From assembly GCF_988242995.1 (NCBI RefSeq), contig NZ_OZ547043.1: a DNA stretch of 64,000 nt; one strand, written 5' to 3'. The notes beneath the pieces were generated by a model. It had not been told where the DNA came from and made no database searches. It was given only the letters and a program-made list of their open reading frames with translations. The position numbers were made by a program, and so were the translations under genes. Numbering within the stretch: position 1 is the first letter of the stretch; each line of letters begins with the position of its first letter. Positions 1 to 64,000 of this stretch are shown piece after piece.

Positions 1-1
1 A

Positions 2-1015
2 GTACAGGCTAACGCCGTGAACTGGGCGACGGTGAAATTCTGGCAGCAAATGGGTCTGACCCGCGTGATCCTCTCTCGCGAACTGTCACTGGAAGAGATT
101 GAAGAGATCCGCAATCAGGTGCCAGATATGGAGATCGAAATCTTCGTTCACGGCGCGCTGTGCATGGCCTACTCCGGTCGCTGCCTGCTCTCTGGCTATA
201 TCAACAAGCGCGACCCGAACCAGGGCACCTGCACCAACGCCTGCCGCTGGGAGTACAACGTCCAGGAAGGGAAAGAAGATGACGTTGGCAACATCGTGCA
301 CAAGTACGAGCCGATTCCGGTGCAAAATGTTGAGCCGACGCTGGGTATCGGCGCACCAACTGACAAAGTGTTTATGATCGAAGAAGCCCAGCGTCCGGGC
401 GAGTATATGACCGCGTTTGAAGATGAGCACGGCACTTACATCATGAACTCGAAAGATCTGCGCGCTATCGCCCACGTTGAACGCCTGACCAAAATGGGCG
501 TGCATTCGCTGAAAATCGAAGGCCGTACTAAATCTTTCTACTATTGCGCACGCACCGCACAGGTTTACCGTAAAGCTATCGATGACGCCGCTGCGGGCAA
601 ACCGTTCGATACCAGCCTGCTGGAAACTCTGGAAGGTCTGGCGCATCGTGGCTATACCGAAGGTTTCCTGCGTCGTCATACTCACGACGATTATCAGAAC
701 TACGAATACGGTTATTCAGTTTCTGACCGCCAGCAGTTTGTTGGTGAGTTTACCGGTGAGCGCAAGGGCGACCTCGCGGCGGTAGCGGTGAAAAATAAAT
801 TCTCCGTTGGCGACAGCCTTGAGCTGATGACGCCGCAAGGCAACATTAATTTTACCCTTGAGCACATGGAAAACGCCAAAGGTGAAGCTATGCCGGTCGC
901 ACCAGGCGATGGTTATACTGTGTGGATCCCGGTGCCGCAGGATCTTGAGCTAAATTACGCGCTGCTGATGCGTAATTTCTCCGGGGAAACCACGCGTAAC
1001 CCCCACGGTAAGTGA
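2..1015 (+). CDS. yegQ: U32-family peptidase YegQ, C-terminal part (5' end lies outside window)
   Basis: ORF open from window edge, stop at 1013-1015; translation matches remembered YegQ C-terminus; lies immediately upstream of cyaR as in E. coli. Confidence 0.8.
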   Translation, partial: VQANAVNWATVKFWQQMGLTRVILSRELSLEEIEEIRNQVPDMEIEIFVHGALCMAYSGRCLLSGYINKRDPNQGTCTNACRWEYNVQEGKEDDVGNIVHKYEPIPVQNVEPTLGIGAPTDKVFMIEEAQRPGEYMTAFEDEHGTYIMNSKDLRAIAHVERLTKMGVHSLKIEGRTKSFYYCARTAQVYRKAIDDAAAGKPFDTSLLETLEGLAHRGYTEGFLRRHTHDDYQNYEYGYSVSDRQQFVGEFTGERKGDLAAVAVKNKFSVGDSLELMTPQGNINFTLEHMENAKGEAMPVAPGDGYTVWIPVPQDLELNYALLMRNFSGETTRNPHGK

Positions 1016-1099
1016 TTAATTTCGATTATTTTTCCCGGATGGAAAATTCTTAGAAACCGATCACATACAGCTGCATTTATTAAGGTTATCATCTGTTTC

Positions 1100-1186
1100 G
1101 CTGAAAAACATAACCCATAAAATGCTAGCTGTACCAGGAACCACCTCCTTAGCCTGTGTAATCTCCCTTACACGGGCTTATTTTTT
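1100..1186 (+). ncRNA. cyaR: CyaR (RyeE) Hfq-dependent sRNA; its last 27 nt are the prophage att core
   Basis: Sequence gctgaaaaacataacccataaaatgctagctgtaccaggaaccacctccttagcctgtgtaatctcccttacacgggcttatttttt matches my recollection of cyaR; ends in hairpin plus T6. Confidence 0.8.
1160..1186. repeat. attL core, 27 bp (aatctcccttacacgggcttatttttt)
   Basis: Exact 27-bp direct repeat of 33441-33467; reverse complement equals the P2 locI core as I remember it (AAAAAATAAGCCCGTGTAAGGGAGATT). Confidence 0.85.
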
Positions 1187-1250
1187 ACGCGTAACACAAT
1201 GAAATAAAAGGATTTATTTCTGGTCACGTCCACACATTGACCACATCGAC

Positions 1251-1274
1251 AAAAAAGCCCCTCGACTGAGGGGC
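1251..1274 (-). terminator. Rho-independent terminator downstream of ogr
   Basis: Hairpin gcccctc-gact-gaggggc preceded on + strand by A6 (U-run on minus strand), 14 bp past ogr stop. Confidence 0.6.
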
Positions 1275-1287
1275 TTCCTGTTTGTAA

Positions 1288-1506
1288 TTACATCCACATA
1301 ATTTGCTGCCCTGACGGCAACGGGTGCGGTCTTACGGCGTGGACTTCTCCCGGCTTCACGATGTATCGCTGTACCGACTCATAAGTGATGAATGTGGCGC
1401 TGCAATTCACGTTCTGACACTGGTGATAACGCTCTTTTGTCGTGTCAGTGATATAGCGGCTTGTACGCGCATGTGCGGCATGCTGGCATAAAGGACAATG
1501 AAACAT
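1288..1506 (-). CDS. ogr: Ogr, zinc-finger late-gene transcription activator
   Basis: 72 aa from ATG 1506; C-x2-C ... C-x4-C motif; matches remembered P2 Ogr (MFHCPLCQHAAHARTSRYI...). ORF-track start at 1569 is a TTG. Confidence 0.9.
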   Translation of the reverse strand: MFHCPLCQHAAHARTSRYITDTTKERYHQCQNVNCSATFITYESVQRYIVKPGEVHAVRPHPLPSGQQIMWM

Positions 1507-1587
1507 CGCGAGCACCTCTTCCGGTTTTGTTGATGGTGCCATTTTAGTTAATTTATCCTTATAAAACAAACAGATAAATAAATTACA

Positions 1588-2751
1588 TCACTCATCATCT
1601 TCTGTTTCGTACTCCACATCAGAAAGCCTGACCTCAAGCTCTAAGGACGTCGTGAAGCCGCTATTATTCAGAAAATGTGTCACCTTAGTGATTGTCCAGT
1701 CCTGCTCGTCTATGACGCGCTTAAAGCCTGATACTTTAACCGGTGTTTCCGTGTAAATATCAGCACGACCGGTAGCCAGGCTGATGGAGAACTCCGCAAC
1801 GCCCCGTTGCAGTTTATCCCACTTCGCCTGAGCGGCACGCATGGCCTGTGCTTTCGTGGCATATACCGTGGTCAGGGCAAAAACGTTGTCAGCCTCACCG
1901 GCCATGTATTCACCTTCGCGCGCTTCCGGTACTTTTGGCGCTTTCTTCTGCCTGACCGGTTTTGCTTTCGGGTGCTCCAGTGCGCGCAGGTGTTTTTCTT
2001 TCTTTTTGCGTTTCAGTTTTACCTTCTGCTTTTGCGGCTTCGGGTCTTTGGTGTGTAACCACTTTGCCGTTACGCCGGTATAGGCTCCACGGTCAGCAAT
2101 CGCAAAATGATGGCGGTCGCCGTCGCTGCGGGTGATGGTGACCTGCGGGATTTTTTTACCGCTGGCCGTCACCCCCTGCCCCGCTTTGAGAAACAGCAGT
2201 TTTCCCATTTTTACCGACACCTCACCGCCGTTGCGTTCTGCAAGACGGGTCAGGAATTTCGCATCAGACTCCTGCGACTGGTCGATGTGCGGGATTTTAA
2301 TTCCGGCCAGTGACGGCGCGACACTGGCTTCCAGCTTGTTACGGGAGGCTATCGCCTCAACAATCGCACCGAGCGTGGTGTCATGCCATGAGCCTTCACG
2401 GCGGGAATTGAGCGTCCCGCGAAAATCTGCACTCCGGGCGCGGATGGTGACCACATCCGGTGCGCCCCGGTGTTCAACCTCATCAACGGTAAATTTCCCT
2501 TTGCATACCAGGGCAAAACCTTTCCAGCCGATATACACCGTCAGAACAGCACCACGAACCGGCAGTTCGACCTGCCCGTCGGCATCGTTCAGTTCAATAT
2601 CAAGCTGGTCAGCCTCAAAGCCCCGGTTATCCGTCAGGGTCATGCTCATCAGACGGTCGCTGATATTGCCGGTAATATCCCTGCTGTCGAGCATCAGCAT
2701 GTAATCCGGCGTCAGCGTACTGCCTGCATCAAATGTCAGCGCATCCAGCAT
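1588..2751 (-). CDS. D: Tail protein gpD
   Basis: 387 aa, P2 gpD length and position next to ogr. Confidence 0.9.
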   Translation of the reverse strand: MLDALTFDAGSTLTPDYMLMLDSRDITGNISDRLMSMTLTDNRGFEADQLDIELNDADGQVELPVRGAVLTVYIGWKGFALVCKGKFTVDEVEHRGAPDVVTIRARSADFRGTLNSRREGSWHDTTLGAIVEAIASRNKLEASVAPSLAGIKIPHIDQSQESDAKFLTRLAERNGGEVSVKMGKLLFLKAGQGVTASGKKIPQVTITRSDGDRHHFAIADRGAYTGVTAKWLHTKDPKPQKQKVKLKRKKKEKHLRALEHPKAKPVRQKKAPKVPEAREGEYMAGEADNVFALTTVYATKAQAMRAAQAKWDKLQRGVAEFSISLATGRADIYTETPVKVSGFKRVIDEQDWTITKVTHFLNNSGFTTSLELEVRLSDVEYETEDDE

Positions 2752-3230
2752 TATCCTGCCCCCGTCATACCCGTGAATCTGGTCGCCATACTGCCGGCCT
2801 TACCGATGAGCGACTCCGCCTGTTTACCAATATCGCCATAAAGCGCGGCCAGTGATTCATCAACGCGGGTGAGAGACAGCGTAAAATCAATTTTCCGGGG
2901 TGTGCCGTCTGCAAAGAAAATACTCCCTGTTTCACTCACCCTGCTGATGACATACATGCCGTAAATCATGCCGGTGCCATCCAGCAACGGCCACGCCCGG
3001 CCTTCCTCTGCCATCAGCCTGAGAGTGGTCATCGTCAGCTTGCCGCCGGTCAGTTCGGGATAAAGCACACCGGCAAGCGTGATGTTTTCCTCGCCAACGC
3101 CGAGAAACTGATAGGCATCCCGTTTACCGATACGGGAATTTGAAGGCCAGCGATAATCAGATTCACGCTGCATGGTCTGGTGTGGCAACGTCTGGCGCAT
3201 AAAAACAAACATACCTAACGCGAGCATCAT
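2751..3230 (-). CDS. U: Tail protein gpU
   Basis: 159 aa, P2 gpU length and position; stop-start overlap with D. Confidence 0.9.
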   Translation of the reverse strand: MMLALGMFVFMRQTLPHQTMQRESDYRWPSNSRIGKRDAYQFLGVGEENITLAGVLYPELTGGKLTMTTLRLMAEEGRAWPLLDGTGMIYGMYVISRVSETGSIFFADGTPRKIDFTLSLTRVDESLAALYGDIGKQAESLIGKAGSMATRFTGMTGAG

Positions 3231-3244
3231 TTTTCGTCACCTCC

Positions 3245-5692
3245 TTAACCGTCATGCATCATGCTGGCACGGGCGCGCGCACGTTTATCCCGCTCGTATT
3301 TTTCGAGCGCATCCTGTAACTGGCGGTCAAGCTGTGTCCCCGGCGCAGTACCGCCCGTCAGGTTGATGTGATATTCGTTTTTACTCTGGTCCACATAAGA
3401 GCGGCCAGCCAGTGCCGTGACTGGCTGATAAGCCTGATAGCCTGCATAAGAGCTGGTCGCCGGAATATAACCACCGGTGCCATACGTGGCGGCATGAGTT
3501 CTGGCGGCGGTCTGGTCAAGTGTGTCTGACTCTTTGTTGATGACCCCGAGCTTTTCCAGTACCCAGTCAATACCGCTGCGCAGTTTGTTGAACGCATTAA
3601 GCGGCAGCATCAACGCGTCAGCCAGTGCCTGCCCGAACATGACGCCCGTATCACGGCAACGGTTCAGGGTGTCCCGGGTGGCTTTGACCGGGGCAATCAG
3701 GTTTTTAAACCACTGCCACGCGGCCTGTAACTTTTCGCCCAGCCAGTCAAACACCGGCTTAAGTGGCGTGAACAGTTCCCCCACCGGCGCAAATGCCGCT
3801 TTCAGCCCTTCAACCACACCGCCAAAGAATGCGCTGACAGGCTCCCAGTATTTACGGATAAGTAACGCCCCGGCGACAATGGCGGCCACCACGGCCACAA
3901 CCGGCCAGCTAATCGCCCCGATGGCCGTCATAACAGCACTGCCAACCGTCGTGAAGATTGCTCCCATTGCGCCTGCTGCCGCGATGATGGCATTGATGCC
4001 GGTGATAACCGGCCAGGCTACGAGGCCAATGGCACCGATGACACCAATCAGCGCCAGTGCACCACCGACAATGATGCCGATGGTTGACGCCAGTGATTTG
4101 TTTTTCTGTATCCAGCCGTCGAGTTTTAACACATACTTTGTGGCCGTCTGCGTGAGCTTACGCAGTGCGCCTTCCTGCTGGTCAAACAGGTCAGTCCCCA
4201 CCGCCTCATAAGCGGACTGAAACTCCTTAAAGTCACCGCCGAGGTTGTCCTGCATGATATTTACCAGCTCGGCGGTCTTCCCGTCTGAGGCTTTAAACGC
4301 AGCGGTCAGTTTGTCCAGCTTTCCAGTTGAGGCGGCAGTCATCAGCACGGCGGCGGCTGAGCTGGCCTCCTCCCCGAAAATAGTTTTCATGTATTCAGCC
4401 TGCTGGGCAGTACCGAGCCGGTTTTTCTCAAAACTGGCCTGCATTTCTTTCAGAATGGTAAATACTGGTCGAGTATTCCCTTTACTGTCTGAGGTTTTCA
4501 CGCCAAGCTCTTTCAGTGCATCCCATGCTTTTCCCGTCGGTGCCTGCAGGCGGCTTAACACGGCACGGCTTCCCGTCCCCGCCATTGAACCGGTAATTTT
4601 TGCATCATGCAGCGCCCCGACCATTGCGGCGGTTTCTTCAATGCTGACACCAGCATTTTTTGCCACAGGTGCGGCATAGGTCAGCGCATCGCTCATGCCA
4701 TCAAAATCGGCGGCGGTTTTGTTCATCGTCATGGAGAGAACATCCCCGATATGAGCGACCTTATCGTTTGAAAGCTGAAAGGCGGATTTCATCCCCATCA
4801 GCAGGGCGGCGTTTTCTTCCATCGTGCGACGGTTCGCCAACGCCATATTCAGCGTGACCGGCGTTGCCGCCTGAATGGCATCAACATCCCCACCGGCTTT
4901 CGCAATAATAATCTGCGCACCGGCTGCATCATCTGCCGAGGCTGCGGTATTGTCGCCGAGCTGGCGCGCCTGCTTGCGTAGTGCAGCCATTTCGGCGGAG
5001 TCTTTTGCCACACCGAGCACAGCCTGCAATTCTGAGTTTTTCTGCGCAAACTCATAACCGGGCATCAGCAACTTAACTCCGGCCATCGTTCCCGCAGCAG
5101 CAATCCCCACACCGGCAGCGCCCACTGAGGCCATATTTCCGGCCAGTTCCTTTCCGGCCTGATAACGCTGTTTTACTGCGTTAAGTTTTGCCTGTTGTGC
5201 ACTGACACGCGCCAGCGCGTCACGCTGACGGTTAAGCTGTGCGGTGGTTTCACTGATACGGTTTTTCAGTCCCTGCTCATCATGTGCAAGATTGCGGGTA
5301 TTAATTCCCACAGCGGCCAGTTCCCGCTGCTGGCGTTTAATGGAATCTGTCAGGCGGTTATATTTCGCCTGTAAGTCCTCCGCCGCACGCTTTGCGGATT
5401 CCAGCACTTTCGCCTGAGCACGGGTCGGACGTTCAGTGTTTTTAAGCTGTGTGGCAAGGGCTTCGGCTTCCTGCCGTGCCTTTTCAAGTGCATGACCAGT
5501 CACGGCAAGCTGTGCGCTGGTCTTGCGAAATCCCTCAATACGGGATGCGTGACCGTTCAGCTCGCGCAGTGATTTTTGTGTTTCCCGGATATCCCCCGAC
5601 AGCGACTTACTCGCTGTGCGGATGGATTTAAACGGGCGGGATGCCTGGTCAACAGCCCTGAGCAATACCTGTAATTTTACATTGTTACTCAT
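3245..5692 (-). CDS. T: Tail tape-measure protein gpT
   Basis: 815 aa, Ala/Gly-rich coiled and hydrophobic segments typical of tape-measure proteins; P2 T position. Confidence 0.9.
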   Translation of the reverse strand: MSNNVKLQVLLRAVDQASRPFKSIRTASKSLSGDIRETQKSLRELNGHASRIEGFRKTSAQLAVTGHALEKARQEAEALATQLKNTERPTRAQAKVLESAKRAAEDLQAKYNRLTDSIKRQQRELAAVGINTRNLAHDEQGLKNRISETTAQLNRQRDALARVSAQQAKLNAVKQRYQAGKELAGNMASVGAAGVGIAAAGTMAGVKLLMPGYEFAQKNSELQAVLGVAKDSAEMAALRKQARQLGDNTAASADDAAGAQIIIAKAGGDVDAIQAATPVTLNMALANRRTMEENAALLMGMKSAFQLSNDKVAHIGDVLSMTMNKTAADFDGMSDALTYAAPVAKNAGVSIEETAAMVGALHDAKITGSMAGTGSRAVLSRLQAPTGKAWDALKELGVKTSDSKGNTRPVFTILKEMQASFEKNRLGTAQQAEYMKTIFGEEASSAAAVLMTAASTGKLDKLTAAFKASDGKTAELVNIMQDNLGGDFKEFQSAYEAVGTDLFDQQEGALRKLTQTATKYVLKLDGWIQKNKSLASTIGIIVGGALALIGVIGAIGLVAWPVITGINAIIAAAGAMGAIFTTVGSAVMTAIGAISWPVVAVVAAIVAGALLIRKYWEPVSAFFGGVVEGLKAAFAPVGELFTPLKPVFDWLGEKLQAAWQWFKNLIAPVKATRDTLNRCRDTGVMFGQALADALMLPLNAFNKLRSGIDWVLEKLGVINKESDTLDQTAARTHAATYGTGGYIPATSSYAGYQAYQPVTALAGRSYVDQSKNEYHINLTGGTAPGTQLDRQLQDALEKYERDKRARARASMMHDG

Positions 5693-6112
5693 TCGTGTTT
5701 CCGCTTCGCCGGAGCGCCTTTTCGCGCCATGTGATGAGTTCGGTCAGGCTCATGGGATACAGTTCTGATGGCGGCCAGTGAAATATCACTGCCACATCCG
5801 CCATCAGGTCATCGACCGAGAGATTTTTCGGGAACGTTACTGCACCGAGTTCGGCGACAAAAAACCGACCACCTTACCGGCCAGCGCCACAAGGTCAGGC
5901 AGTTCCAGCGCGGCGACTTCCTGCTCGGTCAGCATCGGTGCCGTCATGCGCGGCAGCACCTTAATCAGTGCATCGACTTCGGAGTTCGCGACCGCAGCCA
6001 GACTGACACCGCGCAGCGTCCCGGCATTAGGTTTCATCAGCGTGACCTGTTCGATAACCTGCTCACCACGCTTGACCGGATTGTCCAGGGTAATCACATT
6101 TTCTTTGTTCAT
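5685..6112 (-). CDS. E': gpE+E' product of programmed -1 frameshift (slip at TTTTTTG, + coords 5858-5864)
   Basis: Slippery heptamer T TTT TTG near 3' end of E; -1 frame stays open to a TAA at 5685-5687 overlapping the T start, giving 142 aa as in P2 E+E'. Confidence 0.7.
5837..6112 (-). CDS. E: Tail assembly chaperone gpE
   Basis: 91 aa, P2 gpE length and position. Confidence 0.85.
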   Translation of the reverse strand: MNKENVITLDNPVKRGEQVIEQVTLMKPNAGTLRGVSLAAVANSEVDALIKVLPRMTAPMLTEQEVAALELPDLVALAGKVVGFLSPNSVQ

Positions 6113-6168
6113 GGTTTTCTCACTTCTGAATCGGGGTTAACCGGTCAGCCAGGCTGACCGGATGAAAA

Positions 6169-6687
6169 TCACAGGCCGATATTGCGGCGGTGTTGCTCCA
6201 GCCGGTCGACGCCGTTCACCTTCTCAATCATGTTGATGGTGTCGATTTCGACCAGCTCCTTACCGTCCATCGTCAGCCGGAAATAGGTGCAGACCACGGA
6301 GATTTTCGACTCGGTGTCTTCTCCCTGTTTGCCCTCGCCGGTGTCGATTTCTTTCTGACGTCCACGCATGACCACCTCGACGGCCACCGTTTCGCCGGTA
6401 TCGTCGCGCTGGTAAGAGCCTGCAAAACGAATCGGTACGGAATCCACACCGGTTGCGGCGTAAAGCTCCCAGATAACCGAATCCGGGAAGCCACCGAGCG
6501 ACCACTCCATTGACAGCGCATCGTCATCAAGGCCGAGGTCTACCGGTGCGCTGCCGTTCATCCCCGCACCGCGATAGTTTTCGAGCTTACGGGTCAGTTT
6601 TGGTAGCGTGACGGACTTCGCGACGCCCTGATAGCTGTAGCCGTTCAGAAAGACGTTCATTAACTTGAGTTTGCGCGGCATTGCCAT
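6169..6687 (-). CDS. FII: Tail tube protein gpFII
   Basis: 172 aa, P2 FII length and position. Confidence 0.9.
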   Translation of the reverse strand: MAMPRKLKLMNVFLNGYSYQGVAKSVTLPKLTRKLENYRGAGMNGSAPVDLGLDDDALSMEWSLGGFPDSVIWELYAATGVDSVPIRFAGSYQRDDTGETVAVEVVMRGRQKEIDTGEGKQGEDTESKISVVCTYFRLTMDGKELVEIDTINMIEKVNGVDRLEQHRRNIGL

Positions 6688-6699
6688 CGGTCAGGCTCC

Positions 6700-7890
6700 T
6701 TAATTGCTGTTAACCGAGGTGACCAGATTTGCCAGGTATTTATCGGTAATACGCTGGCGCAGGGTCAGGTTTTCAAGAGGAGGCACCGGTGTATAGTCGT
6801 AGTCGATATACAGTTTTCCGGCCTTGAGGGTTTCCGCATCGTTGGATTCTTCGCTGAACCAGCAGGTCGCATCCACGATATAGCCGTTTGTTTTCAGCTC
6901 ACGGAATTTGGCATTGATGCCGTCAACGATGTCGCGAATCAGCGTTGCGGTGATGGGCTTGTCCACCGCCCACATGTGCGCCTCAGCCATCGTGTCGGCC
7001 ATCACCTGCGCGGTGCGGGTGTAGTTTTCAAAGAGGAACAGCGGGTCATCAGAGCAGGTACGGTTACCCCAGAATCGGAAACCGTCGCGGCGAATCAGCG
7101 TAGTGACGCCTGACTCGTTAAGCAGGTCAGCATCGGTGCCGGACTCCTGCAAATCCCAGAATACAGATGCGCTGATGCCGGTAACACCGTTTACCCCGAC
7201 GTTGGACAGCGTTTTATGCCAGCCCTGCTCCTGGTCGATTTTAGCGCGCAGACCCAGCGCACGGGCGGTGGCATACGCGGTGGCGGTGGTACTGGTGACC
7301 GTATCCCATGCGAGGAAATCCGGCCAGATGACCATCAGCTCACGCTGGCTGAAATTCTGGCGGTAGGCTTTCACCTCGGAAATGGTCTTACAGCCCCATG
7401 CGCTGATATATCCGAAAGCGCGCAGCTTCTGACAGACGGATGCCAGTGCAACAGCCACCTCTTTGGTATCCAGTCCCGGCACGCCGAGAATACGCGGTTT
7501 AACACCGGTTACCGACTCCGCCGCCAGCAGGGCTTTCAGTCCGGTGTACTGACCGTTTTCGTCGGTGGTGCCGATGATATTGGAAACGGTCTGCGCAAGT
7601 TTCGTTTCCTCGTCATCACCGGTGCCGTCTTCCACGCGCACGACAACGGTGACCGGTTTTGACTGGTCAGCGATGGCCTGCAACGATGCCGCCAGCGTGC
7701 CTTTTTTACCGGCCTTTGCAATTGCGCTCTGCACATTGGTAATCAGCACCGGTTTATTGAGGGGGAAGGTTTCCGCATCCGCATCGCTGGCCGTGCAGAC
7801 CATGCCGACAATGGCAGTGGATACGGTGGAAATGACGCGGGTGCCGTCGTTAATCTCCAGCACCTGCACGCCGTGATGATAGTCACTCAT
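6700..7890 (-). CDS. FI: Contractile tail sheath protein gpFI
   Basis: 396 aa, P2 FI length and position. Confidence 0.9.
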   Translation of the reverse strand: MSDYHHGVQVLEINDGTRVISTVSTAIVGMVCTASDADAETFPLNKPVLITNVQSAIAKAGKKGTLAASLQAIADQSKPVTVVVRVEDGTGDDEETKLAQTVSNIIGTTDENGQYTGLKALLAAESVTGVKPRILGVPGLDTKEVAVALASVCQKLRAFGYISAWGCKTISEVKAYRQNFSQRELMVIWPDFLAWDTVTSTTATAYATARALGLRAKIDQEQGWHKTLSNVGVNGVTGISASVFWDLQESGTDADLLNESGVTTLIRRDGFRFWGNRTCSDDPLFLFENYTRTAQVMADTMAEAHMWAVDKPITATLIRDIVDGINAKFRELKTNGYIVDATCWFSEESNDAETLKAGKLYIDYDYTPVPPLENLTLRQRITDKYLANLVTSVNSN

Positions 7891-8206
7891 CCGTTTAACT
7901 CCGTGGTTAATGGGTGCAACTATTTTCTGTTGTGCAGAGCATGAGACGCTATTTGCCCTGGATGGTCAGTGGATGAAACAACAGATACAGAAAAGGCGGG
8001 CAATTCGCCCGCATTTCCTAATTTGTACTAACCCAGCTTCCAACTGACAATTTACGTAGCCAAAAAGCTATCAAGTCTGGCAGACTGATTTGTACGAGGT
8101 GTGGATAACCATAATTATGTGCATGCTAACATCACGGTGCATGAGTCAATCGGGTCTATGCCAAAGAATTACGCCTTGATTGACCATAGATTGCTTGCCC
8201 TTGAAT

Positions 8207-8235
8207 TTGACCATTCCAATAAAATGAATTATGAT
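8207..8235 (+). promoter_or_regulatory. Near-consensus sigma70 promoter for cargo gene at 8258
   Basis: -35 TTGACC (8207-8212), 17-bp spacer, -10 TATGAT (8230-8235); followed by GGAGG RBS at 8247-8251. Confidence 0.45.
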
Positions 8236-8257
8236 AATCGTCAAATGGAGGTGCACA

Positions 8258-8902
8258 ATGATCAAACACACCGCAGCAGAAAGGGAAACCAACACTTCAG
8301 CTAAGCTGAATGAATACCAGTTGAACCTTCTGAAAAGAATTAACAACCTCGCTATTTCCCTGATGCCTGAATTTGAAGACAAAAACCAGGCAATTAATGC
8401 TATCACGCTGGATGATAGTTCACTGATGCAATTGCTCTACACCGTTCAACTCGAACAGAAGACTCGTGTCAATGACTACGAACTACGTAAAGTGCGCCGT
8501 CGTCGCGAAAATCTGGAACGATTTTATCGTGGGCTTCAGGAGTTAGGCGGTACGCTAAAGGTAAATGACGTGGTCGATATTCTTGGAATCACCCGCCAGG
8601 CGATCAACATTCGCGTTAAGAAGAACAAGCTTTTAGCATTCAAGCAGAACGGTGATTTTATTTTCCCGAAATTTCAGTTCACAGATAACGGGCTGATTCC
8701 CGGCTTTGAAGACGTAATGGCGGCATTTGACGAGAATACCCATCCAATGCTGAGGTTGGGTGTGCTGAAATCACCAATAGAGGTTAATAGCGAAGGCCTG
8801 AAAAAGACGCCGATTCAAATCATGCAGGACGGCGCTAAAAATAGTGAACTTAGTCTGGCTATCCGTGCCGCTAAACAGTTCGGAAATCATGTATCCAGTT
8901 AA
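8258..8902 (+). CDS. Cargo protein with HTH and C-terminal DUF2384-like (Xre/ParS/MbcA antitoxin-like) region plus a ~110-aa N-terminal extension of unknown function
   Basis: 214 aa from ATG 8258 with GGAGG RBS; HTH-like DILGITRQAINIRVKK; C-terminal HPMLRLGVLKSPIEVNSEGLKKTPIQIM resembles the toxin-binding domain of RES-Xre antitoxins; ~40% GC versus ~52% in flanking phage genes. Confidence 0.55.
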   Translation: MIKHTAAERETNTSAKLNEYQLNLLKRINNLAISLMPEFEDKNQAINAITLDDSSLMQLLYTVQLEQKTRVNDYELRKVRRRRENLERFYRGLQELGGTLKVNDVVDILGITRQAINIRVKKNKLLAFKQNGDFIFPKFQFTDNGLIPGFEDVMAAFDENTHPMLRLGVLKSPIEVNSEGLKKTPIQIMQDGAKNSELSLAIRAAKQFGNHVSS

Positions 8903-8913
8903 TTGTTTTAAAA

Positions 8914-8935
8914 AGAGGGGCTAGCCAGCCCCTCT
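8914..8935. terminator. Terminator hairpin shared by the convergent cargo genes
   Basis: Perfect stem agaggggc / gcccctct with 6-nt loop in the 38-bp gap between the two convergent stop codons; flanked by A/T runs. Confidence 0.5.
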
Positions 8936-8940
8936 TTGGT

Positions 8941-9651
8941 TTACATTGGTTCTGGCGTAATTTCGAATCCAAGCAGTTCTTCGAACATCTCTTCACCTGA
9001 CATCGTTCCTTTGTGCCACCCTTTAGGGAAGATACCTTCGTCATTTTCGATGTAACTGGCATAAGGCACCATCCCCTGAGGGGTATCGGTAAAGGCTGGT
9101 GTACTATCCGGTCGTTCCCAAAAGGCATAACAGCGTTTATAGCGTTTATGCCTTGAGGTATAGGCTATCCCGTCATAGTCACGCCCGAAATGTGTATAAA
9201 GATGTTCCATTAGCCATTGAGTAAAAGTGTAATCCTCGTTCTCTAAGCTATCCAAAGGAATATGTAACAACTCACAGAGCGCTACAACATCGATCACTTT
9301 CACTGGCCTCATGACATCCACAGAGCACATATAGTGTTGTGAAAGTACCGATTCAGGATAAGAAATCGTCCCTTCGAGATGGAGCAAACGCCCATAAGCT
9401 TCTGCCGCCGCCGTTAACGCAGAGTCAGAGGCATACCATACCGCCACACATCCCCCTGGGGGGTTGTATCGCCCACATTCATTTTCCTCAATTGGCGCTC
9501 TGAAGTTGATTGCGCTTTCATACAACGCCCTTTGATGACGCTTCAAAAGACCAGAGCCTGGTTGAATGTCAATCGCCGGAATACGTCCAGATTTATTTTT
9601 TGCAGCAATTCCTTGTGCAACAATATTTTTTTCAAATGTCCATTTGGTCAT
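8941..9651 (-). CDS. RES-domain protein (predicted NAD+-targeting toxin-like effector)
   Basis: 236 aa from ATG 9651 with AAGGAG RBS; motif ECGRYNPPGGCVAVWYASDSALTAAAEAY resembles the RES-domain core (GGRWNPP...YLADS...E in MbcT/ParT-type toxins); candidate Ser in GIAYTSRH; low GC. Confidence 0.6.
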   Translation of the reverse strand: MTKWTFEKNIVAQGIAAKNKSGRIPAIDIQPGSGLLKRHQRALYESAINFRAPIEENECGRYNPPGGCVAVWYASDSALTAAAEAYGRLLHLEGTISYPESVLSQHYMCSVDVMRPVKVIDVVALCELLHIPLDSLENEDYTFTQWLMEHLYTHFGRDYDGIAYTSRHKRYKRCYAFWERPDSTPAFTDTPQGMVPYASYIENDEGIFPKGWHKGTMSGEEMFEELLGFEITPEPM

Positions 9652-10345
9652 TTTTACTACTCCTTCTATAAACAGATTAAGCCATAGGCTCCTCTCCATA
9701 TTGATTGAAAATAATCCCTACCGTGCTTGCCCGGCAGGGGGTATGAGAACATGTGTATCTCAATCTCGATTATACCAAGCAAATTTTCTATTTTTCGGAA
9801 ATTTAGAGAGTTTTTTTAATGCTTCGCATGCCTTCTCGATGTATTGATGGGGCTGAAAAGAAGAAATAACGCAGGAAGTTTTACGGAAAGGAGAACTATA
9901 AAGATTTTTTTCAAGTGAATTAGAAATAAGAACTTCGCAGGATACTGCATTTTTAGTGAAGATGGGTTGAGTTTCTCAGCAAGAGTCCCGCGAGAGCCGT
10001 ATTGACAGCATGCATGACTCGGAGATTATTCCCCATGCAGGATGGTACACCAATGCAAGAGTTGGTTTACGCAAATGATTGGATGATCGCGATTACCGAC
10101 CGTACATTGCGCAAATAACGTTCTGCGTCGATGCTATTAAGATGCCCCGACCACACCGTACGACGGACGCCGTAGTGATCCGAGCTTAAGAATAGATAAT
10201 CTTTTCTCTCCGGATTCACCGTTCGCAGTGCGTTTTCCATAGCTGTCGCAAGCACAATACTTCCGCTACAGGCACAGAGCGGACTGTCAGATTAGGTTTT
10301 ACTCTGTGCCATAGATGAGTAATCTCACACCAGATCTAATACGAT

Positions 10346-10924
10346 TTATTGTGGCATTTCAGGCCATTCTATATCCGGAGCATCTTCCGGCTGAACGCGA
10401 TTCAGTAGCACACGGTATTTTTTCCAGTGTGTCAGGCTTAACTTTTCTTCCTCGGTAGCCATATCTAAATCGACAGCATCCTGCAGCGTGGCAATAATTT
10501 CACCTGCATATGCAATCAGCTCTTTCTTCTGAGAGTCAGCCGCTCTGACAAGCGCATCACGCTCTGCATTCTCATCATTCACCCACGCATTTCCGTTCCA
10601 TTTCTGATAATCCCCATCCGGGGAAATGGCTGTCACGTCTGGAGGTAATGCGCCAAGTTCAGAAATATAAATGGCTGCTCCCGTTTTCGTTTCGTAGACA
10701 GTCTTTCCGCGATGATCTTCCATCAACTCCCATTTTATTTCATCTGCATTGAAAACGGCTGCATAACCAGCCGGTATATCAGGCGGCGCAATATCTGTAC
10801 TGTTTGCAGGCAGACCTGTATACGGTGGAATATACGCGTCACTTTCCCCAATAAATTCATTGGTTCCATCAAGTAAATTAAATACGCGGATAGTTTGTGC
10901 TTCTGCACTCATTCTGAAAGCCAT
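10346..10924 (-). CDS. G: Tail fiber assembly protein gpG
   Basis: 192 aa, directly downstream of H with overlapping stop/start, P2 G position. Confidence 0.85.
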
Positions 10925-13542
10925 TATGCAAGCCTCACAATATAGTTAAATGCGATGTTTTTTACGGTATTTTCTGTATTACCTGTAGCATTAACGGTAA
11001 TAGAGTGCCCGTGTGAGCCAATAGCAACCGTGTGTGAATGTGCACCAATACCAACAGTATGGTTATGTGCTCCAATGTCGACTGTATGTGCATGATTGCC
11101 TGATGAACTTGTAGTCGTAGCACCTTTATCACTTCGCGGAACACCATAATCTGCACCGCCTGATTGCACGCTCACAGCAAAACCGACGGTATGTGTATGA
11201 TTGCCAGAAGTATTGGTTGATTTTGTGCCGTGGTTAAACGTACTGACTGTTTTTGTCCCGTAATCAAATGAACTGGTTGTTTTCGTTCCCAAATCCGTAT
11301 TTGACGCACTGGCGCTGTGAGTATGCGATTTAATCCCGTCCTGTTCCTGTGACAATACGGCACGCCCACTGGCAGGTTTGCCCTTGATTGTCCAGCCGCG
11401 CATATCAGGAATAACACCTGAAGGATAGGCAACAGCCAGTTTCGGATATGCAGCCTTATCAAACGTCTGCCCCTGCATAATTGCATAGCCCGCAGGTGGT
11501 GTATCTGATGGCCACGGCAACGGAACACCTGGCGGAAACGCTTCAATATCTTTCGTCCCGTCAAACGTTACGCCATTAATCGCCCTTGCCGTTTTCAGCT
11601 TTGTAGCTGTAGCCGCATTGCCGGACAGTTCGCCTGAAAGACCGGCGCTGAAGGTTTGTTTCGCCGCCCATGTCTGAGCTTCGTCGATAATTGGCACACG
11701 TCTTGTCGTGATCGTGCGGCTTCCCGGATTTCCTGAAATACGCACCATAAAAAAGCGGTAGTTCGCTTTACTTACAGTGCTGCGCCATACATGCATTGAG
11801 CGCCCAGTACCGGAATCATCACTCGGACCAACTGCGATGTTTATCAGGTTGCCATCAATGACGCCCCAGTCCATACCGTCGGGAATATTGGTCATGTTAT
11901 CAAGCCGAACGGTTATCAGACTGCCCGGCACAAAGTCGTGGGTCTGCCAGTCCAGGCTGGTGAGTTTTGCCACTGCACCGCCGATACCCAGATTCAGGGG
12001 AAGTGAATACGAGGTGTAGACTTCCCGCCATTCGCTCCACGAGCTGCCGGTATAGACGCGCTCAAACGTGCGACCTTTAAGGGTTGCACCTGTTCCGGCA
12101 GTTGTATAACGCTGCCATACGTTAACACCATCAAAGCGCCTCAACACTTCCAGAATACCGAGGACTGTCACGCCGTTTCCGTCCAGTATTGGACCGTTGG
12201 TCGCTTTACCTGTAACGCTGTAAATACCTGGTGAAGTCACATCATTCAAATCCCCGTCGTAATAACGACTCTCTGACTGATGACCGACTCTTAACCACGG
12301 TTCCCACTGCGGATTTGATGCATCCCAGCTTGCCGCAAGGCAGCGGACATACATATTTCCACGGCGAGTGGTATAACGTTGCGTTCTTCCATAATTCCCG
12401 CCTTCGAGGATCTCAAGCGTCCCCTGAGCAAAGCCGCCTTCCTCTGGATAATTGCGTTCATATGAAGCTATAGCCGAGCTACTGTTACGCCATAAACCAA
12501 GATGTTCGGCGGCTCCAAGCGTATTCAGGTCTATAGTCGTACTCAAAGGGCGGGTAGCTGATTGAGTGTGACGCCATACGCCCCATGGACCATCAGTACC
12601 ATTCCACTGATTGGCGAGTTTACGCATGTATACATTGCCGTCTCTCGTGATAAAGCGTTGCGTGCCTGCAAAATTGCCGGCAGCAAAAACCTCAAGCACA
12701 CCGACAGCATTATCTTCCGGGAAATTTTTCTCCAGTGTTGCGTTAGTTGAGGTAGCTTTAGACCAGATCCCCAGATAAGCCTTAACGGGACCAAATGTAT
12801 TCAGATCAGCATCAACCGGCATTTCGCCGTTGTTTTTCATAAACGTCAGGCTGGTAACGCCAACATTGTCCAGAAAAGCGTCCTTATCTGGAATATCGCC
12901 ACCGTTCTGGTCTTTCTGCAGACGTTTCTCAGCATTGTCATAGGCTGCTTTTACTGCCTTTGGCGTTGCCGCCAGCTTTTCACTGGTGCTGTTTGTTGCA
13001 CTGCTTAACTGAGTAAAACCTTTTTCTGTCAGCGTGGCGTCAGGATGGCGGCGGGACTGCTCATGCTCTGCGATTTTGTCATCGACGTAATCCTGCGTCG
13101 CCATCACCGTGCTGGCATCAATACTCAGCTCAACGGACGCCACGTTGCTGAGAATAATAACCATGCGGCAGGTCTGCGCACGTCCGGAGCCTTCAGCCAG
13201 TTCTGGCTTATAGCTTTCTGCCATGTTGGATACCGCAATCAGTGTTCCGGCATCGTCATACAGACCAAGCTCACGCATCCAGAAGCCGCCCACTTCGGGC
13301 GGTACAACCAGTTCAGCCACGATATAGTTTTTATTCTTGTTATCCACGCTGACTTTATTCAGAGCGTGACGCCAGACCTCATGCACCAGTTTCGTCTGAC
13401 CGGCATCCGGCACCGGCAATTTGCCATTACCGTCACCCACGGCCATTGCAGACAGGTTTACTTTTTTCCCGCCGGGGACAGTGGCGGCTGCCAGCTTTGC
13501 GGCTCCGGCAGTAGTGATAACGGTTTTAAATTTCGTGCTCAT
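10924..13542 (-). CDS. H: Tail fiber protein gpH (long variant with His-rich C-terminal repeats)
   Basis: 872 aa; N-terminus P2 H-like; C-terminal region has repeated HxH motifs ([34 protein letters not shown]). Confidence 0.85.
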
Positions 13543-13552
13543 TGTTTCTCAC

Positions 13553-14083
13553 TTATCCGGGATAAACAGTAATAACATCACCATCACAGACCACACCGCC
13601 TGTATACAGATAGCCGGGAATGTCCTGGATAATGTTCAGGCCGATAAGGTGGCGACTTGCGGGTTTGGCATCGGCAATCAGCCGTTCCATTTCCAGATAC
13701 ATCTCCTCCGTGATACCGCTTTCCAGCACACCGATATCAAGGCGAAAGGTTCCGGGCGGGTCGTTTGTCTCCCACCATTCCTTTACGTTAATGAGATAGC
13801 CGAGCGGCTCCACCACACGCCGGATTGCGCCGACAGTGCCTTTATGACAATGAATGAAATACGCATCGCGGATAACGGCGCGTTTTGTCGCTTCCGGCCA
13901 CTTTTCATCCCACCTGTCGACCGAAAACGCCCACGCCAGCCACGGCAGCAGATTTGCCGGACAGGTATCCGGGTTCCACAGCTCACGAATACTGACCGGC
14001 GTTTTTTCAATTTCCGCACAGGCTTTTGCGGCAGCAACTTCAAGCGGTGATGAGCCGGTCGGCAGCAGTCGCGAATCACTCAT
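13553..14083 (-). CDS. I: Baseplate protein gpI
   Basis: 176 aa, P2 I length and position. Confidence 0.9.
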   Translation of the reverse strand: MSDSRLLPTGSSPLEVAAAKACAEIEKTPVSIRELWNPDTCPANLLPWLAWAFSVDRWDEKWPEATKRAVIRDAYFIHCHKGTVGAIRRVVEPLGYLINVKEWWETNDPPGTFRLDIGVLESGITEEMYLEMERLIADAKPASRHLIGLNIIQDIPGYLYTGGVVCDGDVITVYPG

Positions 14084-14984
14084 CCGAGCCTCCGGTCACG
14101 ACGCGGTATTCGGTACAGAAAGACGCCTGCGTACTGTTGAGCACGATGTCAGCCAGTGGTGCAGTCAGTTCGACACGCTGCACGCCTTCCACATGCAAAG
14201 CGGCATAAATGGCAGACAGACGGATGTCGCGCCCCAGCCGGTGCTGTGCCGTGATATACGCTTCCAGTTTTTTTACTGCGGCCGCGCGGATGGGTTCGCT
14301 TTCGGGACCAGGGTAAAGGTAAAGCGTGGCGTTTATCTGGTATTCAACGATGGCGGCAGACTGCACGGTCACGCGGTCGGCCACCGGCCTGACATCCTCG
14401 CCATTAAGGGCGTTACGTACCACAGCCAGCAGGTCTTCGGATGCCACACCGTTATTCTCACGTGACAGCACAGAGATGGTGACGCAGGCCGGAGACGGAC
14501 TGGTGACAGAGATATCCGCGACACGCCCGTCGGCACTGCGGCCATGATACTGATAGGCACCCACCGACCCGGCGACGCTTAAACCTTCAAACGCCTGCTG
14601 AATACGCAGACGATAATCGGTGTCAGATTCCATCACTGCCGGTGTCGGCGGGAGGGTCGAATCATCTGCCGGGGTGATAATCAGGCGCGTGGTGTTGTAA
14701 TTGGCACCAATCACATCAAGGTCATTACCGGCTGCACAGGCCAGCATCACCGCCCGTGCAGCCTCATTCACACGCTGACGCCAGATAAGCTCACGATAAG
14801 CATTTTCCTCCAGCAGTTTGACGAGAGGCTCAGATTCCAGCGTCAGGGTACGGGCGACCGCCTCCTGCTGGTCTTCCGGGTAAAGGGAAATCAGTGTCGC
14901 CTTGCGTTCGGCGAGAATGGTTTCAAAGTCCAGCTCCTCGACCACATCCGGTGCGGGTAGCTGGTTCAGGTCGATAATCGGCAT
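14076..14984 (-). CDS. J: Baseplate protein gpJ
   Basis: 302 aa, P2 J length and position. Confidence 0.9.
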   Translation of the reverse strand: MPIIDLNQLPAPDVVEELDFETILAERKATLISLYPEDQQEAVARTLTLESEPLVKLLEENAYRELIWRQRVNEAARAVMLACAAGNDLDVIGANYNTTRLIITPADDSTLPPTPAVMESDTDYRLRIQQAFEGLSVAGSVGAYQYHGRSADGRVADISVTSPSPACVTISVLSRENNGVASEDLLAVVRNALNGEDVRPVADRVTVQSAAIVEYQINATLYLYPGPESEPIRAAAVKKLEAYITAQHRLGRDIRLSAIYAALHVEGVQRVELTAPLADIVLNSTQASFCTEYRVVTGGSDE

Positions 14985-14988
14985 GGTT

Positions 14989-15336
14989 TCAACTCACAGG
15001 GATGGTTAACGAAAGTGGCTGGCCGGTGTCGTTGTGCTGGCCGGTTAACGTGACCGTCATTCGCCCGTCAAAACTGCGCGCCGTGGTGACAGATGACAGC
15101 GTGACGCGGGGTTCCCATTTCAGCACCGCCATGTAACAGGCGACCTTAATCTGCAACTCAAGCGCCGGGGTCTGCGGCTGGTCAATCATTGACGCCAGCA
15201 ACGAGCCGTAATCACGACGCATCACCCGTGAGCCGACCGGTGTGCGCAGGATATCGCCGATACTCTGGCTGATATGCTCAAGGTCAGTGACAGTCAGGCC
15301 ATCACTGCGATTCATTCCGAGATAACGCGCTGTCAT
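14989..15336 (-). CDS. W: Baseplate protein gpW
   Basis: 115 aa, P2 W length and position. Confidence 0.9.
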   Translation of the reverse strand: MTARYLGMNRSDGLTVTDLEHISQSIGDILRTPVGSRVMRRDYGSLLASMIDQPQTPALELQIKVACYMAVLKWEPRVTLSSVTTARSFDGRMTVTLTGQHNDTGQPLSLTIPVS

Positions 15337-15968
15337 AGAGGGCTCCCGGTTGTGCCGCCGCTGTCGCCGGGGTGTTTATGGGTATGCAGTACCTTACCGT
15401 TTGATGAGAGTTCACCGCCGGTGTGTTCAATGTTGCCGCGCATCGTCCCGCCCTTCTGCACTTCCAGCGTGCCGGTAATCAGCCTGTTGGTGCAGACCAC
15501 CTCCGGTGTGTCCAGGGTGACGCGGGTTGATGCTTTCACCATGACCACCGGCACCGTGGCAGTAACAGAATCAGAAGCCGTCACGCTGGCCGTTTTAATT
15601 CCGCTTACCGTGAGTGCACTGGTTTCAGGTTCATATTCAATCACCGCCCCGTCAGGGAAACGGATATGCAGGGCATCCGCCGACGCAGACGGCGCGGGGT
15701 TATTGCCGGAATAAATCCCCGGCAGAACGAACGCCGTGTCGAGTTCACCGCCCACGGCCAGAATCAGCACCTGCTCCCCCACGGAAGGTGCCCACCATGT
15801 GCGCGAACGACCGGCACGATGGGTCAGCCACTGAAGCCAGTCAGTGCACATGCCGCCGGTCTGCACACGGCAGCGACCGGCGTTAAGGTCGGTTTCGACG
15901 ACAAGGCCGGTGCGGATCATGTTGCGCAGTGCGCGCGCGATTTCCTGAATATTTGCGAGAGTGTTCAT
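15333..15968 (-). CDS. V: Baseplate spike protein gpV
   Basis: 211 aa, P2 V length and position. Confidence 0.9.
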   Translation of the reverse strand: MNTLANIQEIARALRNMIRTGLVVETDLNAGRCRVQTGGMCTDWLQWLTHRAGRSRTWWAPSVGEQVLILAVGGELDTAFVLPGIYSGNNPAPSASADALHIRFPDGAVIEYEPETSALTVSGIKTASVTASDSVTATVPVVMVKASTRVTLDTPEVVCTNRLITGTLEVQKGGTMRGNIEHTGGELSSNGKVLHTHKHPGDSGGTTGSPL

Positions 15969-16034
15969 AACGGGAAGGATGCCGCCGGGTCATACCGGCG
16001 GCAATGTGACGATGAGGTGTCGGGAATGGCACAA

Positions 16035-16487
16035 CTAACGGTCGAGGTGAGCCAGGATAATCTCTTCAATCATCTGTACATCCTCACCGGTGAAGCCGAG
16101 CAGAGGGCGCGCCGGATAATCAATTTTCTTACCGTCTTTCCGGTTTTCTTCCGACAGACCGAACTGATGCACACTGGCGATTTTCGGTGACTTCCCGCCG
16201 TAAAACTCCATTGATGCCTGTTCCGGGCTGGCGCGGATATGCAAAAAACGACTGGTGATAAGTTTCGCAAACATTTTTCGCTTAACACGACCGGTCTTTT
16301 TTCTGGCGCTCTGCTGCTGGCGTGGCGCATAGGGTGTGCCGTCCGGGGCTTTCTGTGCCATCACCCGACGCTGCTGACTCTGTCGCAGACGTTTTGCCAG
16401 TTCGGCACTCAGTCGCCGACGCCCTGATGGTGACAGTGATTCAATCAGCCCGGTCAGCCGGTCTTCAAAACGCTTAAACTCATTCAT
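16035..16487 (-). CDS. S: Tail completion protein gpS
   Basis: 150 aa, P2 S length and position. Confidence 0.9.
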   Translation of the reverse strand: MNEFKRFEDRLTGLIESLSPSGRRRLSAELAKRLRQSQQRRVMAQKAPDGTPYAPRQQQSARKKTGRVKRKMFAKLITSRFLHIRASPEQASMEFYGGKSPKIASVHQFGLSEENRKDGKKIDYPARPLLGFTGEDVQMIEEIILAHLDR

Positions 16488-16947
16488 CCCACTTGCTCAC
16501 CAGTTCGCCATTGATATAAAGCTCCATCGGGCGGGTGACCGGCTCCGGCGGCGGAGGTTCCGGGATATTCTTCACATGCAGTGCGCCGTCCACCTCACTG
16601 ACCAGCGTGCGCTCGGTCAGCATCAGGCTGATGCTGATATCAAAGCTGCTGTCATTGTTGATGTCCGCATAAAACGTGAAGCCCTTTTTCTGGCCTTCGT
16701 CGGTGGTCATGATGTCGGGCTGATTTTCCCGCAGCCACGCCAGCACCGGCACGATGAGCAGGTCAAAATCACCGGTAAAGTCGGTCACAATGACATTGAG
16801 CGTGTAACGCTTTTCGAATGACAGCGACGTCGCCAGTGTGGAGGCAATACTCCCGTTATCCACGAATATCCGCAGCATCTCTGGACTGGTTTTCAGCACC
16901 GTGACGGCATCAGTCAGCGCCCTGCGCAGGCTGTCGGGTTTGAGCAT
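16480..16947 (-). CDS. R: Tail completion protein gpR
   Basis: 155 aa, P2 R length and position. Confidence 0.9.
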   Translation of the reverse strand: MLKPDSLRRALTDAVTVLKTSPEMLRIFVDNGSIASTLATSLSFEKRYTLNVIVTDFTGDFDLLIVPVLAWLRENQPDIMTTDEGQKKGFTFYADINNDSSFDISISLMLTERTLVSEVDGALHVKNIPEPPPPEPVTRPMELYINGELVSKWDE

Positions 16948-17200
16948 CGTTTTCGTCCTGACAGTGTTTAATCATTTTTACCTGGCTGGCACAGCGTGCC
17001 AGCGCGTTCTCAAGCTGCCGGATATCGGCACTTAAATCGCCGTTCTTCTGCGGGTCACTGCCCGGCATCGGGCAAAGACTCACTTTCGGGCAGGCGTTGT
17101 GGACAATCACTGGCGTCGGCGCAGGCCGGGCGCTGGTGCAACCGGCGCACAGCATCAGGCAGGTCAGCACCGTACCAGCGGCGGAAATCTTCGTTTTCAT
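16910..17200 (-). CDS. lysC: LysC (Rz1-like lipoprotein) nested out of frame in lysB
   Basis: 96 aa from ATG 17200 (GAGGT RBS); lipobox-like LCAGCTS signal; embedded in a different frame of lysB as in P2. Confidence 0.7.
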   Translation of the reverse strand: MKTKISAAGTVLTCLMLCAGCTSARPAPTPVIVHNACPKVSLCPMPGSDPQKNGDLSADIRQLENALARCASQVKMIKHCQDENDAQTRQPAQGAD

Positions 17201-17480
17201 TAAGTAACCTCGTGATGGTTTTCTCGCGCAGTGCTTCACGCTTCGCGGCGTTCTCCAGTTCCTGACGCAGTGCCACCTGCGCCAGCTCGTTTTTGTCTGC
17301 CCTGGTGAGGGCAACATGAAGCTGGTTTTTCAGCATGGTGATGGTCGTCTGCTGTTCACTGGCGACGTTGTTCACCCTGTCCAGCGAGGCGCGCAGGCTG
17401 GCGTTTTCATGCTTCGCCAGAAACAGCCCCGCCACCGCCAGCGATAACAACACAACCAGCACAATCATCAGCTTTGACAT
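17055..17480 (-). CDS. lysB: LysB (Rz-like spanin component)
   Basis: 141 aa, N-terminal transmembrane helix then coiled region; P2 lysB position. Confidence 0.8.
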   Translation of the reverse strand: MSKLMIVLVVLLSLAVAGLFLAKHENASLRASLDRVNNVASEQQTTITMLKNQLHVALTRADKNELAQVALRQELENAAKREALREKTITRLLNENEDFRRWYGADLPDAVRRLHQRPACADASDCPQRLPESESLPDAGQ

Positions 17481-17893
17481 GGTTCCCGCCCCTCAAGACG
17501 TTGACGGCAGGCCGTACGTATCAGCCGGAAGAACACCGACGCCACGAGATAAATCAGCGCGGTAAAAATCCACCCGGCAGCGACCAGCGAGATAAATGTC
17601 GCCACCATCACCACCAGAGCCGCCGCCCGTCTGCACCACGGCACCGGCTGCAAAAACAGCGACATGACAATCTTCACGGCCAGCGACTCCGGTGGCAGCT
17701 CCCACCCGTAGCGTTCCAGCGCATACTCAGTGGCATAAACGCCGACACCACCGGCAACCACACAGATAACCGTCGCCAGAATCGCCCAGGCAGCGACAAA
17801 ATTGACGGCCACGCTCTGCGGGTAAATCAGGGACAGTGCCAGCATCAGCGCCAGCGACACGTGCAGCATCAGTGAAAGGGATAATTTCTTCAT
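17468..17893 (-). CDS. lysA: LysA membrane protein (lysis timing)
   Basis: 141 aa, multiple hydrophobic helices; P2 lysA position. Confidence 0.8.
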   Translation of the reverse strand: MKKLSLSLMLHVSLALMLALSLIYPQSVAVNFVAAWAILATVICVVAGGVGVYATEYALERYGWELPPESLAVKIVMSLFLQPVPWCRRAAALVVMVATFISLVAAGWIFTALIYLVASVFFRLIRTACRQRLEGREPCQS

Positions 17894-17907
17894 GGTGTTT
17901 ACTCCGT

Positions 17908-18405
17908 TTAAGCCGGTACGCCGCCAGCGGTACGCCAGACGGTGACCAGTTTTTCCAGTGAATGCTCACGCTGACCGTAACCGGCACCCGGCAGGGACGC
18001 CCAGATATTGCGACAGCGTGAAATGGCGCGCTCAATGCGTCCCGCCCGGATGTCATCCAGTGCACCGCGTTCGCGGATCAACTGAATGGCGAGTCTGTCC
18101 TGCGACAACGGACTGAAATCCGGCAGGGCAAGCTGTTTGCGGTAGTGCGGCCAGAACAGGTAAAGCTGCTGATAGCGACCGGAGGCCGTGGATTTTTCAC
18201 CGCGACGGTTAAACACCTTCGCCGGTCGGCCATGTGCGAACGGGTGGTCACTGTAGTCGGTGAAGATTTCCGGCTTCCCGTCCAGTCCGGTGACTATCAC
18301 GTCATAGCCCCGGTTTTTCGTCAGCGGGTGATTCGCCGTCCCTTCGGACACGGCCAGCATGTCGAGAAAGGCAGCGATATTCTGATGCGTGTTAATTACC
18401 GGCAT
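17908..18405 (-). CDS. K: Endolysin gpK
   Basis: 165 aa, matches remembered P2 K (MPVINTHQNIAAFLDMLAVSEGT...). Confidence 0.9.
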   Translation of the reverse strand: MPVINTHQNIAAFLDMLAVSEGTANHPLTKNRGYDVIVTGLDGKPEIFTDYSDHPFAHGRPAKVFNRRGEKSTASGRYQQLYLFWPHYRKQLALPDFSPLSQDRLAIQLIRERGALDDIRAGRIERAISRCRNIWASLPGAGYGQREHSLEKLVTVWRTAGGVPA

Positions 18406-18686
18406 TACTGTTTCCCCCTGCCCTTAAAGCGGCGCTGAATGGCAATCTCAATCACCTGATAACCGGCGATACCCAGCATGGAGCCGATGCCGCACACCGC
18501 AGGCAGTGACAGGTCAGGAAACTGCACCAGAACAACACCGGCAACCATCGAGACAAAACCACCGAGCAACATGCGCCCGATAAACAGACGCGGGGTGATG
18601 GGTTCACCACCGGCAAGCACCTTGCCGACAACAATCAGCACCCCAATCATGAAAAGCGACAGGACGCTTTTTTCTTCTGCTGTCAT
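18405..18686 (-). CDS. Y: Holin gpY
   Basis: 93 aa, two to three transmembrane segments with charged C-terminus; P2 Y position. Confidence 0.9.
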   Translation of the reverse strand: MTAEEKSVLSLFMIGVLIVVGKVLAGGEPITPRLFIGRMLLGGFVSMVAGVVLVQFPDLSLPAVCGIGSMLGIAGYQVIEIAIQRRFKGRGKQ

Positions 18687-18689
18687 GCG

Positions 18690-18893
18690 TTACTCCCACA
18701 GATTGACAGTTTCAGCCACGGGCGCGGTCTGAACGTCGGGCAGTTCGACGGCGGTGCTGTGCGGCAGCACCGCACCCAGTTCAGCCAGTCCCGGATTTGC
18801 GGCGAGCACGGCCTCAACCACGCCCTCAGTGCGCCCGTAATACCGGACACAAATGGCGTCGAGCGTGTCGCCCTGTAGCGCAAAGGTCTTCAT
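18690..18893 (-). CDS. X: Tail protein gpX
   Basis: 67 aa from ATG 18893 (MKTFALQGDTLD...), overlapping the L stop; P2 X length. Confidence 0.8.
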   Translation of the reverse strand: MKTFALQGDTLDAICVRYYGRTEGVVEAVLAANPGLAELGAVLPHSTAVELPDVQTAPVAETVNLWE

Positions 18894-19402
18894 CAGATTT
18901 GACTCACGATGCAGCGCGGCTTGTCCTGGATACGCGCCACCGCCCAGCGCATATCCCGCCACAGTTCATCAATGGTGCTGTCAATGCTGTCGGCCTTCTT
19001 GTCGCCTTTCGCACTGGCATCCACGCCGCGATAACGCTCATAAAGCGACGCGGTCGCCATCGCACACACGGCGCGCTCGTAGTAAAAAACTTTGATGCTT
19101 TCACCGTCGATATCGTCTGCCGGGACGTCAGCCAGACGCGTAAAACCGGCGGCAATTTTCTGTTCGCGGTACTCGTACAGCTCCGCATTCGTTTCAGCCA
19201 TGCCTGACTTGATGGCCTCACGCAGACGGGCGGGGGCGACGGTCTGCTCAAGGCGCATACGTTCCCGGACGCGCTTCGGGTCGATATCGGGAAAAAAGAA
19301 CGTGTTTTTAATCACCGGCTCGTCGCCTGCCGGTTGCGGGATGACCACCGTACCCTCACCGGACACGGGAGCCTCCTTTCGCGGAATAATCAGCGTCATC
19401 AT
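18893..19402 (-). CDS. L: Capsid completion protein gpL
   Basis: 169 aa from ATG 19402 (MMTLIIPRKE...), P2 L length; ORF-track start is further upstream. Confidence 0.9.
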   Translation of the reverse strand: MMTLIIPRKEAPVSGEGTVVIPQPAGDEPVIKNTFFFPDIDPKRVRERMRLEQTVAPARLREAIKSGMAETNAELYEYREQKIAAGFTRLADVPADDIDGESIKVFYYERAVCAMATASLYERYRGVDASAKGDKKADSIDSTIDELWRDMRWAVARIQDKPRCIVSQI

Positions 19403-19501
19403 GACTACCTCTGAAAAGTCGGGCGGTGGACGCCGGTACAGTGTCAGGTGATTCACCCTCACTGACCGGCGTGCCGCCCTGGCGCGGGGCGCATTCGGTT
19501 G

Positions 19502-20245
19502 TTAACTGGCTTTCTTTTTCGGGCGTCCACGTTTTGCCGGTGTCACGCTCCGGGTCTTACGCGGGGTACGGGTGGCCGCTTTTGGCTGCGGCTCCGGCTT
19601 CGGTTTCAGCTCCCGCTCCAGTCGTTCAATCTCTTTTTTGACGCCTGCCTGACAGTCGAGCTGCGTCGCACGTTGCAGGTGAGCCAGCGCACCGGCGGCA
19701 TCACCACCGTCACGCAGAAACAGACCGGTGATTTTGTGCAGCTTTGCGCGCACTTCATCAGGCATGTCAGCCGTGGCGGTCAGTTCAAGGGTCTCCGTCA
19801 GCAGGCGGGTATCCACAGACTCACCGGCAGCGTGAGCGCGCATGGCCGCAAGCGCTACCTCCTCGGTGAACATGTACGGCGGGGTACGGCGGTGTTTACC
19901 CGGCATGGTCAGACCGTACTTCAGGGCATAACGGGCAATCTCCAGCGCACCGGCAATATCGCCGGTATCCAGACGCCACAGCATGACCGTCATCAGAATG
20001 TCATCCTGTGCACCTTTGCCCTGCTCCAGCACGCCGTTCACCCACGGCAACCAGAACGGCAGCAGTTCGCGTTTTTTCGCGGCCTTCAGCTCTTTTGAAT
20101 AAATCGCTTTCAGTGTGCGCTGGTCTGCGGCGAGCTTAACCAGCATCTGCTCATAGACAGTTGCATGTCGCAGCGGGGCGGCTTCCCGCTGCGCGGTCAT
20201 CGCTGCCGAGACCCGCATCATGTGGCGCTGTGCGGGACTCGTCAT
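19502..20245 (-). CDS. M: Terminase small subunit gpM
   Basis: 247 aa, P2 M length and position; basic C-terminal tail. Confidence 0.9.
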   Translation of the reverse strand: MTSPAQRHMMRVSAAMTAQREAAPLRHATVYEQMLVKLAADQRTLKAIYSKELKAAKKRELLPFWLPWVNGVLEQGKGAQDDILMTVMLWRLDTGDIAGALEIARYALKYGLTMPGKHRRTPPYMFTEEVALAAMRAHAAGESVDTRLLTETLELTATADMPDEVRAKLHKITGLFLRDGGDAAGALAHLQRATQLDCQAGVKKEIERLERELKPKPEPQPKAATRTPRKTRSVTPAKRGRPKKKAS

Positions 20246-20248
20246 CGG

Positions 20249-21322
20249 TTACGCTCCCGGCTCTGCGGTCGCTTTAGCCAGTGTGGAGAAATCACCGACC
20301 TTAATTTTTTCCACCAGACAACCGGCGGCGTAGTCTTCCACCACGTAATCAATGTTCATTGACTCGTAGTTCTCCACGCGGTCGAGTTTCGGGTTTTCCT
20401 CAATCACGCGGCGATGGCTGTCATCCATGTAGTAGATGGACAGGTTTTCCAGCTTTGTGATGAGCATCGCATCCGCCGGGAAGTACGGGACGCGTACCGC
20501 CGGCAGGTTACCGATGCGTTTCTGGCTGATGATGACGTCAGCGGCCAGCATTTCGCTGTTGTCCTGCTCCTTGTTGACGATGGGAAAATACTTGTCCGCC
20601 AGTAGCTGACGTCCCACAATCACCACAAGGTCAGGGTCTTCCTGATACCACGGCTCAATCAGGTTGTTGGTCGCATCCATCACCAGTGCGTCAAGGCTGG
20701 CATAATCACCGCCCTTACCCACGCGGATAACCTCAGAGGTCGTGCGGCCTTCCTCGTCAGTGACCTTGCTCATCACGCGCGCCGGGGCTTCATTGCGGTA
20801 TTTCTGCAGCCAGCCGACCGCCACATCCTGCAGCATCGGATTGCTGCTGCGGTCAGAGGTTTCTGCACGCTTCACGCCGTTAAAACCGGCCATAATGAAA
20901 TCAAGGGACTGGCGTTTGATAATGGCGTTACGGACACGGAGCTGGAAATCCTGATAACGCGCCCACAGGTCAAGCGTTTTGTAGCGGATATAAAAATCGA
21001 AGTTAATCTGGTCGCATTCGTACTTGTTTGACGCCAGCTTCGAGAAGTCCTTCGGCTGACGCTCGGTGCCACCGGCAGTGTCGGTGGTGCTGGCGATTGA
21101 GCCGGTGACACCAATACCAATTTTTTCCCCTTTCATTTCGCTGACCGGCACAATGTTGATGCGGGTCAGAAAATCAGAGGACTCCTGCATGGTGTTCATC
21201 AGGGTCTGGGTGACCGACGGTTCAACGGTGAATTTTTTCGACACATCACCGGCGTCGATGCCGTTCAGTTCGGCAACACGGGACAGGTAGGCATTAAATT
21301 TAAAGCGGGTTTCCTGGCGCAT
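20249..21322 (-). CDS. N: Major capsid protein gpN
   Basis: 357 aa, P2 N length and position. Confidence 0.9.
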   Translation of the reverse strand: MRQETRFKFNAYLSRVAELNGIDAGDVSKKFTVEPSVTQTLMNTMQESSDFLTRINIVPVSEMKGEKIGIGVTGSIASTTDTAGGTERQPKDFSKLASNKYECDQINFDFYIRYKTLDLWARYQDFQLRVRNAIIKRQSLDFIMAGFNGVKRAETSDRSSNPMLQDVAVGWLQKYRNEAPARVMSKVTDEEGRTTSEVIRVGKGGDYASLDALVMDATNNLIEPWYQEDPDLVVIVGRQLLADKYFPIVNKEQDNSEMLAADVIISQKRIGNLPAVRVPYFPADAMLITKLENLSIYYMDDSHRRVIEENPKLDRVENYESMNIDYVVEDYAAGCLVEKIKVGDFSTLAKATAEPGA

Positions 21323-21380
21323 AGTTTTTCCTGAAATTAAGGGTTAATCGTGAAGGTTTTCCCGGACTGACTGACGCCGG

Positions 21381-22235
21381 TCAGCAGTTCGTCATCAGGG
21401 CGTCACCGCCACCGCCGGTGGCCTTGCTGCGGCGCTGCTGGGTCAGACTTTCGGTGTGGTCGAGACTGTTTTTCAGGCGGGTGAATGCCTGGCTGGTTTC
21501 ATCCGCCCTGTCTGTCACCTCCTGCTTAAGTGCGGAAAAGGCAGTTTCCATCTCAGCGAGGCGCTGCTCAGTGGCGCTCAGTTTTTCCTGCACATGTTCA
21601 GCAACAGCGGTCACCGCTTCATGCACGTCATTCAGACGGGCGTCATCGCTGGCCTGTTTGCGGCCAAAAATGGACTTCACCTTTTCGGTCAGGGCGGTGA
21701 ACACGGTTTCAGGCAGGTCTTCAAATTCCAGCTCAACGGGCGTTGCCACTGAAATCAGGTTTTCAGGGCTTAATTTGAAGCGGTTCAGGGGGTTGTGTTT
21801 TGCCGTGCGGCAGAATTCCAGGTATTCCGTGCCGAGGCTTGCCGGGTCATCGGTGACGGCCAGTCCCACCAGATAACATTTGCCGGTGTTGGCAAAGTTC
21901 GGCTGAATTTCCATTGAGGTGTAGACCTTCTGCGCGGCCTTGTTCATCGCGATAAGGTCATCGGTCGGGGTGATTTTCGCAAACAGCGCCCATTTGCCTT
22001 TCAGCGCCGAATCATCGTCAATCTTTTCGGCCTTCAGTTCGACCACATCGCCATAACGCTTAAAAATACCGTCAGGCAGGATGCCGCGCAGATGTTCCAG
22101 GTTAATGCGGCAACCATAGACTCGCGGGTCAAAGGTTTCGGCCATTTCCTGAATATCCTGCGCACTGATGACACGCCCGTCACAGGTGTCACCCTCAACG
22201 CCGATACGAAAGAATTTTGAGACTTTTTTTGCCAT
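21381..22235 (-). CDS. O: Capsid scaffold protein gpO
   Basis: 284 aa from ATG 22235 (MAKKVSKFF...), P2 O length. Confidence 0.9.
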   Translation of the reverse strand: MAKKVSKFFRIGVEGDTCDGRVISAQDIQEMAETFDPRVYGCRINLEHLRGILPDGIFKRYGDVVELKAEKIDDDSALKGKWALFAKITPTDDLIAMNKAAQKVYTSMEIQPNFANTGKCYLVGLAVTDDPASLGTEYLEFCRTAKHNPLNRFKLSPENLISVATPVELEFEDLPETVFTALTEKVKSIFGRKQASDDARLNDVHEAVTAVAEHVQEKLSATEQRLAEMETAFSALKQEVTDRADETSQAFTRLKNSLDHTESLTQQRRSKATGGGGDALMTNC

Positions 22236-22408
22236 TGTCAGGAGTCCTGAATAGTGATTAGAGGAGTCACATGTCGGCATCAGTTTCCCGACGATACGCA
22301 TCCTCCGCCATCAGTCCCGGATGGCTTATCACTGACACAACAGCACCTTAGCGAATCGCGGGGCGCGACTCAGTAGCCTTGCCGTGTATTCATCACGGCG
22401 AGGTATTC

Positions 22409-24181
22409 ATGACCATCACCACAGACACCACTCTTTTACACGACCCGCGTCGTCAGGCGGCGCTGCTGTACTGGCAGGGGTTTTCCGTGCCGCAGATTGC
22501 CGCCATGTTGCAGATGAAACGCCCGACGGTGCAGAGCTGGAAACAGCGCGACGGCTGGGACAGCGTTGCCCCCATCAGCCGTGTCGAAATGAGTCTGGAA
22601 GCGCGGCTGACCCAGCTCATCATCAAACCGCAGAAAACCGGCGGTGACTTCAAGGAAATTGACCTGCTCGGACGCCAGATTGAACGACTGGCACGGGTCA
22701 ACCGTTACAGTCAGACCGGCAACGAGGCAGACCTTAATCCGAACGTCGCTAACCGCAACAAAGGCGGGCGTCGCAAACCGAAAAAGAATTTTTTCAGTGA
22801 CGAGGCCATCGAAAAGCTGGACCAGATTTTCTTTGAGCAGTCTTTCGAATATCAGTTGCACTGGTATCGCGCCGGGCTTGAGCACCGCATCCGCGATATC
22901 CTGAAATCCCGCCAGATTGGCGCGACGTTTTATTTTTCCCGCGAGGCGCTGCTGCGCGCCCTGAAAACCGGTCATAACCAGATTTTTCTGTCGGCCAGTA
23001 AAACGCAGGCGTATGTGTTCCGCGAATACATCATCGCCTTTGCCCGGCTGGTTGACGTTGACCTGACCGGTGACCCGATTGTCCTGGGCAATAACGGCGC
23101 AAAACTGATTTTTCTCGGCACCAACTCCAACACCGCGCAGAGCCATAACGGCGACCTGTACGTCGACGAGATTTTCTGGATCCCGAATTTTCAGGTACTG
23201 CGTAAGGTGGCATCAGGTATGGCCTCACAGAGTCACCTGCGTTCGACCTATTTCTCCACCCCGTCCACGCTGGCGCACGACGCCTACCCGTTCTGGTCGG
23301 GTGAACTGTTTAACCGGGGACGCGCCAGCGCCGCCGAACGCGTGGAAATCGACGTCAGTCATAACGCCCTTGCCGGTGGACTTCTCTGTGCGGACGGCCA
23401 GTGGCGGCAGATTGTCACCATTGAGGACGCCCTGAAAGGCGGCTGCACGCTGTTCGACATTGAGCAGCTTAAACGCGAAAACAGCGCCGACGATTTTAAA
23501 AACCTGTTCATGTGTGAATTTGTTGACGACAAGGCGTCGGTGTTCCCGTTCGAGGAGCTGCAACGCTGCATGGTCGACACGCTGGAAGAATGGGAAGACT
23601 ATGCGCCGTTTGCCGCGAATCCGTTCGGCTCCCGCCCGGTATGGATTGGTTACGACCCGTCACACCGTGGCGACAGCGCCGGATGCGTGGTACTGGCACC
23701 GCCGGTGGTGGCCGGTGGCAAATTCAGAATACTTGAGCGTCACCAGTGGAAAGGCATGGACTTTGCCACTCAGGCTGAATCCATCCGCAAACTCACCGAA
23801 AAATACAACGTCGAATACATCGGTATTGATGCCACCGGCCTCGGTGTCGGCGTGTTCCAGCTCGTGCGCTCGTTCTATCCCGCCGCGCGCGACATCCGCT
23901 ACACGCCGGAAATGAAAACCGCAATGGTGCTCAAGGCAAAAGACGTTATCCGCCGTGGCTGTCTGGAATATGACGTCAGCGCCACCGACATCACCAGCTC
24001 GTTTATGGCTATCCGCAAGACCATGACCAGCAGCGGGCGCAGCGCCACCTATGAGGCCAGCCGCAGCGAGGAAGCCAGCCACGCCGACCTCGCCTGGGCG
24101 ACCATGCACGCCCTGTTAAATGAGCCACTCACCGCCGGTATCAGCACCCCGCTGACATCCACCATTCTGGAGTTTTACTGA
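22409..24181 (+). CDS. P: Terminase large subunit (ATPase) gpP
   Basis: 590 aa from ATG 22409 (MTITTDTTLLH...), divergent from O as in P2; ORF-track start 22379 is a TTG. Confidence 0.9.
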   Translation: MTITTDTTLLHDPRRQAALLYWQGFSVPQIAAMLQMKRPTVQSWKQRDGWDSVAPISRVEMSLEARLTQLIIKPQKTGGDFKEIDLLGRQIERLARVNRYSQTGNEADLNPNVANRNKGGRRKPKKNFFSDEAIEKLDQIFFEQSFEYQLHWYRAGLEHRIRDILKSRQIGATFYFSREALLRALKTGHNQIFLSASKTQAYVFREYIIAFARLVDVDLTGDPIVLGNNGAKLIFLGTNSNTAQSHNGDLYVDEIFWIPNFQVLRKVASGMASQSHLRSTYFSTPSTLAHDAYPFWSGELFNRGRASAAERVEIDVSHNALAGGLLCADGQWRQIVTIEDALKGGCTLFDIEQLKRENSADDFKNLFMCEFVDDKASVFPFEELQRCMVDTLEEWEDYAPFAANPFGSRPVWIGYDPSHRGDSAGCVVLAPPVVAGGKFRILERHQWKGMDFATQAESIRKLTEKYNVEYIGIDATGLGVGVFQLVRSFYPAARDIRYTPEMKTAMVLKAKDVIRRGCLEYDVSATDITSSFMAIRKTMTSSGRSATYEASRSEEASHADLAWATMHALLNEPLTAGISTPLTSTILEFY

Positions 24182-25215
24182 TGAGCAAGAAAAAAGGGAA
24201 AACACCGCAACCTGCGGCAAAAAAAATGACCGCCAGCGCCCCGAAAATGGAGGCATTCACCTTTGGTGAGCCGGTGCCGGTACTCGACCGCCGTGACATT
24301 CTGGATTACGTCGAGTGCATCAGTAACGGCAGATGGTATGAGCCACCGGTCAGCTTTACCGGTCTGGCAAAAAGTCTGCGTGCTGCCGTGCATCACAGCT
24401 CACCGATTTACGTTAAACGCAATATTCTGGCCTCGACATTTATCCCGCATCCGTGGCTTTCGCAACAGGATTTCAGCCGCTTTGTGCTGGATTTTCTGGT
24501 GTTCGGTAATGCGTTTCTGGAAAAGCGTTACAGCACCACCGGTAAGGTCATCAGACTGGAAACCTCACCGGCCAAATATACCCGTCGTGGCGTGGAGGAG
24601 GATGTTTACTGGTGGGTGCCGTCCTTCAACGAGCCGACAGCCTTCGCGCCCGGCTCCGTGTTTCACCTGCTGGAGCCTGATATTAATCAGGAGCTGTACG
24701 GCCTGCCGGAATATCTCAGCGCCCTTAACTCTGCCTGGCTGAATGAGTCGGCCACGCTGTTCCGCCGCAAGTATTACGAAAACGGCGCACATGCCGGATA
24801 CATCATGTACGTCACCGATGCCGTGCAGGACCGCAACGATATCGAAATGCTTCGCGAAAACATGGTTAAGTCGAAAGGCCGCAATAACTTTAAAAATCTG
24901 TTTCTCTATGCCCCACAGGGGAAAGCCGACGGCATTAAAATTATCCCGCTCAGTGAAGTGGCAACGAAGGACGATTTTTTTAATATCAAAAAAGCCAGTG
25001 CCGCAGACCTGCTGGACGCGCACCGCATCCCCTTTCAGTTGATGGGGGGCAAGCCGGAGAACGTCGGGTCGCTGGGTGATATTGAGAAAGTGGCAAAGGT
25101 CTTTGTCCGCAATGAGCTTATCCCGTTACAGGACAGGATCCGAGAGATAAACGGCTGGCTCGGTCAGGAGGTCATCCGCTTTAAAAACTACTCACTGGAC
25201 ACTGACAACGACTGA
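24181..25215 (+). CDS. Q: Portal protein gpQ
   Basis: 344 aa, ATGA overlap with P stop; P2 Q length and position. Confidence 0.9.
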   Translation: MSKKKGKTPQPAAKKMTASAPKMEAFTFGEPVPVLDRRDILDYVECISNGRWYEPPVSFTGLAKSLRAAVHHSSPIYVKRNILASTFIPHPWLSQQDFSRFVLDFLVFGNAFLEKRYSTTGKVIRLETSPAKYTRRGVEEDVYWWVPSFNEPTAFAPGSVFHLLEPDINQELYGLPEYLSALNSAWLNESATLFRRKYYENGAHAGYIMYVTDAVQDRNDIEMLRENMVKSKGRNNFKNLFLYAPQGKADGIKIIPLSEVATKDDFFNIKKASAADLLDAHRIPFQLMGGKPENVGSLGDIEKVAKVFVRNELIPLQDRIREINGWLGQEVIRFKNYSLDTDND

Positions 25216-25384
25216 ACATCGCCGCCTGCGGGCGGCTTTTTTACATCCCGTCATCACGCCCTCACACGCTCACCACCGCACAAAACACCCCTTAGACACA
25301 CCAACGCCCCGACGCACAATCTAAACGCCATCACGACGCGCTCAGACGCTGAAAAAATAAAATCAGCACCACCGCCAGCGCGCA

Positions 25385-25403
25385 GTGCTTTCCCCGCCTC
25401 GCC
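25385..25403. other. cos site (19-nt cohesive-end sequence)
   Basis: gtgctttccccgcctcgcc is the reverse complement of the P2 cohesive end as I remember it (GGCGAGGCGGGGAAAGCAC); lies just downstream of Q where P2 cos sits. Confidence 0.6.
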
Positions 25404-25554
25404 CGCCCGCTTCATGGGTCGGTTTGAATGCAGTTGAATTACAACTACCAAACCAAGCAATCCCTACTATTACGCAGAAAATGCATACTGAAATACCTCG
25501 TGCAAATTGATGCAGCTAAGTATGCATAGGTTTTATGCCTCAACGTATACGTTA

Positions 25555-27387
25555 TCAAACAGAGCCCTGTTCAAAAACAGTATCAAAATATGGTAGGAGA
25601 GGATAAGCACACAGAAAGAAAATCAGGATGCATGCATATGTCGTTGTTTCATCGTAACAAGCATTAGTATATAAATTACCATGTGCTAATTTATGTCTTA
25701 AGGTTGCCCCACTCTTTCTGTTAAAAAGAACATCGATAGTCAAAACAAGATTTTTAGAAAAGATACTTTCCAAATCATCTCTGCATTTATCTAGAAGCTG
25801 AGAAATACTTGTTGACTCCTCTAATCCCTTATCCAAATATCTAGTAGCATCCTTTCCACTAAGCTCATAATAATAACGAACCATACCTTCCATTTGTGGT
25901 ATTAAAAGATAAGCTGCACTGATGTAATCTCCCTGCCATAATTTGTAAAAGCCCAAATTAAAAATCTCCCTAAACTCCGGCTTGACAATTGGACTAGTTG
26001 TAACCAATTTAACGAATGTTGACAACGTCAAGCCATGTTCTTGAGAAAGTACATAGCGAGCAGGTTCAAAGACACCGTTTACAAAAATCTTATGAGTAAT
26101 CTCGAAATTTCTTAGATATTGATCAATAACAACATCATCACTCATATCTTTTTTATTATCCAACGGCGGGATTGTATATATCTTACGCCCACTCTCATCA
26201 TTAATTTCTGTTCCAACAAAACTAGAGAATAAACTTTTTTCTGATAATCTTAAAACTTGTTCCCTCATGCTTTCAATATTTTCAATCGGTGTTTCACTCA
26301 TTAAAACTTTGAATATATCGGGCAAAGAACGCCCCGTCAGTTTTTTTTCACTTTCAGCAACCAAGTCACTAATATCAATAGAATGGCTTAAAGTGACATA
26401 TTCACTCCTTACTTCTTCTCTCAAATTAGCAAGTTGTTCCTTTAAATCTTCTATCTGTTGGCTATCACCACCGTACTGTCTTAATTCAGAGATAGCTGTT
26501 CTTAACCAAGAGATCTTACCCATATTATCAGGTCGTTCTGTTGCAACTTTAATAGTAATATTTGCAGATGCCAGTTTACATCTCTTGGCACGTTCATACT
26601 CACCATTTTTTTCATAAATAACTGCACTTGTCATATAAAGTGATTTTACAGCATCATAATATTTTTTATCTTTATGCTGCTCAGCCATCTTCTCAGCATT
26701 TTCCGCATACTGCAGATTATACCCATCAAAATCACGCACCATAAACCAAGTCAAATTATTGAAACCTTCAAAGATTAATCTTTCATTTTGAATACTATAA
26801 AGAGAATGAATGGCATTTTTAATCGCCATGTTTCCTTCTGATTTTCTAGGGTAGACCATTTTATTAATGTGCAAAGCCCTAGCAATATAATCACGAGCAA
26901 AAATAAAGCAATTTAAATCACTTTCATCCATGCTTTCGTTTTTTATTATTAGCTTTTCAATTGCTATATTTAGCATTTCAGCATAGGAATCAATTGCTTT
27001 AATTGCCACGTCTTTATTTTTCCGATTATTACACCAAACAACATCATATATTCTTGATAACAAAAATGGATTGGTTATTTTTTGAGAAACATATAAAAGA
27101 CAGTCATTCACCTGCTCATCAAAATCTTCAGGCAATATTGATCTTTTATTACCCCAAATCATTTGGGGTTCAAATGCTGGAGTGTTGTTAACAACTTGCA
27201 AATTGAAACTATATAGCATACCAAAAAGAGATGCTAATTTTTTCTCTTTGGGGTTTTCTGATGACTCAGCAATCCCATCCAGATATTTTTTTATTTTATG
27301 TGCATGAAATGTAACTGGTATATACATAAAAACACTATAATCTAGTGTTTCAAGCTCTTCCCTTGTAAGAACAAAGATATCATTCAT
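25555..27387 (-). CDS. Cargo protein, 611 aa, unknown family; C-terminal R-x4-H (HEPN-like) motif; candidate single-gene defence/abortive-infection effector
   Basis: Large ORF in the P2 tin/old position between cos and A; ~30-35% GC on sampled lines versus ~52% flanks; ATG 27387 with AAGGTG RBS (track start 27492 is a TTG); motif RHKLAH encoded at 25681-25698; no Walker A seen. Confidence 0.6.
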   Translation of the reverse strand: MNDIFVLTREELETLDYSVFMYIPVTFHAHKIKKYLDGIAESSENPKEKKLASLFGMLYSFNLQVVNNTPAFEPQMIWGNKRSILPEDFDEQVNDCLLYVSQKITNPFLLSRIYDVVWCNNRKNKDVAIKAIDSYAEMLNIAIEKLIIKNESMDESDLNCFIFARDYIARALHINKMVYPRKSEGNMAIKNAIHSLYSIQNERLIFEGFNNLTWFMVRDFDGYNLQYAENAEKMAEQHKDKKYYDAVKSLYMTSAVIYEKNGEYERAKRCKLASANITIKVATERPDNMGKISWLRTAISELRQYGGDSQQIEDLKEQLANLREEVRSEYVTLSHSIDISDLVAESEKKLTGRSLPDIFKVLMSETPIENIESMREQVLRLSEKSLFSSFVGTEINDESGRKIYTIPPLDNKKDMSDDVVIDQYLRNFEITHKIFVNGVFEPARYVLSQEHGLTLSTFVKLVTTSPIVKPEFREIFNLGFYKLWQGDYISAAYLLIPQMEGMVRYYYELSGKDATRYLDKGLEESTSISQLLDKCRDDLESIFSKNLVLTIDVLFNRKSGATLRHKLAHGNLYTNACYDETTTYACILIFFLCAYPLLPYFDTVFEQGSV

Positions 27388-27506
27388 CGTTTTCACCTTT
27401 TTCAGTATAAATTTGCACGCATTATTATTAGCAACATAATCATCAATAGTTAACACATGCAGATAGACAGCAATTTTACTATTATGCAACAAATTAAATC
27501 AGATGT

Positions 27507-29789
27507 TTATTGCTCTGAATAACAATAAAACCAACTCCACTCATCAGCGACCGGATACGTAAATTTTTTCCCGTTGTAATTTACGGTCGCTCCACGCGCC
27601 AGCGCCTCCATCTCCCATCGCTGCGGCCTGATACCGTTCTGAGCAAGGTCAACGCGGATACGGGTAATTTGCATTCGTTCCGACCGGGTCAGTCTGGCCG
27701 ATGGCGCTATTTCATGCGGTTTTAGCGGGCTTCCGTTTCTTTGCTGACGATTTAGCGTTCTCAGCCCGTGTTTTAATGCGCCCCTGAGCGCCTTCACGAC
27801 CTCCGGGTCATTCCATTCGATAACACCGTCATTAACCAGATTAAGCACTGCTGCGGCGTGCTCAGAAGGTGTGGGAGCCGGTAACGAAGTATCACCACCA
27901 GTGAGCTTTCCACAGTTATTGACAGGACTCCGAGGCGCGGCGATGCCGCTTTTTAAAGTCAAAGGCTCAACGACCGGAACTTTCGGCACAATGCGCCAGT
28001 CCGTCGTTCTGGTGATATGAATATGACGCGCGCCGAGATGCGGCGCGTAAATGCCGACCACTCTCTCAACTTCTTCCTCGTACTCGTTAACGTCATCCGA
28101 CGGGCTACGGGCAACCCTGACAGTCTGACAATCGCGCGGGACATTTGCCCCACCCTGCGCGCTGATATACAACGCAAAATCACCACTGTCTGCGGCGGCG
28201 CGTGCAGCCTCGACGCGTTCGTCAAACTCATCAGCAATGCTGACGCCGCGAGGCAATTTGCGTAGTTCACGGTAAGCCCCCATTGTCGGCAGGCCAACCG
28301 TTTTAAATTGCGGGATGCGCCACGTTGACGCCCATGCGGTAACAGCCGCGGCAGTGTCATTCAGCGGTCTGCCGGTATCATTATCGAGCTGACCATCCAG
28401 TGCATATCCGTCGATATTTTTTGAGATGTATTTCGCGATATACCCCGCAGCACCGCCCCGGTTAAGGTGTTTCGCCTGAAAACGGTTTCGCGCGGCTCCT
28501 CTTTCGTCGCCATCCTCTTTGAGCGCGTAGCGACGCATGATTTCAATAATCTGGTTACGCTGGCGTGGATTACAAAAAAGCATCATATGCCAGTGCGGCG
28601 TTCCGTCGTGGTGTGGCTCGACGACTCGCAAACCGTAGACCTGTAAATCATTATCCTTGAATGCCGTGCGCATCAGGCTCCAGATACGGCAGAGATAACG
28701 CTGCGCATCCTTTGGATTAAATGCCTCATCGTTCCAGCCGTGATTAAGCTGGACGGTTTTACTTTCGCCTTTTCCGACCTGACGTGTCGGGTGATACTTT
28801 GACGGCGCGGTCAGCGTGATAAACATCCCCACATCACCCTCTGCGGCGGCGTAACGCTCAATACCGGCAATGGTGTTCATCAGCTCCATCCGGCGAATTT
28901 CAGGATTAGAAATACTGCCCATCACCTTACTGATAAGGTCGATGCGCTCGCCGGTTTCCCTGTTTTCAAGGTCACACGATTTAAGAAATTCCAGATTTGC
29001 CTGGCGGCGTGCACGTACATCACGAATGGCATGTTTACTGGCATAAGGAGAACGGTCTTTATTCACCTCCCCGACAGCAATCAGTAACGCCTCATGCCAG
29101 CGCATACGCTGGCCTTTAAGCTGATGAGTCCACCACTCATCGTTAAACAGACGGGCAATGGCAGAATATGCCTGCCTCGTGGTCATCTGTCCTTTACGGT
29201 ATTTTTTCCAGTAGAGAGGGGAAATATTGAAAGCACGTGCAGCGCCAGCAACATGACCATAGAGGTGAGCCTGCGCCTCATCCGTAAACAGCGATTCTTT
29301 CTCGCCATGCGCATCCACCCAGGCATCGCAGAGTTCCTCATACATCATGAAAAGCTGCGATGAGATACGGGCAGCAAATTTTTTCAGCTCCTTGTCATTC
29401 ATTCCCGGCAGGCGCGCATACTGGTCGCGCTCTGCCAGAAACAGCAACGACGCATCGGTGTTCATTTCATGGCGCTGATTCACACGATCAATGCGCGGCC
29501 ATAAACGACGCTGAAAAGTGGATGTGAGGAAATAAAACCCGTGCACTGGGCTTTTATTGCGCCTGATGTAGTCATAGCGTGAAGTAAACAGCGAGCGCAA
29601 AAAGTAAGGCAGGCGGTTAATCGTGGATAAAACACCTTGCACCTGACGCATCTCATCACGTGTAAGAGGTCTTTCGCGCCCGACAGCCTCGCGTGGCGCG
29701 TTCCATGCATAAGCACCGGTAAACATCTTACCGGTGCCTGCGGCAAATGCTGACGGAGGGACAAAACGCCCGGAGGCTTTAACGGCCAT
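27507..29789 (-). CDS. A: Replication initiation protein gpA (rolling-circle nickase)
   Basis: 761 aa from ATG 29789 (MAVKASGRFVPP...), P2 A length; track start 29831 is a TTG. Confidence 0.9.
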   Translation of the reverse strand: MAVKASGRFVPPSAFAAGTGKMFTGAYAWNAPREAVGRERPLTRDEMRQVQGVLSTINRLPYFLRSLFTSRYDYIRRNKSPVHGFYFLTSTFQRRLWPRIDRVNQRHEMNTDASLLFLAERDQYARLPGMNDKELKKFAARISSQLFMMYEELCDAWVDAHGEKESLFTDEAQAHLYGHVAGAARAFNISPLYWKKYRKGQMTTRQAYSAIARLFNDEWWTHQLKGQRMRWHEALLIAVGEVNKDRSPYASKHAIRDVRARRQANLEFLKSCDLENRETGERIDLISKVMGSISNPEIRRMELMNTIAGIERYAAAEGDVGMFITLTAPSKYHPTRQVGKGESKTVQLNHGWNDEAFNPKDAQRYLCRIWSLMRTAFKDNDLQVYGLRVVEPHHDGTPHWHMMLFCNPRQRNQIIEIMRRYALKEDGDERGAARNRFQAKHLNRGGAAGYIAKYISKNIDGYALDGQLDNDTGRPLNDTAAAVTAWASTWRIPQFKTVGLPTMGAYRELRKLPRGVSIADEFDERVEAARAAADSGDFALYISAQGGANVPRDCQTVRVARSPSDDVNEYEEEVERVVGIYAPHLGARHIHITRTTDWRIVPKVPVVEPLTLKSGIAAPRSPVNNCGKLTGGDTSLPAPTPSEHAAAVLNLVNDGVIEWNDPEVVKALRGALKHGLRTLNRQQRNGSPLKPHEIAPSARLTRSERMQITRIRVDLAQNGIRPQRWEMEALARGATVNYNGKKFTYPVADEWSWFYCYSEQ

Positions 29790-30054
29790 ATGAGCCAAAA
29801 GCCTCTGAGCAACGCTTGCTGAGTTGCTCAACCTGCGCGTTTAAATCAGCAAAAGACTTTGCGCTTCCGGTCAGAATATCGTGATGCATCAGGCCGGAAA
29901 CGAGCTGGCTTAATTTCGGGTAATAACCAACCACCGCCAGCCATTCCTGACCGGCGTTTTTACCGCTTTCCGCTCTCTTTTTCTCGTGGAGAATAAACTG
30001 AAAGCTGTCACTGGTAACGACATAACGTTCGCCAATTTCGATACGAATACTCAT
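29779..30054 (-). CDS. Small early protein (P2 orf83-like position)
   Basis: 91-aa ORF between B and A, coupled to neighbours. Confidence 0.6.
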   Translation of the reverse strand: MSIRIEIGERYVVTSDSFQFILHEKKRAESGKNAGQEWLAVVGYYPKLSQLVSGLMHHDILTGSAKSFADLNAQVEQLSKRCSEAFGSYGR

Positions 30055-30275
30055 GCCATTCTCCGGTAATGCTTGTTTTTTGCTTCAAAGACTGACTGAC
30101 AGGAAACACAACGCGTGGCTGACGGATAAGCCGCACGACGGGCAGCAGGTATTGGCGCGTCACACTCTTCGCAAACCAGCGCAGAAACACCGCAATGTTT
30201 CCCCCTTGCCGCGTTAATCTGGCGCTCCAGTAATTCAGCCTGTTGTTCCTGAATAAAATCCACGTTGTCCGGCAT
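30051..30275 (-). CDS. Small C4 zinc-finger protein, DksA/TraR-like
   Basis: 74 aa with C-x2-C ... C-x2-C (CEECDAP ... CVSCQ); P2 early region position. Confidence 0.7.
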   Translation of the reverse strand: MPDNVDFIQEQQAELLERQINAARGKHCGVSALVCEECDAPIPAARRAAYPSATRCVSCQSVFEAKNKHYRRMA

Positions 30276-30277
30276 TA

Positions 30278-30580
30278 TCAGCTCCTTTTATCGTTAAGTT
30301 TCCTGGATACATCAACGCAATAACTGGCAAGTTCTGTCGTTAATTTTGTTAGTTCATCCACTGAGGAAATTTGCTTGTGGAATACAGCGCGTTTAACAAG
30401 TAAATTGACCACATCAGACAGGAGGTTTAATTCATTCTGATAAATCGCGATAACAGATTCAGTTATGTCGCGTTTTTCTTTATCAAGACAAAGTTGAATA
30501 AGAGACAAATCGCCATTTTTCATAACGGCGATTTTTAAGGCGTTATTCAGTAATACAACTGAACGAGAACAGGACATCAA
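30278..30580 (-). CDS. Small early protein (P2 orf81-like position)
   Basis: 100-aa ORF, translationally coupled in the early operon. Confidence 0.55.
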
Positions 30581-30834
30581 AGCACCTCCCCGCGAGACAA
30601 TCCGATATTGTGAAATTTTTCCGACTCCTGACTGAGCAGCTCGACTATCTCCACGCGGGATAACTCCGCCTTTGTGATGTGGCGAATCATGGCGTCAAGA
30701 TGAGAAGAAAAGCGGGTCGCAGCGTCGGCCTGTGCTTCGGTTCTGGCCTGTTGCAGCAGTAATGCGTATATACCGCACTGATTTTCAGAAACTGTATGCA
30801 TGACTTTCTCCAGGCAAAAAGAAGCCCCGCACAA
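30577..30834 (-). CDS. Small early protein (P2 orf80-like position)
   Basis: 85-aa ORF overlapping the downstream start. Confidence 0.55.
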
Positions 30835-30864
30835 TTAAGTGCGTTAAAAACTCTGGTTAATTAC

Positions 30865-31365
30865 TTAATGCAGATATTGCTCTGGTTTTACCGACGTCAG
30901 AATTGTCGGTGCATACTCAAACAGACTGAATAATTCACGTAATGCACGGAATAAAGCATCACGCCAGTAACATGATTCTTCATTAATTCGCCAGTATGGC
31001 TGGTTAAATTCTTTTTCTGTCAGTCGTGCGTGCATAAATAAAGTGCGACGCTGACTGACTGTTAAAAAACTAATATATGCATACTCACTTGCGCCAACCT
31101 GACGGCGTTTTGAGAATGCCCCACGCAATTCATCAATTGCACATACCAGTCGTTCACGTTCGACATCATTCATTTCTTCAAAACGCATCGTTGCGTGACG
31201 CTGTTTTAACTGAGCATGGAAGCAAACCGTTAGCCGTTCGCGTTCCATCATCTGATTATAATAATCACATGTCTCCTGCCAGCGAGGGACGGCAAGATGC
31301 TTACCAATTATCCGGCGCATAGTTGCTGGCTGTTTTTCAACGAGATTGAGCGTCATCACTGTCAT
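30865..31365 (-). CDS. B: Replication protein gpB (helicase loader-like)
   Basis: 166 aa, P2 B length and position. Confidence 0.85.
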   Translation of the reverse strand: MTVMTLNLVEKQPATMRRIIGKHLAVPRWQETCDYYNQMMERERLTVCFHAQLKQRHATMRFEEMNDVERERLVCAIDELRGAFSKRRQVGASEYAYISFLTVSQRRTLFMHARLTEKEFNQPYWRINEESCYWRDALFRALRELFSLFEYAPTILTSVKPEQYLH

Positions 31366-31556
31366 TTCCAGACCCTCCGGCTTTTCAGAAAGGTCAGAGC
31401 CTTTTTTAACGGACTCTGTTTTTTGGTGCGGATAATGATTCCCTTACGCCCCTTACCGTGGGTGATGGTGAAGTCAATCGCCCTGGGGCTTTCGTTACGC
31501 AGTAACTGAGCAATACAACGAGGCTCATTCATACGGTTCTCCTTAACGTGGTTCAC
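31362..31556 (-). CDS. Small early protein (P2 orf78-like position)
   Basis: 64-aa basic ORF between cox and B. Confidence 0.55.
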   Translation of the reverse strand: MNHVKENRMNEPRCIAQLLRNESPRAIDFTITHGKGRKGIIIRTKKQSPLKKALTFLKSRRVWK

Positions 31557-31818
31557 CGAGACCTAACCACATCAACCAGCCGTCACGAATCTCTTTAGGA
31601 CGGCTTTCATAAGCCAGTTTTAGTCCGTTATTCCATGCCGGAAGGTATACCCAATATTCACCTGCACGACCTGAAGCTGATTGTGGATCGGTCATATCAA
31701 TTACTGGCAGCTTTCCTTTATCGATCATCCGACGAACCGCTCCTGTCGATTTTCCTATTAGTTTTGCGAACTCCTGATAAGGAATCGCATCAGTCATGAG
31801 TGTTACTTGCTTGCTCAT
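31543..31818 (-). CDS. cox: Cox (excisionase / repressor of Pc)
   Basis: 91 aa, P2 Cox length; first gene of early operon, divergent from C. Confidence 0.85.
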   Translation of the reverse strand: MSKQVTLMTDAIPYQEFAKLIGKSTGAVRRMIDKGKLPVIDMTDPQSASGRAGEYWVYLPAWNNGLKLAYESRPKEIRDGWLMWLGLGEPR

Positions 31819-31932
31819 GTCGTCCTCCAGCCCTCATGAATTGCGTTTAATGCCTTATAATGCCTTTTAGTGCCCACATCCAAGCACTAAACAATCTACA
31901 TCTAAACTAAATACTATTGAGATCTAAACACC
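31819..31932. promoter_or_regulatory. Pe/Pc divergent promoter-operator switch region between cox and C
   Basis: 114-bp AT-rich intergenic region between divergent cox and C, as in the P2 immunity switch. Confidence 0.5.
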
Positions 31933-32232
31933 ATGTCAAACACGATAAGCGAGAAGATAGTCTTAATGCGAAAATCAGAGTATTTGAGCAGACAACAACT
32001 TGCTGATTTAACAGGGGTTCCGTATGGCACGCTGAGTTACTATGAAAGTGGTCGTTCAACACCTCCAACAGATGTCATGATGAACATCCTGCAGACCCCA
32101 CAATTCACCAAATACACTTTATGGTTCATGACCAATCAGATCGCTCCTGAGTCCGGGCAAATTGCGCCCGCTCTCGCACACTTTGGGCAAAACGAAACAA
32201 CGTCGCCCCACTCCGGTCAAAAGACTGGTTAA
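31933..32232 (+). CDS. C: Immunity repressor C
   Basis: 99 aa, P2 C length; HTH near N-terminus (RQQLADLTGVPYGTLSYYESG). Confidence 0.85.
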   Translation: MSNTISEKIVLMRKSEYLSRQQLADLTGVPYGTLSYYESGRSTPPTDVMMNILQTPQFTKYTLWFMTNQIAPESGQIAPALAHFGQNETTSPHSGQKTG

Positions 32233-32347
32233 CAATTCATCGTGAATATATTCATCACAAGTGCCTACTATTGGTGGCTAAATTTCAGCCACCACGAAAA
32301 AAGCGATTAGTAGTCGCAAAAAAACACACCACTCGGAGGGTTTTCTG

Positions 32348-33361
32348 ATGGCAATCAAAAAACTCGATGATGGTCGATATGAAGTGGACATCCGCCCTAC
32401 TGGACGTAATGGAAAACGCATCCGTAGGAAGTTTGATAAGAAAAGCGAAGCTGTCGCTTTCGAGAAATACACGTTGTACAACCACCACAATAAAGAATGG
32501 CTATCAAAACCAACAGACAAGCGACGTCTGTCGGAGCTGACACAGATCTGGTGGGATTTAAAGGGTAAACACGAAGAGCATGGGAGATCTAATCTTGGAA
32601 AAATTGAAATCTTCACAAAAATAACGAATGACCCATGCGCATTTCAAATTTCGAAATCGCTTATCAGCCAGTACTGCGCCACCCGAAGAAGTCAGGGTAT
32701 TAAACCTTCGAGTATCAATCGTGATTTAACATGTATTAGCGGCATGTTTACAGCCCTGATTGAAGCGGAGTTATTCTTTGGTGAGCACCCTATCAGAGGG
32801 ACAAAAAGGCTTAAGGAGGAAAAACCAGACACAGGCTATCTCACGCAGGAAGAAATTGCCTTACTGCTTGCTGCTCTTGACGGCGACAACAAAAAGATTG
32901 CGATTCTTTGCCTGAGTACTGGAGCACGTTGGGGAGAAGCAGCTCGTTTGAAAGCAGAAAATATTATCCATAACCGCGTCACGTTTGTTAAAACGAAAAC
33001 AAACAAACCACGCACCGTCCCGATCTCAGAGGCTGTTGCCAAAATGATCGCGGATAACAAACGAGGTTTTTTATTCCCTGATGCTGATTACCCTCGCTTC
33101 AGACGAACAATGAAAGCAATAAAACCGGATTTGCCAATGGGGCAAGCCACACATGCACTAAGGCACAGCTTTGCCACTCATTTCATGATTAATGGAGGAA
33201 GTATTATCACGCTACAACGGATACTAGGTCACACACGGATTGAGCAAACTATGGTTTACGCTCATTTTGCGCCAGAGTACCTTCAGGACGCCATTTCTCT
33301 TAATCCGCTAAGAGGTGGTACTGAGGCTGAGAGTGTCCACACAGTGTCCACAGTAGAGTAA
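32348..33361 (+). CDS. int: Tyrosine integrase
   Basis: 337 aa, P2 Int length; catalytic-region motifs (ARWGE, HALRHSFATH, VYAHF); 80 bp from attR. Confidence 0.9.
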   Translation: MAIKKLDDGRYEVDIRPTGRNGKRIRRKFDKKSEAVAFEKYTLYNHHNKEWLSKPTDKRRLSELTQIWWDLKGKHEEHGRSNLGKIEIFTKITNDPCAFQISKSLISQYCATRRSQGIKPSSINRDLTCISGMFTALIEAELFFGEHPIRGTKRLKEEKPDTGYLTQEEIALLLAALDGDNKKIAILCLSTGARWGEAARLKAENIIHNRVTFVKTKTNKPRTVPISEAVAKMIADNKRGFLFPDADYPRFRRTMKAIKPDLPMGQATHALRHSFATHFMINGGSIITLQRILGHTRIEQTMVYAHFAPEYLQDAISLNPLRGGTEAESVHTVSTVE

Positions 33362-33440
33362 CGTTTAAGGGCTTTCAGTGGTAATTTATGCCGCTCAAAC
33401 CCGCATTGTACCGTTGAAAGCCCCTAATGGTGACACCCTA

Positions 33441-33467
33441 AATCTCCCTTACACGGGCTTATTTTTT
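33441..33467. repeat. attR core, 27 bp
   Basis: Exact copy of 1160-1186. Confidence 0.85.
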
Positions 33468-33637
33468 GTGCATAAACCATAGAGACGGATTGATCCCAGG
33501 TGACCGTCTTCCATTGACCACATCGATAGAATCTCCCTTCATAGCACGATGCCTTTCACGTAACGGCATCGTGCTCGCACAGGTTCCGGCTAAGCACAAC
33601 CAGAACGCGCATGTTTGACGCTTACCAAAAAATATTC

Positions 33638-33955
33638 TCACTCTCCACATTTGAATGTCAGACGAGCGACGCCATGTAATCCTGCACCTTCTGTCTTCAG
33701 GTCAACTATCTGCATTTTTTTGCCCTGAGTAACACAGAAATGAGCTGCATCATTTTTTACTATATTTTCTGCACCAGATATTCTGCCCCTGGCTAAAGAA
33801 GCTTCGGCTTCGGTGTAGTATTGGTTATCGAGTTTACGCTGAATATTACTTTTATATGCAAGACCAAATTTACCGATACTTGTCTCATCATTATGTACAG
33901 CACACCCAGACATAAGAAAAACACTAATTAATGATATAGCAGCTATCTTTTTCAT
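33638..33955 (-). CDS. yegR: Small lipoprotein YegR
   Basis: 105 aa from ATG 33955 (GGAAGG RBS); signal peptide plus lipobox (LMSGC); E. coli yegR position before yegS. Confidence 0.6.
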   Translation of the reverse strand: MKKIAAISLISVFLMSGCAVHNDETSIGKFGLAYKSNIQRKLDNQYYTEAEASLARGRISGAENIVKNDAAHFCVTQGKKMQIVDLKTEGAGLHGVARLTFKCGE

Positions 33956-34369
33956 CTTACCTTCCCCCATTAAATACCAACGACACGCTCTGGTGTTAAA
34001 ATATAATAATGGCATGATTATTATAATTGAATAGGATTATAATAAATGTTCTGTACAACATTTCCTACATAAGTAGGAATTACAAACATGAAGCCCTGCC
34101 CAGGTATCCCCATGAGGGCTTTAATATATTTAGAATAAGATAGTGAAGATGCCACTGTTTAGTTGAATATTAGGTATATGCTCTTTTTTGAAATTTACCG
34201 GTGGCTACCGTTAACATTCACTGTCCCCATTGCAAGCTCCTGGTGGTAACCACTGAATCCTCCATACTTGAACTGATTTTTTATCCTCCGACTTTCATCC
34301 TGTTCTGACTCCACCTTTTCTTTTCTGCTCTACACTATCTACAGACCAATCATAAAGGCACATACGATC

Positions 34370-35269
34370 ATGGCAGAATTTCCCGCCAGCTTACTGATTC
34401 TTAATGGCAAAAGTACTGACAATTTACCATTGCGCGAAGCAATTATGCTGTTGCGTGAGGAAGGAATGACGATCCATGTGCGGGTCACCTGGGAGAAAGG
34501 CGATGCCGCACGATATGTAGAGGAGGCCCGGAAGTTGGGCGTCGCAACGGTGATTGCCGGTGGTGGCGATGGCACCATTAATGAAGTTTCTACGGCGTTG
34601 ATTCAGTGTGAGGGGGATGACATACCCGCGCTAGGAATTTTGCCATTAGGAACCGCCAATGATTTTGCCACCAGTGTAAGGATTCCTGAGGCACTGGATA
34701 AGGCGCTGAAACTGGCAATTGCCGGTGACGCCATTGCGATAGATATGGCGCAGGTCAACAAACAAACCTGTTTTATTAATATGGCGACAGGCGGATTTGG
34801 GACGCGTATTACCACAGAAACGCCGGAAAAATTAAAAGCCGCGCTGGGTGGCGTCTCTTACATCATTCATGGCTTAATGCGCATGGATACTCTGCAACCG
34901 GACCGTTGTGAGATCCGCGGTGAAAACTTTCACTGGCAAGGTGACGCCCTGGTCATTGGTATTGGTAACGGGCGTCAGGCCGGTGGCGGTCAGCAATTGT
35001 GCCCGAACGCGTTAATTAACGATGGCTTGCTGCAACTGCGCATTTTTACCGGCGATGAAATTCTTCCGGCTCTCGTATCAACATTAAAATCTGACGAAGA
35101 TAACCCGAATATTATCGAAGGCGCTTCGTCGTGGTTTGATATACAAGCCCCACACGAAATCACTTTTAATCTTGATGGCGAACCGTTGAGCGGACAAAAC
35201 TTTCATATTGAAATACTTCCGGCGGCGTTGCGTTGTCGATTACCACCAGATTGCCCATTGTTGCGTTAA
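34370..35269 (+). CDS. yegS: Lipid kinase YegS (DAGK catalytic domain)
   Basis: 299 aa; GGDGT motif of diacylglycerol-kinase-like fold. Confidence 0.85.
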
Positions 35270-35350
35270 TCACACTATTCTCTCTTGAACCAGGGAGAAT
35301 CCGTAATGCCGGATGCGGTGTAAAAACTTTATCCGGCATACAGAGCAATA

Positions 35351-36130
35351 CTACACCGTAATTAATTTCACCCGTGTCTTCTGCAATGCCAGTTTATCCA
35401 CCTCTGACACGGCATCATCGGTAATAATAATGTCAATTTTTTCGATTGGCAGTACCTGATTAAAACCGCGACGATTAAATTTCGATGAATCGAGAACGGC
35501 AATCACTTTATTTGCGGCTGTAACCATCGCCCCGCTAATCGAATAACCTTCATTAAAGGTCGTAATACCATTAACCGCATCAATACCATCAGCACCGACA
35601 AACATTAAATCGGCATTAATATCCTGCAATGAACGCTCGGCAATGGAACCATGCATCGAGCGTGTTTTATGGCGGACGGTCCCACCACAGACGACCAGAG
35701 TAATGTCTTTATTTTCGGAAAGGGCAAATGCTGCCGGGAGACTGTTGGTAATCACCGTGATATTTTTGGCGGTCATTAATCCTTCGGCGATAAGCATTGT
35801 CGTACTTCCGCTGTCGAGAATAACGGTCATCCCTTCGTGGATCATTTTGACTGCCGCCTGCGCTATTCTGTTTTTTGGCGCGCTGGCGAGCTGAAATCGC
35901 TCTTTAAACCCAACTTCCTGGGTCTCGGTTTCACTATTACCGGACATTATTTTCGCCGCACCGCCATGAAAGCGCGTAACCACGCCTTTTTGTTCGAGAA
36001 AGCGCAAATCGGCACGGATTGTCGCTTCCGAGGCAGCAAATACTCCCGCCAGATCCTGAACAAGCACGGTTCCCTGTTCATTCACTAATTGGATGATCTT
36101 ATTCCTTCGCTCGAATGAATTCATCGTCAT
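35351..36130 (-). CDS. gatR: DeoR-family galactitol operon repressor GatR (uninterrupted)
   Basis: 259 aa, N-terminal HTH, DeoR C-terminal sugar-binding region; downstream of gatD. Confidence 0.8.
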   Translation of the reverse strand: MTMNSFERRNKIIQLVNEQGTVLVQDLAGVFAASEATIRADLRFLEQKGVVTRFHGGAAKIMSGNSETETQEVGFKERFQLASAPKNRIAQAAVKMIHEGMTVILDSGSTTMLIAEGLMTAKNITVITNSLPAAFALSENKDITLVVCGGTVRHKTRSMHGSIAERSLQDINADLMFVGADGIDAVNGITTFNEGYSISGAMVTAANKVIAVLDSSKFNRRGFNQVLPIEKIDIIITDDAVSEVDKLALQKTRVKLITV

Positions 36131-36229
36131 TTACCCATATTCAATTGTGGCTAGTGTAAACGAAGGGGGACCATTGGTGAATGATCTGTTTTGCACAATA
36201 CCGGGCCAGCATCACGCTGGCCCGCGGTT

Positions 36230-37270
36230 TCAGGGAATGAGCAACACTTTGCCCGGCATAGCATTACGAGCGATGTCACGCACCGCCTGGGCGAAGCTTT
36301 CAAAGCTTCCACGGTGAGCGATTAATGGCTCCAGGCTTAACTTACGTTCTGTCAGCAACCGGCTCGCCGTTTCCCACTCCTGCCCCGGCCAAGGGCTGGA
36401 GTAGTTCATCCAGCTGCCGATAACCGTCAGCTCTTTACGTAATATTTTGCCAAACGTTGTCGATGTTAAATGCAGATCCTGATGCAACGTGCCCACCAGC
36501 GCCAGCTGGGCATGAGGCCCGGCAATCTCTACCGCCAGTTCGACGGTTTTCGGGACGCCAGCCGTCTCGAGGATAAGCTGATTAAAGCGCAGCTCGCGTA
36601 AAACGCCCTGCATTTGCGGCGCGCTCATTTCAAGGCTGTTAAATGTTAGCATCGCCCCGAAAGATTTTGCCAGAGCCAGTTTTTCTGAGCTAATGTCGAT
36701 AGCCGTCACACTCTTTGCTCCCAGCGCGACAGCGCACTGAATTGCCAGCAGGCCAATGGTTCCGGCACCAATAATAATAACGTTTTTATTCTCACAACCT
36801 TGCGCTAAATGAAAAGCATGCAGGCCAACGGTAATCGGCTCAATAAAAGCCCCATCCTCAATAGACATATCCGTGGGTAGAGCAAAGACATTTTTTCGCT
36901 TAACGACAATATATTCAGCAAATCCACCATCACGCCGCGAGCCAATAAAATCATATTTTGCGCACTGGGAATAAAACCCTTTCAAACACTCTGGACAAGT
37001 AAAACAGGGTAATAACGGCACACAGGCAACCGCATCGCCAGGGTGTAAATCATCAACACCGGATCCCACCGCATCAATATAGCCGCTAAATTCATGGCCT
37101 AACGTTATTGGATAATAATGTGCACCATTTTTAAATATCCTGGGTAAATCGGAACCACATAAGCCCGAGCTGGCAATTTTTACCCGCACCTGATCCTGAT
37201 GTTTAATTTCAGGAATGACGCTTTCTGCAATGCGCACGATACCATCAGTATCATTCACCACTGATTTCAT
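36230..37270 (-). CDS. gatD: Galactitol-1-phosphate 5-dehydrogenase
   Basis: 346 aa, zinc-dependent medium-chain dehydrogenase motifs (GHEFSG; GAGTIG). Confidence 0.85.
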   Translation of the reverse strand: MKSVVNDTDGIVRIAESVIPEIKHQDQVRVKIASSGLCGSDLPRIFKNGAHYYPITLGHEFSGYIDAVGSGVDDLHPGDAVACVPLLPCFTCPECLKGFYSQCAKYDFIGSRRDGGFAEYIVVKRKNVFALPTDMSIEDGAFIEPITVGLHAFHLAQGCENKNVIIIGAGTIGLLAIQCAVALGAKSVTAIDISSEKLALAKSFGAMLTFNSLEMSAPQMQGVLRELRFNQLILETAGVPKTVELAVEIAGPHAQLALVGTLHQDLHLTSTTFGKILRKELTVIGSWMNYSSPWPGQEWETASRLLTERKLSLEPLIAHRGSFESFAQAVRDIARNAMPGKVLLIP

Positions 37271-37317
37271 AAAAACTCCTGATTGTTAAGGGGGATTACC
37301 TCCCCCTCAGGTAAAAA

Positions 37318-38673
37318 TTATTCTGCGAGAACGGCTTTCTCTTGTTTAATAAAACCACGCGCTCTACGCCAGGTCATGAAAATACCGGTCAGATAAATTG
37401 CGCCGATAATAATGAAACCGGGAATATTTTGCGGGGAGAAAACCTGAATCAGTAACCAGGTAATGGGAGAACCGCCCTGATCCATTGAAGCCACCATACC
37501 TCCGGCTTTTAACGCCCCAGCATTGGCCGCCAGTTGGGTGTGCAAACCAATAGTTTGCGTCGCGATCCACAGGGTGATGCTCATAATGATGACACCCGAG
37601 ATTAAGGTGCGGAACAGATTTCCACGATGCACGGCGACCGCCATCGCCACGAAGAAGCCGATAGTTGCAAGATCGCCAAACGGCAGCACCTGATTACCCG
37701 GCACACAAACAGCAATTAAAATGGTGAGTGGAATAAAAATCAGGCTTGCCGATACCACCGCCGTATGCCCCAGCAGCAACGCCGGATCAAGGCCAATCAG
37801 GAACTCCTGACCGCCGAACTTCGCCTGTAAACGACTACGGGCCTGCTTAGCGATGGGCGTTAAACCATCCATGATGGGTTTAATCACCCGTGGCATCAGC
37901 AGCATAACTGCCGCCGTTTTTACCGCCAGCTGCAATACACCTTTGACATCGTAACCCGCGAGGATGCCGATAATCAGCCCCATCACAAAACCCACGGTGA
38001 CAGGCTCGCCAAATGGGCCAAATTTGCGCTGAATATCGTCGGCGCTAAATTTAATACGGTTAACGCCTGGGATTTTCTCGATGATAGCATCCACCAGCAC
38101 CGCAATTGGCCCCAGATACGCCGACGTACCGTGCGGAATGGCAATGCCTTCCAGCTCAAAGAAATTTCGGGTATCGCGGGCAAACCAGTCGCCGAGCTTA
38201 TAAACAAACGCCGCGTGAATTACCACACCCGCCATCCCTATCATCCATGAACCGGTTGCCAGATGCAGCAATGCGCCGGTGAAGGTCATATGCCAGATAT
38301 TCCAGATATCAACATTTACCACCCGCGTCATACGGGTCAGTAGCATCGCCACGTTAACCAGAATCGCAATCGGAATCGCCACCAGCGCAATTTGCGACGC
38401 CCAGGTCATTGGTGAAGAGCCCGGCCAACCGACATCGACCACATGCAGATTCAGGTCGAAATTTTCCGCCATCGCTTTCGCCGCCGGGCCAATGGAATCC
38501 AGCATTAAGCCAATCACAAGGCCAATACCAACAAAGCCAATCCCGATATGCAGACCCGCTTTAAAGCAATCGCCTGCCTTCATGCCTAATATTTTAGAAA
38601 AAATAATGATGACAATCGGCAGCATCACCGTAGGGCCGAGGTCGAGAATATAACGCATGACTTCTGAAAACAT
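37318..38673 (-). CDS. gatC: PTS galactitol EIIC
   Basis: 451 aa polytopic membrane protein within the gat operon. Confidence 0.85.
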   Translation of the reverse strand: MFSEVMRYILDLGPTVMLPIVIIIFSKILGMKAGDCFKAGLHIGIGFVGIGLVIGLMLDSIGPAAKAMAENFDLNLHVVDVGWPGSSPMTWASQIALVAIPIAILVNVAMLLTRMTRVVNVDIWNIWHMTFTGALLHLATGSWMIGMAGVVIHAAFVYKLGDWFARDTRNFFELEGIAIPHGTSAYLGPIAVLVDAIIEKIPGVNRIKFSADDIQRKFGPFGEPVTVGFVMGLIIGILAGYDVKGVLQLAVKTAAVMLLMPRVIKPIMDGLTPIAKQARSRLQAKFGGQEFLIGLDPALLLGHTAVVSASLIFIPLTILIAVCVPGNQVLPFGDLATIGFFVAMAVAVHRGNLFRTLISGVIIMSITLWIATQTIGLHTQLAANAGALKAGGMVASMDQGGSPITWLLIQVFSPQNIPGFIIIGAIYLTGIFMTWRRARGFIKQEKAVLAE

Positions 38674-38676
38674 AGG

Positions 38677-38961
38677 TCACCCCTGTAAGATAGTCAGAAT
38701 TTTATTTTGTAATGCTTCGATACCGACACCAGAAACAAAAGGCATGCCGTGAACTAACGGAATATCGCCAAAACTACGGTCAACTTTGGCGGTAGTACAT
38801 ATCAAATGCACGCCATCCATATAGGTTTCTATTTCATTAACCCGACACTGGATTAATTCAACAGGAATATTATGACTCTGACACAACTCTTTAATTTCTT
38901 CCGCCGCCATCGTGGAGGTCGCAACCGCGCCTCCGCAAGCGACAATAATCTTGCGTTTCAT
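38677..38961 (-). CDS. gatB: PTS galactitol EIIB
   Basis: 94 aa; conserved Cys in [10 protein letters not shown]. Confidence 0.85.
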
Positions 38962-38991
38962 AAATAGTCCTTTTTATTGTTACAGAGGGAT

Positions 38992-39444
38992 TTATTCGTC
39001 TGAATCTAAAACATACTTTGTGAAGTATTCCTTTAACTGGGTTTCAGGAAGAGTGATTAGTGTCTCGACGATCTCGGGCTGTTGTAACTTGCCAAATAAA
39101 CAGCGTAAAAGTTTCAATTGCTGCTGCGGATTTTCCACAATTAACGCAATAACCAACGATACCGCCACGTCGTTATCATCATCCGCTTGCTGAAAATGAA
39201 CTTTATTTGTTGGCCTTAACAGATAAATGGCTGACGACTTAGCATGAATCGCCTCACAATGCGGTATTGCAATGGCGTGCTGCTCAAGCATTATCCCGGT
39301 AGGGAATTCTGCTTCTCTGGCAATTAATGCCTGTGGCCAGGTATCATGAACCACACCTTTCGCGAGCATCTCATTACCGATATGGGTTAAAACTTCGCTA
39401 CGATCGACAAAAGAAATTCCGCTACGAACAAACAGGTTAGTCAT
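38992..39444 (-). CDS. gatA: PTS galactitol EIIA
   Basis: 150 aa; operon position. Confidence 0.85.
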   Translation of the reverse strand: MTNLFVRSGISFVDRSEVLTHIGNEMLAKGVVHDTWPQALIAREAEFPTGIMLEQHAIAIPHCEAIHAKSSAIYLLRPTNKVHFQQADDDNDVAVSLVIALIVENPQQQLKLLRCLFGKLQQPEIVETLITLPETQLKEYFTKYVLDSDE

Positions 39445-39453
39445 ATACCGTCC

Positions 39454-41653
<2,200 letters not shown>

Positions 41654-41713
41654 TCAAATGTCGAGATAATGATCACAAAAACGACAATTCGAAAATTAAT
41701 CAGAATGACAGGC

Positions 41714-41743
41714 AAAAAAACGGCCTCCCGATAGGGAAGCCGT
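41714..41743 (-). terminator. Rho-independent terminator downstream of fbaB
   Basis: Minus-strand hairpin (ggcttccc / gggaggcc, one G-U pair) followed by U7. Confidence 0.5.
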
Positions 41744-41763
41744 AGCAAAGTGCGCGTGTTTTT

Positions 41764-41790
41764 ATGCCGGATGCGACGTAAACGCCTTTT
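41764..41790. repeat. REP-like palindromic element
   Basis: atgccggatgcgacgtaaacgcc resembles the E. coli REP consensus (gccggatgcggcgtaaacgcc...). Confidence 0.4.
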
Positions 41791-41826
41791 CCGTCATACG
41801 TGGTAGTGCTGTTCGTATAAGGCGTA

Positions 41827-42879
41827 TCAGGCAATAGTAATTTTGCTATCGAGATAAACGTCCTGCACGGCGTTAATCAGTTTCACGCCGTCAGCCATCG
41901 ATTTCTTGAACGCCTTACGTCCAAGAATCAGCCCCATTCCGCCTGCGCGTTTGTTGATAACCGCAGTACGCACTGCATCGCTGAGGTCAGTTTCACCGCC
42001 TGCAGCACCGCCGGAGTTTATCAACCCTGCGCGGCCCATATAGCAGTTAGCTAACTGATAACGCACCAGATCAATCGGGTTTTCGCTGGTCAACTTGCTG
42101 TACACGCGATCGTCGGTATAACCGTAATTAATCGCTTTATAGCCGCCGTTATTTTCCGCCATTTTTTGTTTAACGATATCTGCACCTATGGTCGCCGCCA
42201 GATGGTTTGCCTGACCGGTCAGGTCGGCGGAAACATGGTAATCAACGCCATCTTTCTTAAAGGCGGAGTTACGCAAATAGGCCCACAGCACTGTCACCAT
42301 GCCCAGCTCGTGCGCACGTTCAAAAGCCGCAGAAATTTCTTCAATCTGGCGACGTGACTCTTCCGAACCAAAATAGATAGTCGCACCAACCGCCACCGCG
42401 CCCATGTTGAAGGCCTGCTCCACGCTGGCATACAGCGTTTGATCGTAGGTATTCGGGTAACTTAGCGTCTCGTTGTGATTAAGTTTGACGAGGAATGGAA
42501 TGCGATGCGCGTAACGCCGCGATACCGATGCCAGCACGCCGTAAGTTGACGCCACACAGTTACAGCCCGCTTCGATCGCCAGTTCAACAATGTTTTTCGG
42601 GTCAAAGTAGAGCGGGTTAGCGGCAAATGAAGCTCCGGCAGAGTGCTCAACGCCCTGGTCAACCGGCAGAATAGAAAGATATCCTGTGCCAGCCAGACGC
42701 CCGGTGTTGTACAACGTCTGCATATTACGTAACACCGCTGGCGGGCGATTATTGTCAATCATCACGCGGTCTACGTAGTCATGTCCGGGGAGATAAAGCT
42801 GGTCAGAAGGAATAGTCATACAACGGTGCTGTAAAAGGTTGTCGGCGTCTTTGCCAAGCAACTGCGCAATATCTGTCAT
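41827..42879 (-). CDS. fbaB: Class I fructose-bisphosphate aldolase
   Basis: 350 aa from ATG 42879 ([20 protein letters not shown]...). Confidence 0.85.
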
Positions 42880-43135
42880 TACTATGCTCCCGTAAATTCC
42901 GATTGGATATCGGCTATGGATTGTCCTGGCCCGCCTTTTGCGGGCAATCATAATCCTGGTCGTTACAGGCGAGTTTTTCCATCTTTTGGATGTTTTATCA
43001 GCGTTTTCTGTTGGCTCGATTCATCAGAAAAAATGTTACCGCGGTCAAGTTTTCACCGCAAAGGTATTTAAAAGGTATTATTAAATGGTATTGTCATCGC
43101 GTACCTTACATTACCTGTCATGAAGGAATTAAAAG

Positions 43136-44413
43136 ATGAAAACAACAGCAAAGCTGTCGTTCATGATGTTTGTTGAATGGTTTATCTGGGGCGCGTGGTT
43201 TGTGCCATTGTGGTTATGGTTAAGTAAAAGCGGTTTTAGTGCCGGAGAAATTGGCTGGTCGTATGCCTGTACCGCCATTGCGGCGATCCTGTCGCCAATT
43301 CTGGTTGGCTCCATCACTGACCGCTTTTTCTCGGCGCAGAAAGTGCTGGCGGTATTGATGTTCGCTGGTGCGGCGCTGATGTATTTCGCTGCGCAACAGA
43401 CCACTTTTGCCGGGTTCTTCCCGTTACTGCTGGCCTACTCGCTAACCTATATGCCGACCATTGCGCTGACTAACAGTATCGCTTTTGCCAACGTGCCGGA
43501 TGTGGAGCGTGATTTCCCACGCATTCGTGTGATGGGCACTATCGGCTGGATTGCCTCTGGTCTGGCATGTGGATTTTTGCCGCAAATGCTGGGTTATGCC
43601 GATATCTCTCCGACTAACATCCCGCTGCTGATTACCGCCGGAAGTTCTGCTCTGCTCGGTGTGTTTGCGTTTTTCCTGCCCGACACGCCGCCAAAAAGCA
43701 CCGGCAAAATGGACATTAAAGTCATGCTCGGCCTGGATGCGCTGATCCTGCTGCGCGATAAAAACTTCCTCGTCTTTTTCTTCTGTTCATTCCTGTTTGC
43801 GATGCCACTGGCGTTCTATTACATCTTTGCCAACGGTTATCTGACCGAAGTCGGTATGAAAAACGCCACTGGCTGGATGACGCTCGGCCAGTTCTCTGAA
43901 ATCTTCTTTATGCTGGCATTGCCGTTTTTCACCAAACGCTTTGGTATCAAAAAGGTATTATTACTTGGTCTGGTCACCGCTGCGATCCGCTATGGCTTCT
44001 TTATTTACGGTAGTGCGGATGAATATTTCACCTACGCGTTACTGTTCCTCGGCATTTTGCTGCACGGCGTAAGTTACGATTTTTACTACGTTACCGCTTA
44101 CATCTATGTCGATAAAAAAGCCCCCGTGCATATGCGTACCGCCGCGCAGGGGCTGATCACGCTCTGCTGCCAGGGCTTCGGCAGTTTGCTCGGCTATCGT
44201 CTTGGCGGTGTGATGATGGAAAAGATGTTCGCTTATCAGGAACCGGTAAACGGACTGACTTTCAACTGGTCCGGGATGTGGACTTTCGGCGCGGTGATGA
44301 TTGCCATTATCGCCGTGCTGTTCATGATTTTTTTCCGCGAATCCGACAACGAAATTACGGCTATCAAGGTCGATGATCGCGATATTGCGTTGACACAAGG
44401 GGAAGTTAAATGA
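43136..44413 (+). CDS. yegT: MFS nucleoside transporter-like protein YegT
   Basis: 425 aa, 12-TM MFS-like; K-12 gene order. Confidence 0.8.
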   Translation: MKTTAKLSFMMFVEWFIWGAWFVPLWLWLSKSGFSAGEIGWSYACTAIAAILSPILVGSITDRFFSAQKVLAVLMFAGAALMYFAAQQTTFAGFFPLLLAYSLTYMPTIALTNSIAFANVPDVERDFPRIRVMGTIGWIASGLACGFLPQMLGYADISPTNIPLLITAGSSALLGVFAFFLPDTPPKSTGKMDIKVMLGLDALILLRDKNFLVFFFCSFLFAMPLAFYYIFANGYLTEVGMKNATGWMTLGQFSEIFFMLALPFFTKRFGIKKVLLLGLVTAAIRYGFFIYGSADEYFTYALLFLGILLHGVSYDFYYVTAYIYVDKKAPVHMRTAAQGLITLCCQGFGSLLGYRLGGVMMEKMFAYQEPVNGLTFNWSGMWTFGAVMIAIIAVLFMIFFRESDNEITAIKVDDRDIALTQGEVK

Positions 44414-45414
44414 AAACAGAACGTATTCTCGGTGCTCTTTATGGGCAGGCGTTAGGGGATGCGATGGGGATGCCCTCCGAGCTTTGGCCACGCAGCCGCG
44501 TTAAAGCACACTTTGGCTGGATTGACCGTTTTCTGCCTGGACCAAAGGAGAATAACGCAGCCTGTTATTTTAACCGCGCCGAATTCACCGACGATACCTC
44601 GATGGCGCTGTGTCTGGCGGATGCGTTACTGGAACGTAAAGGCAAGATCGATCCGGATCTGATTGGGCGTAATATTCTCGACTGGGCGCTGCGTTTCGAC
44701 GCCTTTAACAAAAACGTACTAGGTCCGACCTCGAAGATTGCGCTTAACGCCATTCGCGACGGTAAACCCGTTGCTGAACTGGAAAACAATGGCGTGACCA
44801 ACGGCGCAGCGATGCGCGTCTCGCCATTAGGTTGTTTGCTTCCGGCGCGCGATGTTGATTCCTTTATTGATGATGTGGCGCTGGCGTCCAGCCCGACCCA
44901 TAAATCCGATCTGGCGGTTGCAGGTGCGGTAGTCATCGCATGGGCGATTTCCCGTGCCATTGACGGAGAAAGCTGGTCAGCGATTGTTGATTCTCTACCC
45001 TCGATTGCGCGACATGCACAGCAAAAACGCATCACCACCTTCAGCGCCTCACTGGCGGCGCGGCTGGAGATTGCGCTGAAAATTGTGCGCAATGCAGACG
45101 GCACTGAATCCGCCAGCGAACAGCTTTACCAGGTCGTTGGCGCAGGTACCAGCACTATTGAGTCCGTTCCGTGCGCCATTGCGCTGGTTGAACTGGCACA
45201 AACCGACCCGAACCGTTGCGCCGTCCTCTGCGCTAACCTTGGCGGCGATACAGACACCATCGGTGCTATGGCGACGGCAATCTGCGGCGCGTTGCATGGC
45301 ATTAACGCTATCGATCCTGCGTTAAAGACGGAACTGGATGCGGTAAATCAGCTTGATTTCAACCGCTATGCCACGGCGCTGGCGAAATATCGTCAACAAC
45401 GGGAGGCGGTATGA
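44410..45414 (+). CDS. yegU: ADP-ribosylglycohydrolase-family protein YegU
   Basis: 334 aa; overlapping start with yegT stop. Confidence 0.8.
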   Translation: MKTERILGALYGQALGDAMGMPSELWPRSRVKAHFGWIDRFLPGPKENNAACYFNRAEFTDDTSMALCLADALLERKGKIDPDLIGRNILDWALRFDAFNKNVLGPTSKIALNAIRDGKPVAELENNGVTNGAAMRVSPLGCLLPARDVDSFIDDVALASSPTHKSDLAVAGAVVIAWAISRAIDGESWSAIVDSLPSIARHAQQKRITTFSASLAARLEIALKIVRNADGTESASEQLYQVVGAGTSTIESVPCAIALVELAQTDPNRCAVLCANLGGDTDTIGAMATAICGALHGINAIDPALKTELDAVNQLDFNRYATALAKYRQQREAV

Positions 45415-46376
45415 GCGGCGCTCGATTACACACGCTGCTGCCTGAATTAACCACGCGTCAGCCAGTTATGGTGATTGGCGCGGCGGTCATTGATGTGATC
45501 GCCGACGCTTATGCCCTCCCCTGGCGTGGGTGCGATATCGAACTGAAACAGCAGAGCGTTAACGTTGGCGGCTGCGCACTGAATATCGCCGTGGCGTTAA
45601 AGCGCCTGGGCATCGAAGCGGGTAACGCCTTGCCGCTCGGTCAGGGGGTGTGGGCGGAGATTATTCGCAACCGGATGGCAAAAGAGGGCTTAATCAGCCT
45701 GATCGATAACGCCGAAGGTGATAACGGCTGGTGTCTGGCGCTGGTTGAGCCGGATGGCGAACGCACTTTTATGTCATTCAGCGGTGTGGAAAATCAGTGG
45801 AATCGCCAGTGGCTGGCGCGATTAACCGTTGCGCCTGGCTGCCTGCTCTATTTTTCTGGTTATCAACTGGCCTCGCCCTGCGGCGAATTGTTAGTGGAAT
45901 GGCTGGAAGAGCTGCAAGACGTGACGCCGTTTATCGATTTTGGCCCACGTATTGGCGATATCCCGGATGCATTACTGGCGCGGATCATGGCCTGTCGACC
46001 TTTAGTGTCACTTAATCGTCAGGAGGCTGAGATTGCCGCCGAACGTTTTGCTTTATCCGCAGAGATAACAACACTTGGCAAACAATGGCAGGAGAAATTT
46101 GCCGCGTCGTTGATCGTCCGTCTGGATAAAGAAGGCGCATGGTATTTTGGCGACAACGCTTCTGGCTGCGTTCCGGCATATCCAACGCAAGTTGTTGACA
46201 CCATTGGTGCGGGCGACAGTCATGCAGGTGGCGTACTTGCCGGGCTGGCCTCTGGTCTGCCACTGGCGGATGCCGTATTACTGGGCAATGCAGTGGCGTC
46301 GTGGGTTGTCGGGCATCGGGGCGGTGATTGTGCGCCAACGCGCGAGGAACTACTCCTCGCACACAAAAACGTATAG
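45411..46376 (+). CDS. yegV: PfkB-family sugar kinase YegV
   Basis: 321 aa; GAGD motif of the ribokinase fold. Confidence 0.8.
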   Translation: MSGARLHTLLPELTTRQPVMVIGAAVIDVIADAYALPWRGCDIELKQQSVNVGGCALNIAVALKRLGIEAGNALPLGQGVWAEIIRNRMAKEGLISLIDNAEGDNGWCLALVEPDGERTFMSFSGVENQWNRQWLARLTVAPGCLLYFSGYQLASPCGELLVEWLEELQDVTPFIDFGPRIGDIPDALLARIMACRPLVSLNRQEAEIAAERFALSAEITTLGKQWQEKFAASLIVRLDKEGAWYFGDNASGCVPAYPTQVVDTIGAGDSHAGGVLAGLASGLPLADAVLLGNAVASWVVGHRGGDCAPTREELLLAHKNV

Positions 46377-47096
46377 ATCGCTGCGACAGTGGCTGATGCT
46401 GTACTCAATAGGCCGTTGCTGTTGGTCAAGCGCCACTTGCTTGATCACCAGCACCGGTATTTTGCTATCTAACTGAATATGTGACTGAAACTCGGCATCC
46501 GGCATCCGGGCGCTAACGCGGGAACGCGTACGTTGTGGGTAAATGTGCTGGCTGCGGAAGTAGTCATAAAGAGAAATTCCGATGGCATCAACATCATGAA
46601 TTAAATGCGCCGGAACCCACGATTCCTCAATTGATACCGCTTCTTCATCGACATAGCGAATACGCTTAAGCAAAAAGACATCACTTCCTGCTTCGACCGC
46701 TAGCTGCTGCGCGACTTCTTCGGGACATTTCACGACACGCTTGTTAACCCATAGCGTATCGGGTTTTTTCCCGCGCAACACCACCTGCTGAGAAAAACCT
46801 CGCGCTTCTTTCAACGAATATTCGAAGATGTTGTTGATCTGCGTGCCGTAACCACGCGAACGCGTCACCACGCCCTCTTCTTCCAGCGCCTGCATCGCCT
46901 TGCGCACCGTAATGCGCGAAACGCCGGTTAACTGACTTAAATCACGCTCACCGGGCAAAATATTGCCATGCTCCAGCACCCCGCTGCGCACGGCATTTTT
47001 TACCGTTTCGGCAAACTTAATATAAAGCGGCGTGTTATCCGCCGCTAAAATACGTTCGTTCAGTTGGGCAATCAGCTGGGTATGCGCTTGTTCCAT
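46350..47096 (-). CDS. yegW: GntR-family transcriptional regulator YegW
   Basis: 248 aa; N-terminal GntR HTH, UTRA-like C-terminus. Confidence 0.8.
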   Translation of the reverse strand: MEQAHTQLIAQLNERILAADNTPLYIKFAETVKNAVRSGVLEHGNILPGERDLSQLTGVSRITVRKAMQALEEEGVVTRSRGYGTQINNIFEYSLKEARGFSQQVVLRGKKPDTLWVNKRVVKCPEEVAQQLAVEAGSDVFLLKRIRYVDEEAVSIEESWVPAHLIHDVDAIGISLYDYFRSQHIYPQRTRSRVSARMPDAEFQSHIQLDSKIPVLVIKQVALDQQQRPIEYSISHCRSDLYVFVCEE

Positions 47097-47147
47097 TTGT
47101 CTTTTTCCTGCCAGGGAGTCTGGTGGGAGTATATCACTGCTTCTTAT

Positions 47148-47975
47148 TTAAGGCGTTTCTTTAATCCCATCAACGAATGCCTGCAACTCCTCCACCGTGC
47201 CATTAAACACATTAAAATCCACCGGACCATTAATGCCATCTACCTGTCCACGGTCGGAATGCTGCCAGAAGCGCCAGGCCATGCCGTCATTGTCCGGACG
47301 ACGTTGATAATAGTGAGCCACCCACCACGGATATTCATTAAAATAGCCCGCCAGATTGGTGTGATAAAAAACGGCTCCTGAGTAAATAATCGGCTTTTTT
47401 CCCGTGCGTTTTTCGACCATTTTTAGCCACTGACTTACCCGCTTGCGTAATTCTTTTGCCGATAATTTTCCCCGTTCTTCTACGTCCAGCACGGCAGGGA
47501 GATCGCCGTGGGCAAAATCCACCGTTTGCAGAAATAATCGCGCCTGAACTGAAGCGGATACCGACGGGGAGAAATAATGATACGCCCCGCGCAGCAGGCC
47601 ATTTTCGCGGCTTAGTTGCCAGTTACGCGAAAAATAGGGGTCCACCAGCTTTTCGCCTTCCGTCGCCTTGATAAAGGCAAACTGCAAGCGAATACCGTTA
47701 TCGCGCATTTTTGCCACCCGCTGCCAGTCGATTCGCTCCTGCCAGCGTGAAACATCAATACCATGAATGGTGTAACTGGCAGGAATGCGAATAGCAAAAG
47801 ATTTGACCGGACGATAACCGTAGAAGTGGATGTAGTCTTTAATCTGAATTGCTGTCGAGTAGAAAAAATTCACCGTCTGACGCGGATAAATTGCAAGGAT
47901 GGAAATTAGCCCAAGAGCGCATAATAAAGCGGTGAATTTTTTTCGACTGGTGATTCTCAGCTGCATTGGTTTCAT
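47148..47975 (-). CDS. yegX: Glycoside hydrolase family 25-like protein YegX
   Basis: 275 aa, signal/TM N-terminus, GH25 lysozyme-like region; K-12 gene order. Confidence 0.75.
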   Translation of the reverse strand: MKPMQLRITSRKKFTALLCALGLISILAIYPRQTVNFFYSTAIQIKDYIHFYGYRPVKSFAIRIPASYTIHGIDVSRWQERIDWQRVAKMRDNGIRLQFAFIKATEGEKLVDPYFSRNWQLSRENGLLRGAYHYFSPSVSASVQARLFLQTVDFAHGDLPAVLDVEERGKLSAKELRKRVSQWLKMVEKRTGKKPIIYSGAVFYHTNLAGYFNEYPWWVAHYYQRRPDNDGMAWRFWQHSDRGQVDGINGPVDFNVFNGTVEELQAFVDGIKETP

Positions 47976-48030
47976 CCCTGAATGTCAGCGCCAAAGACTG
48001 ACAATAACCAAAGCAGCTATAGTACGGTGC

Positions 48031-48831
48031 TCACCACCAGGCGTGGAAGTGGTGAACCGGACCAATACCGTGACCAACTTCCAGCGTGTCGGCCTGGGCT
48101 AACGCCGATGAAAGCCAGCTTTTTGCCTCCTGGACGGTGTCAGCCCAGTTTGTATGGCGCGGGCGCAGTGCAGCCAACGCCGCAGAGAGCGTACAACCAG
48201 TGCCGTGGGTGTTTTTGGTCATAATGCGCGGTGCGGTAAACCGTTGTTTACCCTCGCGGGTAAACAGCCAGTCCGGGCTTTGCTCATCATCCAGATGACC
48301 ACCTTTCATTAGCACTGCGCCACAGCCCATCGCCAACAGCGATCGCCCTTGTTCCAGCATTTCCTGTTCGGTGCGCGCGTGTGGCGCATCGAGCAAGGCG
48401 GCAGCTTCGGGCAAGTTTGGCGTTATTAATGAAACCTGTGGCAATAATCGACTGCGCAGCGTAGCAACCGCCGAAGGTGAAAGCAGCGGGTCGCCGCTTT
48501 TTGCCAGCATAACGGTGTCGAGTACCACGTTTTGGATCTGATAACGTTGCAACCGTTCTGCCACCGCTTCAACAATATCGGTTTCCGCCAACATACCGAT
48601 TTTAGTGGTGTCGATTCGCACATCGCTGAACACCGAATCGAGCTGGGCGGCGACAAAATCAGGCTCAATGCGATACACCGACTGTACGCCACGGGTATTT
48701 TGCGCCACCAGTGCAGTAATCACTGAGCAACCATAAGCGCCAAGTGCCGAGAAGGTTTTAAGATCGGCCTGAATCCCCGCACCACCACTCGGATCAGTAC
48801 CGGCAATCGTCAGAGCGTTAATTCGTTTCAC
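48031..48831 (-). CDS. thiD: Hydroxymethylpyrimidine / phosphomethylpyrimidine kinase
   Basis: 266 aa; downstream of thiM with overlapping stop/start. Confidence 0.85.
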
Positions 48832-49616
48832 GCCTGCACCTCCTGCGTCAATTGCCAGAGCGCATCAAGGAAATGTGGAACAAAACTGCCTGGCCCCTCG
48901 CTACTGGCGACTGCGCGTTCTCCGGCTTGTTTCATCCAGTGACAGGCAGATGCGATATTTTCCAGCGTATCGCCTGGTAGCGCACAACAGGCAGCGACAA
49001 CCGCCGATAATGCACAGCCAGTTCCTACCACTTTGGTCATTAGCGGATCGCCACCGTTAATGCCAACGATACGATGCCCATCGGTAACATAATCCACCTC
49101 GCCTGTGACCACGACGATTGCGCCAGTTTCCCGTGCCAGTGTTTGTGCAGCGGGTATCGCGTTAGCTGCGGCATCAGTGGTATCCACTCCCCGTCCGCCA
49201 TTAGCAATGCCAGCTAATGCCATGATTTCCGAAGCATTACCACGTATCGCTGCCGGTTTAAAAGATAAAAGTTCATGACAAAAACGGCGGCGATAATCGA
49301 GTGCACCAACCGCTACTGGATCAAGCGTCCAGGGTGTTTGAGAGCGTTTTGCTTGCTCAACGGCGGCACGCATCGCCTGTGCGCGTGGCTGCGTCAGCGT
49401 GCCAACGTTAATCAGCAACGCACTGGCGATAGCCGCAAACTGACTGGCTTCTTCGGTTTCGATAACCATCGCTGGCGATGCACCGAGCGCCAGTAAGGTA
49501 TTGGCAGTAAAGGTTTGCACCACATCATTGGTCATACAGTGCACAAGGGGGGAATGTTTGTGAAAAAGATGTAACGCGTGCGCAGATTGCGCGGAACTCA
49601 GCAGGTCGACTTGCAT
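48828..49616 (-). CDS. thiM: Hydroxyethylthiazole kinase
   Basis: 262 aa; preceded by the TPP riboswitch. Confidence 0.85.
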
Positions 49617-49745
49617 AGTTTGCTCCTGCCATAACGTTAAGAAGCAATGACCTGGTGGTCCGTGACTTCCCTACGCTGGCATTATCCAGATCAGGTGATA
49701 CGGGTATTTCTCAGCCTTCACGCAGAAGGGCACCCCGAGTCGTTT
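49617..49745 (-). promoter_or_regulatory. TPP (thi-box) riboswitch in the thiMD leader
   Basis: Minus-strand sequence actcggggtgcccttctgcgtgaaggctgagaaatacccgtatcacctgatctggataatgccagcgtagggaa... matches the remembered E. coli thiM aptamer (CUGAGA thi-box present). Confidence 0.8.
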
Positions 49746-49838
49746 GGTTGCGATGATAAATCGCAGAGGAGGATGGTAATGTCCAGCGCACGCGTTGTAA
49801 ACGAGGAAAAACCGCAGTTTTACAATCGCGTTAATAAA

Positions 49839-50111
49839 TTATTTGATATAAGAATCCAGCACCTTCAGAACTACATCCAGATCTTCTTCACGTTTTAGCT
49901 CATCCCCCTGGTGAACGATGTGTTCCGTCAGATGACCTTTAATCACTTCCCGCATCAGACCGTTTACCGCGCCACGGATAGCAGCAATCTGTTGTAAAAC
50001 TGCAGCGCATTCGTGCGGCTCGTCGAGCATTTTCTTGAGCGCCACGACCTGGCCCTGAATCTTACTGGCACGCGCTTTCAGTTTCTGTTTATCACGGATT
50101 GTATGAGACAT
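49839..50111 (-). CDS. rcnR: Ni/Co-responsive repressor RcnR
   Basis: 90 aa, matches remembered RcnR ([21 protein letters not shown]...). Confidence 0.9.
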
Positions 50112-50159
50112 GGCAACACCTGGTTAACAAGAATATGAAAAATCATAGCACTATTAATC

Positions 50160-50194
50160 TACTGGGGGGTAGTATCAGGTACTGGGGGGGAGTA
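50160..50194. promoter_or_regulatory. Tandem RcnR operators (TACT-G6/7-N-AGTA)
   Basis: tactggggggtagta (50160-50174) and tactgggggggagta (50180-50194) in the rcnR-rcnA divergent intergenic region. Confidence 0.7.
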
Positions 50195-50231
50195 GAATAA
50201 GATTGCCGAATTAATACTAAGAATTATTATC

Positions 50232-51056
50232 ATGACCGAATTTACCACTCTTCTTCAGCAAGGAAACGCCTGGTTCTTCATCCCCAGCGCCATCTTACTT
50301 GGTGCGCTTCATGGCCTGGAACCAGGGCACTCAAAAACGATGATGGCGGCGTTTATCATCGCCATCAAAGGCACCATTAAACAGGCGGTAATGCTCGGAC
50401 TGGCAGCAACCATTTCGCATACCGCAGTGGTCTGGTTGATTGCCTTTGGCGGGATGGTGATCAGCAAGCGCTTTACTGCTCAATCAGCAGAACCGTGGCT
50501 CCAGTTGATTTCCGCAGTGATCATTATTGGCACCGCGTTCTGGATGTTCTGGCGTACCTGGCGCGGCGAACGCAACTGGCTGGAGAATATGCACGAGCAT
50601 GATCATGAACATCATCACCACGATCACGAAGATCACCACGACCATGGACATCATCACCATCACGAACATGGCGAGTATCAGGATGCCCATGCACGAGCCC
50701 ATGCCAATGACATTAAACGACGCTTTGATGGTAGAGAGGTCACCAACTGGCAAATTTTGTTATTTGGCTTAACCGGTGGCCTTATACCCTGCCCGGCAGC
50801 AATTACCGTGCTGTTGATTTGCATTCAGTTGAAAGCCCTGACACTGGGCGCAACACTGGTCGTCAGTTTCAGCATTGGCCTGGCGTTAACGCTGGTCACC
50901 GTAGGCGTTGGCGCAGCAATCAGCGTTCAGCAGGTCGCAAAACGCTGGAGCGGATTTAACACTCTCGCTAAACGCGCCCCCTATTTTTCCAGTCTGTTGA
51001 TTGGCTTAGTTGGTGTGTATATGGGCGTACATGGCTTCATGGGCATAATGCGATAA
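50232..51056 (+). CDS. rcnA: Ni/Co efflux permease RcnA
   Basis: 274 aa with His-rich cytoplasmic loop (HEHDHEHHHHDHEDHHDHGHHHHHEHG). Confidence 0.9.
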   Translation: MTEFTTLLQQGNAWFFIPSAILLGALHGLEPGHSKTMMAAFIIAIKGTIKQAVMLGLAATISHTAVVWLIAFGGMVISKRFTAQSAEPWLQLISAVIIIGTAFWMFWRTWRGERNWLENMHEHDHEHHHHDHEDHHDHGHHHHHEHGEYQDAHARAHANDIKRRFDGREVTNWQILLFGLTGGLIPCPAAITVLLICIQLKALTLGATLVVSFSIGLALTLVTVGVGAAISVQQVAKRWSGFNTLAKRAPYFSSLLIGLVGVYMGVHGFMGIMR

Positions 51057-51274
51057 CTCAATCCTTTAGGCTTGCATGTTATCTTCAGCCCAGGATGATT
51101 CTTAAATCAGCTATTTCCGCTGACTCTCTGCTCGCTAAGGATGCTTTTAGGGCATCCTTTCATTTACACTTTTTACGAAATCATGGGATCACTAACAAAA
51201 TATCGCTTGTCAGTTATATTGTATGGCAGGAAAGATATGCGACTGATATTACAGATCCCCAAAGTGGAGAGTTT

Positions 51275-51613
51275 ATGACCATTAAAAATAAGATGTTGCT
51301 GGGTGCGCTTTTGCTGGTTACCAGTGCCGCCTGGGCCGCACCAGCCACCGCGGGTTCGACCAATACCTCGGGAATTTCTAAGTATGAGTTAAGCAGTTTC
51401 ATTGCTGACTTTAAGCATTTCAAACCAGGCGATACCGTCCCAGAGATGTACCGCACCGATGAGTACAACATTAAGCAGTGGCAGTTACGTAACCTGCCCG
51501 CGCCTGATGCCGGGACGCACTGGACCTATATGGGTGGCGCGTACGTGTTGATCAGCGACACCGACGGTAAAATCATTAAAGCCTACGACGGTGAGATTTT
51601 TTATCATCGCTAA
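51275..51613 (+). CDS. rcnB: Periplasmic protein RcnB (YohN)
   Basis: 112 aa from ATG 51275 (GGAGA RBS) with signal peptide; track start is further upstream. Confidence 0.8.
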   Translation: MTIKNKMLLGALLLVTSAAWAAPATAGSTNTSGISKYELSSFIADFKHFKPGDTVPEMYRTDEYNIKQWQLRNLPAPDAGTHWTYMGGAYVLISDTDGKIIKAYDGEIFYHR

Positions 51614-51638
51614 AAAAAACCCCCTCATCATGAGGGGG
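51612..51638 (-). terminator. Terminator of the yeh operon (overlaps rcnB stop)
   Basis: Hairpin ccccctca-tca-tgaggggg followed on minus strand by U8. Confidence 0.5.
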
Positions 51639-51694
51639 AAATGCAGACACCTTGTTATTTTTTATTATTAGCCACTTGCTCGTCTTGCTTGTTA

Positions 51695-52729
51695 TTAGTC
51701 GTATTTCACGTTGATTAATGCGGTTGCCTCCAGTGCGCCAGATTTTACTTTATTTTTATCATAAACATAGTAACTGGCAGTTACTGGAATTGAGACCGTT
51801 GTATCTGTAATTTTTGACTTCGCCGCAATTTCTTTTAAATTTGTGTACCCTTTGCTGTTATCAGTGATATTTAAAAATGTGACTGGCGAACCATTGCTTT
51901 CAAGCATAAATCCGACTCCATTATCTTCTGCACCTTTCAGGATCGTGTTACTGCCGGCTAACAAATCAGAACTTGATAAATACACCTGCATTCTCCGTGA
52001 TGTTTGATTCTGCTGACCTAATAAATTTTTACAGCGCAGAATAATATCCCCTTTTTTGCTATTTATTGTTGCTTTGTTACCTGTGGTTGGTAATTGTAAA
52101 ATTGGAATACTCTCTAAAGTAATTAATAAATCATCAGGTTTGCAGGTCGTTGTTATCGGGTTATATGACAATGCCAGATTAAAGGAATAGACACCTGCAT
52201 TTTGTGCCAATGCATTTCTGTAGCTATTTACACATGCATCCCATGACTTGCCACCGAATAAACACAGTAAAAATTGTACTGCAGCACTCCCGCGTGTCGA
52301 TGATGAAGCACTGGATAATGTCGCAACACCATTAATCATCACTGAACCGCCACCCCCCGCAGAAACATTCACTTTTGCATTACTGGCCGCAGGTGTCACC
52401 GTTACCGAATAACCACTGGTGAAACTGGTCTGATTATTTGACAACGTGATGTTGTTTTTATTGGTCCATTCAAAATGTAAATTTAATTTAATGGTATCGT
52501 TATAAAGTCCAACAATAATATCCGATGGGCTCATAGGGGTGATAGTATTTGTACTCACGCATGACGAATCATTAAAATTATGCTCATATGTCGCTATTTG
52601 TGTTTGACTAAGTGCAAAATCCCCCTGAACAACCAAATTGTGCTGAACAGATAACTCACTATAACATGCCGCATAGCTCACAGGCATAACTATCATCATT
52701 AATATAAATAGCATTATGCGAATTTCCAT
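51695..52729 (-). CDS. yehA: Fimbrial adhesin-like protein YehA
   Basis: 344 aa with signal peptide; last gene of chaperone-usher cluster. Confidence 0.75.
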   Translation of the reverse strand: MEIRIMLFILMMIVMPVSYAACYSELSVQHNLVVQGDFALSQTQIATYEHNFNDSSCVSTNTITPMSPSDIIVGLYNDTIKLNLHFEWTNKNNITLSNNQTSFTSGYSVTVTPAASNAKVNVSAGGGGSVMINGVATLSSASSSTRGSAAVQFLLCLFGGKSWDACVNSYRNALAQNAGVYSFNLALSYNPITTTCKPDDLLITLESIPILQLPTTGNKATINSKKGDIILRCKNLLGQQNQTSRRMQVYLSSSDLLAGSNTILKGAEDNGVGFMLESNGSPVTFLNITDNSKGYTNLKEIAAKSKITDTTVSIPVTASYYVYDKNKVKSGALEATALINVKYD

Positions 52730-52744
52730 AGAACCACCTGACTA

Positions 52745-55240
52745 TTACTGGCAAATATAATTTCTACTTTCATCAATCTCTTTACCGAAGGTGATTGTGC
52801 ATGAAAGTCCTTGTTGCTTATCAATTGCTACATTAACCGATGGCGGTACTTCATTGGTGCGAATAAATAACTGACTTCCCTGGCCGACAACGCCAATATT
52901 ATGACCGTGGATATCATTGACTTCATAACCAAACGTTAATGGTTGCCCATCCGCTCTTAACGCTTTTATAAACCAGGGCTTGCGCTGATCGGTATCAAAA
53001 TTAACCAGTACAACCGCGCCGCGATAAGGGACGGCAATTTTCCGGTTACCGCGCAATTCTGCTTCGCTATCGCTTTGCGACACATCCAGCATCAGGTGAT
53101 TTTCCCGATAAGGTGTCATTCCGTCGTATACCACCACTCCATTACGGTTTGTTGTGCGATATTTTTGCCCATTGACATAAGCATCTTTAATTCCTGACGC
53201 ATTCATCACAGCAAACGTTTCGGAAAGACGGTTCGCCAGATTAACGCCACCCGACCAGGCGACAATGCCCCCTGAAACACTGGCTCCAGCCTGTCGATAA
53301 GTACTCGACTGACTATAACTGCCATTCACTGTCGCAACCGGCGCGTTCCAGGTCAAATTCGCCCCAGCTGTCGTTTCATTTCCCTGATACTGATGACTCA
53401 GGTTGACCCCATAGTTAAATTGATCCCGGCTTCCAACGGTTCCCGATAATCCCGTATTATTTGAGGCAAAACCCTGATCATCAAACGTCGTTGAGTTAGA
53501 CATATATATTTGCCGACGAGGCGTCGTAACGTCATCACCCCAATCAAAGGGAATCGATATAAAAATATTAAAACGTTTCTCTTCATGATGATTCTCGTCA
53601 TAAGCCTGGCTTGCCGCGAGGGTATAGCTTATCCGTCGCAGGTTGTTGGAATAACTCAACTGATAATCCTTACTGCTGCCGCTACGCCCCCAGTAATCTC
53701 GCCATAACGTACTTAAGGACACAGAACCCCAGCCTTCTGGCAATGACTGGCTCATATTGGCAGAAAAGCTATTTTTACGGCCAAAATCGTTCTGGTAATA
53801 ATCGGCAATGTCATAGATATCGTTTTCATCACGGCGATAATTATCCTTATTGTTTGCCCAAACGTGATCGTTAAATGTCCGGTAATCACGCGACGAATAA
53901 CGCCAGGCCGCCAGACCAAAACGCGTCGACGTTTGGCTCACAAATTTGTTGTAGGCAATTTGATAACTTTGCCCGTCAAACACATCGCCGTTGTCTTGTT
54001 TACTATGCGACTTTGTGGCATCGACGGAAATGGCACCAATGCGTGTATTCCAGCCAGTCCCCAAAGTGAACGCGTAATAATTATTCGCGACCATCGAGCC
54101 ACCATACAGCGTTAATAAGTTATTAAAACCATACTGATAACCCGCCTGGACAAAATCACTTTGTTTGCTCGCCCCTTCAATACGGCTACGACCCGCCGCA
54201 AAATCATATTTCGACACGCCGGGTTGCAGCATATTTGGTACCGCTGCATAAGGCACCAGATAGGTGGTTACCGAACCGTCCGCCTCTTTCACGCTGACAT
54301 CAAGATCCGCTCCACCTCCGGCCAACTGCAAATCTGTAATCGCAAACGGGCCAGGAGGAACCTCTTTCTGATAAACCACAAAACCATTCTGTTCAATAGT
54401 TACCAGCGCGTTACTCTGAGCAATCCCCTGCACCCGTGGCGTAAAATTTTGTTTCGAGTTAGGCAACATCTGCATATCACGAAACAACCGCACACCGCTG
54501 AAGCGAACAGAATCAAAAATATCGCTTGATGTGTACATATCACCCACACGAAGCGTGCCGAGAAGTTGGGCAAATCCACGTTCCAGATACAGGGTATTGC
54601 TTTTCCACACCCCTGGATTGTTATTTGTTTTACTGAAACTGGCATCAGAATGCAGTTGCCACCCCAGTAAGTTTAACCCGCTGTTAAAACGTACATATGT
54701 ACTCTTGCTATTACCGGACGCTTTATAATCGCTGTAATACTGACTCATATAATAAGAGGTATAAAACGCATTAATACCCCGCTCCCAGTTTTCAGGTGGT
54801 ACATAGCCACTTTCCAGTTCTTCCACCCAGGCTTGCGGGACACTGAAATCGAGACGAAAAACTCCGATATCCCAGGTATAGCTCCCGCCCTGAATAAGTT
54901 GCTTAAATGTTAAACATTGCTTACCGCTGGAAAAGTTATCGGTATTAATGCCTAACCGCTTGATAATTTCCCTTGATAAACATGTTTCTTGCGGGTTGTC
55001 TTTAACAATAATCTCATATTTCCCGCGCCATTGCTTATTGACATAAATATCGATGTCATACTGCCCCGGCAAGGGTTGATTATCATCAAGACGAATATTT
55101 GCAACCTGCTGGTCTTTCATTCCACCTATCATAAAATGGGTATCAAAGGTTTCTTCAGCTGCATAAGCTTCAATGCCGAGCAATAACGCTACGATTGCTG
55201 ATGCAAGTGGGGTCATTCTCAACATAGGCAGCTCCTGCAA
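52745..55240 (-). CDS. yehB: Fimbrial outer-membrane usher YehB
   Basis: 831 aa; usher size and position. Confidence 0.85.
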   Translation of the reverse strand: MQELPMLRMTPLASAIVALLLGIEAYAAEETFDTHFMIGGMKDQQVANIRLDDNQPLPGQYDIDIYVNKQWRGKYEIIVKDNPQETCLSREIIKRLGINTDNFSSGKQCLTFKQLIQGGSYTWDIGVFRLDFSVPQAWVEELESGYVPPENWERGINAFYTSYYMSQYYSDYKASGNSKSTYVRFNSGLNLLGWQLHSDASFSKTNNNPGVWKSNTLYLERGFAQLLGTLRVGDMYTSSDIFDSVRFSGVRLFRDMQMLPNSKQNFTPRVQGIAQSNALVTIEQNGFVVYQKEVPPGPFAITDLQLAGGGADLDVSVKEADGSVTTYLVPYAAVPNMLQPGVSKYDFAAGRSRIEGASKQSDFVQAGYQYGFNNLLTLYGGSMVANNYYAFTLGTGWNTRIGAISVDATKSHSKQDNGDVFDGQSYQIAYNKFVSQTSTRFGLAAWRYSSRDYRTFNDHVWANNKDNYRRDENDIYDIADYYQNDFGRKNSFSANMSQSLPEGWGSVSLSTLWRDYWGRSGSSKDYQLSYSNNLRRISYTLAASQAYDENHHEEKRFNIFISIPFDWGDDVTTPRRQIYMSNSTTFDDQGFASNNTGLSGTVGSRDQFNYGVNLSHQYQGNETTAGANLTWNAPVATVNGSYSQSSTYRQAGASVSGGIVAWSGGVNLANRLSETFAVMNASGIKDAYVNGQKYRTTNRNGVVVYDGMTPYRENHLMLDVSQSDSEAELRGNRKIAVPYRGAVVLVNFDTDQRKPWFIKALRADGQPLTFGYEVNDIHGHNIGVVGQGSQLFIRTNEVPPSVNVAIDKQQGLSCTITFGKEIDESRNYICQ

Positions 55241-55915
55241 TTAAATTTTGTCACTAATATAGTTGCCATGGTCATCGATAATGGTCAGATGCCAGTTATT
55301 CGCATTATTACTTTTGACATTAATACTCTGACTTTCTAAGGGGGCAATCATAATAGTTTCATAATTGACTTTGACATTATTAGCTTTGACATCCGAAATC
55401 GTCACCCAATTTGCTGAGTCATTTTTTATCACCAATCCATTGCCACTGCGATTTACCAGTAACTTTTTAAATGTCGCTTTATTTACCGGTGCAATACCCG
55501 CAGGCCGGTAAAACAATTTGATTCTGTTTTGCATTGCAAATTTCAGTGCATTCTTGCCCTCTTGCTCTGGACTATTTGGTGGAATATCCAGAACATTCAG
55601 ATAAAAAATGCTCTCTTTATTAGTGGGTAGTTTATTCGGCATAATTTTGATTTTTACTTGCTGCCCGGAATTTGCCCCTATTTTTGCCACTGGTGGCGTT
55701 AACATGAAAGGAACCTGAATTTTTTCTGGTGGTAACGACGTATCGCCATCATCAATCCACGCCTGCAGCAGCGAAGAACGGTTTCCCTGATTCATCAACT
55801 GCACCATCACTTCTTTATTTTCTGCCGGGTAAATAATACGCGTCCCGTAGATAACAATACCGGCATGTGCAGGAAGGACCATAGAAGAAATGAGTAAAGC
55901 AAATAATCCTTTCAT
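55241..55915 (-). CDS. yehC: Fimbrial periplasmic chaperone YehC
   Basis: 224 aa; PapD-like size and position. Confidence 0.85.
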   Translation of the reverse strand: MKGLFALLISSMVLPAHAGIVIYGTRIIYPAENKEVMVQLMNQGNRSSLLQAWIDDGDTSLPPEKIQVPFMLTPPVAKIGANSGQQVKIKIMPNKLPTNKESIFYLNVLDIPPNSPEQEGKNALKFAMQNRIKLFYRPAGIAPVNKATFKKLLVNRSGNGLVIKNDSANWVTISDVKANNVKVNYETIMIAPLESQSINVKSNNANNWHLTIIDDHGNYISDKI

Positions 55916-55995
55916 CTTAATGCCTCTTAAATTAAAAGGCCGCCATGGGGATAGCGGCCATGTTTATTACCTGGGGAAACTTGAAATTTTATTTA

Positions 55996-56538
55996 TTAAT
56001 CTTGCGCCACACGCATAACCAGAGAAGATAACACATCACCTGATTGCACTGAATTATCTGTCAACTTCAGGTATTTTGCTTTAAACGGAATAGCATATTG
56101 ACCTTCCGCTGTTTTATAACTCTCAATGTTAAAAGGTGCAGAAACATCCAGGACATCGCTGTTATCACCTAAATAGAGATAGTACCCCACGGTATCGTTG
56201 CTACTGGCTATCGCCTTATCGTTTCCGGTTATTTTATCGTTGGTAATCAACGAGAGTTTTACACCAGCAACTTCTTTCGGACAGCTAATTTTTAACATGC
56301 TGCTGGTTACACCGACTGCATCATCATAGGTCGAGTATTTAGCTTTACCTTCAAAGACAGTGGTTGGTACAGTTGGCATATTAATACTTACTGAATCGCC
56401 ACCCGCTTCGAATTTACACGGAGATTCTGCAATATTCCCTTTAATGGTTAATGTTCCGGTATCAACGTCTGCGGCAAATACCCCAGCGCTCATAAAAAAA
56501 GAAGAAAAGACAGCGGCAGCAATAATTGAGCGTTTCAT
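55996..56538 (-). CDS. yehD: Fimbrial major subunit YehD
   Basis: 180 aa with signal peptide; first gene of the cluster. Confidence 0.8.
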   Translation of the reverse strand: MKRSIIAAAVFSSFFMSAGVFAADVDTGTLTIKGNIAESPCKFEAGGDSVSINMPTVPTTVFEGKAKYSTYDDAVGVTSSMLKISCPKEVAGVKLSLITNDKITGNDKAIASSNDTVGYYLYLGDNSDVLDVSAPFNIESYKTAEGQYAIPFKAKYLKLTDNSVQSGDVLSSLVMRVAQD

Positions 56539-56833
56539 AATATGTTCCTTAATAAACTTTATTTTTTGGTTGTTAAGAGTCTGTATCTCTTGGAAACAAA
56601 TTTCTCACATCAAAAAAGTTGCCGCAATGTAAACATATTGTTTTATTGATTTAAAACAAATTAACTATTGCAATATAAATACAACAAATACTTAAGCATA
56701 TTAAATATTTATCACGTCTATTAATTAATGCAGATTTTTGTAAATGGTATTATTGATATCAATAAAAAAGCTGAAATCATTCACACGAATGATTTCAGCT
56801 TTCTAAATCCGATTAAAAAACCAGGGTGGCAAA

Positions 56834-57115
56834 TTAATCGTAGCGATTTAACACGATTCGACGTTTGCTATCGCTACCTGCAACAACCACTTCTGTCGTT
56901 ACACCTTTGACTGGCGAAGAAACCTGATGACGGGTATCAACATCATACGTTAACTGACCACAATGCTGTTGAGGTTGACCATTAACCATAGCCATACTGC
57001 ATGTTGGGGGACTGATCCTGCCATTAATCGCTAATTTGGCAGTCTCTGAAGAGAATGCGGGAGAAGCCAATCCATAGGCAAGAAAAATAATTCCTGACAG
57101 CCAATACTTATTCAT
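56834..57115 (-). CDS. yehE: Small secreted protein YehE
   Basis: 93 aa with signal peptide; K-12 gene order. Confidence 0.7.
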   Translation of the reverse strand: MNKYWLSGIIFLAYGLASPAFSSETAKLAINGRISPPTCSMAMVNGQPQQHCGQLTYDVDTRHQVSSPVKGVTTEVVVAGSDSKRRIVLNRYD

Positions 57116-57377
57116 TGAACGTTATCCCTGTAGTAAAGGTTATGCCTGGATAGAATGAGTGCATAACAAACTATAGCTGTACATCCACTACACAGCCACG
57201 AAGGATGATAATGAAGCATTGCCTGTATGATCAATCGACTTTGTAGAGTTTCGGACGAAGGTCCGCAGAATATTCGCAGCATTAAATAAGTGTTCATTAA
57301 TGCGGCAAAAACAAATACACCGCATCAATGTAACATCTCTGCGGTGTATGAAAAACAACCAAAAAGGTTAATACGCG

Positions 57378-58487
57378 TTAGACCGCGCGGAAGGAAATCT
57401 CGCCTGGAATGACTTCACCCTGCCAGTAGAGCTGAGCTGCAACGCGGTCAGCCAGCTGGCGGTAGATAGCGGTAAATTCGCTCTCCGGACGGCTGATAAC
57501 CGTTGGCGTGCCTTTATCGAGATCTTCACGTAAGGAGATGTGTAACGGCATCTGCCCCAGCAACTGCGTGTGGTATTTCTCGGCCAGTTTCTCTGCACCA
57601 CCGGTACCGAAAATCGGTTCATGGTGACCACAGTTACTGCAAATATGCACACTCATGTTCTCGACAATACCGAGCACCGGAACCTCGACTTTCTCGAACA
57701 TCACAATGCCTTTTTTCGCATCGATCAACGCAATGTCCTGCGGGGTGGTGACCACTACCGCGCCAGTTACTGGAATGTTTTGTGCCAGTGTCAATTGAAT
57801 GTCACCGGTGCCTGGCGGCATATCAAGCACCAGATAGTCGAGATCCGGCCACAAGGTTTCCTGCAACATCTGCATTAACGCCTTGCTCGCCATCGGACCA
57901 CGCCACACCATCGCATTGTCGTCAGTGACCAGATAACCAATTGAATTGGTTGCCAGTCCATGAGACATAATCGGTGCCATATGGGTACCGTCCGGCGAAG
58001 TTGGACGCTGATTTTCTGCGCCCAGCATGGTGGGGATTGATGGGCCGTAGATATCGGCGTCCAGAATGCCGACTTTCGCCCCTTCCGCCGCCAGTGCCAG
58101 CGCCAGGTTTACCGCCGTGGAGGATTTACCCACGCCGCCTTTACCGGAGCTGACCGCAATGATGTTCTTCACGCCGTTAATTCCCGGCTGATTCTTCACG
58201 CGTTTTAAGGTGGCGATATTGTGCGACAGTTTCCAGTCGATAGATTTCGCCCCGGTGATACGCAGCAGTTCGGCGCTACATTGCTCTTTTAACTCTTCGA
58301 ACGCGCTATGCCAGACGAATGGCATAACCAGTTCCACATGCAACGTGTCGTCCATCCAGGCGACATGGTGCAACGCTTTCAGCGTGGTGAGGTTATGCTT
58401 CAGGGTTGGGTGCTGAAAATTGGCCAGTGTCCCGGCGACCATTGCGCGCAAGGCTTCTGGTGATTTGGCCTGGGATTGTTCGTTCAT
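57378..58487 (-). CDS. mrp: Fe-S cluster carrier ATPase Mrp/ApbC
   Basis: 369 aa from ATG 58487 (MNEQSQAKSPEAL...); deviant Walker A GKGGVGKS. Confidence 0.9.
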   Translation of the reverse strand: MNEQSQAKSPEALRAMVAGTLANFQHPTLKHNLTTLKALHHVAWMDDTLHVELVMPFVWHSAFEELKEQCSAELLRITGAKSIDWKLSHNIATLKRVKNQPGINGVKNIIAVSSGKGGVGKSSTAVNLALALAAEGAKVGILDADIYGPSIPTMLGAENQRPTSPDGTHMAPIMSHGLATNSIGYLVTDDNAMVWRGPMASKALMQMLQETLWPDLDYLVLDMPPGTGDIQLTLAQNIPVTGAVVVTTPQDIALIDAKKGIVMFEKVEVPVLGIVENMSVHICSNCGHHEPIFGTGGAEKLAEKYHTQLLGQMPLHISLREDLDKGTPTVISRPESEFTAIYRQLADRVAAQLYWQGEVIPGEISFRAV

Positions 58488-58618
58488 CCCGACTCCTTTT
58501 TTGTATAGATAAACCATCAGCGGATAGTTTACCTGAAGAATATAGAGAAGTACTTACTTAACATTTTCCCATTTGGTACTATCTAACCCCTTTTCACTAT
58601 TAAGAAGTAATGCCTACT

Positions 58619-60652
58619 ATGACTCAAGTCGCGAAGAAAATTCTGGTGACGTGCGCACTGCCGTACGCTAACGGCTCAATCCACCTCGGCCATATGCTGG
58701 AGCACATCCAGGCTGATGTCTGGGTCCGTTACCAGCGAATGCGCGGCCACGAGGTCAACTTCATCTGCGCCGACGATGCCCACGGTACACCGATCATGCT
58801 GAAAGCTCAGCAGCTTGGTATCACCCCGGAGCAGATGATTGGCGAAATGAGTCAGGAGCATCAGACTGATTTTGCAGGCTTTAACATCAGCTATGACAAC
58901 TATCACTCGACGCACAGCGAAGAGAACCGCCAGCTGTCTGAGCTTATCTATACTCGCCTGAAAGAGAACGGTTTTATTAAAAACCGCACCATCTCTCAGC
59001 TGTACGATCCGGAAAAAGGCATGTTCCTGCCGGACCGTTTTGTAAAAGGCACCTGCCCTAAATGTAAAGCGCCAGATCAATACGGCGATAACTGTGAAGT
59101 CTGCGGCGCGACTTACAGCCCGACTGAACTGATCGAGCCGAAATCGGTAGTTTCTGGCGCTACCCCGGTAATGCGTGATTCTGAACACTTCTTCTTTGAT
59201 CTGCCCTCTTTCAGCGAAATGTTGCAGGCATGGACCCGCAGCGGTGCGTTGCAGGAGCAGGTGGCAAACAAAATGCAGGAGTGGTTTGAATCTGGTCTGC
59301 AACAGTGGGATATCTCCCGCGATGCGCCGTACTTCGGTTTTGAAATTCCGAACGCGCCTGGTAAATATTTCTACGTCTGGCTGGACGCACCGATTGGCTA
59401 CATGGGTTCCTTCAAGAATCTGTGCGACAAGCGCGGCGACAGCGTAAGCTTCGATGAATACTGGAAGAAAGACTCCACCGCCGAGCTGTACCACTTCATC
59501 GGTAAAGATATCGTTTACTTCCACAGCCTGTTCTGGCCTGCCATGCTGGAAGGCAGCAACTTCCGTAAGCCGACCAACCTGTTTGTTCATGGCTATGTGA
59601 CGGTGAACGGCGCGAAGATGTCCAAGTCTCGCGGCACCTTTATTAAAGCCAGCACCTGGCTGAATCATTTTGATGCTGACAGCCTGCGTTACTACTACAC
59701 TGCGAAACTCTCTTCGCGCATTGATGATATCGATCTCAACCTGGAAGATTTCGTTCAGCGTGTGAATGCCGATATCGTGAATAAAGTGGTTAACCTGGCA
59801 TCCCGTAACGCTGGCTTTATCAACAAGCGTTTTGACGGCGTGCTGGCAAGCGAACTGGCTGACCCGCAACTGTACAAAACCTTTACTGATGCCGCTGAAG
59901 TGATTGGCGAAGCATGGGAAAGCCGCGAATTTGGTAAAGCTATCCGTGAAATCATGGCATTGGCTGACCTGGCTAATCGCTATGTCGATGAACAGGCTCC
60001 GTGGGTGGTGGCGAAACAGGAAGGCTGCGATGCTGACCTGCAGGCAATTTGCTCGATGGGCATAAACCTGTTCCGCGTGCTGATGACTTACCTGAAGCCG
60101 GTACTGCCGAAACTGACCGAGCGTGCAGAAGCCTTCCTCAATACAGAACTGACCTGGGATGGTATCCAGCAACCGCTGTTGGGCCATAAAGTGAATCCGT
60201 TCAAAGCGCTGTATAACCGCATCGATATGAAGCAGGTTGAAGCACTGGTGGAAGCGTCTAAAGAAGAAGTGAAAGCAGCTGCCGCGCCAGTTACTGGCCC
60301 ACTGGCAGATGATCCGATTCAGGAAACCATCACCTTTGACGACTTCGCTAAAGTTGACCTGCGCGTGGCGTTGATCGAAAACGCAGAGTTTGTTGAAGGT
60401 TCTGACAAACTGCTGCGCCTGACGCTGGATCTCGGCGGTGAAAAACGCAATGTCTTCTCCGGCATTCGTTCTGCTTACCCGGATCCGCAGGCACTGATTG
60501 GTCGTCATACCATTATGGTGGCTAACCTGGCACCACGTAAAATGCGCTTCGGTATCTCCGAAGGCATGGTGATGGCTGCCGGTCCTGGCGGGAAAGATAT
60601 TTTCCTGCTAAGCCCGGATGCCGGTGCTAAACCGGGTCATCAGGTGAAATAA
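58619..60652 (+). CDS. metG: Methionyl-tRNA synthetase
   Basis: 677 aa from ATG 58619 ([25 protein letters not shown]...); HLGH and KMSKS motifs. Confidence 0.95.
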
Positions 60653-60662
60653 TCCCCCTTCA

Positions 60663-60693
60663 AGGCGCTGTATCGACAGCGCCTTTTCTTTAT
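60663..60693 (+). terminator. metG rho-independent terminator
   Basis: Hairpin aggcgctg-tatcga-cagcgcct followed by T-rich tract. Confidence 0.6.
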
Positions 60694-60792
60694 AAATTCC
60701 TAAAGTTGTTTTCTTGCGATTTTGTCTCTCTCTAACCCGCATAAATACTGGTAGCATCAGCATTCAACTGGATAAAATTACAGGGATGCAGA

Positions 60793-63700
60793 ATGAAACA
60801 CTTTATCTATCAGGACGAAAAATCACATAAATTCTGGGCGGTGGAGCAGCAGGGAAACGAGCTGCATATTAACTGGGGTAAAGTCGGCACTAACGGGCAA
60901 AGTCAGGTAAAAAGCTTTGCAGATGCTGCGGCGGCGGAAAAAGCGGAACTGAAGCTGATTGCGGAGAAGGTGAAGAAGGGGTATGTGGAAGAATTATCTT
61001 CGCCATCCCAACCCGCAATCAAAATAGAAACGATCGAAGTAGATACAACTGGCGTGGCAGAAACCACAGTCGTATTTGACCAAAGTATGGTTGTTGAACC
61101 TGCTGAGACACCATGCCCGTGGCTGACAGATGATTCCCCTATCCATCTATCGGAGAAAAAGTCTCAGGAGGCCTTACCTTCCCGACGTTTTCCTGGGGAT
61201 GCTGTAAGCGAACCACAAGACAGCCTCCTTATGAATTTAGGTCAGGATATTCATAATCTATCAGGAAAAATAACAACATACGATTTCAGTGCATGTTCTG
61301 CTAACTGGCAGCAGAATATCAATGAAGCTCTCGCTAATGGTCCACTTTCTCCTGCTGCGTTGGCTGTACAGGTTGTTCTGGTTTCACGTAAATTCTGGGA
61401 CGAATGCCCTGAACTCATGGATGAAATTGTCTATGTCTACGGACTAGAATTTGCCGTGGATATGTTTATTGCCATGCAATATATCTCGTTCGATTGCACT
61501 TATCACAGAACAAGCATACACATTACTTTTCAGCCATTATTAAACCATGCACATTGTGTTACCCCCTTTGACGTTCGACTGCGTAAACATTTGGCTCTAG
61601 CAGAAGAAACTTTGTGGCAACGCTGTGTAGATAAATTCATTACAGCTTTGCCTGATATTCCTCCCGTTCAACAACCGATGGTAGCGCTAATGCTACCGGA
61701 ACGCCCGGAGATTGCAGAAGAAATCGCACGACGGTTACTGGAGCAGAAAAATATCCAATCTGTTGAATGGCTGAAACTTGTTGTACAAGAATCTTCCTTG
61801 CTCAAAGCACTGGAATCTTATTGCGCGTACGACCTTTTTAATGACTATTACCATGGTTGCATCTGGAATGTCACCGTTTTGCAGGAGCAAGGGATTGCCG
61901 GAATCGCTCGCTTCGCCCCCTATGCTTATGCTGATCTTTGCGGAAGTATTCTCGCAGAGATCAATCACCCACAAGCATTAATGCTACTTATACGTGTGTC
62001 TGGCAAAACTAAACGCTGCCATGAACGAATGACTAAGGCTTGCGCTGCGTTCCCACACACGGCACTGGCGGCACTGGCGGAACTTCTTGCGCAAAAAGAA
62101 GAGAATAGTTGGCGCATTATGCTAATGACGATGCTTATCTCGCAACCGGCACTAGCAGAACAGGTCACTCCCTGGCTCTCAACACCCGCAGTTGCCGTAC
62201 TGAAATCATGCCAGCAACAACTGACACAGCCCTCAAACCATGCCAGCGCCGATATGCTGCCAGCCATATTAGTCTCACCGCCCTGGCTTTCGAAAAAGAA
62301 AAAATCTGTAATGCCGGTATTGGATTTAACGCCATTACCGCTGGAGTCATGCTGCACATTGACCGAGACGGCAGAAAAAGAGATTCATGCAAGGCATCGC
62401 TGGCACGCACATCAAATAGACATCGGCCAAAAAGAGGATATTCAGAACTACCTGGCACGTCTGGGTTTCAATCGCTGGAATAATGGCCAGTATATGAAAG
62501 CGTCTGATGCTGTTGTAGAACTCTGGCAGAGGGGAGATTATTCTGCGCTAATCAGCGAATTTAAAACCTTCTGGCACTCCTATCAACGGGAATGGCAGCT
62601 TTACATGTTAGCCGCCCTGCCTATCGAAAAAACAGCGCAGGCGTGGAATGTCCTCAGTAAAGAGCCACACGTCGGTGTCGAGTTTGTCATGACGCACCTG
62701 CAACTCGCTGGGTTACAGGGTTTTATTCACTCCTTTTCACGCTATCCACAAGAAGCTCTGCCTGTAGCACAATATTTTGCGGCTATCGAATTAGCGCCAC
62801 TGATCGCCCGCGCCTTCAACAAACTCAAAACCCTACGACAAGACGCCCGCACCTGGCTGCTGAAATACCCGGAACACGCCATTACCGGCCTGCTACCTTC
62901 GGCGCTCGGCAAAGCCGGTGAAGCACAGGATAACGCCCGCGCTGCCTTGCGTATGCTTACCGAAAACGGTCATCAACCATTACTGCAAGAAATCGCCCGG
63001 CGTTATAACCAGCCGGAAGTAACAGATGCGGTGAACGCTCTGCTTGCGCTCGATCCCTTAGATAATCACCCGACAAAAATCCCCACTCTTCCGGCCTTTT
63101 ATCAGCCATCGATCTGGACCCGCCCGGTATTAAAAGCAAATGCCCAATCACTGCCAGATAGCGCCCTCCTCCACCTCGGTGAAATGCTCCGCTTCCCTCA
63201 GGAAGAGGCACTGTATCCGGGATTATTGCAGGTGAAAGATGCCTGTATCGCCGACTCACTGGCTGAATTTGCCTGGGATCTGTTTACCGCCTGGCTGGCC
63301 GCTGGCGCACCATCGAAAGAGAGCTGGGCGTTCACTGCGTTAGGTGTTCTCGGTAACGACGACACCGCCCGCAAACTGACGCCTTTGATTCGCGCCTGGC
63401 CTGGTGAATCCCAGCATAAACGCGCCACCGTCGGGCTGGATATTCTCGCTGCTATCGGTAGTGATATCGCCCTGATGCAGCTTAACGGCATTGCTCAGAA
63501 ACTGAAATTCAAAGCCTTACAGGAGCGGGCGAAAGAGAAAATTGCCGACATTGCCGAGAGCCGCGAACTCACGGTGGCGGAGCTTGAAGACCGGTTAGCA
63601 CCGGATCTCGGTCTGGATGATAACGGTTCGCTGCTGCTGGATTTTGGCCCACGGCAGTTCACCGTCAGCTTTGATGAAACCTTAAAACCGTTTGTGCGTG

Positions 63701-64000
63701 ATGTTTCTGGCAGCCGTCTGAAAGACCTGCCCAAACCAAACAAAAGCGATGATGAATCACAGGCGAACGATGCTGTTAACCGCTACAAACTGCTGAAAAA
63801 AGATGCGCGTACCGTCGCCGCCCAGCAGGTAGCAAGGCTGGAATCCGCCATGTGCCTGCGCCGCCGCTGGTCGCCGGAAAACTTCCAGCTCTTCCTGGTT
63901 GAGCATCCGCTGGTTCGTCACTTAACCCGCCGTCTGATTTGGGGTGTTTATAGCGCCGAAAACCAGCTGCAGGCTTGCTTTCGCGTAGCGGAAGATAACA
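60793..64000 (+). CDS. molR: MolR-like large protein with N-terminal WGR domain, open through window end (3' partial)
   Basis: ATG 60793; hand translation stays open for ~1069 codons to window edge; absent from ORF track probably because no stop lies in the window; N-terminus FIYQDEKSHKFWAVEQQGNELHINWGKVG is WGR-like. Confidence 0.7.
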   Translation, partial: MKHFIYQDEKSHKFWAVEQQGNELHINWGKVGTNGQSQVKSFADAAAAEKAELKLIAEKVKKGYVEELSSPSQPAIKIETIEVDTTGVAETTVVFDQSMVVEPAETPCPWLTDDSPIHLSEKKSQEALPSRRFPGDAVSEPQDSLLMNLGQDIHNLSGKITTYDFSACSANWQQNINEALANGPLSPAALAVQVVLVSRKFWDECPELMDEIVYVYGLEFAVDMFIAMQYISFDCTYHRTSIHITFQPLLNHAHCVTPFDVRLRKHLALAEETLWQRCVDKFITALPDIPPVQQPMVALMLPERPEIAEEIARRLLEQKNIQSVEWLKLVVQESSLLKALESYCAYDLFNDYYHGCIWNVTVLQEQGIAGIARFAPYAYADLCGSILAEINHPQALMLLIRVSGKTKRCHERMTKACAAFPHTALAALAELLAQKEENSWRIMLMTMLISQPALAEQVTPWLSTPAVAVLKSCQQQLTQPSNHASADMLPAILVSPPWLSKKKKSVMPVLDLTPLPLESCCTLTETAEKEIHARHRWHAHQIDIGQKEDIQNYLARLGFNRWNNGQYMKASDAVVELWQRGDYSALISEFKTFWHSYQREWQLYMLAALPIEKTAQAWNVLSKEPHVGVEFVMTHLQLAGLQGFIHSFSRYPQEALPVAQYFAAIELAPLIARAFNKLKTLRQDARTWLLKYPEHAITGLLPSALGKAGEAQDNARAALRMLTENGHQPLLQEIARRYNQPEVTDAVNALLALDPLDNHPTKIPTLPAFYQPSIWTRPVLKANAQSLPDSALLHLGEMLRFPQEEALYPGLLQVKDACIADSLAEFAWDLFTAWLAAGAPSKESWAFTALGVLGNDDTARKLTPLIRAWPGESQHKRATVGLDILAAIGSDIALMQLNGIAQKLKFKALQERAKEKIADIAESRELTVAELEDRLAPDLGLDDNGSLLLDFGPRQFTVSFDETLKPFVRDVSGSRLKDLPKPNKSDDESQANDAVNRYKLLKKDARTVAAQQVARLESAMCLRRRWSPENFQLFLVEHPLVRHLTRRLIWGVYSAENQLQACFRVAEDN

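Follow-up and report, generated by a model that had tools for sequence, protein, structure and literature searches.

The DNA between positions 1160 and 33467 of the window (the whole 64,000-nt stretch analysed) is, with a probability of roughly 0.88, a complete prophage of P2 proper (genus Peduovirus), which carries the P2 immunity and integrase and sits at locI, the 3' end of cyaR. The tests described below establish what the element is, where it is inserted, that its coding and cis-acting parts are complete and that it has been under purifying selection. Its departures from reference P2 are confined to the usual variable modules, namely the tail-fibre tip and chaperone, orf30/orf91 and two low-GC cargo loci. 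The original prediction of a complete P2-type prophage at the P2 attachment core in the cyaR 3' end was thereby borne out by the repeat, by tblastn and by the alignments.

A 27-mer, AATCTCCCTTACACGGGCTTATTTTTT, is present in exactly two copies in the whole 64-kb window, one at each end of the element (Table 1). No third copy was found in the window at up to 3 mismatches, and 100 shuffles yielded none. Because the flanking bases of the two copies are unlike (t and a before, a and g after), the repeat is exactly 27 bp long. As predicted, these exact repeats match the P2 attachment core: the annotated attP core of P2 (NC_001895, 24356-24382) is the exact reverse complement of the 27-mer. The element bounded by the direct repeats is 32.3 kb long, or 32,281 bp without one core versus 33,593 bp for P2. 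In-silico removal of the element produced an empty yegQ-cyaR-yegR site 99.4% identical to that of other strains, e.g. YDC107, and the attP reconstructed by joining the phage sides of both junctions agreed with the corresponding stretch of the Peduovirus P22H1 record except at 3 of 232 nt. With a core at both ends, and with both an empty site and an attP regenerated in forms that occur in nature, the element is a site-specific insertion at attB locI. Its flanks are colinear with other E. coli genomes over 27.5 kb. P2 lysogeny at the end of cyaR is textbook knowledge, and MG1655 coordinate 2165238 (older numbering) is presumably the cyaR 3' end. The same coordinate is listed as the P2 integration site in Table 1 of PMC3448106. 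A degenerate relic of the P arm was seen beside the core even in 'empty' E. coli sites.

Rfam (RF00112) recognized CyaR at 1098-1183, scoring 100.7 bits where the gathering score is 47, and the last 27 nt of the gene are the core repeat. The repeat had been described as the CyaR terminator hairpin and U-tail, which is right from the loop through the 3' arm to the U-tail; of the 5' arm it contains the last 2 nt only. Since this arm starts at 1151, outside the repeat, the repeat is part of the hairpin rather than all of it. It had further been proposed that a phage-derived attL copy supplies the 3' end of the sRNA. As the P arm lies at the cyaR/ogr junction, this junction is attR in the P2 convention, a matter of naming only, and the phage-derived share of the CyaR 3' end is unreadable from the sequence because the attP and attB cores are identical. 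The CyaR sequence is the same whichever core copy is phage-derived.

All 42 P2 proteins were used as tblastn queries, and 37 gave full-length, gap-free matches that follow the P2 order, with 89-100% amino acid identity. The list of open reading frames likewise contained open frames of lengths matching the P2 genes, none of them truncated or frameshifted. The 32 ungapped genes had no internal stops and differed from P2 by 427 synonymous and 99 non-synonymous changes; the resulting pN/pS of 0.072 is not a signature of decay. The essential set was intact in P2 order (Q, P, O, N, M, L, X, Y, K, R, S, V, W, J, I, H, G, FI, FII, E, E+E', T, U, D, ogr, int, C, cox, B and A). The claim that all canonical P2 genes are present therefore stands for every essential gene, while five non-essential ones (orf30, fun(Z), orf91, tin and old) were not found with the P2 proteins in tblastn, orf30 being missing from the S-V interval, and the H C-terminus and G belong to another module. 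H and G are present as another allele, as confirmed by Pfam (domains Phage_tail_fib, Collar and Caudo_TAP): resemblance to P2 H is confined to the N-terminal 207 aa, and G is 39% identical to P2 G. Any of the 99 amino acid changes relative to P2, or changes within the diverged H/G module, might conceivably disable the phage.

To locate cis-acting sites, the features annotated in the P2 record were aligned one by one, and cos, ori, late-promoter activator sites and the Pe/Pc operators were all found. The pV and pF activator sites are unlike those of P2 and agree with phages D8 and 569R9, and the core-proximal variant of the P arm is common to the free phage P22H1 and the K-12 remnant. The immunity and integration type is that of P2 rather than WPhi, PhiD145 or 186, with C and Cox 100% and Int 99.1% identical, an identical core AAAAAATAAGCCCGTGTAAGGGAGATT and arm repeats of the P2 type. 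Repeats fitting the P2-type arm consensus tgTGGaCa (PMC3448106) can be seen directly in the sequence of the element.

Table 1. Features of the prophage and its attachment site (positions in the window)
Feature	Position	Strand	Basis or remark
cyaR (CyaR/RyeE sRNA gene)	1100-1186	+	87 nt, identical to K-12 gene; Rfam, alignment to K-12 and empty-site strain YDC107
CyaR terminator stem	1151-1161/1168-1178, then U-tail	+	RNA fold
att core, cyaR side, attR (P.O.B', P2 convention)	1160-1186	+	exact 27-mer; P arm adjoins
P-arm region	1185-1276	-	IHF site, Int P-arm repeats, ogr/F-operon terminator
IHF site	1185-1218	-	28/34 as P2; six substitutions, core-adjacent
Int P-arm repeats	1222-1249	-	28/28 as P2
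ogr/F-operon terminator	1254-1276	-	23/24 as P2
ogr, late-gene activator	1288-1506	-	72 aa, 100% identical to P2 Ogr; tblastn
F operon tail genes	1588-7890	-	tblastn, 98-99% identity, full length
D	1588-2751	-	F operon
U	2751-3230	-	F operon
T	3245-5692	-	F operon
E+E'	5685-6112	-	-1 frameshift at conserved GGTTTTTTG; 142-aa product intact
E	5837-6112	-	F operon
FII	6169-6687	-	F operon
FI	6700-7890	-	F operon
Cargo locus 1, P2 fun(Z) position	7891-10345	.	~43% GC; GC profile
wHTH 'DNA-binding protein', 214 aa	8258-8902	+	RefSeq annotation of SA186 cassette
Bidirectional terminator hairpin	8912-8937	.	terminator scan
RES-domain protein, 236 aa	8941-9651	-	Pfam RES PF08808, E=1.5e-12; longest ORF to 9699 (252 aa at most)
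G, tail-fibre assembly protein	10346-10924	-	host-range module 10346-13542; tblastn, Pfam
H, tail fibre, 872 aa	10924-13542	-	host-range module; tblastn, Pfam
Baseplate, tail-completion, lysis, head genes	13553-22301	-	tblastn, 93-100% identity, full length
I, J, W, V	13553-15968	-	tblastn
S, R	16035-16947	-	tblastn
lysC, lysB, lysA, K, Y	16910-18686	-	tblastn
X, L, M, N, O	18690-22235	-	tblastn
Ogr-responsive activator site, divergent pO/pP late promoters	22315-22345	.	31/31 as P2
P, terminase large subunit	22409-24181	+	tblastn; P/Q 99.4-99.7% identity, full length
Q, portal	24181-25215	+	tblastn; P/Q 99.4-99.7% identity, full length
cos, 19-nt cohesive-end sequence GGCGAGGCGGGGAAAGCAC	25385-25403	-	exact, 19/19
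Cargo locus 2, P2 orf91/tin/old position (gpA-gpQ hotspot)	25555-27387	-	~33% GC; one 610-aa protein
Early (replication) operon	27507-31532	-	A, orf83, orf82, orf81, orf80, B, orf78
A	27507-29789	-	early operon; ori nick region within
ori nick region	27911-27951	-	41/41 as P2; inside A
B	30865-31365	-	early operon
orf78	31362-31532	-	early operon
Lysis-lysogeny switch	31543-32232	.	cox, Pe/Pc with operators, C
cox	31543-31818	-	protein 100% identical to P2
Pe/Pc promoters and operators O1, O2	31836-31939	.	Pe to O2 40/40, Pc 25/26 versus P2
C repressor	31933-32232	+	protein 100% identical to P2
int, P2 tyrosine integrase, 337 aa	32348-33361	+	99.1% to P2; 3 conservative substitutions K80R, T102S, E161D
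Phage P' side of att	33329-33440	-	Int P' arm and Cox boxes
Int P' arm	33329-33353	-	25/27 as P2
Cox boxes	33351-33424	-	74/74 as P2
att core, int/yegR side, attL (B.O.P', P2 convention)	33441-33467	+	exact 27-mer

What is established for P2 suggests how the parts present would work through the life cycle. Int and host IHF would recombine the identical attP and attB cores, which would duplicate the core and leave cyaR with its unchanged 87-nt sequence and terminator. In the lysogen, the C repressor would hold the early promoter Pe off at O1/O2. Excision would be carried out by Cox, Int and IHF. A would nick ori for rolling-circle replication, Ogr would turn on the four late operons and the terminase (P and M) would cleave cos. 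From these parts we infer that the prophage yields infectious particles. The element had also been called probably inducible, a claim that was not supported, as C, cox and the operators are identical to those of P2. The title of Bertani and Bertani (1970), cited in PMC5009727, describes P2 as temperate and non-inducible; with a phage classically of this kind and the same repressor here, inducibility is doubtful. By analogy with P2, low-level spontaneous release would be expected rather than SOS induction.

A cryptic prophage is an improbable alternative: despite intact frames, a missense or regulatory change might block excision or particle formation, with the element kept for its cargo only. 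Viability is not readable from sequence alone, and the 99 non-synonymous differences, the 6 changes in the IHF site, the diverged pV and pF regions and the recombinant tail fibre offer places for such a defect. In addition, at least one pseudogene was detected by PseudoFinder in 98% of P2-like prophages (2026 preprint 10.64898/2026.02.27.708500). Against this, truncated or frameshifted genes are lacking and pN/pS is 0.07; cos, ori, operators and Cox boxes do not differ from P2's; and each diverged cis element recurs among sequenced phages (D8, 569R9, P22H1 and P24A7b). The S-V spacer and pF show 1-3 differences from D8 over the stretches compared, and the S-V spacer is identical in 569R9. Phages D8 and 569R9 were recovered from lysogens.

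Far less credible is an origin other than site-specific insertion, be it a chance repeat, an assembly join or homologous recombination with a K-12-type remnant already in place. P2 remnants are indeed common at this site, the cyaR-ogr junction being present in 1,124 genomes as against 807 for the int-yegR junction. Given these resident remnants and the P-arm relic at 'empty' sites, the ogr-side junction could conceivably have formed by such recombination. The repeat, however, is the exact P2 core with zero chance expectation, both junctions are structured as Int recombination predicts, precise excision in silico restores both attP and an empty attB in genuine form, and the flanks keep their 27.5-kb colinearity with other genomes. 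We came across no sequence evidence to the contrary of a complete, site-specifically integrated P2 prophage.

The int-yegR junction was found in 807 of 5,426 complete E. coli genomes (~15%), and the arrangement is thus ordinary. The prophage finding is correct but already known in kind; its discovery value is little, and its practical value lies in annotation. The strain is expected to show immunity to P2 and to serve as a helper for satellite P4; cyaR is intact, not disrupted. Two candidate anti-phage genes, the RES pair and the DUF7380-HEPN protein, could affect phage susceptibility. As the prophage itself is ordinary, novelty, if any, lies in the cargo.

The genes of the first cargo locus are convergent, with the terminator hairpin between them, and a matching convergent pair was found in Proteus and Erwinia chromosomes; the cassette was missing from the 50,697 phage records searched. 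The ~650 bp between RES and G hold no clear gene, the sole ORF being of 62 aa (10067-10255). The wHTH partner gave zero Pfam matches even at E<=10, so it has no Pfam antitoxin domain; among the PDB matches of its model the closest fold was Rv2175c, and the MbcA antitoxin ranked 3 with a weak E=1.3. The locus resembles toxin-antitoxin systems of the Xre-RES/MbcTA type in its RES domain, its weakly MbcA-like DNA-binding neighbour and its place in a phage accessory-gene hotspot. Unlike Xre-RES operons, in which the antitoxin lies upstream and is co-transcribed, its genes are convergent and terminator-separated; with a partner lacking Pfam matches and only weakly similar to MbcA, it is not an Xre-RES type II operon. 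aRES proteins are defined as stand-alone anti-phage proteins of 300-600 aa with RES and PF18870 (bioRxiv 10.64898/2026.01.28.702374). The present protein, with 236 aa (252 at most) and PF08808 but no PF18870, is not one of them. We class the two genes as a convergent wHTH/RES NAD+-phosphorylase-type pair.

A rather speculative joint reading, to which we give less than even odds, takes the wHTH/RES pair as an uncharacterised NAD+-depleting module and the 'empty' cyaR 3' flank as an ancient P2-like scar. The cassette, a portable unit in Proteus and Erwinia, may be a two-gene abortive-infection or addiction module whose toxin would be regulated by the DNA-binding partner and possibly by a terminator-like leader preceding RES. 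The weaker novelty concerns the degenerate P arm beside 'empty' attB, which would mark today's cyaR 3' flank as a scar left by a P2-like prophage long ago.

The single protein of the second cargo locus (610 aa from the RefSeq start in SA186; full ORF 645 aa) contains DUF7380 (Pfam, 3.8e-38) and a C-terminal DUF4209 with an RHKLAH (Rx4H) motif, although the DUF4209 match of 19.9 bits is under the gathering score of 22.3. DUF4209 has been assigned to the HEPN superfamily (PMC3710099). Residues 75-633 of the 645-aa ORF match the PADLOC candidate PDC-S39 (E=2.9e-84), for which no published test of anti-phage activity was found in the literature searched. The gpA-gpQ hotspot that it occupies has been described (PMC9122126) and catalogued across thousands of P2-like prophages (PMC9122126; bioRxiv 10.64898/2026.02.27.708500). 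Both cargo loci are most likely lysogenic-conversion (anti-phage exclusion) genes, and their products would defend the host against phages.

Compared with P2 (NC_001895/AF063097), the element is alike in gene order, C, Cox, Ogr, operators, att core, cos and ori, with Int at 99.1%. It differs by the absence of orf30, fun(Z), orf91, tin and old, by other cargo at two loci, by another H C-terminus and G, and by six IHF-site substitutions. Phages P22H1, P24A7b and P24E6b (Peduovirus), D8, 12W, 10W and vB_EcoM-569R9 share 96-98% nucleotide identity with ~85% of the late region. Single modules recur among them: the attP (3 of 232 nt differing) in P22H1, the S-V junction without orf30 and the pF variant in D8 and 569R9, the DUF4209/DUF7380 cargo gene in 569R9, and the tail-fibre tip and G in P24A7b, whose H C-terminus and G are ~93% identical in nucleotides. 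All modules together were found in no single phage record, and an identical prophage was absent from the phage collection and the RefSeq complete E. coli genomes, where the best matches reached 97-98% over 85% of the length. The prophage of SA186 (NZ_CP022730), in the pflA/pflB interval, has a colinear 30.3-kb ogr-orf78 block (97.6%) with both cargo loci included, but another cox/C/int module and another chromosomal attachment site; hence, the element is a mosaic of an SA186-type backbone and the P2 immunity and integration module. At cyaR itself, alignment to K-12 confirmed the expectation that this strain holds only an ogrK/yegZ remnant. The cyaR-core-P arm-ogr junction of this cryptic prophage PR-X (ogrK and the yegZ pseudogene) is nearly base-for-base alike, but PR-X keeps only ~630 bp (ogrK and a D fragment), whereas here the whole phage is present.

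The 32.3-kb element lying between the two 27-bp attachment cores is a complete, probably viable P2 variant at the textbook P2 site. The original prediction of a complete P2-type prophage at cyaR was upheld by genes, sites and in-silico excision, both as an observation and in its main interpretation. Its further claim that all canonical P2 genes are present in full length and in P2 order held for most of them. When translations of all 42 annotated CDS of the P2 reference (NC_001895) were used as tblastn queries against the window, 37 proteins were recovered ungapped, in full length and in P2 order at 89-100% identity, with C, Cox, Ogr, Y, K, W, orf78 and orf80 at 100%. The other five, orf30, fun(Z), orf91, tin and old, were not found in the window by this search, and all of them are non-essential according to the annotation of the P2 record. 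Open frames of matching length for the P2 genes also appeared in the ORF list of the window. The tail-fibre protein H (872 aa; domains Phage_tail_fib and Collar) shares only its N-terminal 207 residues with P2 H, and G is a Caudo_TAP protein just 39% identical to P2 G.

Coordinates of features in the window (nt)
Feature	Position	Strand	Remarks
CyaR, Rfam match	1098-1183		100.7 bits (gathering score 47)
cyaR by alignment	1100-1186		87 nt
CyaR terminator stem	1151-1161/1168-1178		RNA fold
Core copy, cyaR side	1160-1186
Phage IHF/P-arm stretch	1187-1265
Block shared with SA186 prophage	1192-31532		ogr to orf78
Cargo locus 1	7891-10345		~43% GC
'DNA-binding protein' (wHTH)	8258-8902	+	214 aa
Bidirectional terminator hairpin	8912-8937		GC-rich, between the convergent genes
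RES-domain protein	8941-9651	-	236 aa; Pfam E=1.5e-12
Stretch between RES gene and G	9652-10345
Terminator-like hairpin	9739-9716		in would-be RES leader
Extended -10 element	about 9775-9783	-	TGGTATAAT
62-aa ORF	10067-10255	-
cos, 19 nt	25385-25403		exact match
Cargo locus 2	25555-27387		~33% GC; single protein, 610 aa, DUF7380 + C-terminal DUF4209 region
Core copy, int side	33441-33467
P-arm-like host stretch	33468-33545
TPP riboswitch	49651-49747	-	Rfam RF00059, 71 bits
Match to start of second YDC107 DUF4132 gene	60792-60960		93%
Region past metG	60994-64000

In a comparison of 32 ungapped gene pairs, the element and P2 differed by 427 synonymous and 99 non-synonymous changes (pN/pS 0.072), and none of these pairs contained an internal stop. 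At the sequence level, this ratio is what a lineage selected for function shows, rather than a decaying one. Both the -1 frameshift site GGTTTTTTG and the E+E' product of 142 aa remain intact, and the three substitutions in Int are conservative. P2 regulatory sites were located in the window by local alignment. Besides cos, the ori nick region (41/41), the pO/pP activator site (31/31), Pe with O1/O2 (40/40), the Cox boxes (74/74) and the Int P arm (28/28) were the same as in P2, the P' arm matched at 25/27 positions, and the tQ and B terminators were conserved. Matches for the O-operon terminator, the pV activator, the V-operon terminator and the pF activator fell at unrelated positions and were rejected as chance; for these four sites the true syntenic regions were inspected by eye and set against those of phages D8 and 569R9. 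The regions upstream of pV and pF diverge from P2. They match those of D8, a phage from E. coli lysogens, with 1-3 differences over the stretches shown, and those of vB_EcoM-569R9, whose S-V spacer is identical; both phages lack orf30, as does the element. A cluster of six substitutions relative to P2 was found in the IHF site adjoining the core; phage P22H1 and the K-12 remnant carry this variant as well.

Within the window there are exactly two copies of the 27-mer AATCTCCCTTACACGGGCTTATTTTTT, and no further copy with up to 3 mismatches was found there or in 100 shuffles. Because the bases adjoining the two copies differ, the repeat length is exactly 27 bp. Reverse-complemented, the repeat equals exactly the attP annotated in NC_001895 (24356-24382, AAAAAATAAGCCCGTGTAAGGGAGATT), in keeping with the original prediction that it matches the P2 attachment core. 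The aligned cyaR is identical in sequence to the K-12 MG1655 gene, and its placement makes the end of the repeat the annotated cyaR 3' end. In the RNA fold, the terminator stem is followed by UUAUUUUUU, so the repeat takes in the loop, the 3' arm and the U-tail but just the final two bases of the 5' arm. It had been described as the terminator hairpin plus U-tail, which is correct for the loop, 3' arm and U-tail and incorrect for the whole hairpin. Since the cores of attP and attB do not differ, the phage-derived share of the CyaR 3' end is not readable from sequence, and the RNA as predicted is unaffected either way. The name attL for the cyaR side fits the leftmost junction in the window and departs from P2 nomenclature, in which the ogr-side junction (P arm) is attR and the int-side junction (P' arm) is attL. 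We take position 2165238 of MG1655, in the older numbering, to be the cyaR 3' end. No explicit statement that P2 attB overlaps cyaR was found in the literature searched, so the link relies on the sequence tests and on this MG1655 coordinate, at which the P2 integration site is listed (PMC3448106).

Joining the phage sides in silico gave an attP region with 3/232 differences from the phage record Peduovirus P22H1, and joining the host sides gave yegQ-cyaR-yegR with a single core, a 99.4% whole-length match to strains such as the empty-site E. coli YDC107. Therefore, both products expected of Int-mediated recombination exist in nature. The right flank from yegR to metG is colinear with YDC107 over 27.5 kb at 98.2% identity. 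A chance repeat or an assembly artefact was rejected on the repeat statistics, the in-silico excision products and the flank colinearity. Within this flank, a TPP riboswitch precedes thiM-thiD, genes named from the annotation of the syntenic YDC107. Past metG the colinearity stops; of the two large DUF4132 genes of YDC107, the first is apparently missing from the window, where the sequence runs straight on to a homologue of the second one.

On the right of the int-side core, the host DNA that adjoins it is a degenerate version of the stretch with the phage IHF site and P arm, and its counterpart in YDC107 (locus L003, about 1990-2070) is the same degenerate stretch. The two stretches in the window are identical at 52/76 positions, including an exact CATTGACCACATCGA, and their local alignment score of 24 compares with 8.1 ± 1.5 (maximum 16) in 1,000 shuffles. 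As this copy stands beside the core of an empty site, even the 'empty' attB looks like what remains of an ancient P2-like prophage after its almost complete deletion.

The int-yegR junction (match over at least 80% of the query) was present in 807 of 5,426 complete E. coli genomes, and the cyaR-ogr junction in 1,124 genomes, K-12-type remnants included. In K-12 the annotated 'cryptic prophage PR-X' (ogrK and a yegZ pseudogene) starts 18 nt before the cyaR end, in agreement with the expectation that K-12 has just an ogrK/yegZ remnant at this site. The P2 gpA-gpQ hotspot has 18,150 occurrences in E. coli genomes (Rousset et al., PMC9122126). Taken together with the listed P2 site, these counts make the arrangement an ordinary one, and a prophage of this kind was already known. 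Among complete RefSeq E. coli genomes, the best matches to the junction queries or the cargo loci reached 99.4-99.7%, and none was at 100%.

While identity and completeness come from the tests, the operation of the element is taken from established P2 biology. Recombination by Int and IHF between the identical 27-bp cores would insert the phage and regenerate cyaR, C would repress Pe, and Cox together with Int and IHF would direct excision. A would nick ori, Ogr would switch on the late operons, and packaging would start from cos. The original prediction called the element probably inducible. P2 classically counts as temperate and non-inducible, as in the title of the 1970 paper of Bertani & Bertani (in the reference list of PMC5009727). 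Because the repressor C, Cox and the operators are identical to those of P2, SOS induction is not expected; we infer that the phage would instead be released spontaneously at a low rate and be derepressed by satellite P4.

The two predicted cargo loci were both found. Cargo locus 2, in the P2 orf91/tin/old position, sits in the cos-proximal defence hotspot, a known P2 hotspot adjoining cos (PMC9122126). Its protein matches the PADLOC candidate PDC-S39 (E=3e-84), and an RHKLAH (Rx4H) motif is readable in its sequence; DUF4209 has been placed in the HEPN RNase superfamily (PMC3710099). Besides phage vB_EcoM-569R9, 54 complete E. coli genomes carried the locus, and no report of tested anti-phage activity for DUF4209 or PDC-S39 was found in the literature searched.

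Cargo locus 1, in the fun(Z) position, holds a convergent wHTH/RES pair. The putative wHTH partner is a member of a family conserved in Enterobacterales, whose proteins have about 213 aa and the annotation 'DNA-binding protein'; it gave no Pfam (E<=10), NCBIfam, PADLOC or PDB sequence match. The closest structure to its AF2 model (pLDDT 75) was the winged-HTH protein Rv2175c (Foldseek, probability 0.99, E=0.09), and the RES antitoxin MbcA was a weak match at rank 3 (E=1.3). The RES protein had no match in PDB sequences or PADLOC. An Xre-RES operon was rejected for the cassette, as convergent genes with a terminator between them do not fit that layout. The recently reported aRES defence proteins are stand-alone, 300-600 aa long and combine RES with PF18870 (bioRxiv 10.64898/2026.01.28.702374); at 236 aa the RES protein falls outside that definition. 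A search of the locus for tandem repeats, as in a ToxI-like RNA antitoxin, gave nothing meaningful. Between the RES gene and G, about 650 bp hold no convincing gene, the 62-aa ORF there having no family match; an extended -10 element upstream of the RES gene is followed by a terminator-like hairpin. The same convergent pair adjoins the ter operon in Proteus mirabilis, and in Erwinia it separates an MFS transporter gene from exbBD; it therefore behaves as a portable cassette of two genes. Copies were found in 9 complete E. coli genomes, and the 50,697 phage records searched yielded none. The value of follow-up lies only in the two cargo loci, chiefly this cassette, and in the P-arm relic of the host flank.

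Compared at the nucleotide level, the backbone aligns colinearly with P2 (92-98% identity) and with many sequenced Peduovirus genomes (96-98%), and the tail-fibre tip and chaperone module is ~93% identical to that of Peduovirus P24A7b. The identical combination of modules was found in no phage record searched and no complete RefSeq genome examined. From ogr to orf78, both cargo loci included, the element forms one colinear 30.3-kb block with the prophage of E. coli SA186 (97.6% identity), which resides between pflA and pflB and carries a different cox/C/int module. By alignment, the element is an SA186-type backbone joined to a P2 immunity/integration module, and this comparison is a clear case of the exchange of such modules between P2-like phages.

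Follow-up and report, generated by a model that had tools for sequence, protein, structure and literature searches.

We analyzed a 64,000-nucleotide stretch of DNA, referred to here as the window, whose host sequence is that of the E. coli chromosome and in which a P2-like prophage lies between two exact copies of an attachment core. The genes and features of this prophage and its attachment sites are as follows.

1098-1183, + strand: cyaR (RyeE) sRNA gene (Rfam RF00112, 100.7 bits against a gathering score of 47)
1160-1186: attL core of the present prophage, 27 bp, matching 33441-33467 at 27/27 positions
1185-1218: IHF-site homologue in the ogr-side arm (the "P arm" of the P2 record), positional homologue of the IHF protein_bind feature of AF063097 (L003 626-659)
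1187-33440: Peduovirus (P2-like) prophage, ~32.25 kb between the two exact cores
1222-1249: Int arm-type binding site of the present prophage, identical to the P2 "Int, P arm" protein_bind feature (L003 663-690), ggtcacgtccacacattgaccacatcga
1251-1275, - strand: Rho-independent terminator ending the ogr transcript and the F operon; homologous to the terminator annotated in P2 (L003 695-718)
1288-1506, - strand: ogr, late-gene activator (ORF, translation MFHCPLCQ...)
32348-33361, + strand: int, tyrosine integrase (ORF, 337 aa)
33327-33353: Int arm-type binding site on the int side, with GTGTCCACA present twice; homologous to the P2 "Int, P' arm" feature (L003 487-513)
33441-33467: attR core of the present prophage, an exact core; very probably also the attL core of an ancient remnant (see below)
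34370-35269, + strand: yegS, lipid kinase, chromosomal backbone (ORF; RefSeq annotation)

The terminator loop and 3′ stem of cyaR make up the left part of the att core, and the 27 bp (AATCTCCCTTACACGGGCTTATTTTTT) comprise the last 24 nucleotides of cyaR and three T's. The copy at 1160-1186 is the same as the attP core annotated in P2 (AF063097). The copy at 33441-33467 is the attB that is used in unoccupied E. coli, where it forms the end of cyaR and leads into the flank seen in the window. A variant core and terminator sequence, acacAggc for acacGggc, is carried by the ST131 strain 2019_APHA (L125, about 400-430) and by 2 of 100 IMG/VR loci; it converts a G-U wobble to an A-U pair in the cyaR terminator stem and leaves an att core of 26/27.

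The prophage is ~97% identical to the Peduovirus phages P22H1 and P24C9 and to phage 10W (~79% of 8500-33440 covered), and is oriented such that ogr adjoins the left core copy and int the right copy. Its ogr DNA is 97-99% identical to the ogr of P2-like phages, the stem of the terminator at 1251-1275 reads agcccctc/gaggggct, and the 3′ end of int and the arm downstream of it align with P2 int and attP. yegR and then yegS lie to the right of the second core copy. A TPP riboswitch at 49651-49747 on the - strand (RF00059, 71.2 bits) is unrelated to the findings at the cyaR site.

In AF063097, the ogr side of attP consists of an IHF site that adjoins the core and lies between it and the annotated Int arm-type binding site ggtcacgtccacacattgaccacatcga, a 28-mer that is unchanged in the window. 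The site at 1222-1249 is formed by the direct repeats cGTCCACa and tGACCACa, 11 bp apart. Both match tgTGGaCa, the consensus of P2-type arms, wherein it occurs as direct repeats (PMC3448106). The arm-type motif is also present twice on the int-side arm, at 33327-33353. Within the ogr-side site, positions 1235-1249 form a 15-mer that can be recognized as the distal arm-type repeat with its flanks, because it is identical to sequence inside the Int site annotated in P2. This 15-mer is nearly invariant in functional arms from several genera, and the arm that follows cyaR, including cattgaccacatcga, recurs in P2-like prophages of Citrobacter and Buttiauxella.

An earlier note on this DNA had reported that the same 15-mer, CATTGACCACATCGA, occurs both at 1235-1249 and in the chromosomal flank beyond attR, at 33512-33526. 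This was borne out, with both copies on the + strand, and a search of the window for further copies with two or fewer mismatches yielded none (0.12 expected). The note had also claimed partial similarity upstream of the 15-mer. Pairwise alignment of the two post-core flanks confirms that the similarity extends beyond the 15-mer: with the cores excluded, the local alignment reads GGATT.AT..C.GGT.AC-CGTC..C-CATTGACCACATCGA and has a score of 33, whereas shuffled sequences average 14, peak at 29, and reach 33 in 0 of 2000 cases. When the attR flank was compared with all 140-nucleotide segments of the 64 kb on both strands, the top match was the attL arm (z = 8.8). Over the whole ogr-side arm of the window, 42/68 positions are identical with one 4-nucleotide gap. 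In a multiple alignment with functional arms from P2-like prophages of E. coli, Citrobacter, Buttiauxella, and Enterobacter, the attR flank is colinear with all of them from the first post-core base to the end of the arm-type site. The suggestion that the chromosomal flank holds ogr-proximal P2-like sequence thus stands, and this sequence can now be specified as that of an attachment arm. Judged by these alignments, the resemblance between the attL arm and the attR flank is homology by descent.

We therefore refer to the segment after attR as the relic of an ogr-side arm. The relic begins at the first post-core base (33468), as it also does in unoccupied E. coli sites. Its distal repeat is intact, reading tGACCACa as in P2 and lying within the 15-mer at 33512-33526. 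Its proximal repeat has decayed to cGTCTTCc in every E. coli haplotype seen, with about 4/8 positions matching the consensus, and the relic does not hold two arm-type repeats matching tgTGGaCa about 11 bp apart. The window carries a long form of the relic, in which the IHF-homologous part compares as ggattgatccc versus ggatttatttc and the rest has diverged with a 4-nucleotide gap. Most E. coli relic haplotypes are shorter and are without ~12-17 nucleotides of the IHF part, whereas two long forms, that of the window and another (…gctgtaaatacggattgatccctggtcacc…), occur less often and are nearer to a full-length arm. The spacing from core to repeat is 44 nucleotides in the window, 32 nucleotides in the common form, and 48 nucleotides in the phage.

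The 23 haplotypes found at 75 E. coli loci, which were collected with an anchor lying outside it, all share an unchanged 27-nucleotide block, gtcttccattgaccacatcgatagaat. Among neighboring ungapped columns, 27/138 are variable, which gives P of about 0.04 in a post hoc comparison of genomes that are related; the perfect 15-nucleotide run within a 62%-identical arm has P of about 0.015, likewise post hoc. This conservation of the distal repeat may leave room for constraint or gene conversion, and luck may also account for it. Separately, a few haplotypes have a phage-like ACGCGT directly after the core in place of the usual ATGCAT. This palindrome was seen in L126 (about 1487-1500) and in 2 of 77 IMG/VR relic haplotypes, and it could be a short conversion tract or the result of two transitions that keep the palindrome.

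The flank is a property of the species rather than of the strain. Among 5426 complete E. coli genomes, the 1-kb flank after attR is matched in 5423, and the interval 33495-33580 is present in 5358, once per genome. A naive junction of cyaR with yegS was found in 0 of the 5426. FDAARGOS_1077 was considered as a near-naive genome and was rejected; it carries the relic with an internal deletion of yegR. In AST217, where the site is unoccupied, cyaR and the core are followed directly by atgcataagccgtatcctggtcaccgtcttccattgaccacatcgatagaat.... The comparison with K-12 that the earlier note had proposed gives the same picture, in that cyaR and its core are followed there by a full arm, ogrK, and the D' fragment; a partial core (acacgggcttattttttt) comes next, and beyond this ogrK-D' remnant the flank is the one seen in the window. 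A recent, strain-specific event is rejected by the presence of the relic in unoccupied sites, in K-12, and in 5358/5426 genomes, and the older occupation predates the diversification of E. coli. The evidence supports the serial occupation of this site that the note had envisaged, with the difference that the earlier occupation is ancient and common to the species, not recent in the strain. The relic is still eroding in places: in 30EVA2 (L124, 1-2500), IS1 and a truncated prophage replace it up to about window position 34140, and in FDAARGOS_1077 (L237, 795-810), most of yegR is deleted.

Related genomes reveal what the site looks like without the flank. A scan for cyaR with one genome per species provided 120 loci from other Enterobacterales species, in most of which yegS starts within a few hundred nucleotides of the cyaR terminator loop; in most Enterobacteriaceae, the distance from cyaR to yegS is about 90-170 nucleotides. 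None of these 120 loci has yegR between cyaR and yegS. The naive site is present in a cryptic Escherichia lineage (L089, CP089930; a separate species representative whose source name is "MULTISPECIES [Escherichia]"), which has the same yegS leader and a YegS that is 94% identical to that of the window. In CP089930, an E. coli-type core is followed by gtacca and then by cgactttcatcctgttctgac…ATG of yegS. The naive yegS leader also directly follows the attR of three IMG/VR P2-like prophages (L233, L234, and L236). As a separate observation, truncated arm-like sequences lie directly after cyaR in L052 ("E. coli" SCPM-O-B-8794, a separate species representative), L035, and L017, which suggests that scars of this kind are common at the cyaR site.

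Segment 33468-34282 is thus absent at the same site in related genomes, and in E. coli it forms an insertion of ~815 bp exactly between cyaR and the yegS leader, so that the similarity described in the note covers just its left tip. Its components and the adjoining leader are listed below.

33468-33529: ogr-side attP arm relic (alignments and shuffle tests)
33530-33539: half core AATCTCCCTT, equal to the left 10 nucleotides of the core, preceded by "tag" and followed by non-core sequence
33543-33575: perfect 11-bp inverted repeat, agcacgatgcc N11 ggcatcgtgct, downstream of yegR
33638-33955, - strand: yegR, 105-aa predicted lipoprotein (YegR annotation in RefSeq genomes)
34196-34255: faint, core-proximal int-side arm relic (MAFFT colinearity with the int-side arms of P2 and the present prophage)
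34256-34282: degenerate second core, putative ancient attR, AATCCTCCATACTTGAACTGATTTTTT, 19/27 identical
34283-34369, + strand: ancestral yegS leader (atcctc cgactttcatcctgttctgac...), aligning with the post-cyaR sequence of L089, L233, L234, L236, and E. albertii

On the + strand, the order is therefore ogr-side arm relic, half core, hairpin, yegR, AT-rich DNA, int-side arm trace, and degenerate core. A core direct repeat bounds the segment, with 27/27 identity at 33441-33467 and 19/27 at 34256-34282, and both relic ends are about 62-70% identical to their phage counterparts. With both strands considered, the degenerate core ranks third among the core matches of the window, behind only the exact copies, and has P = 3.7e-6 at a fixed position. 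Because ~0.5 chance matches are expected in 128 kb, the weight of a 19/27 match comes from its position, and this core sits at the very place where, in naive genomes and a remnant of E. albertii, the yegS leader adjoins the core. The int-side arm together with the degenerate core has a local score of 27, which is reached by 2 of 2000 shuffles, and the best match in a scan of the window with this arm and core is the present attR (z = 5.5). Note that the int-side arm relic taken alone is not significant, in that 46 of 2000 shuffles reach its score and it is not the top match of the window; its most credible part is 34227-34255.

No P2 protein-gene remnants were detected within the segment by tblastn of all prophage ORFs or by sensitive blastn, which returned noise only, and no similarity to ogr or D was found in 33468-34282. 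For this reason, the P2-like identity of the segment rests on its two ends. GC content is 30-37% at 33700-34200, compared with about 45-54% in yegS. The inverted repeat at 33543-33575 is not followed by a T-run on either strand.

The half core at 33530-33539 is the commonest form in the collected E. coli flank sequences, and its presence means that more than one integration and one deletion are needed to account for the segment. The half core breaks off (…CCCTT / non-core) within a base of the D'-core junction of K-12 and of a breakpoint in the remnant L193. In K-12 (L001 2455-2490; window 1783-1830), the junction of D' with the attR core reads …gagaactctgc / tacacgggc; in L193, it reads …gggcgggt / acacgggc; and in the relic, the half core ends AATCTCCCTT / cat. 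It is also at this breakpoint that the match to cyaR begins in the core of a second group of P2-like phages (CCCTTACACGGG…). Three independent junctions at one core position suggest, as far as sequence can indicate, illegitimate Int-mediated recombination at the cleavage site. The second group is itself a separate observation: its members at cyaR (L130, L143, L147, L155, L159, and L199, all from IMG/VR) have P2-type arm repeats with a different left half-core, and their attR matches cyaR only from CCCTTACACGGGCTTATTTTTT (22 nucleotides), preceded by …aaacg.

yegR lies on the minus strand, which is the orientation of ogr in a phage. Homologues of YegR are almost all from E. coli and Shigella, and a comparison with Pfam returned no significant family. 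The few distant homologues are found in an Enterobacter island rich in IS elements and in unrelated chromosomal context, and these contexts led us to reject them as genes of P2-like prophages. Citrobacter and Enterobacter prophages at cyaR (L039, L036, L097, and L009) carry low-GC cargo ORFs between the ogr-side arm and ogr, an example being a 201-aa protein in L039, and their arrangement would mark the arm-ogr interval as a moron slot at that end of P2-like genomes. By analogy, it is plausible that yegR is phage cargo from the slot just inside the arm. It could instead have arrived separately from the phage.

We consider it highly likely that the attR flank is the decayed remnant of an ancient P2-like prophage and that the present Peduovirus integrated into the intact attL core of this remnant. 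On the lineage to E. coli, at a time when cyaR still abutted the yegS leader, a P2-like phage would have integrated via Int into the cyaR terminator. Nearly the whole of this prophage would later have been lost, leaving ~815 bp. Its left core, being the cyaR terminator, would have stayed perfect and for this reason could still serve as attB, whereas the right core would have been free to decay to its current 19/27. The left arm would have decayed unevenly, such that the IHF region was mutated or deleted and the proximal repeat was ruined while the distal repeat and its flanks stayed intact. Finally, the present Peduovirus would have recombined with the intact left core. Integration at that core would put the phage's own arm after attL (1187-1249) and the old arm after attR (33468-33529), and would thereby produce the similarity that is observed. 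We infer this order of events, as well as the arrival of yegR as cargo and the preservation of the left core by selection on cyaR; the intact left core would also correspond to the classical site locI.

Two other accounts of the similarity would do without an older prophage. A chance repeat of unrelated sequences might be entertained for an exact match of only 15 nucleotides, but 0.12 copies are expected and a third copy is absent from the window, the extended alignment beats 2000/2000 shuffles and every other segment of the window, the two sequences are placed alike with respect to the core, and there is a second, degenerate core where one is predicted. On the strength of its uniqueness, the shuffles, and the window scan, we reject this explanation and assign it a negligible probability. 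Alternatively, the direction could be reversed, with the phage arm derived from the chromosome after an ancestor of P2 took up the E. coli flank by aberrant excision. Both sequences adjoin the same core, and temperate phages are known to gain adjacent host DNA through such excision. However, the arm is a functional Int-binding site in P2 and its motif recurs on the other arm; it is conserved in P2-like phages of other genera, including those whose match starts at the arm and not at the core; and naive cyaR-yegS sites in many genera are without it. Capture of a host flank by the phage is accordingly rejected, on the grounds of an annotated Int site that is conserved across genera and absent at naive sites, and it strikes us as very improbable.

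A different possibility accepts that the arm-like flank began as a relic and holds that it is now maintained, either because it still binds Int and aids use of the site or because it is refreshed by gene conversion from prophage arms. The invariant 27-nucleotide block in 23 haplotypes (P about 0.04, post hoc), the perfect 15-nucleotide run in a 62%-identical arm (P about 0.015), and the phage-like ACGCGT after the core in a few haplotypes all point this way, but these are post hoc tests on related genomes, which do not count as independent. Moreover, the proximal repeat is degenerate in every haplotype, the IHF-homologous region is deleted in most, and the spacing between core and repeat varies, which together make a working arm unlikely; P2-like prophages are also found at naive sites that have no relic (L233, L234, and L236). 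We thus regard maintenance of the flank as unlikely. A more specific proposal is that the distal repeat might recruit a P2-type integrase beside attB, and so favor the cyaR site or bias excision, or might be kept phage-like by gene conversion; this seems to us rather doubtful. If it were true, P2 in E. coli would prefer an attB that is a half-attP left by an earlier phage, instead of a simple core.

A decayed remnant of an ancient prophage, which we favor, would change how the site is read. What is taken for an "empty" P2 site at cyaR in E. coli would not be virgin chromosome but the attL end left by an ancient P2-like element, and the locus would be a concrete case, open to dating, of one att core being used serially, this core staying perfect through its role as an sRNA terminator. 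It would also place yegR, a K-12 gene, inside an att-bounded, low-GC insertion that is specific to E. coli and Shigella, and the origin of yegR is probably horizontal and phage-borne. A natural attB pair becomes available for comparing P2 integration, namely relic-bearing E. coli and the naive cryptic Escherichia lineage.

There are consequences for annotation as well. The records ON470606.1 and AY639599.1 and about 100 IMG/VR UViGs (L127-L226) run ~440 nucleotides or more past attR, and yegR is labeled a phage gene because prophage predictions and phage records extend past attR into the relic. The presence of yegR in living phages was considered and rejected; the only matches in phage databases, vB_EcoM-720R8 and "Phage TP," include the chromosomal flank or a K-12-like remnant. 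yegR also matches the PHROG family phrog_21109 (E = 2e-72), and this match is probably an artefact of the same kind. Annotators should therefore end P2-like prophages at the 27-bp core.

The K-12 remnant at cyaR has been listed as "ogr-D'" (PMC3032704, Table 2). The relic was not recognized as an element in that study, because strain Crooks was scored there as having none at cyaR (PMC3032704, Table 2), and no prior description of the relic was found in the literature searched, the locI sequence paper lying outside it. The ogrK and D' fragment (yegZ) of K-12 resembles the relic in its insertion site and phage family. It has kept attL (core, full ogr-side arm, and ogr) and has lost the rest in a deletion with its end point inside the attR core. 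It is young and strain-specific, retains ogr, and is about 97-99% identical to living phages, whereas the relic is older, has ends that are about 62-70% identical and no recognizable phage gene, and is present in ~99% of E. coli. K-12 carries both, with the relic to the right of the ogrK-D' remnant.

The remnant in E. albertii NBRC 107761 (L008) is also like the relic, in that a P2-like attL arm follows cyaR and attR abuts the same yegS leader. It is nevertheless an independent event: it spans 3.4 kb, is interrupted by an IS, has better-preserved ends and the core variant acgcaggc, and contains no yegR. Its attL arm is cut by IS-like sequence after the first arm repeat (4930-5360), and its int-side arm and core are well preserved (about 8300-8420).

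Objects of this type are familiar: a prophage has decayed to a scar whose att repeat is degenerate, and a new element has been added at the att copy that is intact. Tandem accretion, in which a new element enters the intact att copy of a decayed resident, is established for CIMEs of ICEs and for island arrays at tRNA genes. The cyaR site shares the arrangement of CIME-type arrays (att, element, att, remnant, degenerate att) and differs from them in its target, an sRNA terminator instead of a tRNA gene, and in its elements, which belong to the P2 type of phage. The remnant is not expected to be mobilizable, because its right core is too decayed (19/27). As in the lambda model of a simple attB, the 27-bp core alone is common to all used sites, the naive ones included. 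In contrast to the textbook attB, which has no arm-type repeat, the cyaR attB of E. coli has a leftover one on one side.

What the first reader, a model, noticed from the sequence alone, without database searches (positions are those of the whole stretch)
5858..5864. Programmed -1 frameshift site producing gpE+E'
The slippery heptamer T TTT TTG (minus strand) sits 7 codons before the E stop. The -1 frame then stays open for 52 more codons and ends at a TAA overlapping the T start, giving exactly the 142-aa length expected for P2 E+E'. This tail-chaperone frameshift is conserved in the prophage.
Basis: partly seen in the sequence, partly recalled or inferred. Interest (0 to 1): 0.25.

Follow-up and report, generated by a model that had tools for sequence, protein, structure and literature searches.

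The report
Known P2 prophage tail-chaperone frameshift site
This is the well-known spot in phage P2's tail gene E where about one ribosome in ten slips back one base to make a longer tail-assembly protein (E+E'); it sits intact in an E. coli P2-like prophage, so the finding is correct but ordinary.

Summary
On the minus strand, gene E (6112..5837, 91 aa) contains T TTT TTG at 5864..5858 in the correct phase (ggT TTT TTG = G83 F84 L85). It ends at TAA 5687..5685, inside the tape-measure gene T start (ATG 5692). The fusion is 85+57 = 142 aa.

The fusion matches Pfam Phage_TAC_7 in frame 0 and Phage_P2_GpE in frame -1 (1.2e-21). It is 141/142 identical to P2 gpE+E', and the P2 reference record annotates the -1 frameshift at the homologous site.

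Sixteen divergent Peduoviridae (33-77% aa identity) all carry an in-phase X XXY YYZ heptamer in the 0/-1 overlap. Four of these have GC-rich loci (GC3 87%) and still keep T TTT TTG. Wobble-position variation moves from frame 0 to frame -1 across the site. No conserved RNA structure was found downstream.

The element is an already known programmed -1 ribosomal frameshift of the tail assembly chaperone pair, present in about 29% of complete E. coli genomes. Interest is low.

One loose end remains. This heptamer is a mediocre slip site in E. coli reporter assays, and a weak SD-like signal lies upstream of it in many relatives. That signal is a possible, unproven stimulator.

The parts
5837..6112 (-). 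Gene E: frame-0 tail assembly chaperone, 91 aa plus TAA stop
   Evidence: ORF list and translation. Pfam PF10109 Phage_TAC_7 over residues 7-85, E 2.6e-12. PHROG 103 'tail protein', 3.8e-43. 34 of 39 variable columns among 61 close variants fall on its third codon position.
5858..5864 (-). Slippery heptamer T TTT TTG (frame-0 codons ggT TTT TTG = G83 F84 L85)
   Evidence: Sequence. Invariant in 79/79 close loci. An in-phase XXXYYYZ is present in 16/16 divergent Peduoviridae, and it is TTTTTTG in 12 of them. It is kept in four relatives whose loci have GC3 87%, where Phe is otherwise TTC 19: TTT 2. The same site is annotated as the frameshift site in P2.
5685..5858 (-). E' segment: the -1 frame read after the slip, 57 codons plus TAA (5687..5685)
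   Evidence: Translation. PHROG 1756 covers fusion residues 82-142, 2.5e-28. Variable columns downstream of the E stop favour the third position of the -1 frame (12 vs 5 vs 5), and substitutions are 11 synonymous: 10 non-synonymous in frame -1 against 4:17 and 3:18 in the other two frames.
5697..5804 (-). Conserved GpE domain inside E' (fusion residues 104-139, MADVAVIFHWPPSE...WREKALRRSG)
   Evidence: Pfam PF06528 Phage_P2_GpE, E 1.2e-21. The motif ADIAxxFHWxP...WRExA..RSG recurs in the -1 peptides of all 16 relatives.
3245..5692 (-). Gene T (tape measure, 815 aa); its ATG overlaps the E' stop (ATGAGTAA)
   Evidence: Pfam PF10145 PhageMin_Tail, 1.8e-45. Same length as P2 T.
6169..6687 (-). 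Gene FII (tail tube, 172 aa), immediately upstream of E
   Evidence: Pfam PF04985 Phage_tube, 3.8e-60.
6700..7890 (-). Gene FI (tail sheath, 396 aa), first gene of the operon
   Evidence: Pfam sheath domains. The upstream region aligns to the P2 pF promoter/leader region at 88% mean column identity.
1588..3230 (-). Genes U (2751..3230, 159 aa) and D (1588..2751, 387 aa), the end of the FETUD operon
   Evidence: Pfam PF06995 Phage_P2_GpU, 2.8e-44. ORF lengths equal those of P2 U and D.
5868..5876 (-). SD-like TAAGGTGGT, 4-12 nt upstream of the heptamer (hypothetical stimulator only)
   Evidence: Sequence. Anti-SD duplex -5.1 kcal/mol, in the top 12% of windows in this locus. In the heptamer-anchored average over 14 representatives, the strongest of 250 offsets lies at -15/-14. 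Weak and post hoc.

Best explanation
This is the programmed -1 ribosomal frameshift site of the tail-assembly-chaperone gene pair E/E+E' of a P2-like (Peduovirus) prophage in E. coli.

Most ribosomes translating E from the late FETUD mRNA stop at TAA 5839..5837 and make the 91-aa gpE. A minority slip when tRNA-Phe (UUU) is in the P site and tRNA-Leu (UUG) is in the A site. Both tRNAs slip one base 5' and re-pair with UUU/UUU. The next codon read is GUC (from G5858), and translation continues in the -1 frame for 57 codons. The product is the 142-aa gpE+E', which terminates inside the start of the tape-measure gene T.

By analogy with lambda gpG/gpGT, the shared E part coats the tape measure, and the E' domain on the rare fusion recruits tail tube subunits. 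The slip rate therefore fixes the E : E+E' ratio needed for tail assembly.

Shown here: the anatomy, the homology of both frames, conservation of an in-phase slippery heptamer, and the coding signature switching frame at the site. Taken from the literature and annotation: that the shift occurs in P2 and yields the 91-aa and 142-aa products (PMC3091744), and that its efficiency is 2-3 times that of lambda G-T (PMC5009743). Essentiality of E' is from the P2 record's note and my memory of Christie et al. 2002. Inferred by analogy: the chaperone mechanism.
For: - Anatomy and phase of the site.
- The fusion hits PF10109 over residues 7-85 and PF06528 over residues 104-139, E 1.2e-21. PHROG 1756 spans the junction, residues 82-142.
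- The 601-nt segment is 100% identical to a Peduovirus P2 record and 95-100% identical to 74 phage records.
- The P2 and L-413C records annotate a two-piece E+E' CDS with a -1 frameshift at the same heptamer. The fusion is 141/142 identical to P2's.
- tblastn with the fusion finds 416 phage records; 397 cover at least 80% of the query, and 38 of the 40 listed rows match as two joined pieces.
- 16/16 sampled relatives (33-77% identity) have an in-phase XXXYYYZ in the 0/-1 overlap: TTTTTTG in 12, TTTTTTT in 2, AAATTTT in 1, GGGAAAG in 1.
- The heptamer is retained against strong GC3 bias.
- Third-position variation switches from frame 0 to frame -1 across the site.
- The gene order sheath-tube-E-T-U-D is intact, with P2 gene lengths.
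- Literature: PMC3091744 and PMC5009743.
Against: - Nothing here measures frameshifting in this prophage.
- U_UU.U_UU.G is not listed among the efficient heptamers in E. coli reporter assays (PMC4066793).
- I found no conserved stimulatory structure, so how the reported efficiency is reached is unexplained.
- RefSeq/PGAP annotates E' as a separate 39-aa gene.
- The chaperone role of E/E+E' is inferred by analogy to lambda, not tested here. No solved structure of a sequence relative exists.
Confidence: 0.95

Rival explanations
1. E' is a free-standing small gene. It would be translated independently from the internal ATG at 5804..5802 into a 39-aa 'GpE family' protein, with no recoding.
For: RefSeq/PGAP annotates exactly this 120-nt CDS in E. 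coli genomes that carry the identical sequence. Several phage records do the same. The Pfam PF06528 model begins at this Met.
Against: - The Met is not conserved. The aligned residue is I, A or Y in 5 of 17 loci and V in 3, whereas the slippery heptamer is present in all.
- The -1 frame is open back to the heptamer in every relative.
- PHROG 1756 homology extends upstream of the Met to the junction.
- The P2 record and the literature describe a fusion sharing E's N-terminus.
Confidence: 0.03
2. The fusion arises mainly by transcriptional slippage. RNA polymerase would add one extra U on the T6 run, possibly helped by the weak upstream hairpin. The resulting mRNAs are read in frame as ...G F F V A E...
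For: The site is a homopolymeric T6 run. It is preceded by a terminator-like weak hairpin (8 pairs, 4 of them G-C) at 5885..5864.
Against: - Relatives use non-homopolymeric tandem-slip heptamers (A AAT TTT, G GGA AAG). These support tRNA re-pairing but not polymerase slippage.
- From general knowledge, a run of 6 is short for efficient slippage, which usually needs 9 or more.
- The hairpin is not conserved.
- The heptamer is always in X XXY YYZ phase, which polymerase slippage would not require.
- The literature treats it as translational.
Confidence: 0.04
3. The heptamer and the open -1 frame are coincidental, and no second product is made.
For: TTTTTTG alone is common (27 in the window against 21 expected). 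A 57-codon open -1 frame has P of about 0.024.
Against: - The Pfam hit in the -1 frame has E 1.2e-21.
- The -1 frame carries a codon-position and synonymous-substitution signature.
- The two-frame architecture and the slip site are conserved across 16 divergent genera.
Confidence: 0.01

Closest known systems
Bacteriophage P2 gpE / gpE+E' programmed -1 frameshift (Christie et al. 2002, J Bacteriol 184:6522; P2 record NC_001895, genes P2p25/P2p26)
   Same: Same heptamer, same phase, same position (6 sense codons before the E stop), same 91-aa and 142-aa products, and the same overlap of the E' stop with the T start. Nucleotide identity is 99% and the fusion is 141/142 identical.
   Different: N29 replaces S29. 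The E stop is TAA instead of TGA, which is synonymous (GTA/GTG Val) in the -1 frame. There is one further change that is synonymous in the -1 frame (TTC/TTT). The site here lies in an integrated prophage with different cargo genes in the variable slots.
Lambda gpG / gpGT tail assembly chaperone frameshift, and the conserved 'G-T' frameshift of long-tailed phages (Levin et al. 1993; Xu, Hendrix and Duda 2004, 2013, 2014)
   Same: Two overlapping ORFs lie between the major tail/tube gene and the tape-measure gene. [quoted passage not shown]
   Different: No sequence similarity was detected: the Pfam families hit are PF10109 and PF06528, not lambda's. The heptamer is T TTT TTG rather than G GGA AAG. 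The reported efficiency is 2-3 times higher than lambda's (PMC5009743). The tail here is contractile.
E. coli dnaX and IS911/IS3 -1 frameshift signals (heptamer plus upstream SD-like element plus downstream hairpin or pseudoknot)
   Same: A tandem-slip heptamer. A possible SD-like element lies 4-12 nt upstream.
   Different: There is no significant or conserved downstream structure and no Rfam frameshift element. The A-site codon is UUG, not the efficient AAG. The frameshift product is longer than the frame-0 product, whereas in dnaX it is shorter.

Membership tests
P2-type gpE/gpE+E' tail assembly chaperone frameshift (Peduoviridae) | Gene pair located between the tail tube gene (FII) and the tape-measure gene (T) in a sheath-tube-E-T-U-D operon | tested here: met
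   ORFs and Pfam assignments for FI, FII, T, U, plus D by position and length. The order and lengths are identical to P2.
P2-type gpE/gpE+E' tail assembly chaperone frameshift (Peduoviridae) | The frame-0 product belongs to the E-type tail assembly chaperone family | tested here: met
   PF10109 Phage_TAC_7, 47 bits against a cutoff of 25. PHROG 103, 3.8e-43.
P2-type gpE/gpE+E' tail assembly chaperone frameshift (Peduoviridae) | The -1 frame extension carries the GpE (E') domain | tested here: met
   PF06528, 76.3 bits against a cutoff of 23. PHROGs 1756 and 6416.
P2-type gpE/gpE+E' tail assembly chaperone frameshift (Peduoviridae) | An in-phase X XXY YYZ slippery heptamer (T TTT TTG in P2) inside the 0/-1 overlap near the 3' end of E | tested here: met
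   The site coincides with the annotated P2 frameshift site.
P2-type gpE/gpE+E' tail assembly chaperone frameshift (Peduoviridae) | Products of 91 aa (E) and 142 aa (E+E') from one start codon | tested here: met
   The published sizes are given in PMC3091744.
P2-type gpE/gpE+E' tail assembly chaperone frameshift (Peduoviridae) | Frameshifting actually occurs (about 10% by my memory of Christie et al. 2002) and E' is essential for tail assembly | not testable with these tools
   Known only from the literature and annotation for P2 itself. Not measured for this prophage.
Lambda G/GT-type tail assembly chaperone frameshift (functional class, Xu et al. 2004) | Two overlapping ORFs between the major tail gene and the tape-measure gene, joined by a -1 slip that gives a minor, longer product | tested here: met
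Lambda G/GT-type tail assembly chaperone frameshift (functional class, Xu et al. 2004) | Sequence homology to lambda gpG/gpT | tested here: not met
   The Pfam scan of the fusion returned only PF10109 and PF06528. This is functional analogy, not family membership.
dnaX/IS-type stimulated -1 frameshift signal | A stable downstream hairpin or pseudoknot 5-9 nt after the heptamer | tested here: not met
   The downstream 88 nt gives z = -1.3. The downstream 60 nt in 18 loci gives z from -1.5 to +1.6 with no common fold. No Rfam match reached threshold. This agrees with PMC3091744.
dnaX/IS-type stimulated -1 frameshift signal | An upstream SD-like element pairing with the 16S 3' end | tested here: inconclusive
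   TAAGGTGGT at 5876..5868 gives -5.1 kcal/mol, in the top 12% of local windows. 8/17 loci fall in their own top 10%. The anchored average peaks at -15/-14 among 250 offsets. However, the sequences are related and the window was chosen post hoc.

The most novel reading that the evidence does not exclude
The P2-type site may carry an unrecognised primary-sequence stimulator. The heptamer U UUU UUG is not among the efficient motifs in E. coli reporter assays, and no downstream structure exists. Yet many Peduoviridae share an SD-like purine-rich element about 7-15 nt upstream and a semi-conserved flank (cgg TTTTTTG nTGCCGAAg). rRNA-mRNA pairing or flanking context could be what raises the slip rate to the reported level and tunes the E : E+E' ratio.
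Probability: 0.2. Interest if true: 0.3.

Novelty: already known. Interest (0 to 1): 0.07.

Why it matters
The practical value is for annotation. Automated pipelines split this gene into a 'phage tail assembly protein' and a spurious free-standing 39-aa 'GpE family' CDS, and the E/E' segment was found in 1582 of 5426 complete E. coli genomes. Recognising the site gives the correct 142-aa product and is one marker of an intact tail-assembly module in the prophage. Biologically it adds nothing new, because the site, its products and its conservation among P2-like phages are published. The only open point is what stimulates slippage on a heptamer that is mediocre in E. coli reporter assays.

Tried and rejected
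- **Downstream stimulatory structure.** Folding the 88 nt after the heptamer gave z = -1.3. The 60 nt downstream in 18 loci showed no significant or shared fold. Rejected.
- **Terminator-like hairpin plus T-run at 5885..5859**. It is weak (4 G-U pairs) and not conserved in relatives. Rejected as a functional terminator or as required for slippage.
- **Rfam scan of 5400..6400 at E <= 1.** It returned only two sub-threshold chance hits, flpD and UCA1.
- **NCBIfam scan of the fusion.** No family matched.
- **PDB sequence search.** No relative with a solved structure.
- **Plus-strand ORFs antisense to E** (5768..6157 and 5778..6140). I treated these as shadow ORFs, because 34/39 variable columns fall on E's own third codon position.
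- **Independent initiation of E' at ATG 5804.** Rejected because that Met is not conserved.
- **The original Christie et al. 2002 paper.** It could not be fetched. The approximately 10% efficiency and the essentiality of E' rest on my memory of it, on reviews and secondary citations, and on the P2 record's notes.
- **First Python attempt** failed on a file-name assumption and was rerun.

Full report
**Observation.** Reading the minus strand and the ORF list shows the P2-type tail operon. Its genes are FI (7890..6700, 396 aa), FII (6687..6169, 172 aa), E (6112..5837, 91 aa), T (5692..3245, 815 aa), U (3230..2751, 159 aa) and D (2751..1588, 387 aa). Pfam confirms the sheath, tube, tape-measure and GpU assignments.

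The T-run occupies 5864..5859, followed by G5858. E's codons start at 6112-3k, so the local reading is GGT TTT TTG (G83 F84 L85). This makes T TTT TTG an X XXY YYZ heptamer in the phase that tandem tRNA slippage requires. After L85 come six sense codons (SPNSVQ) and then TAA.

The -1 frame starting at G5858 translates as VAELGAVTFPKNLSVDDLMADVAVIFHWPPSELYPMSLTELITWREKALRRSGNTNE*, which is 57 codons. Its TAA (5687..5685) lies inside ATGAGTAA, where ATG 5692..5690 starts T. The fusion is therefore 85+57 = 142 aa.

**Is it more than chance?** The bare motif is not unusual: there are 27 copies in the window against 21 +/- 4 in shuffles. A 57-codon open -1 frame has P of about 0.024, given the stop density in the -1 frames of the neighbouring genes. 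The decisive evidence lies elsewhere.

- The conceptual fusion hits PF10109 (Phage_TAC_7, 'tail assembly chaperone proteins E, or 41 or 14') over residues 7-85. It also hits PF06528 (Phage_P2_GpE) over residues 104-139 with E = 1.2e-21.
- PHROG 1756 aligns across the junction, residues 82-142.
- Among 79 close relatives from IMG/VR plus P2 and L-413C (61 distinct sequences, at least 97% identical), 34 of 39 variable columns upstream of the heptamer fall on frame-0 third positions. Downstream of the E stop, the preference moves to the third position of the -1 frame (12 vs 5 vs 5). Substitutions there are 11 synonymous: 10 non-synonymous in frame -1, against 4:17 and 3:18 in the other frames. 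The heptamer itself is invariant in 79/79.

**Identity.** The 601 nt around the site are 100% identical to a 'Peduovirus P2' record and 95-100% identical to 74 phage records. The P2 reference NC_001895 annotates E (91 aa) and a two-piece E+E' CDS noted 'shares amino terminus with gpE; -1 frameshift; essential tail protein'. It also carries a 'site of -1 translational frameshift' feature at the same heptamer, and L-413C is annotated likewise. The E..E' segment aligns at 99% to both records without gaps.

The fusion differs from P2's by one residue, N29S. The E stop is TAA here and TGA in P2, which is silent (GTA/GTG) in the -1 frame.

The host is E. coli. The flank carries yegS, yegR and the gat genes, and the prophage lies between a U32 peptidase gene and its integrase. 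The structural region is 83-85% covered at 95.5-97.4% identity by Peduovirus isolates. The E/E' segment occurs in 1582 of 5426 complete E. coli genomes.

**Conservation at depth.** tblastn with the fusion finds 416 phage records. Of these, 397 cover at least 80% of the query, and 38 of the 40 listed rows match as two joined pieces. Hosts include Burkholderia, Klebsiella, Ralstonia, Pseudomonas, Mannheimia, Vibrio, Shewanella and Microcystis.

I fetched 16 divergent loci with 33-77% identity. In each I located the E frame, the open -1 frame and any in-phase XXXYYYZ within the overlap. All 16 have one:

| Heptamer | Loci |
|---|---|
| T TTT TTG | 12 |
| T TTT TTT | 2 |
| A AAT TTT | 1 |
| G GGA AAG | 1 |

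The distance from the heptamer to the E stop ranges from 4 to 22 codons, so what is conserved is the slip site and not the stop. In four relatives with GC-rich loci (63-67% GC, GC3 87%), Phe is TTC 19: TTT 2 and TTG accounts for 11 of 131 Leu codons outside the site. Yet the site itself is still xxT TTT TTG. This is nucleotide-level selection. Lynch et al. 2010 reached the same conclusion for three Burkholderia phages and give the P2 facts: TTTTTTG, 91 aa and 142 aa, and no downstream hairpin (PMC3091744).

**Mechanism.** The best-supported reading is classical tandem -1 ribosomal slippage. tRNA-Phe on UUU in the P site and tRNA-Leu on UUG in the A site re-pair on UUU/UUU. Decoding then resumes at GUC in the -1 frame.

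The occurrence of non-homopolymeric heptamers (A AAT TTT, G GGA AAG) at the same place in relatives argues for tRNA re-pairing rather than polymerase slippage on a T-run. Independent initiation of E' at ATG 5804, which is how PGAP annotates it as a 39-aa 'GpE family phage tail protein', is unlikely. That Met is replaced by I, A or Y in 5 of 17 loci and by V in 3, while the -1 frame is always open back to the heptamer.

The functional role is inferred by analogy with lambda gpG/gpGT as summarised in Atkins et al. 2016 (PMC5009743). In that model, E coats the tape measure, and the rare E+E' recruits tube subunits through its E' domain. I did not test this. No relative has a solved structure.

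**Stimulators.** I found no significant downstream structure. The 88 nt downstream gives z = -1.3. The 60 nt downstream in 18 loci gives z from -1.5 to +1.6 with no shared fold. Rfam returned only two sub-threshold chance hits. A weak terminator-like hairpin that abuts the T-run is not conserved.

This leaves a small puzzle. Sharma et al. 2014 report that in E. coli the efficient motifs have A-site codons allowing cognate re-pairing (AAG, UUY). U_UU.U_UU.G is not listed among the efficient ones, and motifs without stimulators reach only about ten times a 0.05% background (PMC4066793). Yet P2 frameshifting is described as 2-3 times more efficient than lambda's (PMC5009743).

An exploratory scan gave two results. 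The 14 nt at -19..-6 pair with the 16S 3' end better than 90% of local windows in 8 of 17 loci; for the window itself the figure is -5.1 kcal/mol, top 12%. In a heptamer-anchored average over 14 representatives, the strongest of 250 offsets lies at -15/-14, with a mean of -3.46 against -0.72 +/- 1.05 kcal/mol, and there is a second peak at +10..+13. The flank cgg TTTTTTG nTGCCGAAg is semi-conserved.

The sequences are related, the conserved [K/E]-V codons could explain the signal, and the window was chosen after looking at the data. This is therefore a hypothesis only.

**Verdict.** The feature is the already known P2 E/E+E' programmed -1 frameshift, intact in a common E. coli prophage. It is correct but ordinary, so interest is low.

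Noticed in passing
window 8231..9699: Two convergent cargo ORFs lie in the P2 Z/fun variable slot, between the tail-fibre-assembly gene (10346..10924) and FI. One is a 252-aa RES-domain protein (8941..9699, minus strand; Pfam PF08808 1.5e-12; PGAP calls it 'RES family NAD+ phosphorylase'). The other is a 223-aa ORF (8231..8902, plus strand) with no Pfam or PADLOC hit. The whole cassette is rare, found complete in 9 of 5426 complete E. coli genomes. Another prophage with an identical E/E' carries an Sll1717-family P-loop ATPase in the same slot. It could be a toxin-based or anti-phage cargo.
   Followed up: partly
window 25555..27492 (minus strand): A 645-aa protein with DUF7380 and a weak DUF4209 match hits the PADLOC candidate defence family PDC-S39 (2.9e-84). 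It lies just downstream of replication gene A (27507..29831), i.e. in the P2 old/tin variable slot.
   Followed up: partly
window 5802..5804 / 5685..5804; locus L099 4897..5016: RefSeq/PGAP annotates E' as a free-standing 39-aa 'GpE family phage tail protein' CDS instead of as the frameshift fusion. The E/E' segment is present in about 29% of complete E. coli genomes, so the mis-annotation is probably systematic. The Pfam PF06528 model also begins at that internal Met.
   Followed up: yes
window 5859..5885 (minus strand): An intrinsic-terminator-like feature: a weak 8-bp hairpin (4 G-C and 4 G-U pairs) directly followed by the T6 run of the slip site. It is not conserved in relatives, so it is probably fortuitous.
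   Followed up: yes
window 5868..5876 and 5843..5857 (minus strand); loci L083-L098: An SD-like purine-rich element lies upstream of the heptamer, and the flank is semi-conserved (cgg TTTTTTG nTGCCGAAg) across divergent Peduoviridae. Anti-SD pairing peaks at -15/-14 and again at +10..+13 relative to the heptamer.
   Followed up: partly
locus L099 5009..7455 (E. coli NS-NP030): In another E. coli genome with a 100% identical E/E' segment, the tape-measure gene T is annotated as a frameshifted pseudogene. An intact slip site therefore does not guarantee an intact tail module. In the window, T is full length at 815 aa.
   Followed up: no
window 1..1015 and 32348..37500: The prophage lies between a U32 peptidase gene (17..1015) and its integrase (32348..33361). 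Beyond the integrase come yegR, yegS and the gat operon. From my memory, this is the chromosomal region where E. coli K-12 carries the cryptic P2 remnant ogrK.
   Followed up: partly

Follow-up and report, generated by a model that had tools for sequence, protein, structure and literature searches.

The closest described relatives of the locus reported here are the Xre-RES, MbcA-MbcT, ParS-ParT and NatR-NatT systems, in which a RES toxin is encoded next to an HTH protein. In P. putida, the Xre-RES complex represses its own promoter by way of a palindrome (PMC12204516), and at least one RES-Xre homologue has been reported to behave non-canonically (PMC12457610). Toxin-antitoxin (TA) genes and orphan antitoxin genes have also been reported to be enriched in plasmid leading regions, or anti-defence islands (PMC11541004). 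In a literature search, no description of a convergent pair of winged-helix (wHTH) and RES genes was found, nor any demonstration of phage defence by a RES system.

The locus lies in a 64,000-nt stretch of contig NZ_OZ547043.1 (hereafter the window), where a gene for a 214-aa DNA-binding protein and a gene for a RES-domain protein face each other in the late region of a P2-like prophage (Table 1). Like the systems above, it is borne by mobile elements, joins a putative RES toxin to an adjacent HTH protein and shows a palindrome at the HTH gene's promoter. It differs from them in that the two genes converge on a shared terminator from promoters of their own, whereas the described pairs form an xre-res operon; co-transcription of the toxin from the antitoxin promoter is therefore not found here, the RES gene being on the opposite strand with a -10 element of its own. 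The HTH protein is likewise distinct, with an HTH_17/Rv2175c-type winged helix in place of the cro/C1 Xre fold, no Pfam match to DUF2384 and a helical N-terminal extension of about 95 aa, and the putative toxin gene has its own extended -10 and structured leader. Judged by these features, the system appears most like an autoregulated RES-Xre type II TA system, yet it lacks the co-transcription and the DUF2384 signature of that class. On balance, the observations as a whole are probably best explained by the native promoter of a plasmid-derived convergent wHTH-RES cassette, which would be self-repressed through the palindrome.

Table 1. Coordinates of the features of the cassette and its control regions in the window.
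Feature	Position	Strand	Remarks
Imported plasmid-like cargo	8106..10290		within P2-like backbone; about 2.2 kb
Left arm ATTTGACCATT	8205..8215		contains the -35; putative operator half-site; 10/11 complementary to right arm
-35 hexamer TTGACC	8207..8212	+	sequence reading, consensus scan
-10 hexamer TATGAT	8230..8235	+	17 bp past the -35; sequence reading, consensus scan
Right arm AATCGTCAAAT	8236..8246		directly 3' of the -10, spans +1; putative operator half-site
Predicted transcription start	8241..8243	+	about 7 nt past the -10; the leader would be about 15 nt; from promoter geometry alone
Shine-Dalgarno GGAGGTG	8247..8253	+	GGAGG at 8247-8251; sequence reading
CDS, 214 aa	8258..8902	+	N-terminal helical region, Rv2175c-like winged HTH (about 97-146), C-terminal helical domain (about 150-213)
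GC-rich hairpin between the convergent genes	8912..8937		11-bp stem, 6 GC pairs; T-runs on both strands
RES-domain CDS, 236 aa	8941..9651	-	faces the HTH gene; putative NAD+-targeting toxin; Pfam PF08808
RES upstream region	9652..9777	-	extended -10, structured leader of about 110 nt, mini-ORF, RES Shine-Dalgarno
RES Shine-Dalgarno AAGGAG	9665-9660	-	
Mini-ORF ATG GCT TAA (Met-Ala-stop)	9685-9677	-	RES leader
Shine-Dalgarno-like GGAGAGGAG	9697-9689	-	RES leader; GGAG
RES leader hairpin 2	9739-9716	-	loop GGCAAGCA nearly invariant
RES leader hairpin 1	9762-9744	-	
RES extended -10 TGGTATAAT	9777-9769	-	conserved

Promoter, leader and start codon of the winged-helix gene

The initial annotation of 8207-8257 had proposed a -35 hexamer, a 17-bp spacer, a -10 hexamer and a GGAGG motif ahead of the ATG, and every one of its coordinates proved exact, both on direct reading of the upstream stretch (...CTTGAATTTGACCATTCCAATAAAATGAATTATGATAATCGTCAAATGGAGGTGCACAATG) and in a consensus scan. 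In this arrangement, TTGACC-17 bp-TATGAT matches the σ70 consensus TTGACA/TATAAT at 10 of 12 positions, GGAGGTG (8247-8253) complements the 3' end of 16S rRNA perfectly over 7 nt, and 6 nt (8252-8257) separate GGAGG from the start codon at 8258-8260. The start given in the open reading frame list, an in-frame ATG at 8231, was rejected: it lies inside the -10 and has no Shine-Dalgarno sequence, and the homologues all begin at the methionine equivalent to 8258. This is also where PGAP sets the start in identical E. coli prophages, and a Shine-Dalgarno sequence precedes the equivalent codon in related loci.

The promoter motif by itself is suggestive, not decisive. At the scan's lenient threshold, promoter-like sites are not enriched in 5000-13000, where 5 were found against 9.0 expected; over both strands of the whole window, 4 sites reach at least 10/12 with a 17-bp spacer. 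When the 152-nt upstream stretch (8106-8257) was shuffled with dinucleotide composition kept, an equally good site (at least 10/12, 17-bp spacer) arose in 1.8% of shuffles, and in 5.4% when spacers of 16-18 bp were counted. Another of the promoter-like sites, also 10/12 (TTGACA, 16 bp, GATTAT), is at 10002-10029 on the + strand, where the cargo is non-coding and no evident gene follows on that strand.

Comparison among homologous loci carries the promoter further. Within the 120 nt 5' of the start codon in 22 loci, the best σ70-like site takes the homologous position in 18, with scores of 8-11 of 12 and a spacer of 17 bp, except for one locus with 18 bp. The -35 of conserved loci begins 51-55 nt 5' of the ATG (at -61 and -81 in the distant loci L024 and L016), and conservation extends to loci whose proteins are 24-30% identical. 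The conserved promoter is present in each of the 13 loci whose RES partner is intact, and three of the four exceptions lack RES (L008, which has a spacer deletion, L010 and L022). The same layout recurs in four further loci (L031-L034) and in two plasmid copies, so that the order -35, 17 bp, TAnnnT, Shine-Dalgarno and ATG is common to plasmid, ICE-like island and chromosomal loci at an equal distance from the start.

Within this layout, TTGAC is kept at the homologous position in 18 of 22 loci and in L031-L034, a conservation that could be due to the operator described below, to the -35 or to both. The orthologous -10 hexamers are TATGAT, TATAAT, TATTAT, TAAAAT, TACAAT, TAGAAT and TATAGT; T1, A2 and T6 are constant and the middle drifts, which is the pattern by which functional -10 elements evolve. 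The Shine-Dalgarno sequence is conserved in most loci, mostly as GGAGGTG and in Photorhabdus as AGGAGG, with weaker variants (TGAGGT, GGGAGT, GAGGGG) in L008-L011. An alternative -10, GATAAT (8233-8238), was set aside, as it implies a spacer of 20 bp and is not kept in the distant loci. A direct repeat was also seen upstream, a second exact copy of TTGACCAT at 8180-8187, 27 bp 5' of the -35; it is absent from the A28 copy of the cassette, was rejected as a functional element and is probably incidental.

The comparative data give strong, indeed decisive, support for the promoter, with its -10 at 8230-8235 rather than at GATAAT. With the motifs present and their layout conserved across homologous loci, 8207-8257 very probably holds a genuine promoter, and a σ70-type promoter with a strong Shine-Dalgarno sequence very probably drives the gene at 8258-8902, as had been proposed. 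As a promoter it is of ordinary σ70 type with a probable operator. The call is of use chiefly to annotation, in that it sets the start codon at 8258 and recognises expression signals of host type.

An inverted repeat over the promoter

An inverted repeat of consensus TTGACnATT/AATnGTCAA has the -35 hexamer within one of its arms, so that a palindrome overlaps the core promoter (8205-8215 and 8236-8246). The sequence AATnGTCAA directly follows the -10 in nearly all loci, and this right arm is the most conserved upstream element. Compensatory pairs of left and right arms are found in E. coli A28 (L002; TTGACTATT and AATAGTCAA), L014 (TTGACGATT and AATCGTCAA), L025 (TTGACGAGT and ACTCGTCAA), L012 (TTGACTAAC and GTTCATCAA) and L013 (CTTGAC and GTCAAG). 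Over 14 distinct arm pairs, the arms agree better inside a locus than between loci, matching at 101 of 126 positions where 91.4 would be expected, a level of arm matching reached in 6 of 20,000 permutations, or in 3 of 20,000 for the variable positions 6-9 alone. The palindrome is imperfect, with a C/C mismatch at position 6 in the commonest variant, and its half-sites (TTGACnATT) are about 29-31 bp apart from centre to centre, which is unusually wide for a simple dimer.

The initial annotation had predicted strong constitutive expression from the lysogen. That part of it is doubtful, since a conserved, co-varying inverted repeat over the -35 and +1 is what an operator typically looks like, and since autorepression fits both the co-varying palindrome and the P. 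putida Xre-RES precedent. Autorepression is also the most economical reading because the product is a DNA-binding protein, and the gene is probably autoregulated through the palindrome. Expression of the cargo gene would then probably be self-limited, contrary to the constitutive annotation. The defence role that the annotation had also suggested is unsupported, the cassette being in essence a plasmid/ICE module with no match to a PADLOC model.

The promoter might instead be unregulated, a strong constitutive σ70 promoter by which a prophage gene for defence or regulation stays switched on during lysogeny, and the palindrome would then regulate nothing. The near-consensus hexamers, the 17-bp spacer, the perfect 7-nt Shine-Dalgarno sequence, the conservation of the promoter across loci and the location of the gene, which occupies the P2 cargo slot and runs against the late genes, would all be in keeping with this. 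It is nevertheless unlikely, given that the repeat over the -35 and +1 is conserved with arms that co-vary, that the product binds DNA, that neither protein matched any PADLOC-DB 2.0 defence model at E <= 1, and that the cassette is overwhelmingly borne by plasmids rather than by phages.

The same co-variation of the arms would equally be expected of an RNA stem, and the right arm ends immediately 5' of the Shine-Dalgarno sequence, so the repeat might be read as a hairpin in RNA or single-stranded DNA, formed in a transcript begun further upstream, with TTGACC/TATGAT a by-product. Such a hairpin is very improbable. Sequence 5' of the left arm is unconserved beyond close relatives and hence offers no upstream promoter that is conserved; a spacing of exactly 17 bp between TTGAC and TAnnnT is kept in what would be the loop, where nothing calls for it; the commonest variant has the C/C mismatch in mid-stem, and there are no G-U pairs; and no Rfam family was found in 7850-10400, a span that includes the RES leader. 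A palindrome in DNA bound by protein is preferred over an RNA stem because the left arm lies 5' of the predicted start and the distance to the -10 is fixed between the arms.

The DNA-binding protein and its convergent RES partner

For the 214-aa protein, no informative family was found in Pfam (E <= 1), NCBIfam, PHROGs or PADLOC, the last three giving among them a weak match to an excisionase-type HTH. (An ApaH match of a 62-aa open reading frame was at chance level and was discarded.) When a profile of remote homologues was searched against the PDB, it matched Rv2175c of M. tuberculosis (2kfs) with an E-value of 1.1e-7; the same search did not find MbcA, ParS or NatR. Among the 45 remote family members, 29 match HTH_17, 16 Rv2175c_wHTH and 6 the "Xre-MbcA-ParS middle domain" (PF23125), and none matches DUF2384 (PF09722), nor does the protein itself in Pfam at E <= 1. 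The fold of the C-terminal helical domain weakly resembles those of MbcA, NatR and VPA0769. The product had been described as HTH/DUF2384-like, of which the HTH is upheld by the Rv2175c-type profile match, while the likeness to DUF2384 comes down to, at best, a distant resemblance of fold. Homology to Rv2175c (PF21531 + PF18367) covers both its wHTH and its C-terminal domain, but identity is just 13-14% and the window protein alone falls below every Pfam threshold; it differs further in its N-terminal helical region and its conserved RES partner. The 214-aa protein goes unrecognised by annotation resources, being a "hypothetical" or "DNA-binding protein" to PGAP and matching no Pfam or PADLOC model.

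The RES protein, which PGAP names "RES family NAD+ phosphorylase", scores 48.3 bits against PF08808 (cut-off 23.2). Its RES hallmark residues (GR61xN, E84 and S166-R-H) are invariant, and a fold search with its model hits the P. putida RES toxin, VPA0770, ParT and ADP-ribosyltransferase toxins, from which we infer that the product would be toxic and target NAD+. Its start was placed at 9651 rather than at 9699, where a longer open reading frame begins; the 16-codon extension is broken by a 1-nt indel in L007 and L012, and the homologues are 236-237 aa long. Between the two genes, the GC-rich stem is followed by a TTTTT run on the minus strand and is a probable bidirectional terminator.

The leader of the RES gene is structured. 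The stems of both of its hairpins co-vary across loci, and the AUG of the mini-ORF is found within the loop of a small GCC-UAU-GGC hairpin. Elsewhere the mini-ORF continues as GCC TAA, GCA TAA or GCT TGA, the wobble base of the alanine codon and the stop varying with the reading kept, and in two loci a longer open reading frame takes its place. At the RES promoter, motif search and inspection showed no second copy of the operator; within the cargo, TTGACnATT is limited to the two arms.

In every locus with an intact partner, the 214-aa gene and the RES gene are adjacent and tail to tail, a pairing that the initial annotation had not made. The convergent pair is present in an E. coli A28 island (87% DNA identity, beside ArdC and IS66 and with no phage genes), in Rahnella, Proteus, Klebsiella, Pantoea and Photorhabdus genomes, on a Pantoea plasmid beside ArdA, a methyltransferase and umuC, on an IncU Klebsiella plasmid, and in metagenomic loci where the HTH protein is 24-30% and the RES protein 27% identical. 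Four of four loci fetched from RES homologues also hold the pair, one of them beside a TraI relaxase and ArdC. In several loci the HTH gene persists with RES lost, reduced to a remnant or replaced by IS3 (L009 4688-5521; L004 4687-4776; L011 4643-4897; L010; L016), and protein searches returned 127 HTH clusters against 34 RES clusters. Retention of the HTH gene without RES looks like the decay to orphan antidotes that is expected of a toxin and its antidote.

From the conserved pairing with RES, this pattern of decay and the weak resemblance of fold, an antitoxin role is inferred: the 214-aa protein is a probable repressor and antitoxin-like partner of RES, and is probably the RES antidote. 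A fused HTH-linker-RES AlphaFold model, which had a pTM of just 0.68, was uninformative about binding. The protein might instead serve a two-gene effector system as its sensor or transcription factor, controlling RES or other genes, in which case it would not neutralise RES by binding it and the palindrome would be homeostatic only. The lack of a DUF2384 sequence match, the closest structure being a regulator (Rv2175c) and not an antitoxin, the convergent genes with separate promoters, unlike TA operons, and the non-canonical behaviour reported for at least one RES-Xre homologue (PMC12457610) would be in line with such a role, which is nonetheless considered quite unlikely.

Origin of the cassette and proposed mode of control

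Homology to the P2 family ends at about 8105 and resumes at about 10259-10271. From 8109, the intervening DNA is homologous to plasmid or chromosome loci of Rahnella (L005), Proteus (L006) and Pantoea (L027), and past RES this homology goes on to 9944 in L005, and from 9700 to about 10044 and over 10170-10317 in the L027 plasmid and L006. The cargo is flanked by late genes on the minus strand, with tape measure, E/E', tube FII and sheath FI (6700-7890) on one side and the tail-fibre assembly gene G (10346-10924) and a fibre gene on the other. It thus occupies the slot between G and FI, with the gene at 8258-8902 on the + strand, against the late operons. In phage P2, this slot, which we take to be the Z/fun slot of lysogenic-conversion cargo, holds two unrelated + strand genes that also run against the late genes. 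The slot and the orientation are therefore the same in the two phages, and expression from an own promoter is to be expected, whereas the gene content is unrelated.

Independence of the gene from the Ogr-dependent late promoters, as first proposed, is supported by its antisense orientation to both late operons and by the identical promoter that accompanies it on plasmids and islands without P2 genes. No exact Ogr-type TGT-N12-ACA dyad was found in 7890-8300, in a search that also missed the expected FI late promoter and is thus insensitive.

Homologues of the protein are encoded in 235 plasmid records, mostly of conjugative plasmids of Klebsiella, Raoultella and related genera. No close match was found among 50,697 phage records, and of 2.9 million IMG/VR contigs, two carry the cargo, both with 100% protein identity and in the same P2-like slot. 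It is present in 9 of 5,426 complete E. coli genomes, and among phages it is confined to one P2-like lineage. This distribution and the flanking homology indicate that the phage acquired plasmid-type DNA of about 2.2 kb together with its control regions.

Outside the phage, the neighbours of the cassette include ArdC, ArdA, a DNA methyltransferase, umuC, the TraI relaxase and a DUF5710 protein (L002, E. coli A28, 3641-7687; L027, 417-6203; L031), which suggests that its home may be a plasmid or ICE leading region. Copies of the cassette resemble plasmid leading-region islands (PMC11541004) in adjoining ArdA, ArdC, methyltransferase, umuC and TraI genes and in that orphan HTH genes are frequent; they differ in that no Frpo-like single-strand hairpin was detected beside the cassette. 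In the non-coding 9770-10300, a candidate Frpo/ssi-like single-strand promoter hairpin was rejected on DNA folding z-scores of 0.05 and -0.19.

Several further features were noted at and around the edges of the cargo. About 500 nt beyond the RES promoter (9783-10290) are homologous to the RES-umuC intergenic region of L027 and to Proteus L006; they are probably non-coding, as all tblastx frames score alike, and show no surplus of structure of ssDNA or RNA type (z about 0). Relative to this homology, the window has an insertion of about 130 nt at 10045-10177. At the left edge of the cargo (8109-8140), a perfect 10-bp palindrome, CATAATTATG (8110-8119), lies within a block, CATAATTATGTGCATGCTAACATCACGG, that is conserved among the close relatives L002-L006; the palindrome could mark a cassette boundary or a recombination site. 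In the P2-conserved backbone between the cargo and FI, a terminator-like hairpin, GCGGGCGAATTGCCCGC (7996-8012, minus strand), is followed by a T-run; minus-strand transcripts running on from the cargo or the fibre operon would end there, just 5' of the FI late promoter region.

In the mechanism proposed here, 8207-8257 would hold the native σ70 promoter, a short leader and a strong ribosome-binding site for the winged-helix gene of a mobile two-gene cassette, which would have come with its control regions from plasmids or ICEs and been inserted between G and FI of a P2-like prophage. As these control regions are native and of plasmid type, host RNA polymerase should suffice to transcribe the gene in the lysogen, with no phage factor. 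The 214-aa protein, alone or bound to RES, would bind the palindrome and repress its own synthesis by occluding the -35 and +1, so that a promoter of high intrinsic strength would limit itself, as those of type II antitoxin genes do. The toxin would not be co-transcribed, but be expressed from its own extended -10 promoter through its structured leader.

A bolder proposal, which is tentative and rather doubtful, is that the cassette represents a separate RES-system architecture, with a convergent Rv2175c-type wHTH and RES, a wide-spaced operator and a leader and mini-ORF gating the toxin post-transcriptionally, and that it is a leading-region module captured by a P2-like phage. If this were true, the cassette could act in the establishment of the element, in addiction or in abortive infection. 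As it stands, a plasmid module has been taken ready-made into the P2 cargo slot, a RES system of unusual convergent layout with a non-Xre partner. If the pair is a working TA or abortive-infection system, the RES family would gain a new regulatory design, and the locus would provide a concrete case of traffic from plasmid leading regions to a phage cargo hotspot.

Follow-up and report, generated by a model that had tools for sequence, protein, structure and literature searches.

A convergent gene pair encoding a RES-domain protein and a DNA-binding partner: a candidate toxin-antitoxin module in a P2-like prophage

Background

How can a lethal NAD+-targeting enzyme be restrained if it is not co-transcribed with the protein that would restrain it? 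This question is posed by the layout of two genes in a P2-like prophage, one of which encodes a protein with a RES domain and the other a putative DNA-binding partner. Type II toxin-antitoxin systems are usually sought on the assumption that the genes form a co-directional operon, and a deep clade of RES modules arranged tail to tail would escape such searches. Phage-borne pairs of RES and HTH proteins have already been noted as toxin-antitoxin pairs (Iyer et al. 2022, PMC9503650). The pair analyzed here adds a candidate NAD+-depletion module to the cargo of the second slot of P2-like prophages, which has been studied less; the study of Rousset et al. 2022 (PMC9122126) has as its subject the other P2 hotspot, beside cos.

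The locus and the spread of the cassette

We analyzed the pair in a window of 64,000 nucleotides of contig NZ_OZ547043.1. Both convergent open reading frames are present as originally predicted, between genes FI and G of a P2-like prophage:

6700-7890, minus strand: tail sheath gene (FI), one flank of the two-gene pair
8258-8902, plus strand: partner gene, an open reading frame of 214 aa (putative antitoxin and regulator) with a GGAGG ribosome-binding site at 8247-8251
8941-9651, minus strand: RES-domain protein gene, an open reading frame of 236 aa (putative NAD+-consuming toxin) with GAAGGAG upstream
10346-10924, minus strand: tail-fibre-assembly gene (G), the other flank
8207-9782, unstranded: mobile two-gene cassette, the span matched by a copy in E. 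coli A28 (query positions 308-1883)

RefSeq annotation of an E. coli prophage that is 99.7% identical puts the pair in the same interval between the sheath and tail-fibre-assembly genes. The content of this G-FI slot varies among P2-like prophages. P2 itself has two unrelated cargo genes there, which are co-directional and encode 85 and 233 aa, and in a megablast search against phages, P2, Wphi and others match the flank only (about 200 bp, 8% coverage). In P2, the slot holds an exclusion gene, Z/fun. The two genes of the cassette had been described as low in GC, at about 40%. They are indeed below the sheath gene (partner 44.5%, RES gene 45.6%, sheath gene 56.5%), but the appropriate figure is about 45%.

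The cassette is not confined to this prophage. The copy in E. coli A28, which is 87% identical, lies outside any P2 prophage and adjoins ArdC, DUF5710 and IS66. Its homology starts and stops exactly at the two promoters, with the end at 9782 just upstream of the RES promoter. The convergent pair occurs in unrelated contexts among Enterobacterales down to 55% identity, and again in metagenomic contigs at about 25-32% partner identity. One further copy (L005) lies near MobI, a Pantoea copy lies 1.4 kb from the candidate defence system PDC-M01, and some copies are single insertions among ordinary chromosomal genes. The cassette is present in 9-10 of 5426 E. coli genomes and is scattered in other Enterobacterales. 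Just two IMG/VR contigs carry it, both at 100% identity, and the module is therefore not generally phage-borne.

Within the close family, the partner and RES genes occur together in every sampled locus, as they do in three distant convergent loci, and the association of the partner family with RES genes looks obligate. One orphan partner without a toxin was found, in a toxin-antitoxin island.

The RES-domain protein

The original prediction assigned the 236-aa protein to the RES toxins on the strength of the motifs ECGRYNPPGG, VWYASDS and AAAEA. All three are found in the protein, and the assignment is borne out by a Pfam search, in which PF08808 matches residues 44-182 (48.3 bits, E=1.5e-12). 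A precomputed PF08808 match is likewise available for 34 of 34 RES homologues, and a 99% identical protein is labeled in RefSeq as 'RES family NAD+ phosphorylase', which is a family-level name. The polar active-site residues Arg, Glu and Ser of RES proteins are all present, as R61 (in GRYN), E84 (in AAAEA) and S166 (in YTSRH). Among 13 aligned RES homologues, R61, Y73 and E84 are invariant, and S166 is found in 10, this protein included.

Structural comparison agrees with the assignment. When the AF2 model was compared with solved structures using Foldseek, the best match was MbcT (6fkg_B, E=6.4e-6, TM(target) 0.62), and the next matches were NatT, VPA0770, RES-Pp, ParT and the catalytic domain of diphtheria toxin. 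As modeled, then, the protein has the ART-like fold of solved RES toxins. Sequence comparison gave a different picture: a profile built from 13 sequences of this RES subfamily finds none of the solved RES toxins at E<=10, and queries of solved structures by sequence with the single RES or partner proteins returned chance matches only. Because the subfamily profile does not find the solved toxins, the enzyme is divergent, and its chemistry is not to be assumed. The protein also extends beyond the Pfam core, by about 40 residues at its N-terminus and about 50 at its C-terminus.

A longer RES protein of 252 aa, starting at an in-frame ATG at 9699, was considered and rejected because orthologues have in-frame stops: this start is not conserved, and in Pantoea and L005 a stop follows two codons later.

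The partner protein

The 214-aa partner has an N-terminal helical region (approximately residues 1-95), a winged HTH of the excisionase type (approximately 99-140) and a C-terminal helical domain (approximately 150-207). Its AF2 model has a pLDDT of 91.6, and a PHROG excisionase HTH matches residues 99-130. Pfam searches with the partner gave neither DUF2384 nor any other match, even at E<=10, and NCBIfam has no match to either protein of the pair. Among 46 members of the partner family, PF09722 (DUF2384) is detected at E<=0.1 in only two. PF23125, which covers the middle domain, is detected in 18 at E<=0.1 and in one at E<=0.001; PF21531 and PF18367 are detected at E<=0.001 in eight members and one member, respectively.

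The partner-family profile matches Rv2175c (2kfs_A) across both of its domains with E=1.5e-7, and Rv2175c is also the closest solved structure to the partner, with DUF2384 antitoxins being less similar. The C-terminal domain of the partner is nevertheless similar to the domains with which MbcA and VPA0769 bind their toxins. Moreover, structural matches in AFDB extend over approximately 200-220 aligned columns with E-values of about 1e-9 to 1e-8, and these long matches are annotated as DUF2384 or as Xre/MbcA/ParS toxin-binding.

These results change the original description of the partner in several respects. It was described as an HTH followed by a C-terminal segment like that of RES antitoxins. 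An HTH followed by a related helical domain is what we find, but Pfam gives no DUF2384 match for it. The kinship of the C-terminal domain with RES antitoxins is upheld by relatives located directly upstream of RES genes in operons, and by the DUF2384 annotations in AFDB. The HTH, which had been attributed to the Xre type, is instead an excisionase/MerR-like winged type (HTH_17, Rv2175c_wHTH). Finally, the N-terminal stretch of about 95-110 aa that had been called extra is no peculiarity of this locus; it is found family-wide, and operon-type relatives have it too.

Gene order in the partner family

The partner family is large and unannotated, with 601 representatives at E<=1e-3. Its proteins are currently labeled only 'hypothetical' or 'DNA-binding protein'. 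In a neighbour-joining tree of the family, two gene layouts split at the midpoint root. In the operon clade, all four sampled partners (P0201, P0220, P0208 and P0193) are co-directional with the RES gene and precede it; the two genes overlap in three of these cases, and in the fourth the partner gene is located 18 bp upstream. In the convergent clade, which includes the prophage locus, the RES gene is convergent in every sampled member that has one. This census of orientation covers about a dozen loci. Plasmids carry the operon type frequently, with 202 records of such relatives. The genes upstream of plasmid RES relatives are all 'hypothetical' genes of the partner family, and the protein upstream of RES on Afipia pOC167B matches the family with an hhalign probability of 98.2%.

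The convergent layout is a new architectural variant of RES toxin-antitoxin modules, rather than a new type of system. In our searches of the literature, convergent RES modules were not described and Rv2175c-like proteins were not linked to RES toxins; Rv2175c itself is not treated as an antitoxin in the papers found.

Promoters, terminator and leader

The original prediction of a tail-to-tail pair in which each gene has its own promoter and both share one terminator is confirmed, and the layout is conserved in orthologues. The following elements were identified:

8196-8255, plus strand: partner promoter region, with -35 TTGACC (8207-8212), -10 TATGAT (8230-8235) and GGAGG (8247-8251)
8912-8937, unstranded: bidirectional intrinsic-terminator hairpin with 11 pairs (6 GC), located in the 38-bp spacer that separates the stop codons
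9777-9769, minus strand: RES promoter, an extended -10 (TGGTATAAT) without a recognisable -35, read from the sequence
9652-9762, minus strand: RES 5' leader, approximately 110 nt, conserved and structured
9762-9744, minus strand: 5' stem-loop within the RES leader
9739-9716, minus strand: leader hairpin HP1, CCCUGCCG-GGCAAGCA-CGGUAGGG, followed by a U-rich stretch
9699-9672, minus strand: invariant leader block, with the hairpin AGCC-UAU-GGCU and a two-codon mini-ORF (AUG GCU UAA)

In a promoter scan, the partner promoter (TTGACC-17-TATGAT, 8207-8235) matched the consensus at 10 of 12 positions. Its elements are enclosed by an imperfect inverted repeat of 27 nt that is 70% complementary and has the core ATTTGAC ... 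GTCAAAT; within it, TTGAC and GTCAAA(T)GGAGG are invariant in five orthologous cassettes. This repeat is a candidate operator through which the partner could repress its own synthesis.

The terminator hairpin has energies of -20.2 and -18.6 kcal/mol on the two strands (z = -4.5 and -4.3), and none of 200 shuffles folds as well. On the minus strand a T-run comes next; the T-rich tail of the plus strand is weaker. The window, A28, Pantoea, Kalamiella and L005 all have a GC-rich hairpin in this place. Among the distant convergent members, L008 has a different hairpin, and no such hairpin is evident in L014.

The RES promoter was missed by a simple consensus scan because it lacks a -35. Its extended -10 is kept across seven orthologous cassettes, in which it takes the form GGTATAAT, GGTGTAAT or GGTACAAT. 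In the leader that follows, the nucleotide sequence is conserved even between cassettes with protein identities of only 55-60%. Applied to seven sequences, RNAalifold revealed compensatory changes in four of the eight pairs of HP1, with a conserved loop, and folding of HP1 and of the whole leader gave z = -2.9 and z = -2.7, respectively. Given the U-rich stretch after it, HP1 is terminator-like. However, it may not attenuate everywhere, because Pantoea has a weak U-tract and L005 has none. An Rfam search of 7880-10360 at E<=1 gave no match, and a scan of genome contigs for the leader as a DNA motif found five loci. In L008 and L014 the regions upstream of RES are long, with no homologous leader. 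We also considered a complementarity of 9 nt between the HP1 loop (GGGCAAGCA) and positions 8193-8201, upstream of the partner promoter, and rejected it as chance: the latter site is outside the conserved cassette and the complementarity is absent in A28.

A proposed mechanism

We judge it probable that the two cargo genes of this P2-like prophage form a toxin-antitoxin-type module that works as follows. The free RES protein would be an ART-fold enzyme that consumes NAD+ or transfers from it, leading to arrest or death of the cell. The C-terminal helical domain of the partner would bind the RES protein and hold it inactive, and its winged HTH would probably repress transcription in addition. 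The genes are not co-transcribed, and an excess of antitoxin would be built into the design: the partner gene combines a near-consensus promoter and a strong ribosome-binding site with a very short leader, and the toxin gene has a promoter that lacks a -35, followed by a long, structured leader that includes a terminator-like hairpin. If synthesis of the partner stopped, or if the partner were removed, RES protein made beforehand would be freed. Possible triggers would be an infecting phage that shuts off transcription, the loss of the element, or a signal sensed directly by the variable N-terminal domain.

It is important to emphasize that the steps of this scheme differ in confidence. The gene structures, the RES domain with its catalytic residues, the fold similarities, the association of the partner family with RES genes and the conservation of the layout and its regulatory elements are shown, whereas the toxicity of the RES protein and its use of NAD+ are predictions. 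Binding is suggested by an AF2 model of the partner and RES protein fused by a linker (pTM 0.77 and pLDDT 82.6, values that include a 40-residue disordered linker); this pTM, which we infer to be above the value that two independently placed halves should give, is the support for the predicted physical neutralization. Self-repression, lability of the partner and any anti-phage or stabilization phenotype are further expectations of the scheme. The locus offers testable elements for it, namely a strong partner promoter in an inverted repeat, a common terminator and a conserved, structured toxin leader.

Biological role and alternative explanations

The original prediction had argued from the unusual architecture that the module serves defence rather than addiction. 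This argument finds no backing in PADLOC-DB v2, where no family of defence models matches either protein at E<=1. Hints at defence come only from context, namely the prophage cargo slot, the Pantoea copy beside PDC-M01, and the copies in mobile elements and toxin-antitoxin islands.

The module might instead work as proposed and yet be selected for addiction, i.e., stabilization of the element that carries it, like KnaAT on Klebsiella virulence plasmids. This is a serious possibility, if an unlikely one. RES-Xre modules are known to stabilize plasmids (PMC10896132). The absence of a defence match is compatible with such a role, as are the frequent occurrence of operon-type relatives on plasmids and the presence of the cassette on several kinds of mobile DNA (beside ArdC and IS66 in A28, beside MobI in L005, and in the prophage). 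On the other hand, post-segregational killing would bring little gain to an integrated prophage, some copies are single insertions among ordinary chromosomal genes, and one copy lies beside a defence candidate. The cassette also occupies the slot that holds an exclusion gene in P2.

We tentatively raise a broader idea, which we hold to be doubtful: convergent RES modules may form a distinct and widespread class (about half of the family of 601 representatives) in which independent transcription and a structured toxin leader, instead of coupling in an operon, set the toxin-antitoxin balance, and which provides prophages with defence by abortive infection. If so, the module would itself be a built-in sensor, either of transcription shut-off or of a specific trigger to which the leader or the variable N-terminal domain of the partner responds, and convergent RES modules would be missed both by operon-based toxin-antitoxin finders and by present catalogues of defence systems.

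A different explanation is that the partner does not bind the RES protein at all and is a transcription factor only, acting on the RES promoter or leader, with RES being an inducible effector limited purely by expression. The best structural match of the partner is indeed a DNA-binding regulator, Rv2175c, and independent promoters, a long conserved leader before RES and an inverted repeat across the partner promoter would all suit regulation. However, relatives of the partner precede RES genes in compact operons, often with an overlap of the two genes, and such an arrangement is the signature of neutralizing partners. The likeness of the C-terminal domain to those of MbcA and VPA0769, the DUF2384 annotation of the AFDB matches and the pTM of the fused-chain model also argue against a purely regulatory partner, and we consider this explanation improbable.

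Not every RES pair is a classical toxin-antitoxin system: NatT depends on NatR for its action, and GndR alone is non-toxic (PMC12457610). The pair might similarly be a non-canonical or domesticated system like NatRT or GndRX, with a RES protein that is non-toxic alone and a partner that is needed for, or tunes, its part in a stress response. The divergence of the RES subfamily and the residues beyond its Pfam core would be in keeping with this. However, the cassette is sporadic and mobile rather than part of the core genome like natRT, and the orphan partner without a toxin fits the loss of a harmful gene. We regard such a system as quite improbable here.

Lastly, it is barely conceivable that the two genes are unrelated neighbours which came to face each other by chance on insertion into the prophage. 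The lack of a common operon and a transposase fragment close by (10067-10255) would speak for this, but comparative data refute chance adjacency: the pair keeps its orientation and spacing in at least 10 unrelated contexts, with partners as little as about 25% identical, and homology in the non-phage copy is bounded exactly by the two promoters.

Comparison with known systems

In its components, the proposed toxin-antitoxin module is closest to the RES-Xre modules, of which we compared MbcTA, ParST, RES-Xre of P. putida, NatRT, VPA0770-0769 and KnaAT. The cassette has in common with them a RES-domain toxin with a predicted ART fold and the R/E/S residues, as well as an adjacent partner in which a DNA-binding HTH is joined to a C-terminal helical domain that is related to toxin-binding domains at the level of the fold. 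Carriage on mobile DNA is also common to both, and relatives from the partner family occur in antitoxin-first operons.

The differences are considerable. RES-Xre operons are co-directional with the antitoxin first, whereas the genes of the cassette are convergent, with separate promoters and a common terminator, and its toxin gene has a long, conserved, structured leader. The HTH of the partner is an excisionase/MerR-like winged helix instead of the Xre (cro/C1) type, and the partner, with its N-terminal helical region, is about 100 aa longer than RES-Xre antitoxins. Profiles of the solved RES-Xre systems detect neither protein of the cassette (PF09722 gives no match, and sequence comparison recovers none of the solved RES toxins). 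Rv2175c of M. tuberculosis (PDB 2kfs), a substrate of the kinase PknL, has a winged HTH and a C-terminal domain that are both matched by the partner family, but lacks the N-terminal helical region; we know of no case in which it is paired with a RES gene. With Z/fun of P2 and other "moron" cargo of the G-FI position, the cassette has the insertion slot in common, but in the megablast search no sequence similarity beyond the flanks.

Type II restriction-modification systems whose R and M genes are convergent place a harmful enzyme and the partner that gives protection from it under separate promoters. Their proteins and chemistry are unrelated to those of the cassette, and they protect by DNA methylation rather than by binding a toxin. 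The likeness is therefore a functional analogy: in both cases the genes are convergent, and the ratio of the products would be set by regulation rather than by co-transcription.

Locus and prophage setting

The two open reading frames (ORFs) were borne out at the positions originally predicted, and every sequence motif quoted for them was found within them. They encode the partner, a putative antitoxin or regulator, and the RES protein, a putative NAD+-consuming toxin; we refer to the pair as the cassette. Features of the locus and prophage are as follows.

8258-8902, plus strand: partner gene, 214 aa (ORF; GGAGG six bases 5' of the ATG)
8941-9651, minus strand: RES gene, 236 aa (ORF; preceded by GAAGGAG)
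9777-9769, minus strand: RES promoter, extended -10 TGGTATAAT, no -35 (read from the sequence, seen in the cassettes)
32348-33361: integrase (ORF)

A 99.7% identical stretch occurs in 9 of 5426 complete E. coli genomes, always within a P2-like prophage and flanked by the tail sheath and tail-fibre-assembly genes, where RefSeq names the products 'RES family NAD+ phosphorylase' and (partner) 'hypothetical protein'. The proposed P2 slot is correct as to position, although P2's own two slot genes are unrelated and the flank common to P2 is only ~200 bp. The composition looks foreign, but GC is nearer 45% than the ~40% originally stated (partner 44.5%, RES 45.6%, versus 56.5% for the sheath gene).

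A 62-aa ORF lying between the cassette and gene G (10067-10255, minus strand) matches the C-terminal part of transposase families (PHROG 1631, E=1.7e-6). It appears to be left over from past insertions in this slot, which in many other P2-like prophages of E. coli contains an IS3-family transposase and hypothetical genes. By comparison with E. coli SA186, which has a near-identical region, the prophage occupies about 1300-33400 of the window, with pflB/focA on one side and pflA on the other. A protein of ~610 aa (25555-27492, minus strand) is encoded at the other cargo hotspot of P2, which is flanked by the portal gene and replication gene A; RefSeq annotates this protein as DUF7380 in SA186. 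Because its PADLOC match is PDC-S39, a candidate defence family (E=3.5e-84), the prophage may carry two cargo modules.

The RES protein

The expected RES domain (PF08808) was recovered by Pfam at residues 44-182 (E=1.5e-12). R61, Y73 and E84 are invariant in a RES alignment reaching 21% identity, and 10 of 13 aligned sequences have S166. The subfamily is divergent by sequence, and its profile found none of the solved RES toxins. When the AF2 model of the RES protein, cut from a fused partner-RES construct, was searched with Foldseek, the top solved match was MbcT (E=6.4e-6, TM 0.62), followed by NatT, VPA0770, RES-Pp, ParT and diphtheria toxin. Taken together, the Pfam match, the active-site residues and the MbcT-like model identify a RES-family enzyme with the ART fold and a putative activity on NAD+.

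The partner family and the predicted complex

The partner had been proposed to combine an HTH, a DUF2384-like segment and an extra N-terminal region. Searched by itself, it matched nothing in Pfam, NCBIfam or PADLOC, and its sole direct profile match is a PHROG excisionase-type HTH (residues 99-130). The HTH is present but is not of the Xre type. An exhaustive search yielded 601 cluster representatives (E<=1e-3), mostly about 200-250 aa and best matched over partner residues about 75-213. In a 46-sequence alignment of the family, the conserved core is GG..K...VA..LG..RQ.V...(K)LLA....YP.FQF, then C-terminally ...P...L..G....R.A...G.H. The profile of this alignment matches both domains of Rv2175c (PDB 2kfs, E=1.5e-7).

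Table. Pfam matches of the 46 aligned partner-family members, each scanned singly (E<=0.001; E<=0.1)
HTH_17: 14/46; 34/46
Rv2175c_wHTH: 8/46; 19/46
Xre-MbcA-ParS_M: 1/46; 18/46
Rv2175c_C: 1/46; 5/46
DUF2384 (PF09722): 0/46; 2/46

The AF2 model of the partner (pLDDT 91.6) has five N-terminal helices (to ~95), then a winged HTH (99-140) and last a helical C-terminal domain (150-207). Among its structural matches in AFDB50 (about 200-220 aligned columns, E about 1e-9 to 1e-8) are some that carry the annotation 'Antitoxin Xre/MbcA/ParS-like toxin-binding domain-containing protein' or 'DUF2384 domain-containing protein'. The suspected DUF2384 resemblance thus appears to hold for the family and the fold, although the partner itself fails the DUF2384 profile. 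The N-terminal extension also exists, but it is no peculiarity of this locus, since it is common to the operon-type and convergent clades described below.

We modeled the pair as a partner-(GGGGS)8-RES fusion, using a blocked alignment of 15 paired fusions and 28 unpaired rows. Mean pLDDT was 82.6, with values <50 only in the linker and the first ten residues. Because the pTM of 0.77 exceeds the 0.45-0.5 that we estimate for independently placed halves of a 490-residue chain, the model points to a complex, confidently predicted, as supportive evidence only.

Gene order and mobility

The tail-to-tail layout is kept throughout the close family (55-100% identity), which is always convergent and yet turns up in unrelated settings: the P2-like prophage; in E. 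coli A28, a mobile region with ArdC, DUF5710 and IS66; Pantoea sp. A4; Kalamiella, between exbD and a transporter gene; a MobI-bearing contig; and Pluralibacter, Proteus and Rahnella. One contig of Rahnella ecdela (NZ_JAFMOY010000100.1; L019 6767-7060 and L018 5337-6883) carries both a complete cassette and an inverted partial copy with the RES promoter, the leader and only the first 47 RES codons. Homology between the prophage and A28 spans 8207-9782, starting exactly at the partner -35 and stopping shortly past the RES -10; because it ends at both promoters, the cassette moves as a unit with them.

Among distant homologues, P0170, P0183 and P0190 (25-32% identity) are followed, 30-40 bp downstream, by a RES gene in convergent orientation. 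P0201, P0220, P0208 and P0193 each lie 5' of a co-directional RES gene, the canonical layout, overlapping it in three of the four cases (P0208 is 18 bp upstream). In a midpoint-rooted neighbour-joining tree of the 46 sequences, all four co-directional cases fall in one clade and all convergent cases in the other, which, in this small sample, fits a single inversion retained since. Operon-type relatives, with the partner annotated 'hypothetical protein', are frequent on alphaproteobacterial, betaproteobacterial and cyanobacterial plasmids; the partner from an Afipia plasmid matches the family alignment with an hhalign probability of 98.2%. One homologue, P0159 (34% identity; L006 4001-4642, GCA_023988745.1), is an orphan antitoxin-like gene without a RES gene, flanked by relE/HTH_3 and hipBA pairs inside a toxin-antitoxin island.

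Regulatory elements

The predicted shared terminator is a GC-rich hairpin of 11 pairs (8912-8937) in the 38-bp spacer, folding strongly on both strands (-20.2 and -18.6 kcal/mol; z = -4.5 and -4.3). A hairpin occupies this position in the window, A28, Pantoea, Kalamiella and the MobI-bearing contig; of two distant convergent loci, L008 has a different one and in L014 none is evident.

Separate promoters were likewise found: an extended -10 for RES and, for the partner, TTGACC-17-TATGAT (8207-8235, 10/12 match), followed by a leader of ~16 nt with a strong ribosome-binding site. A 27-nt imperfect inverted repeat (8196-8222 and 8229-8255) encloses the partner promoter. Its cores, TTGAC and GTCAAA, are invariant in 5 cassettes, and it is a plausible candidate self-operator, with the caveat that its bases double as -35 and ribosome-binding-site context.

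The RES leader (~110 nt) is conserved at the nucleotide level, though the cassette proteins are only 55-60% identical. Its 5' stem-loop varies in sequence by sub-clade while keeping its pairing. In a second hairpin (9739-9716) the loop, GGCAAGCA, is conserved, and compensatory changes affect 4 of 8 pairs across seven sequences (z = -2.9); a U-rich stretch lies 3' of it in most cassettes, not all. An invariant block (9699-9672, minus strand) folds as an AGCC-UAU-GGCU hairpin and contains GGAG and, 7-8 nt further on, a two-codon mini-ORF, AUG GCU UAA or UGA, whose one variable base keeps the stop codon. This mini-ORF may be a start-stop regulatory element; its AUG sits in the hairpin loop. An Rfam search of 7880-10360 (E<=1), which includes the leader, found no match. 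Partner expression is probably high and toxin expression throttled, which would replace the stoichiometric control of an operon.

Kalamiella lacks the conserved leader. There, a hairpin, CUCCUUC-GUAA-GAAGGGAG (L004 5965-5995), encloses the RES ribosome-binding site, a putative other way of limiting toxin translation.

Possible roles and comparison with known systems

The best-supported reading is that the prophage carries, as cargo, a toxin-antitoxin-type pair of the RES kind whose gene layout is non-canonical yet conserved. Defence against other phages may be its role. This is favored by the cargo-slot position, by mobile-element and toxin-antitoxin-island contexts, and by the Pantoea neighbour, a two-gene PDC-M01A/B candidate defence system 1.4 kb away (L003 8752-11276; E=7e-246 and 9e-128). 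However, the cassette matches no defence model and is rare in phages, being found in only two IMG/VR contigs, both of this prophage type. The pair may instead stabilize its carrier.

The RES gene is already known by its RefSeq name, and phage-borne RES+HTH pairs have been noted earlier (PMC9503650). In our literature searches we met no earlier account that treats the partner family as RES-associated, Rv2175c-like antitoxins, or that describes the conserved convergent RES clade or the structured toxin leader. RES-Xre modules themselves are well studied, e.g., MbcTA (PMC6436930), NatRT (PMC11535050), KnaAT (PMC10896132) and others (PMC12457610), and the present pair might behave non-canonically, like NatRT or GndRX (PMC12457610).
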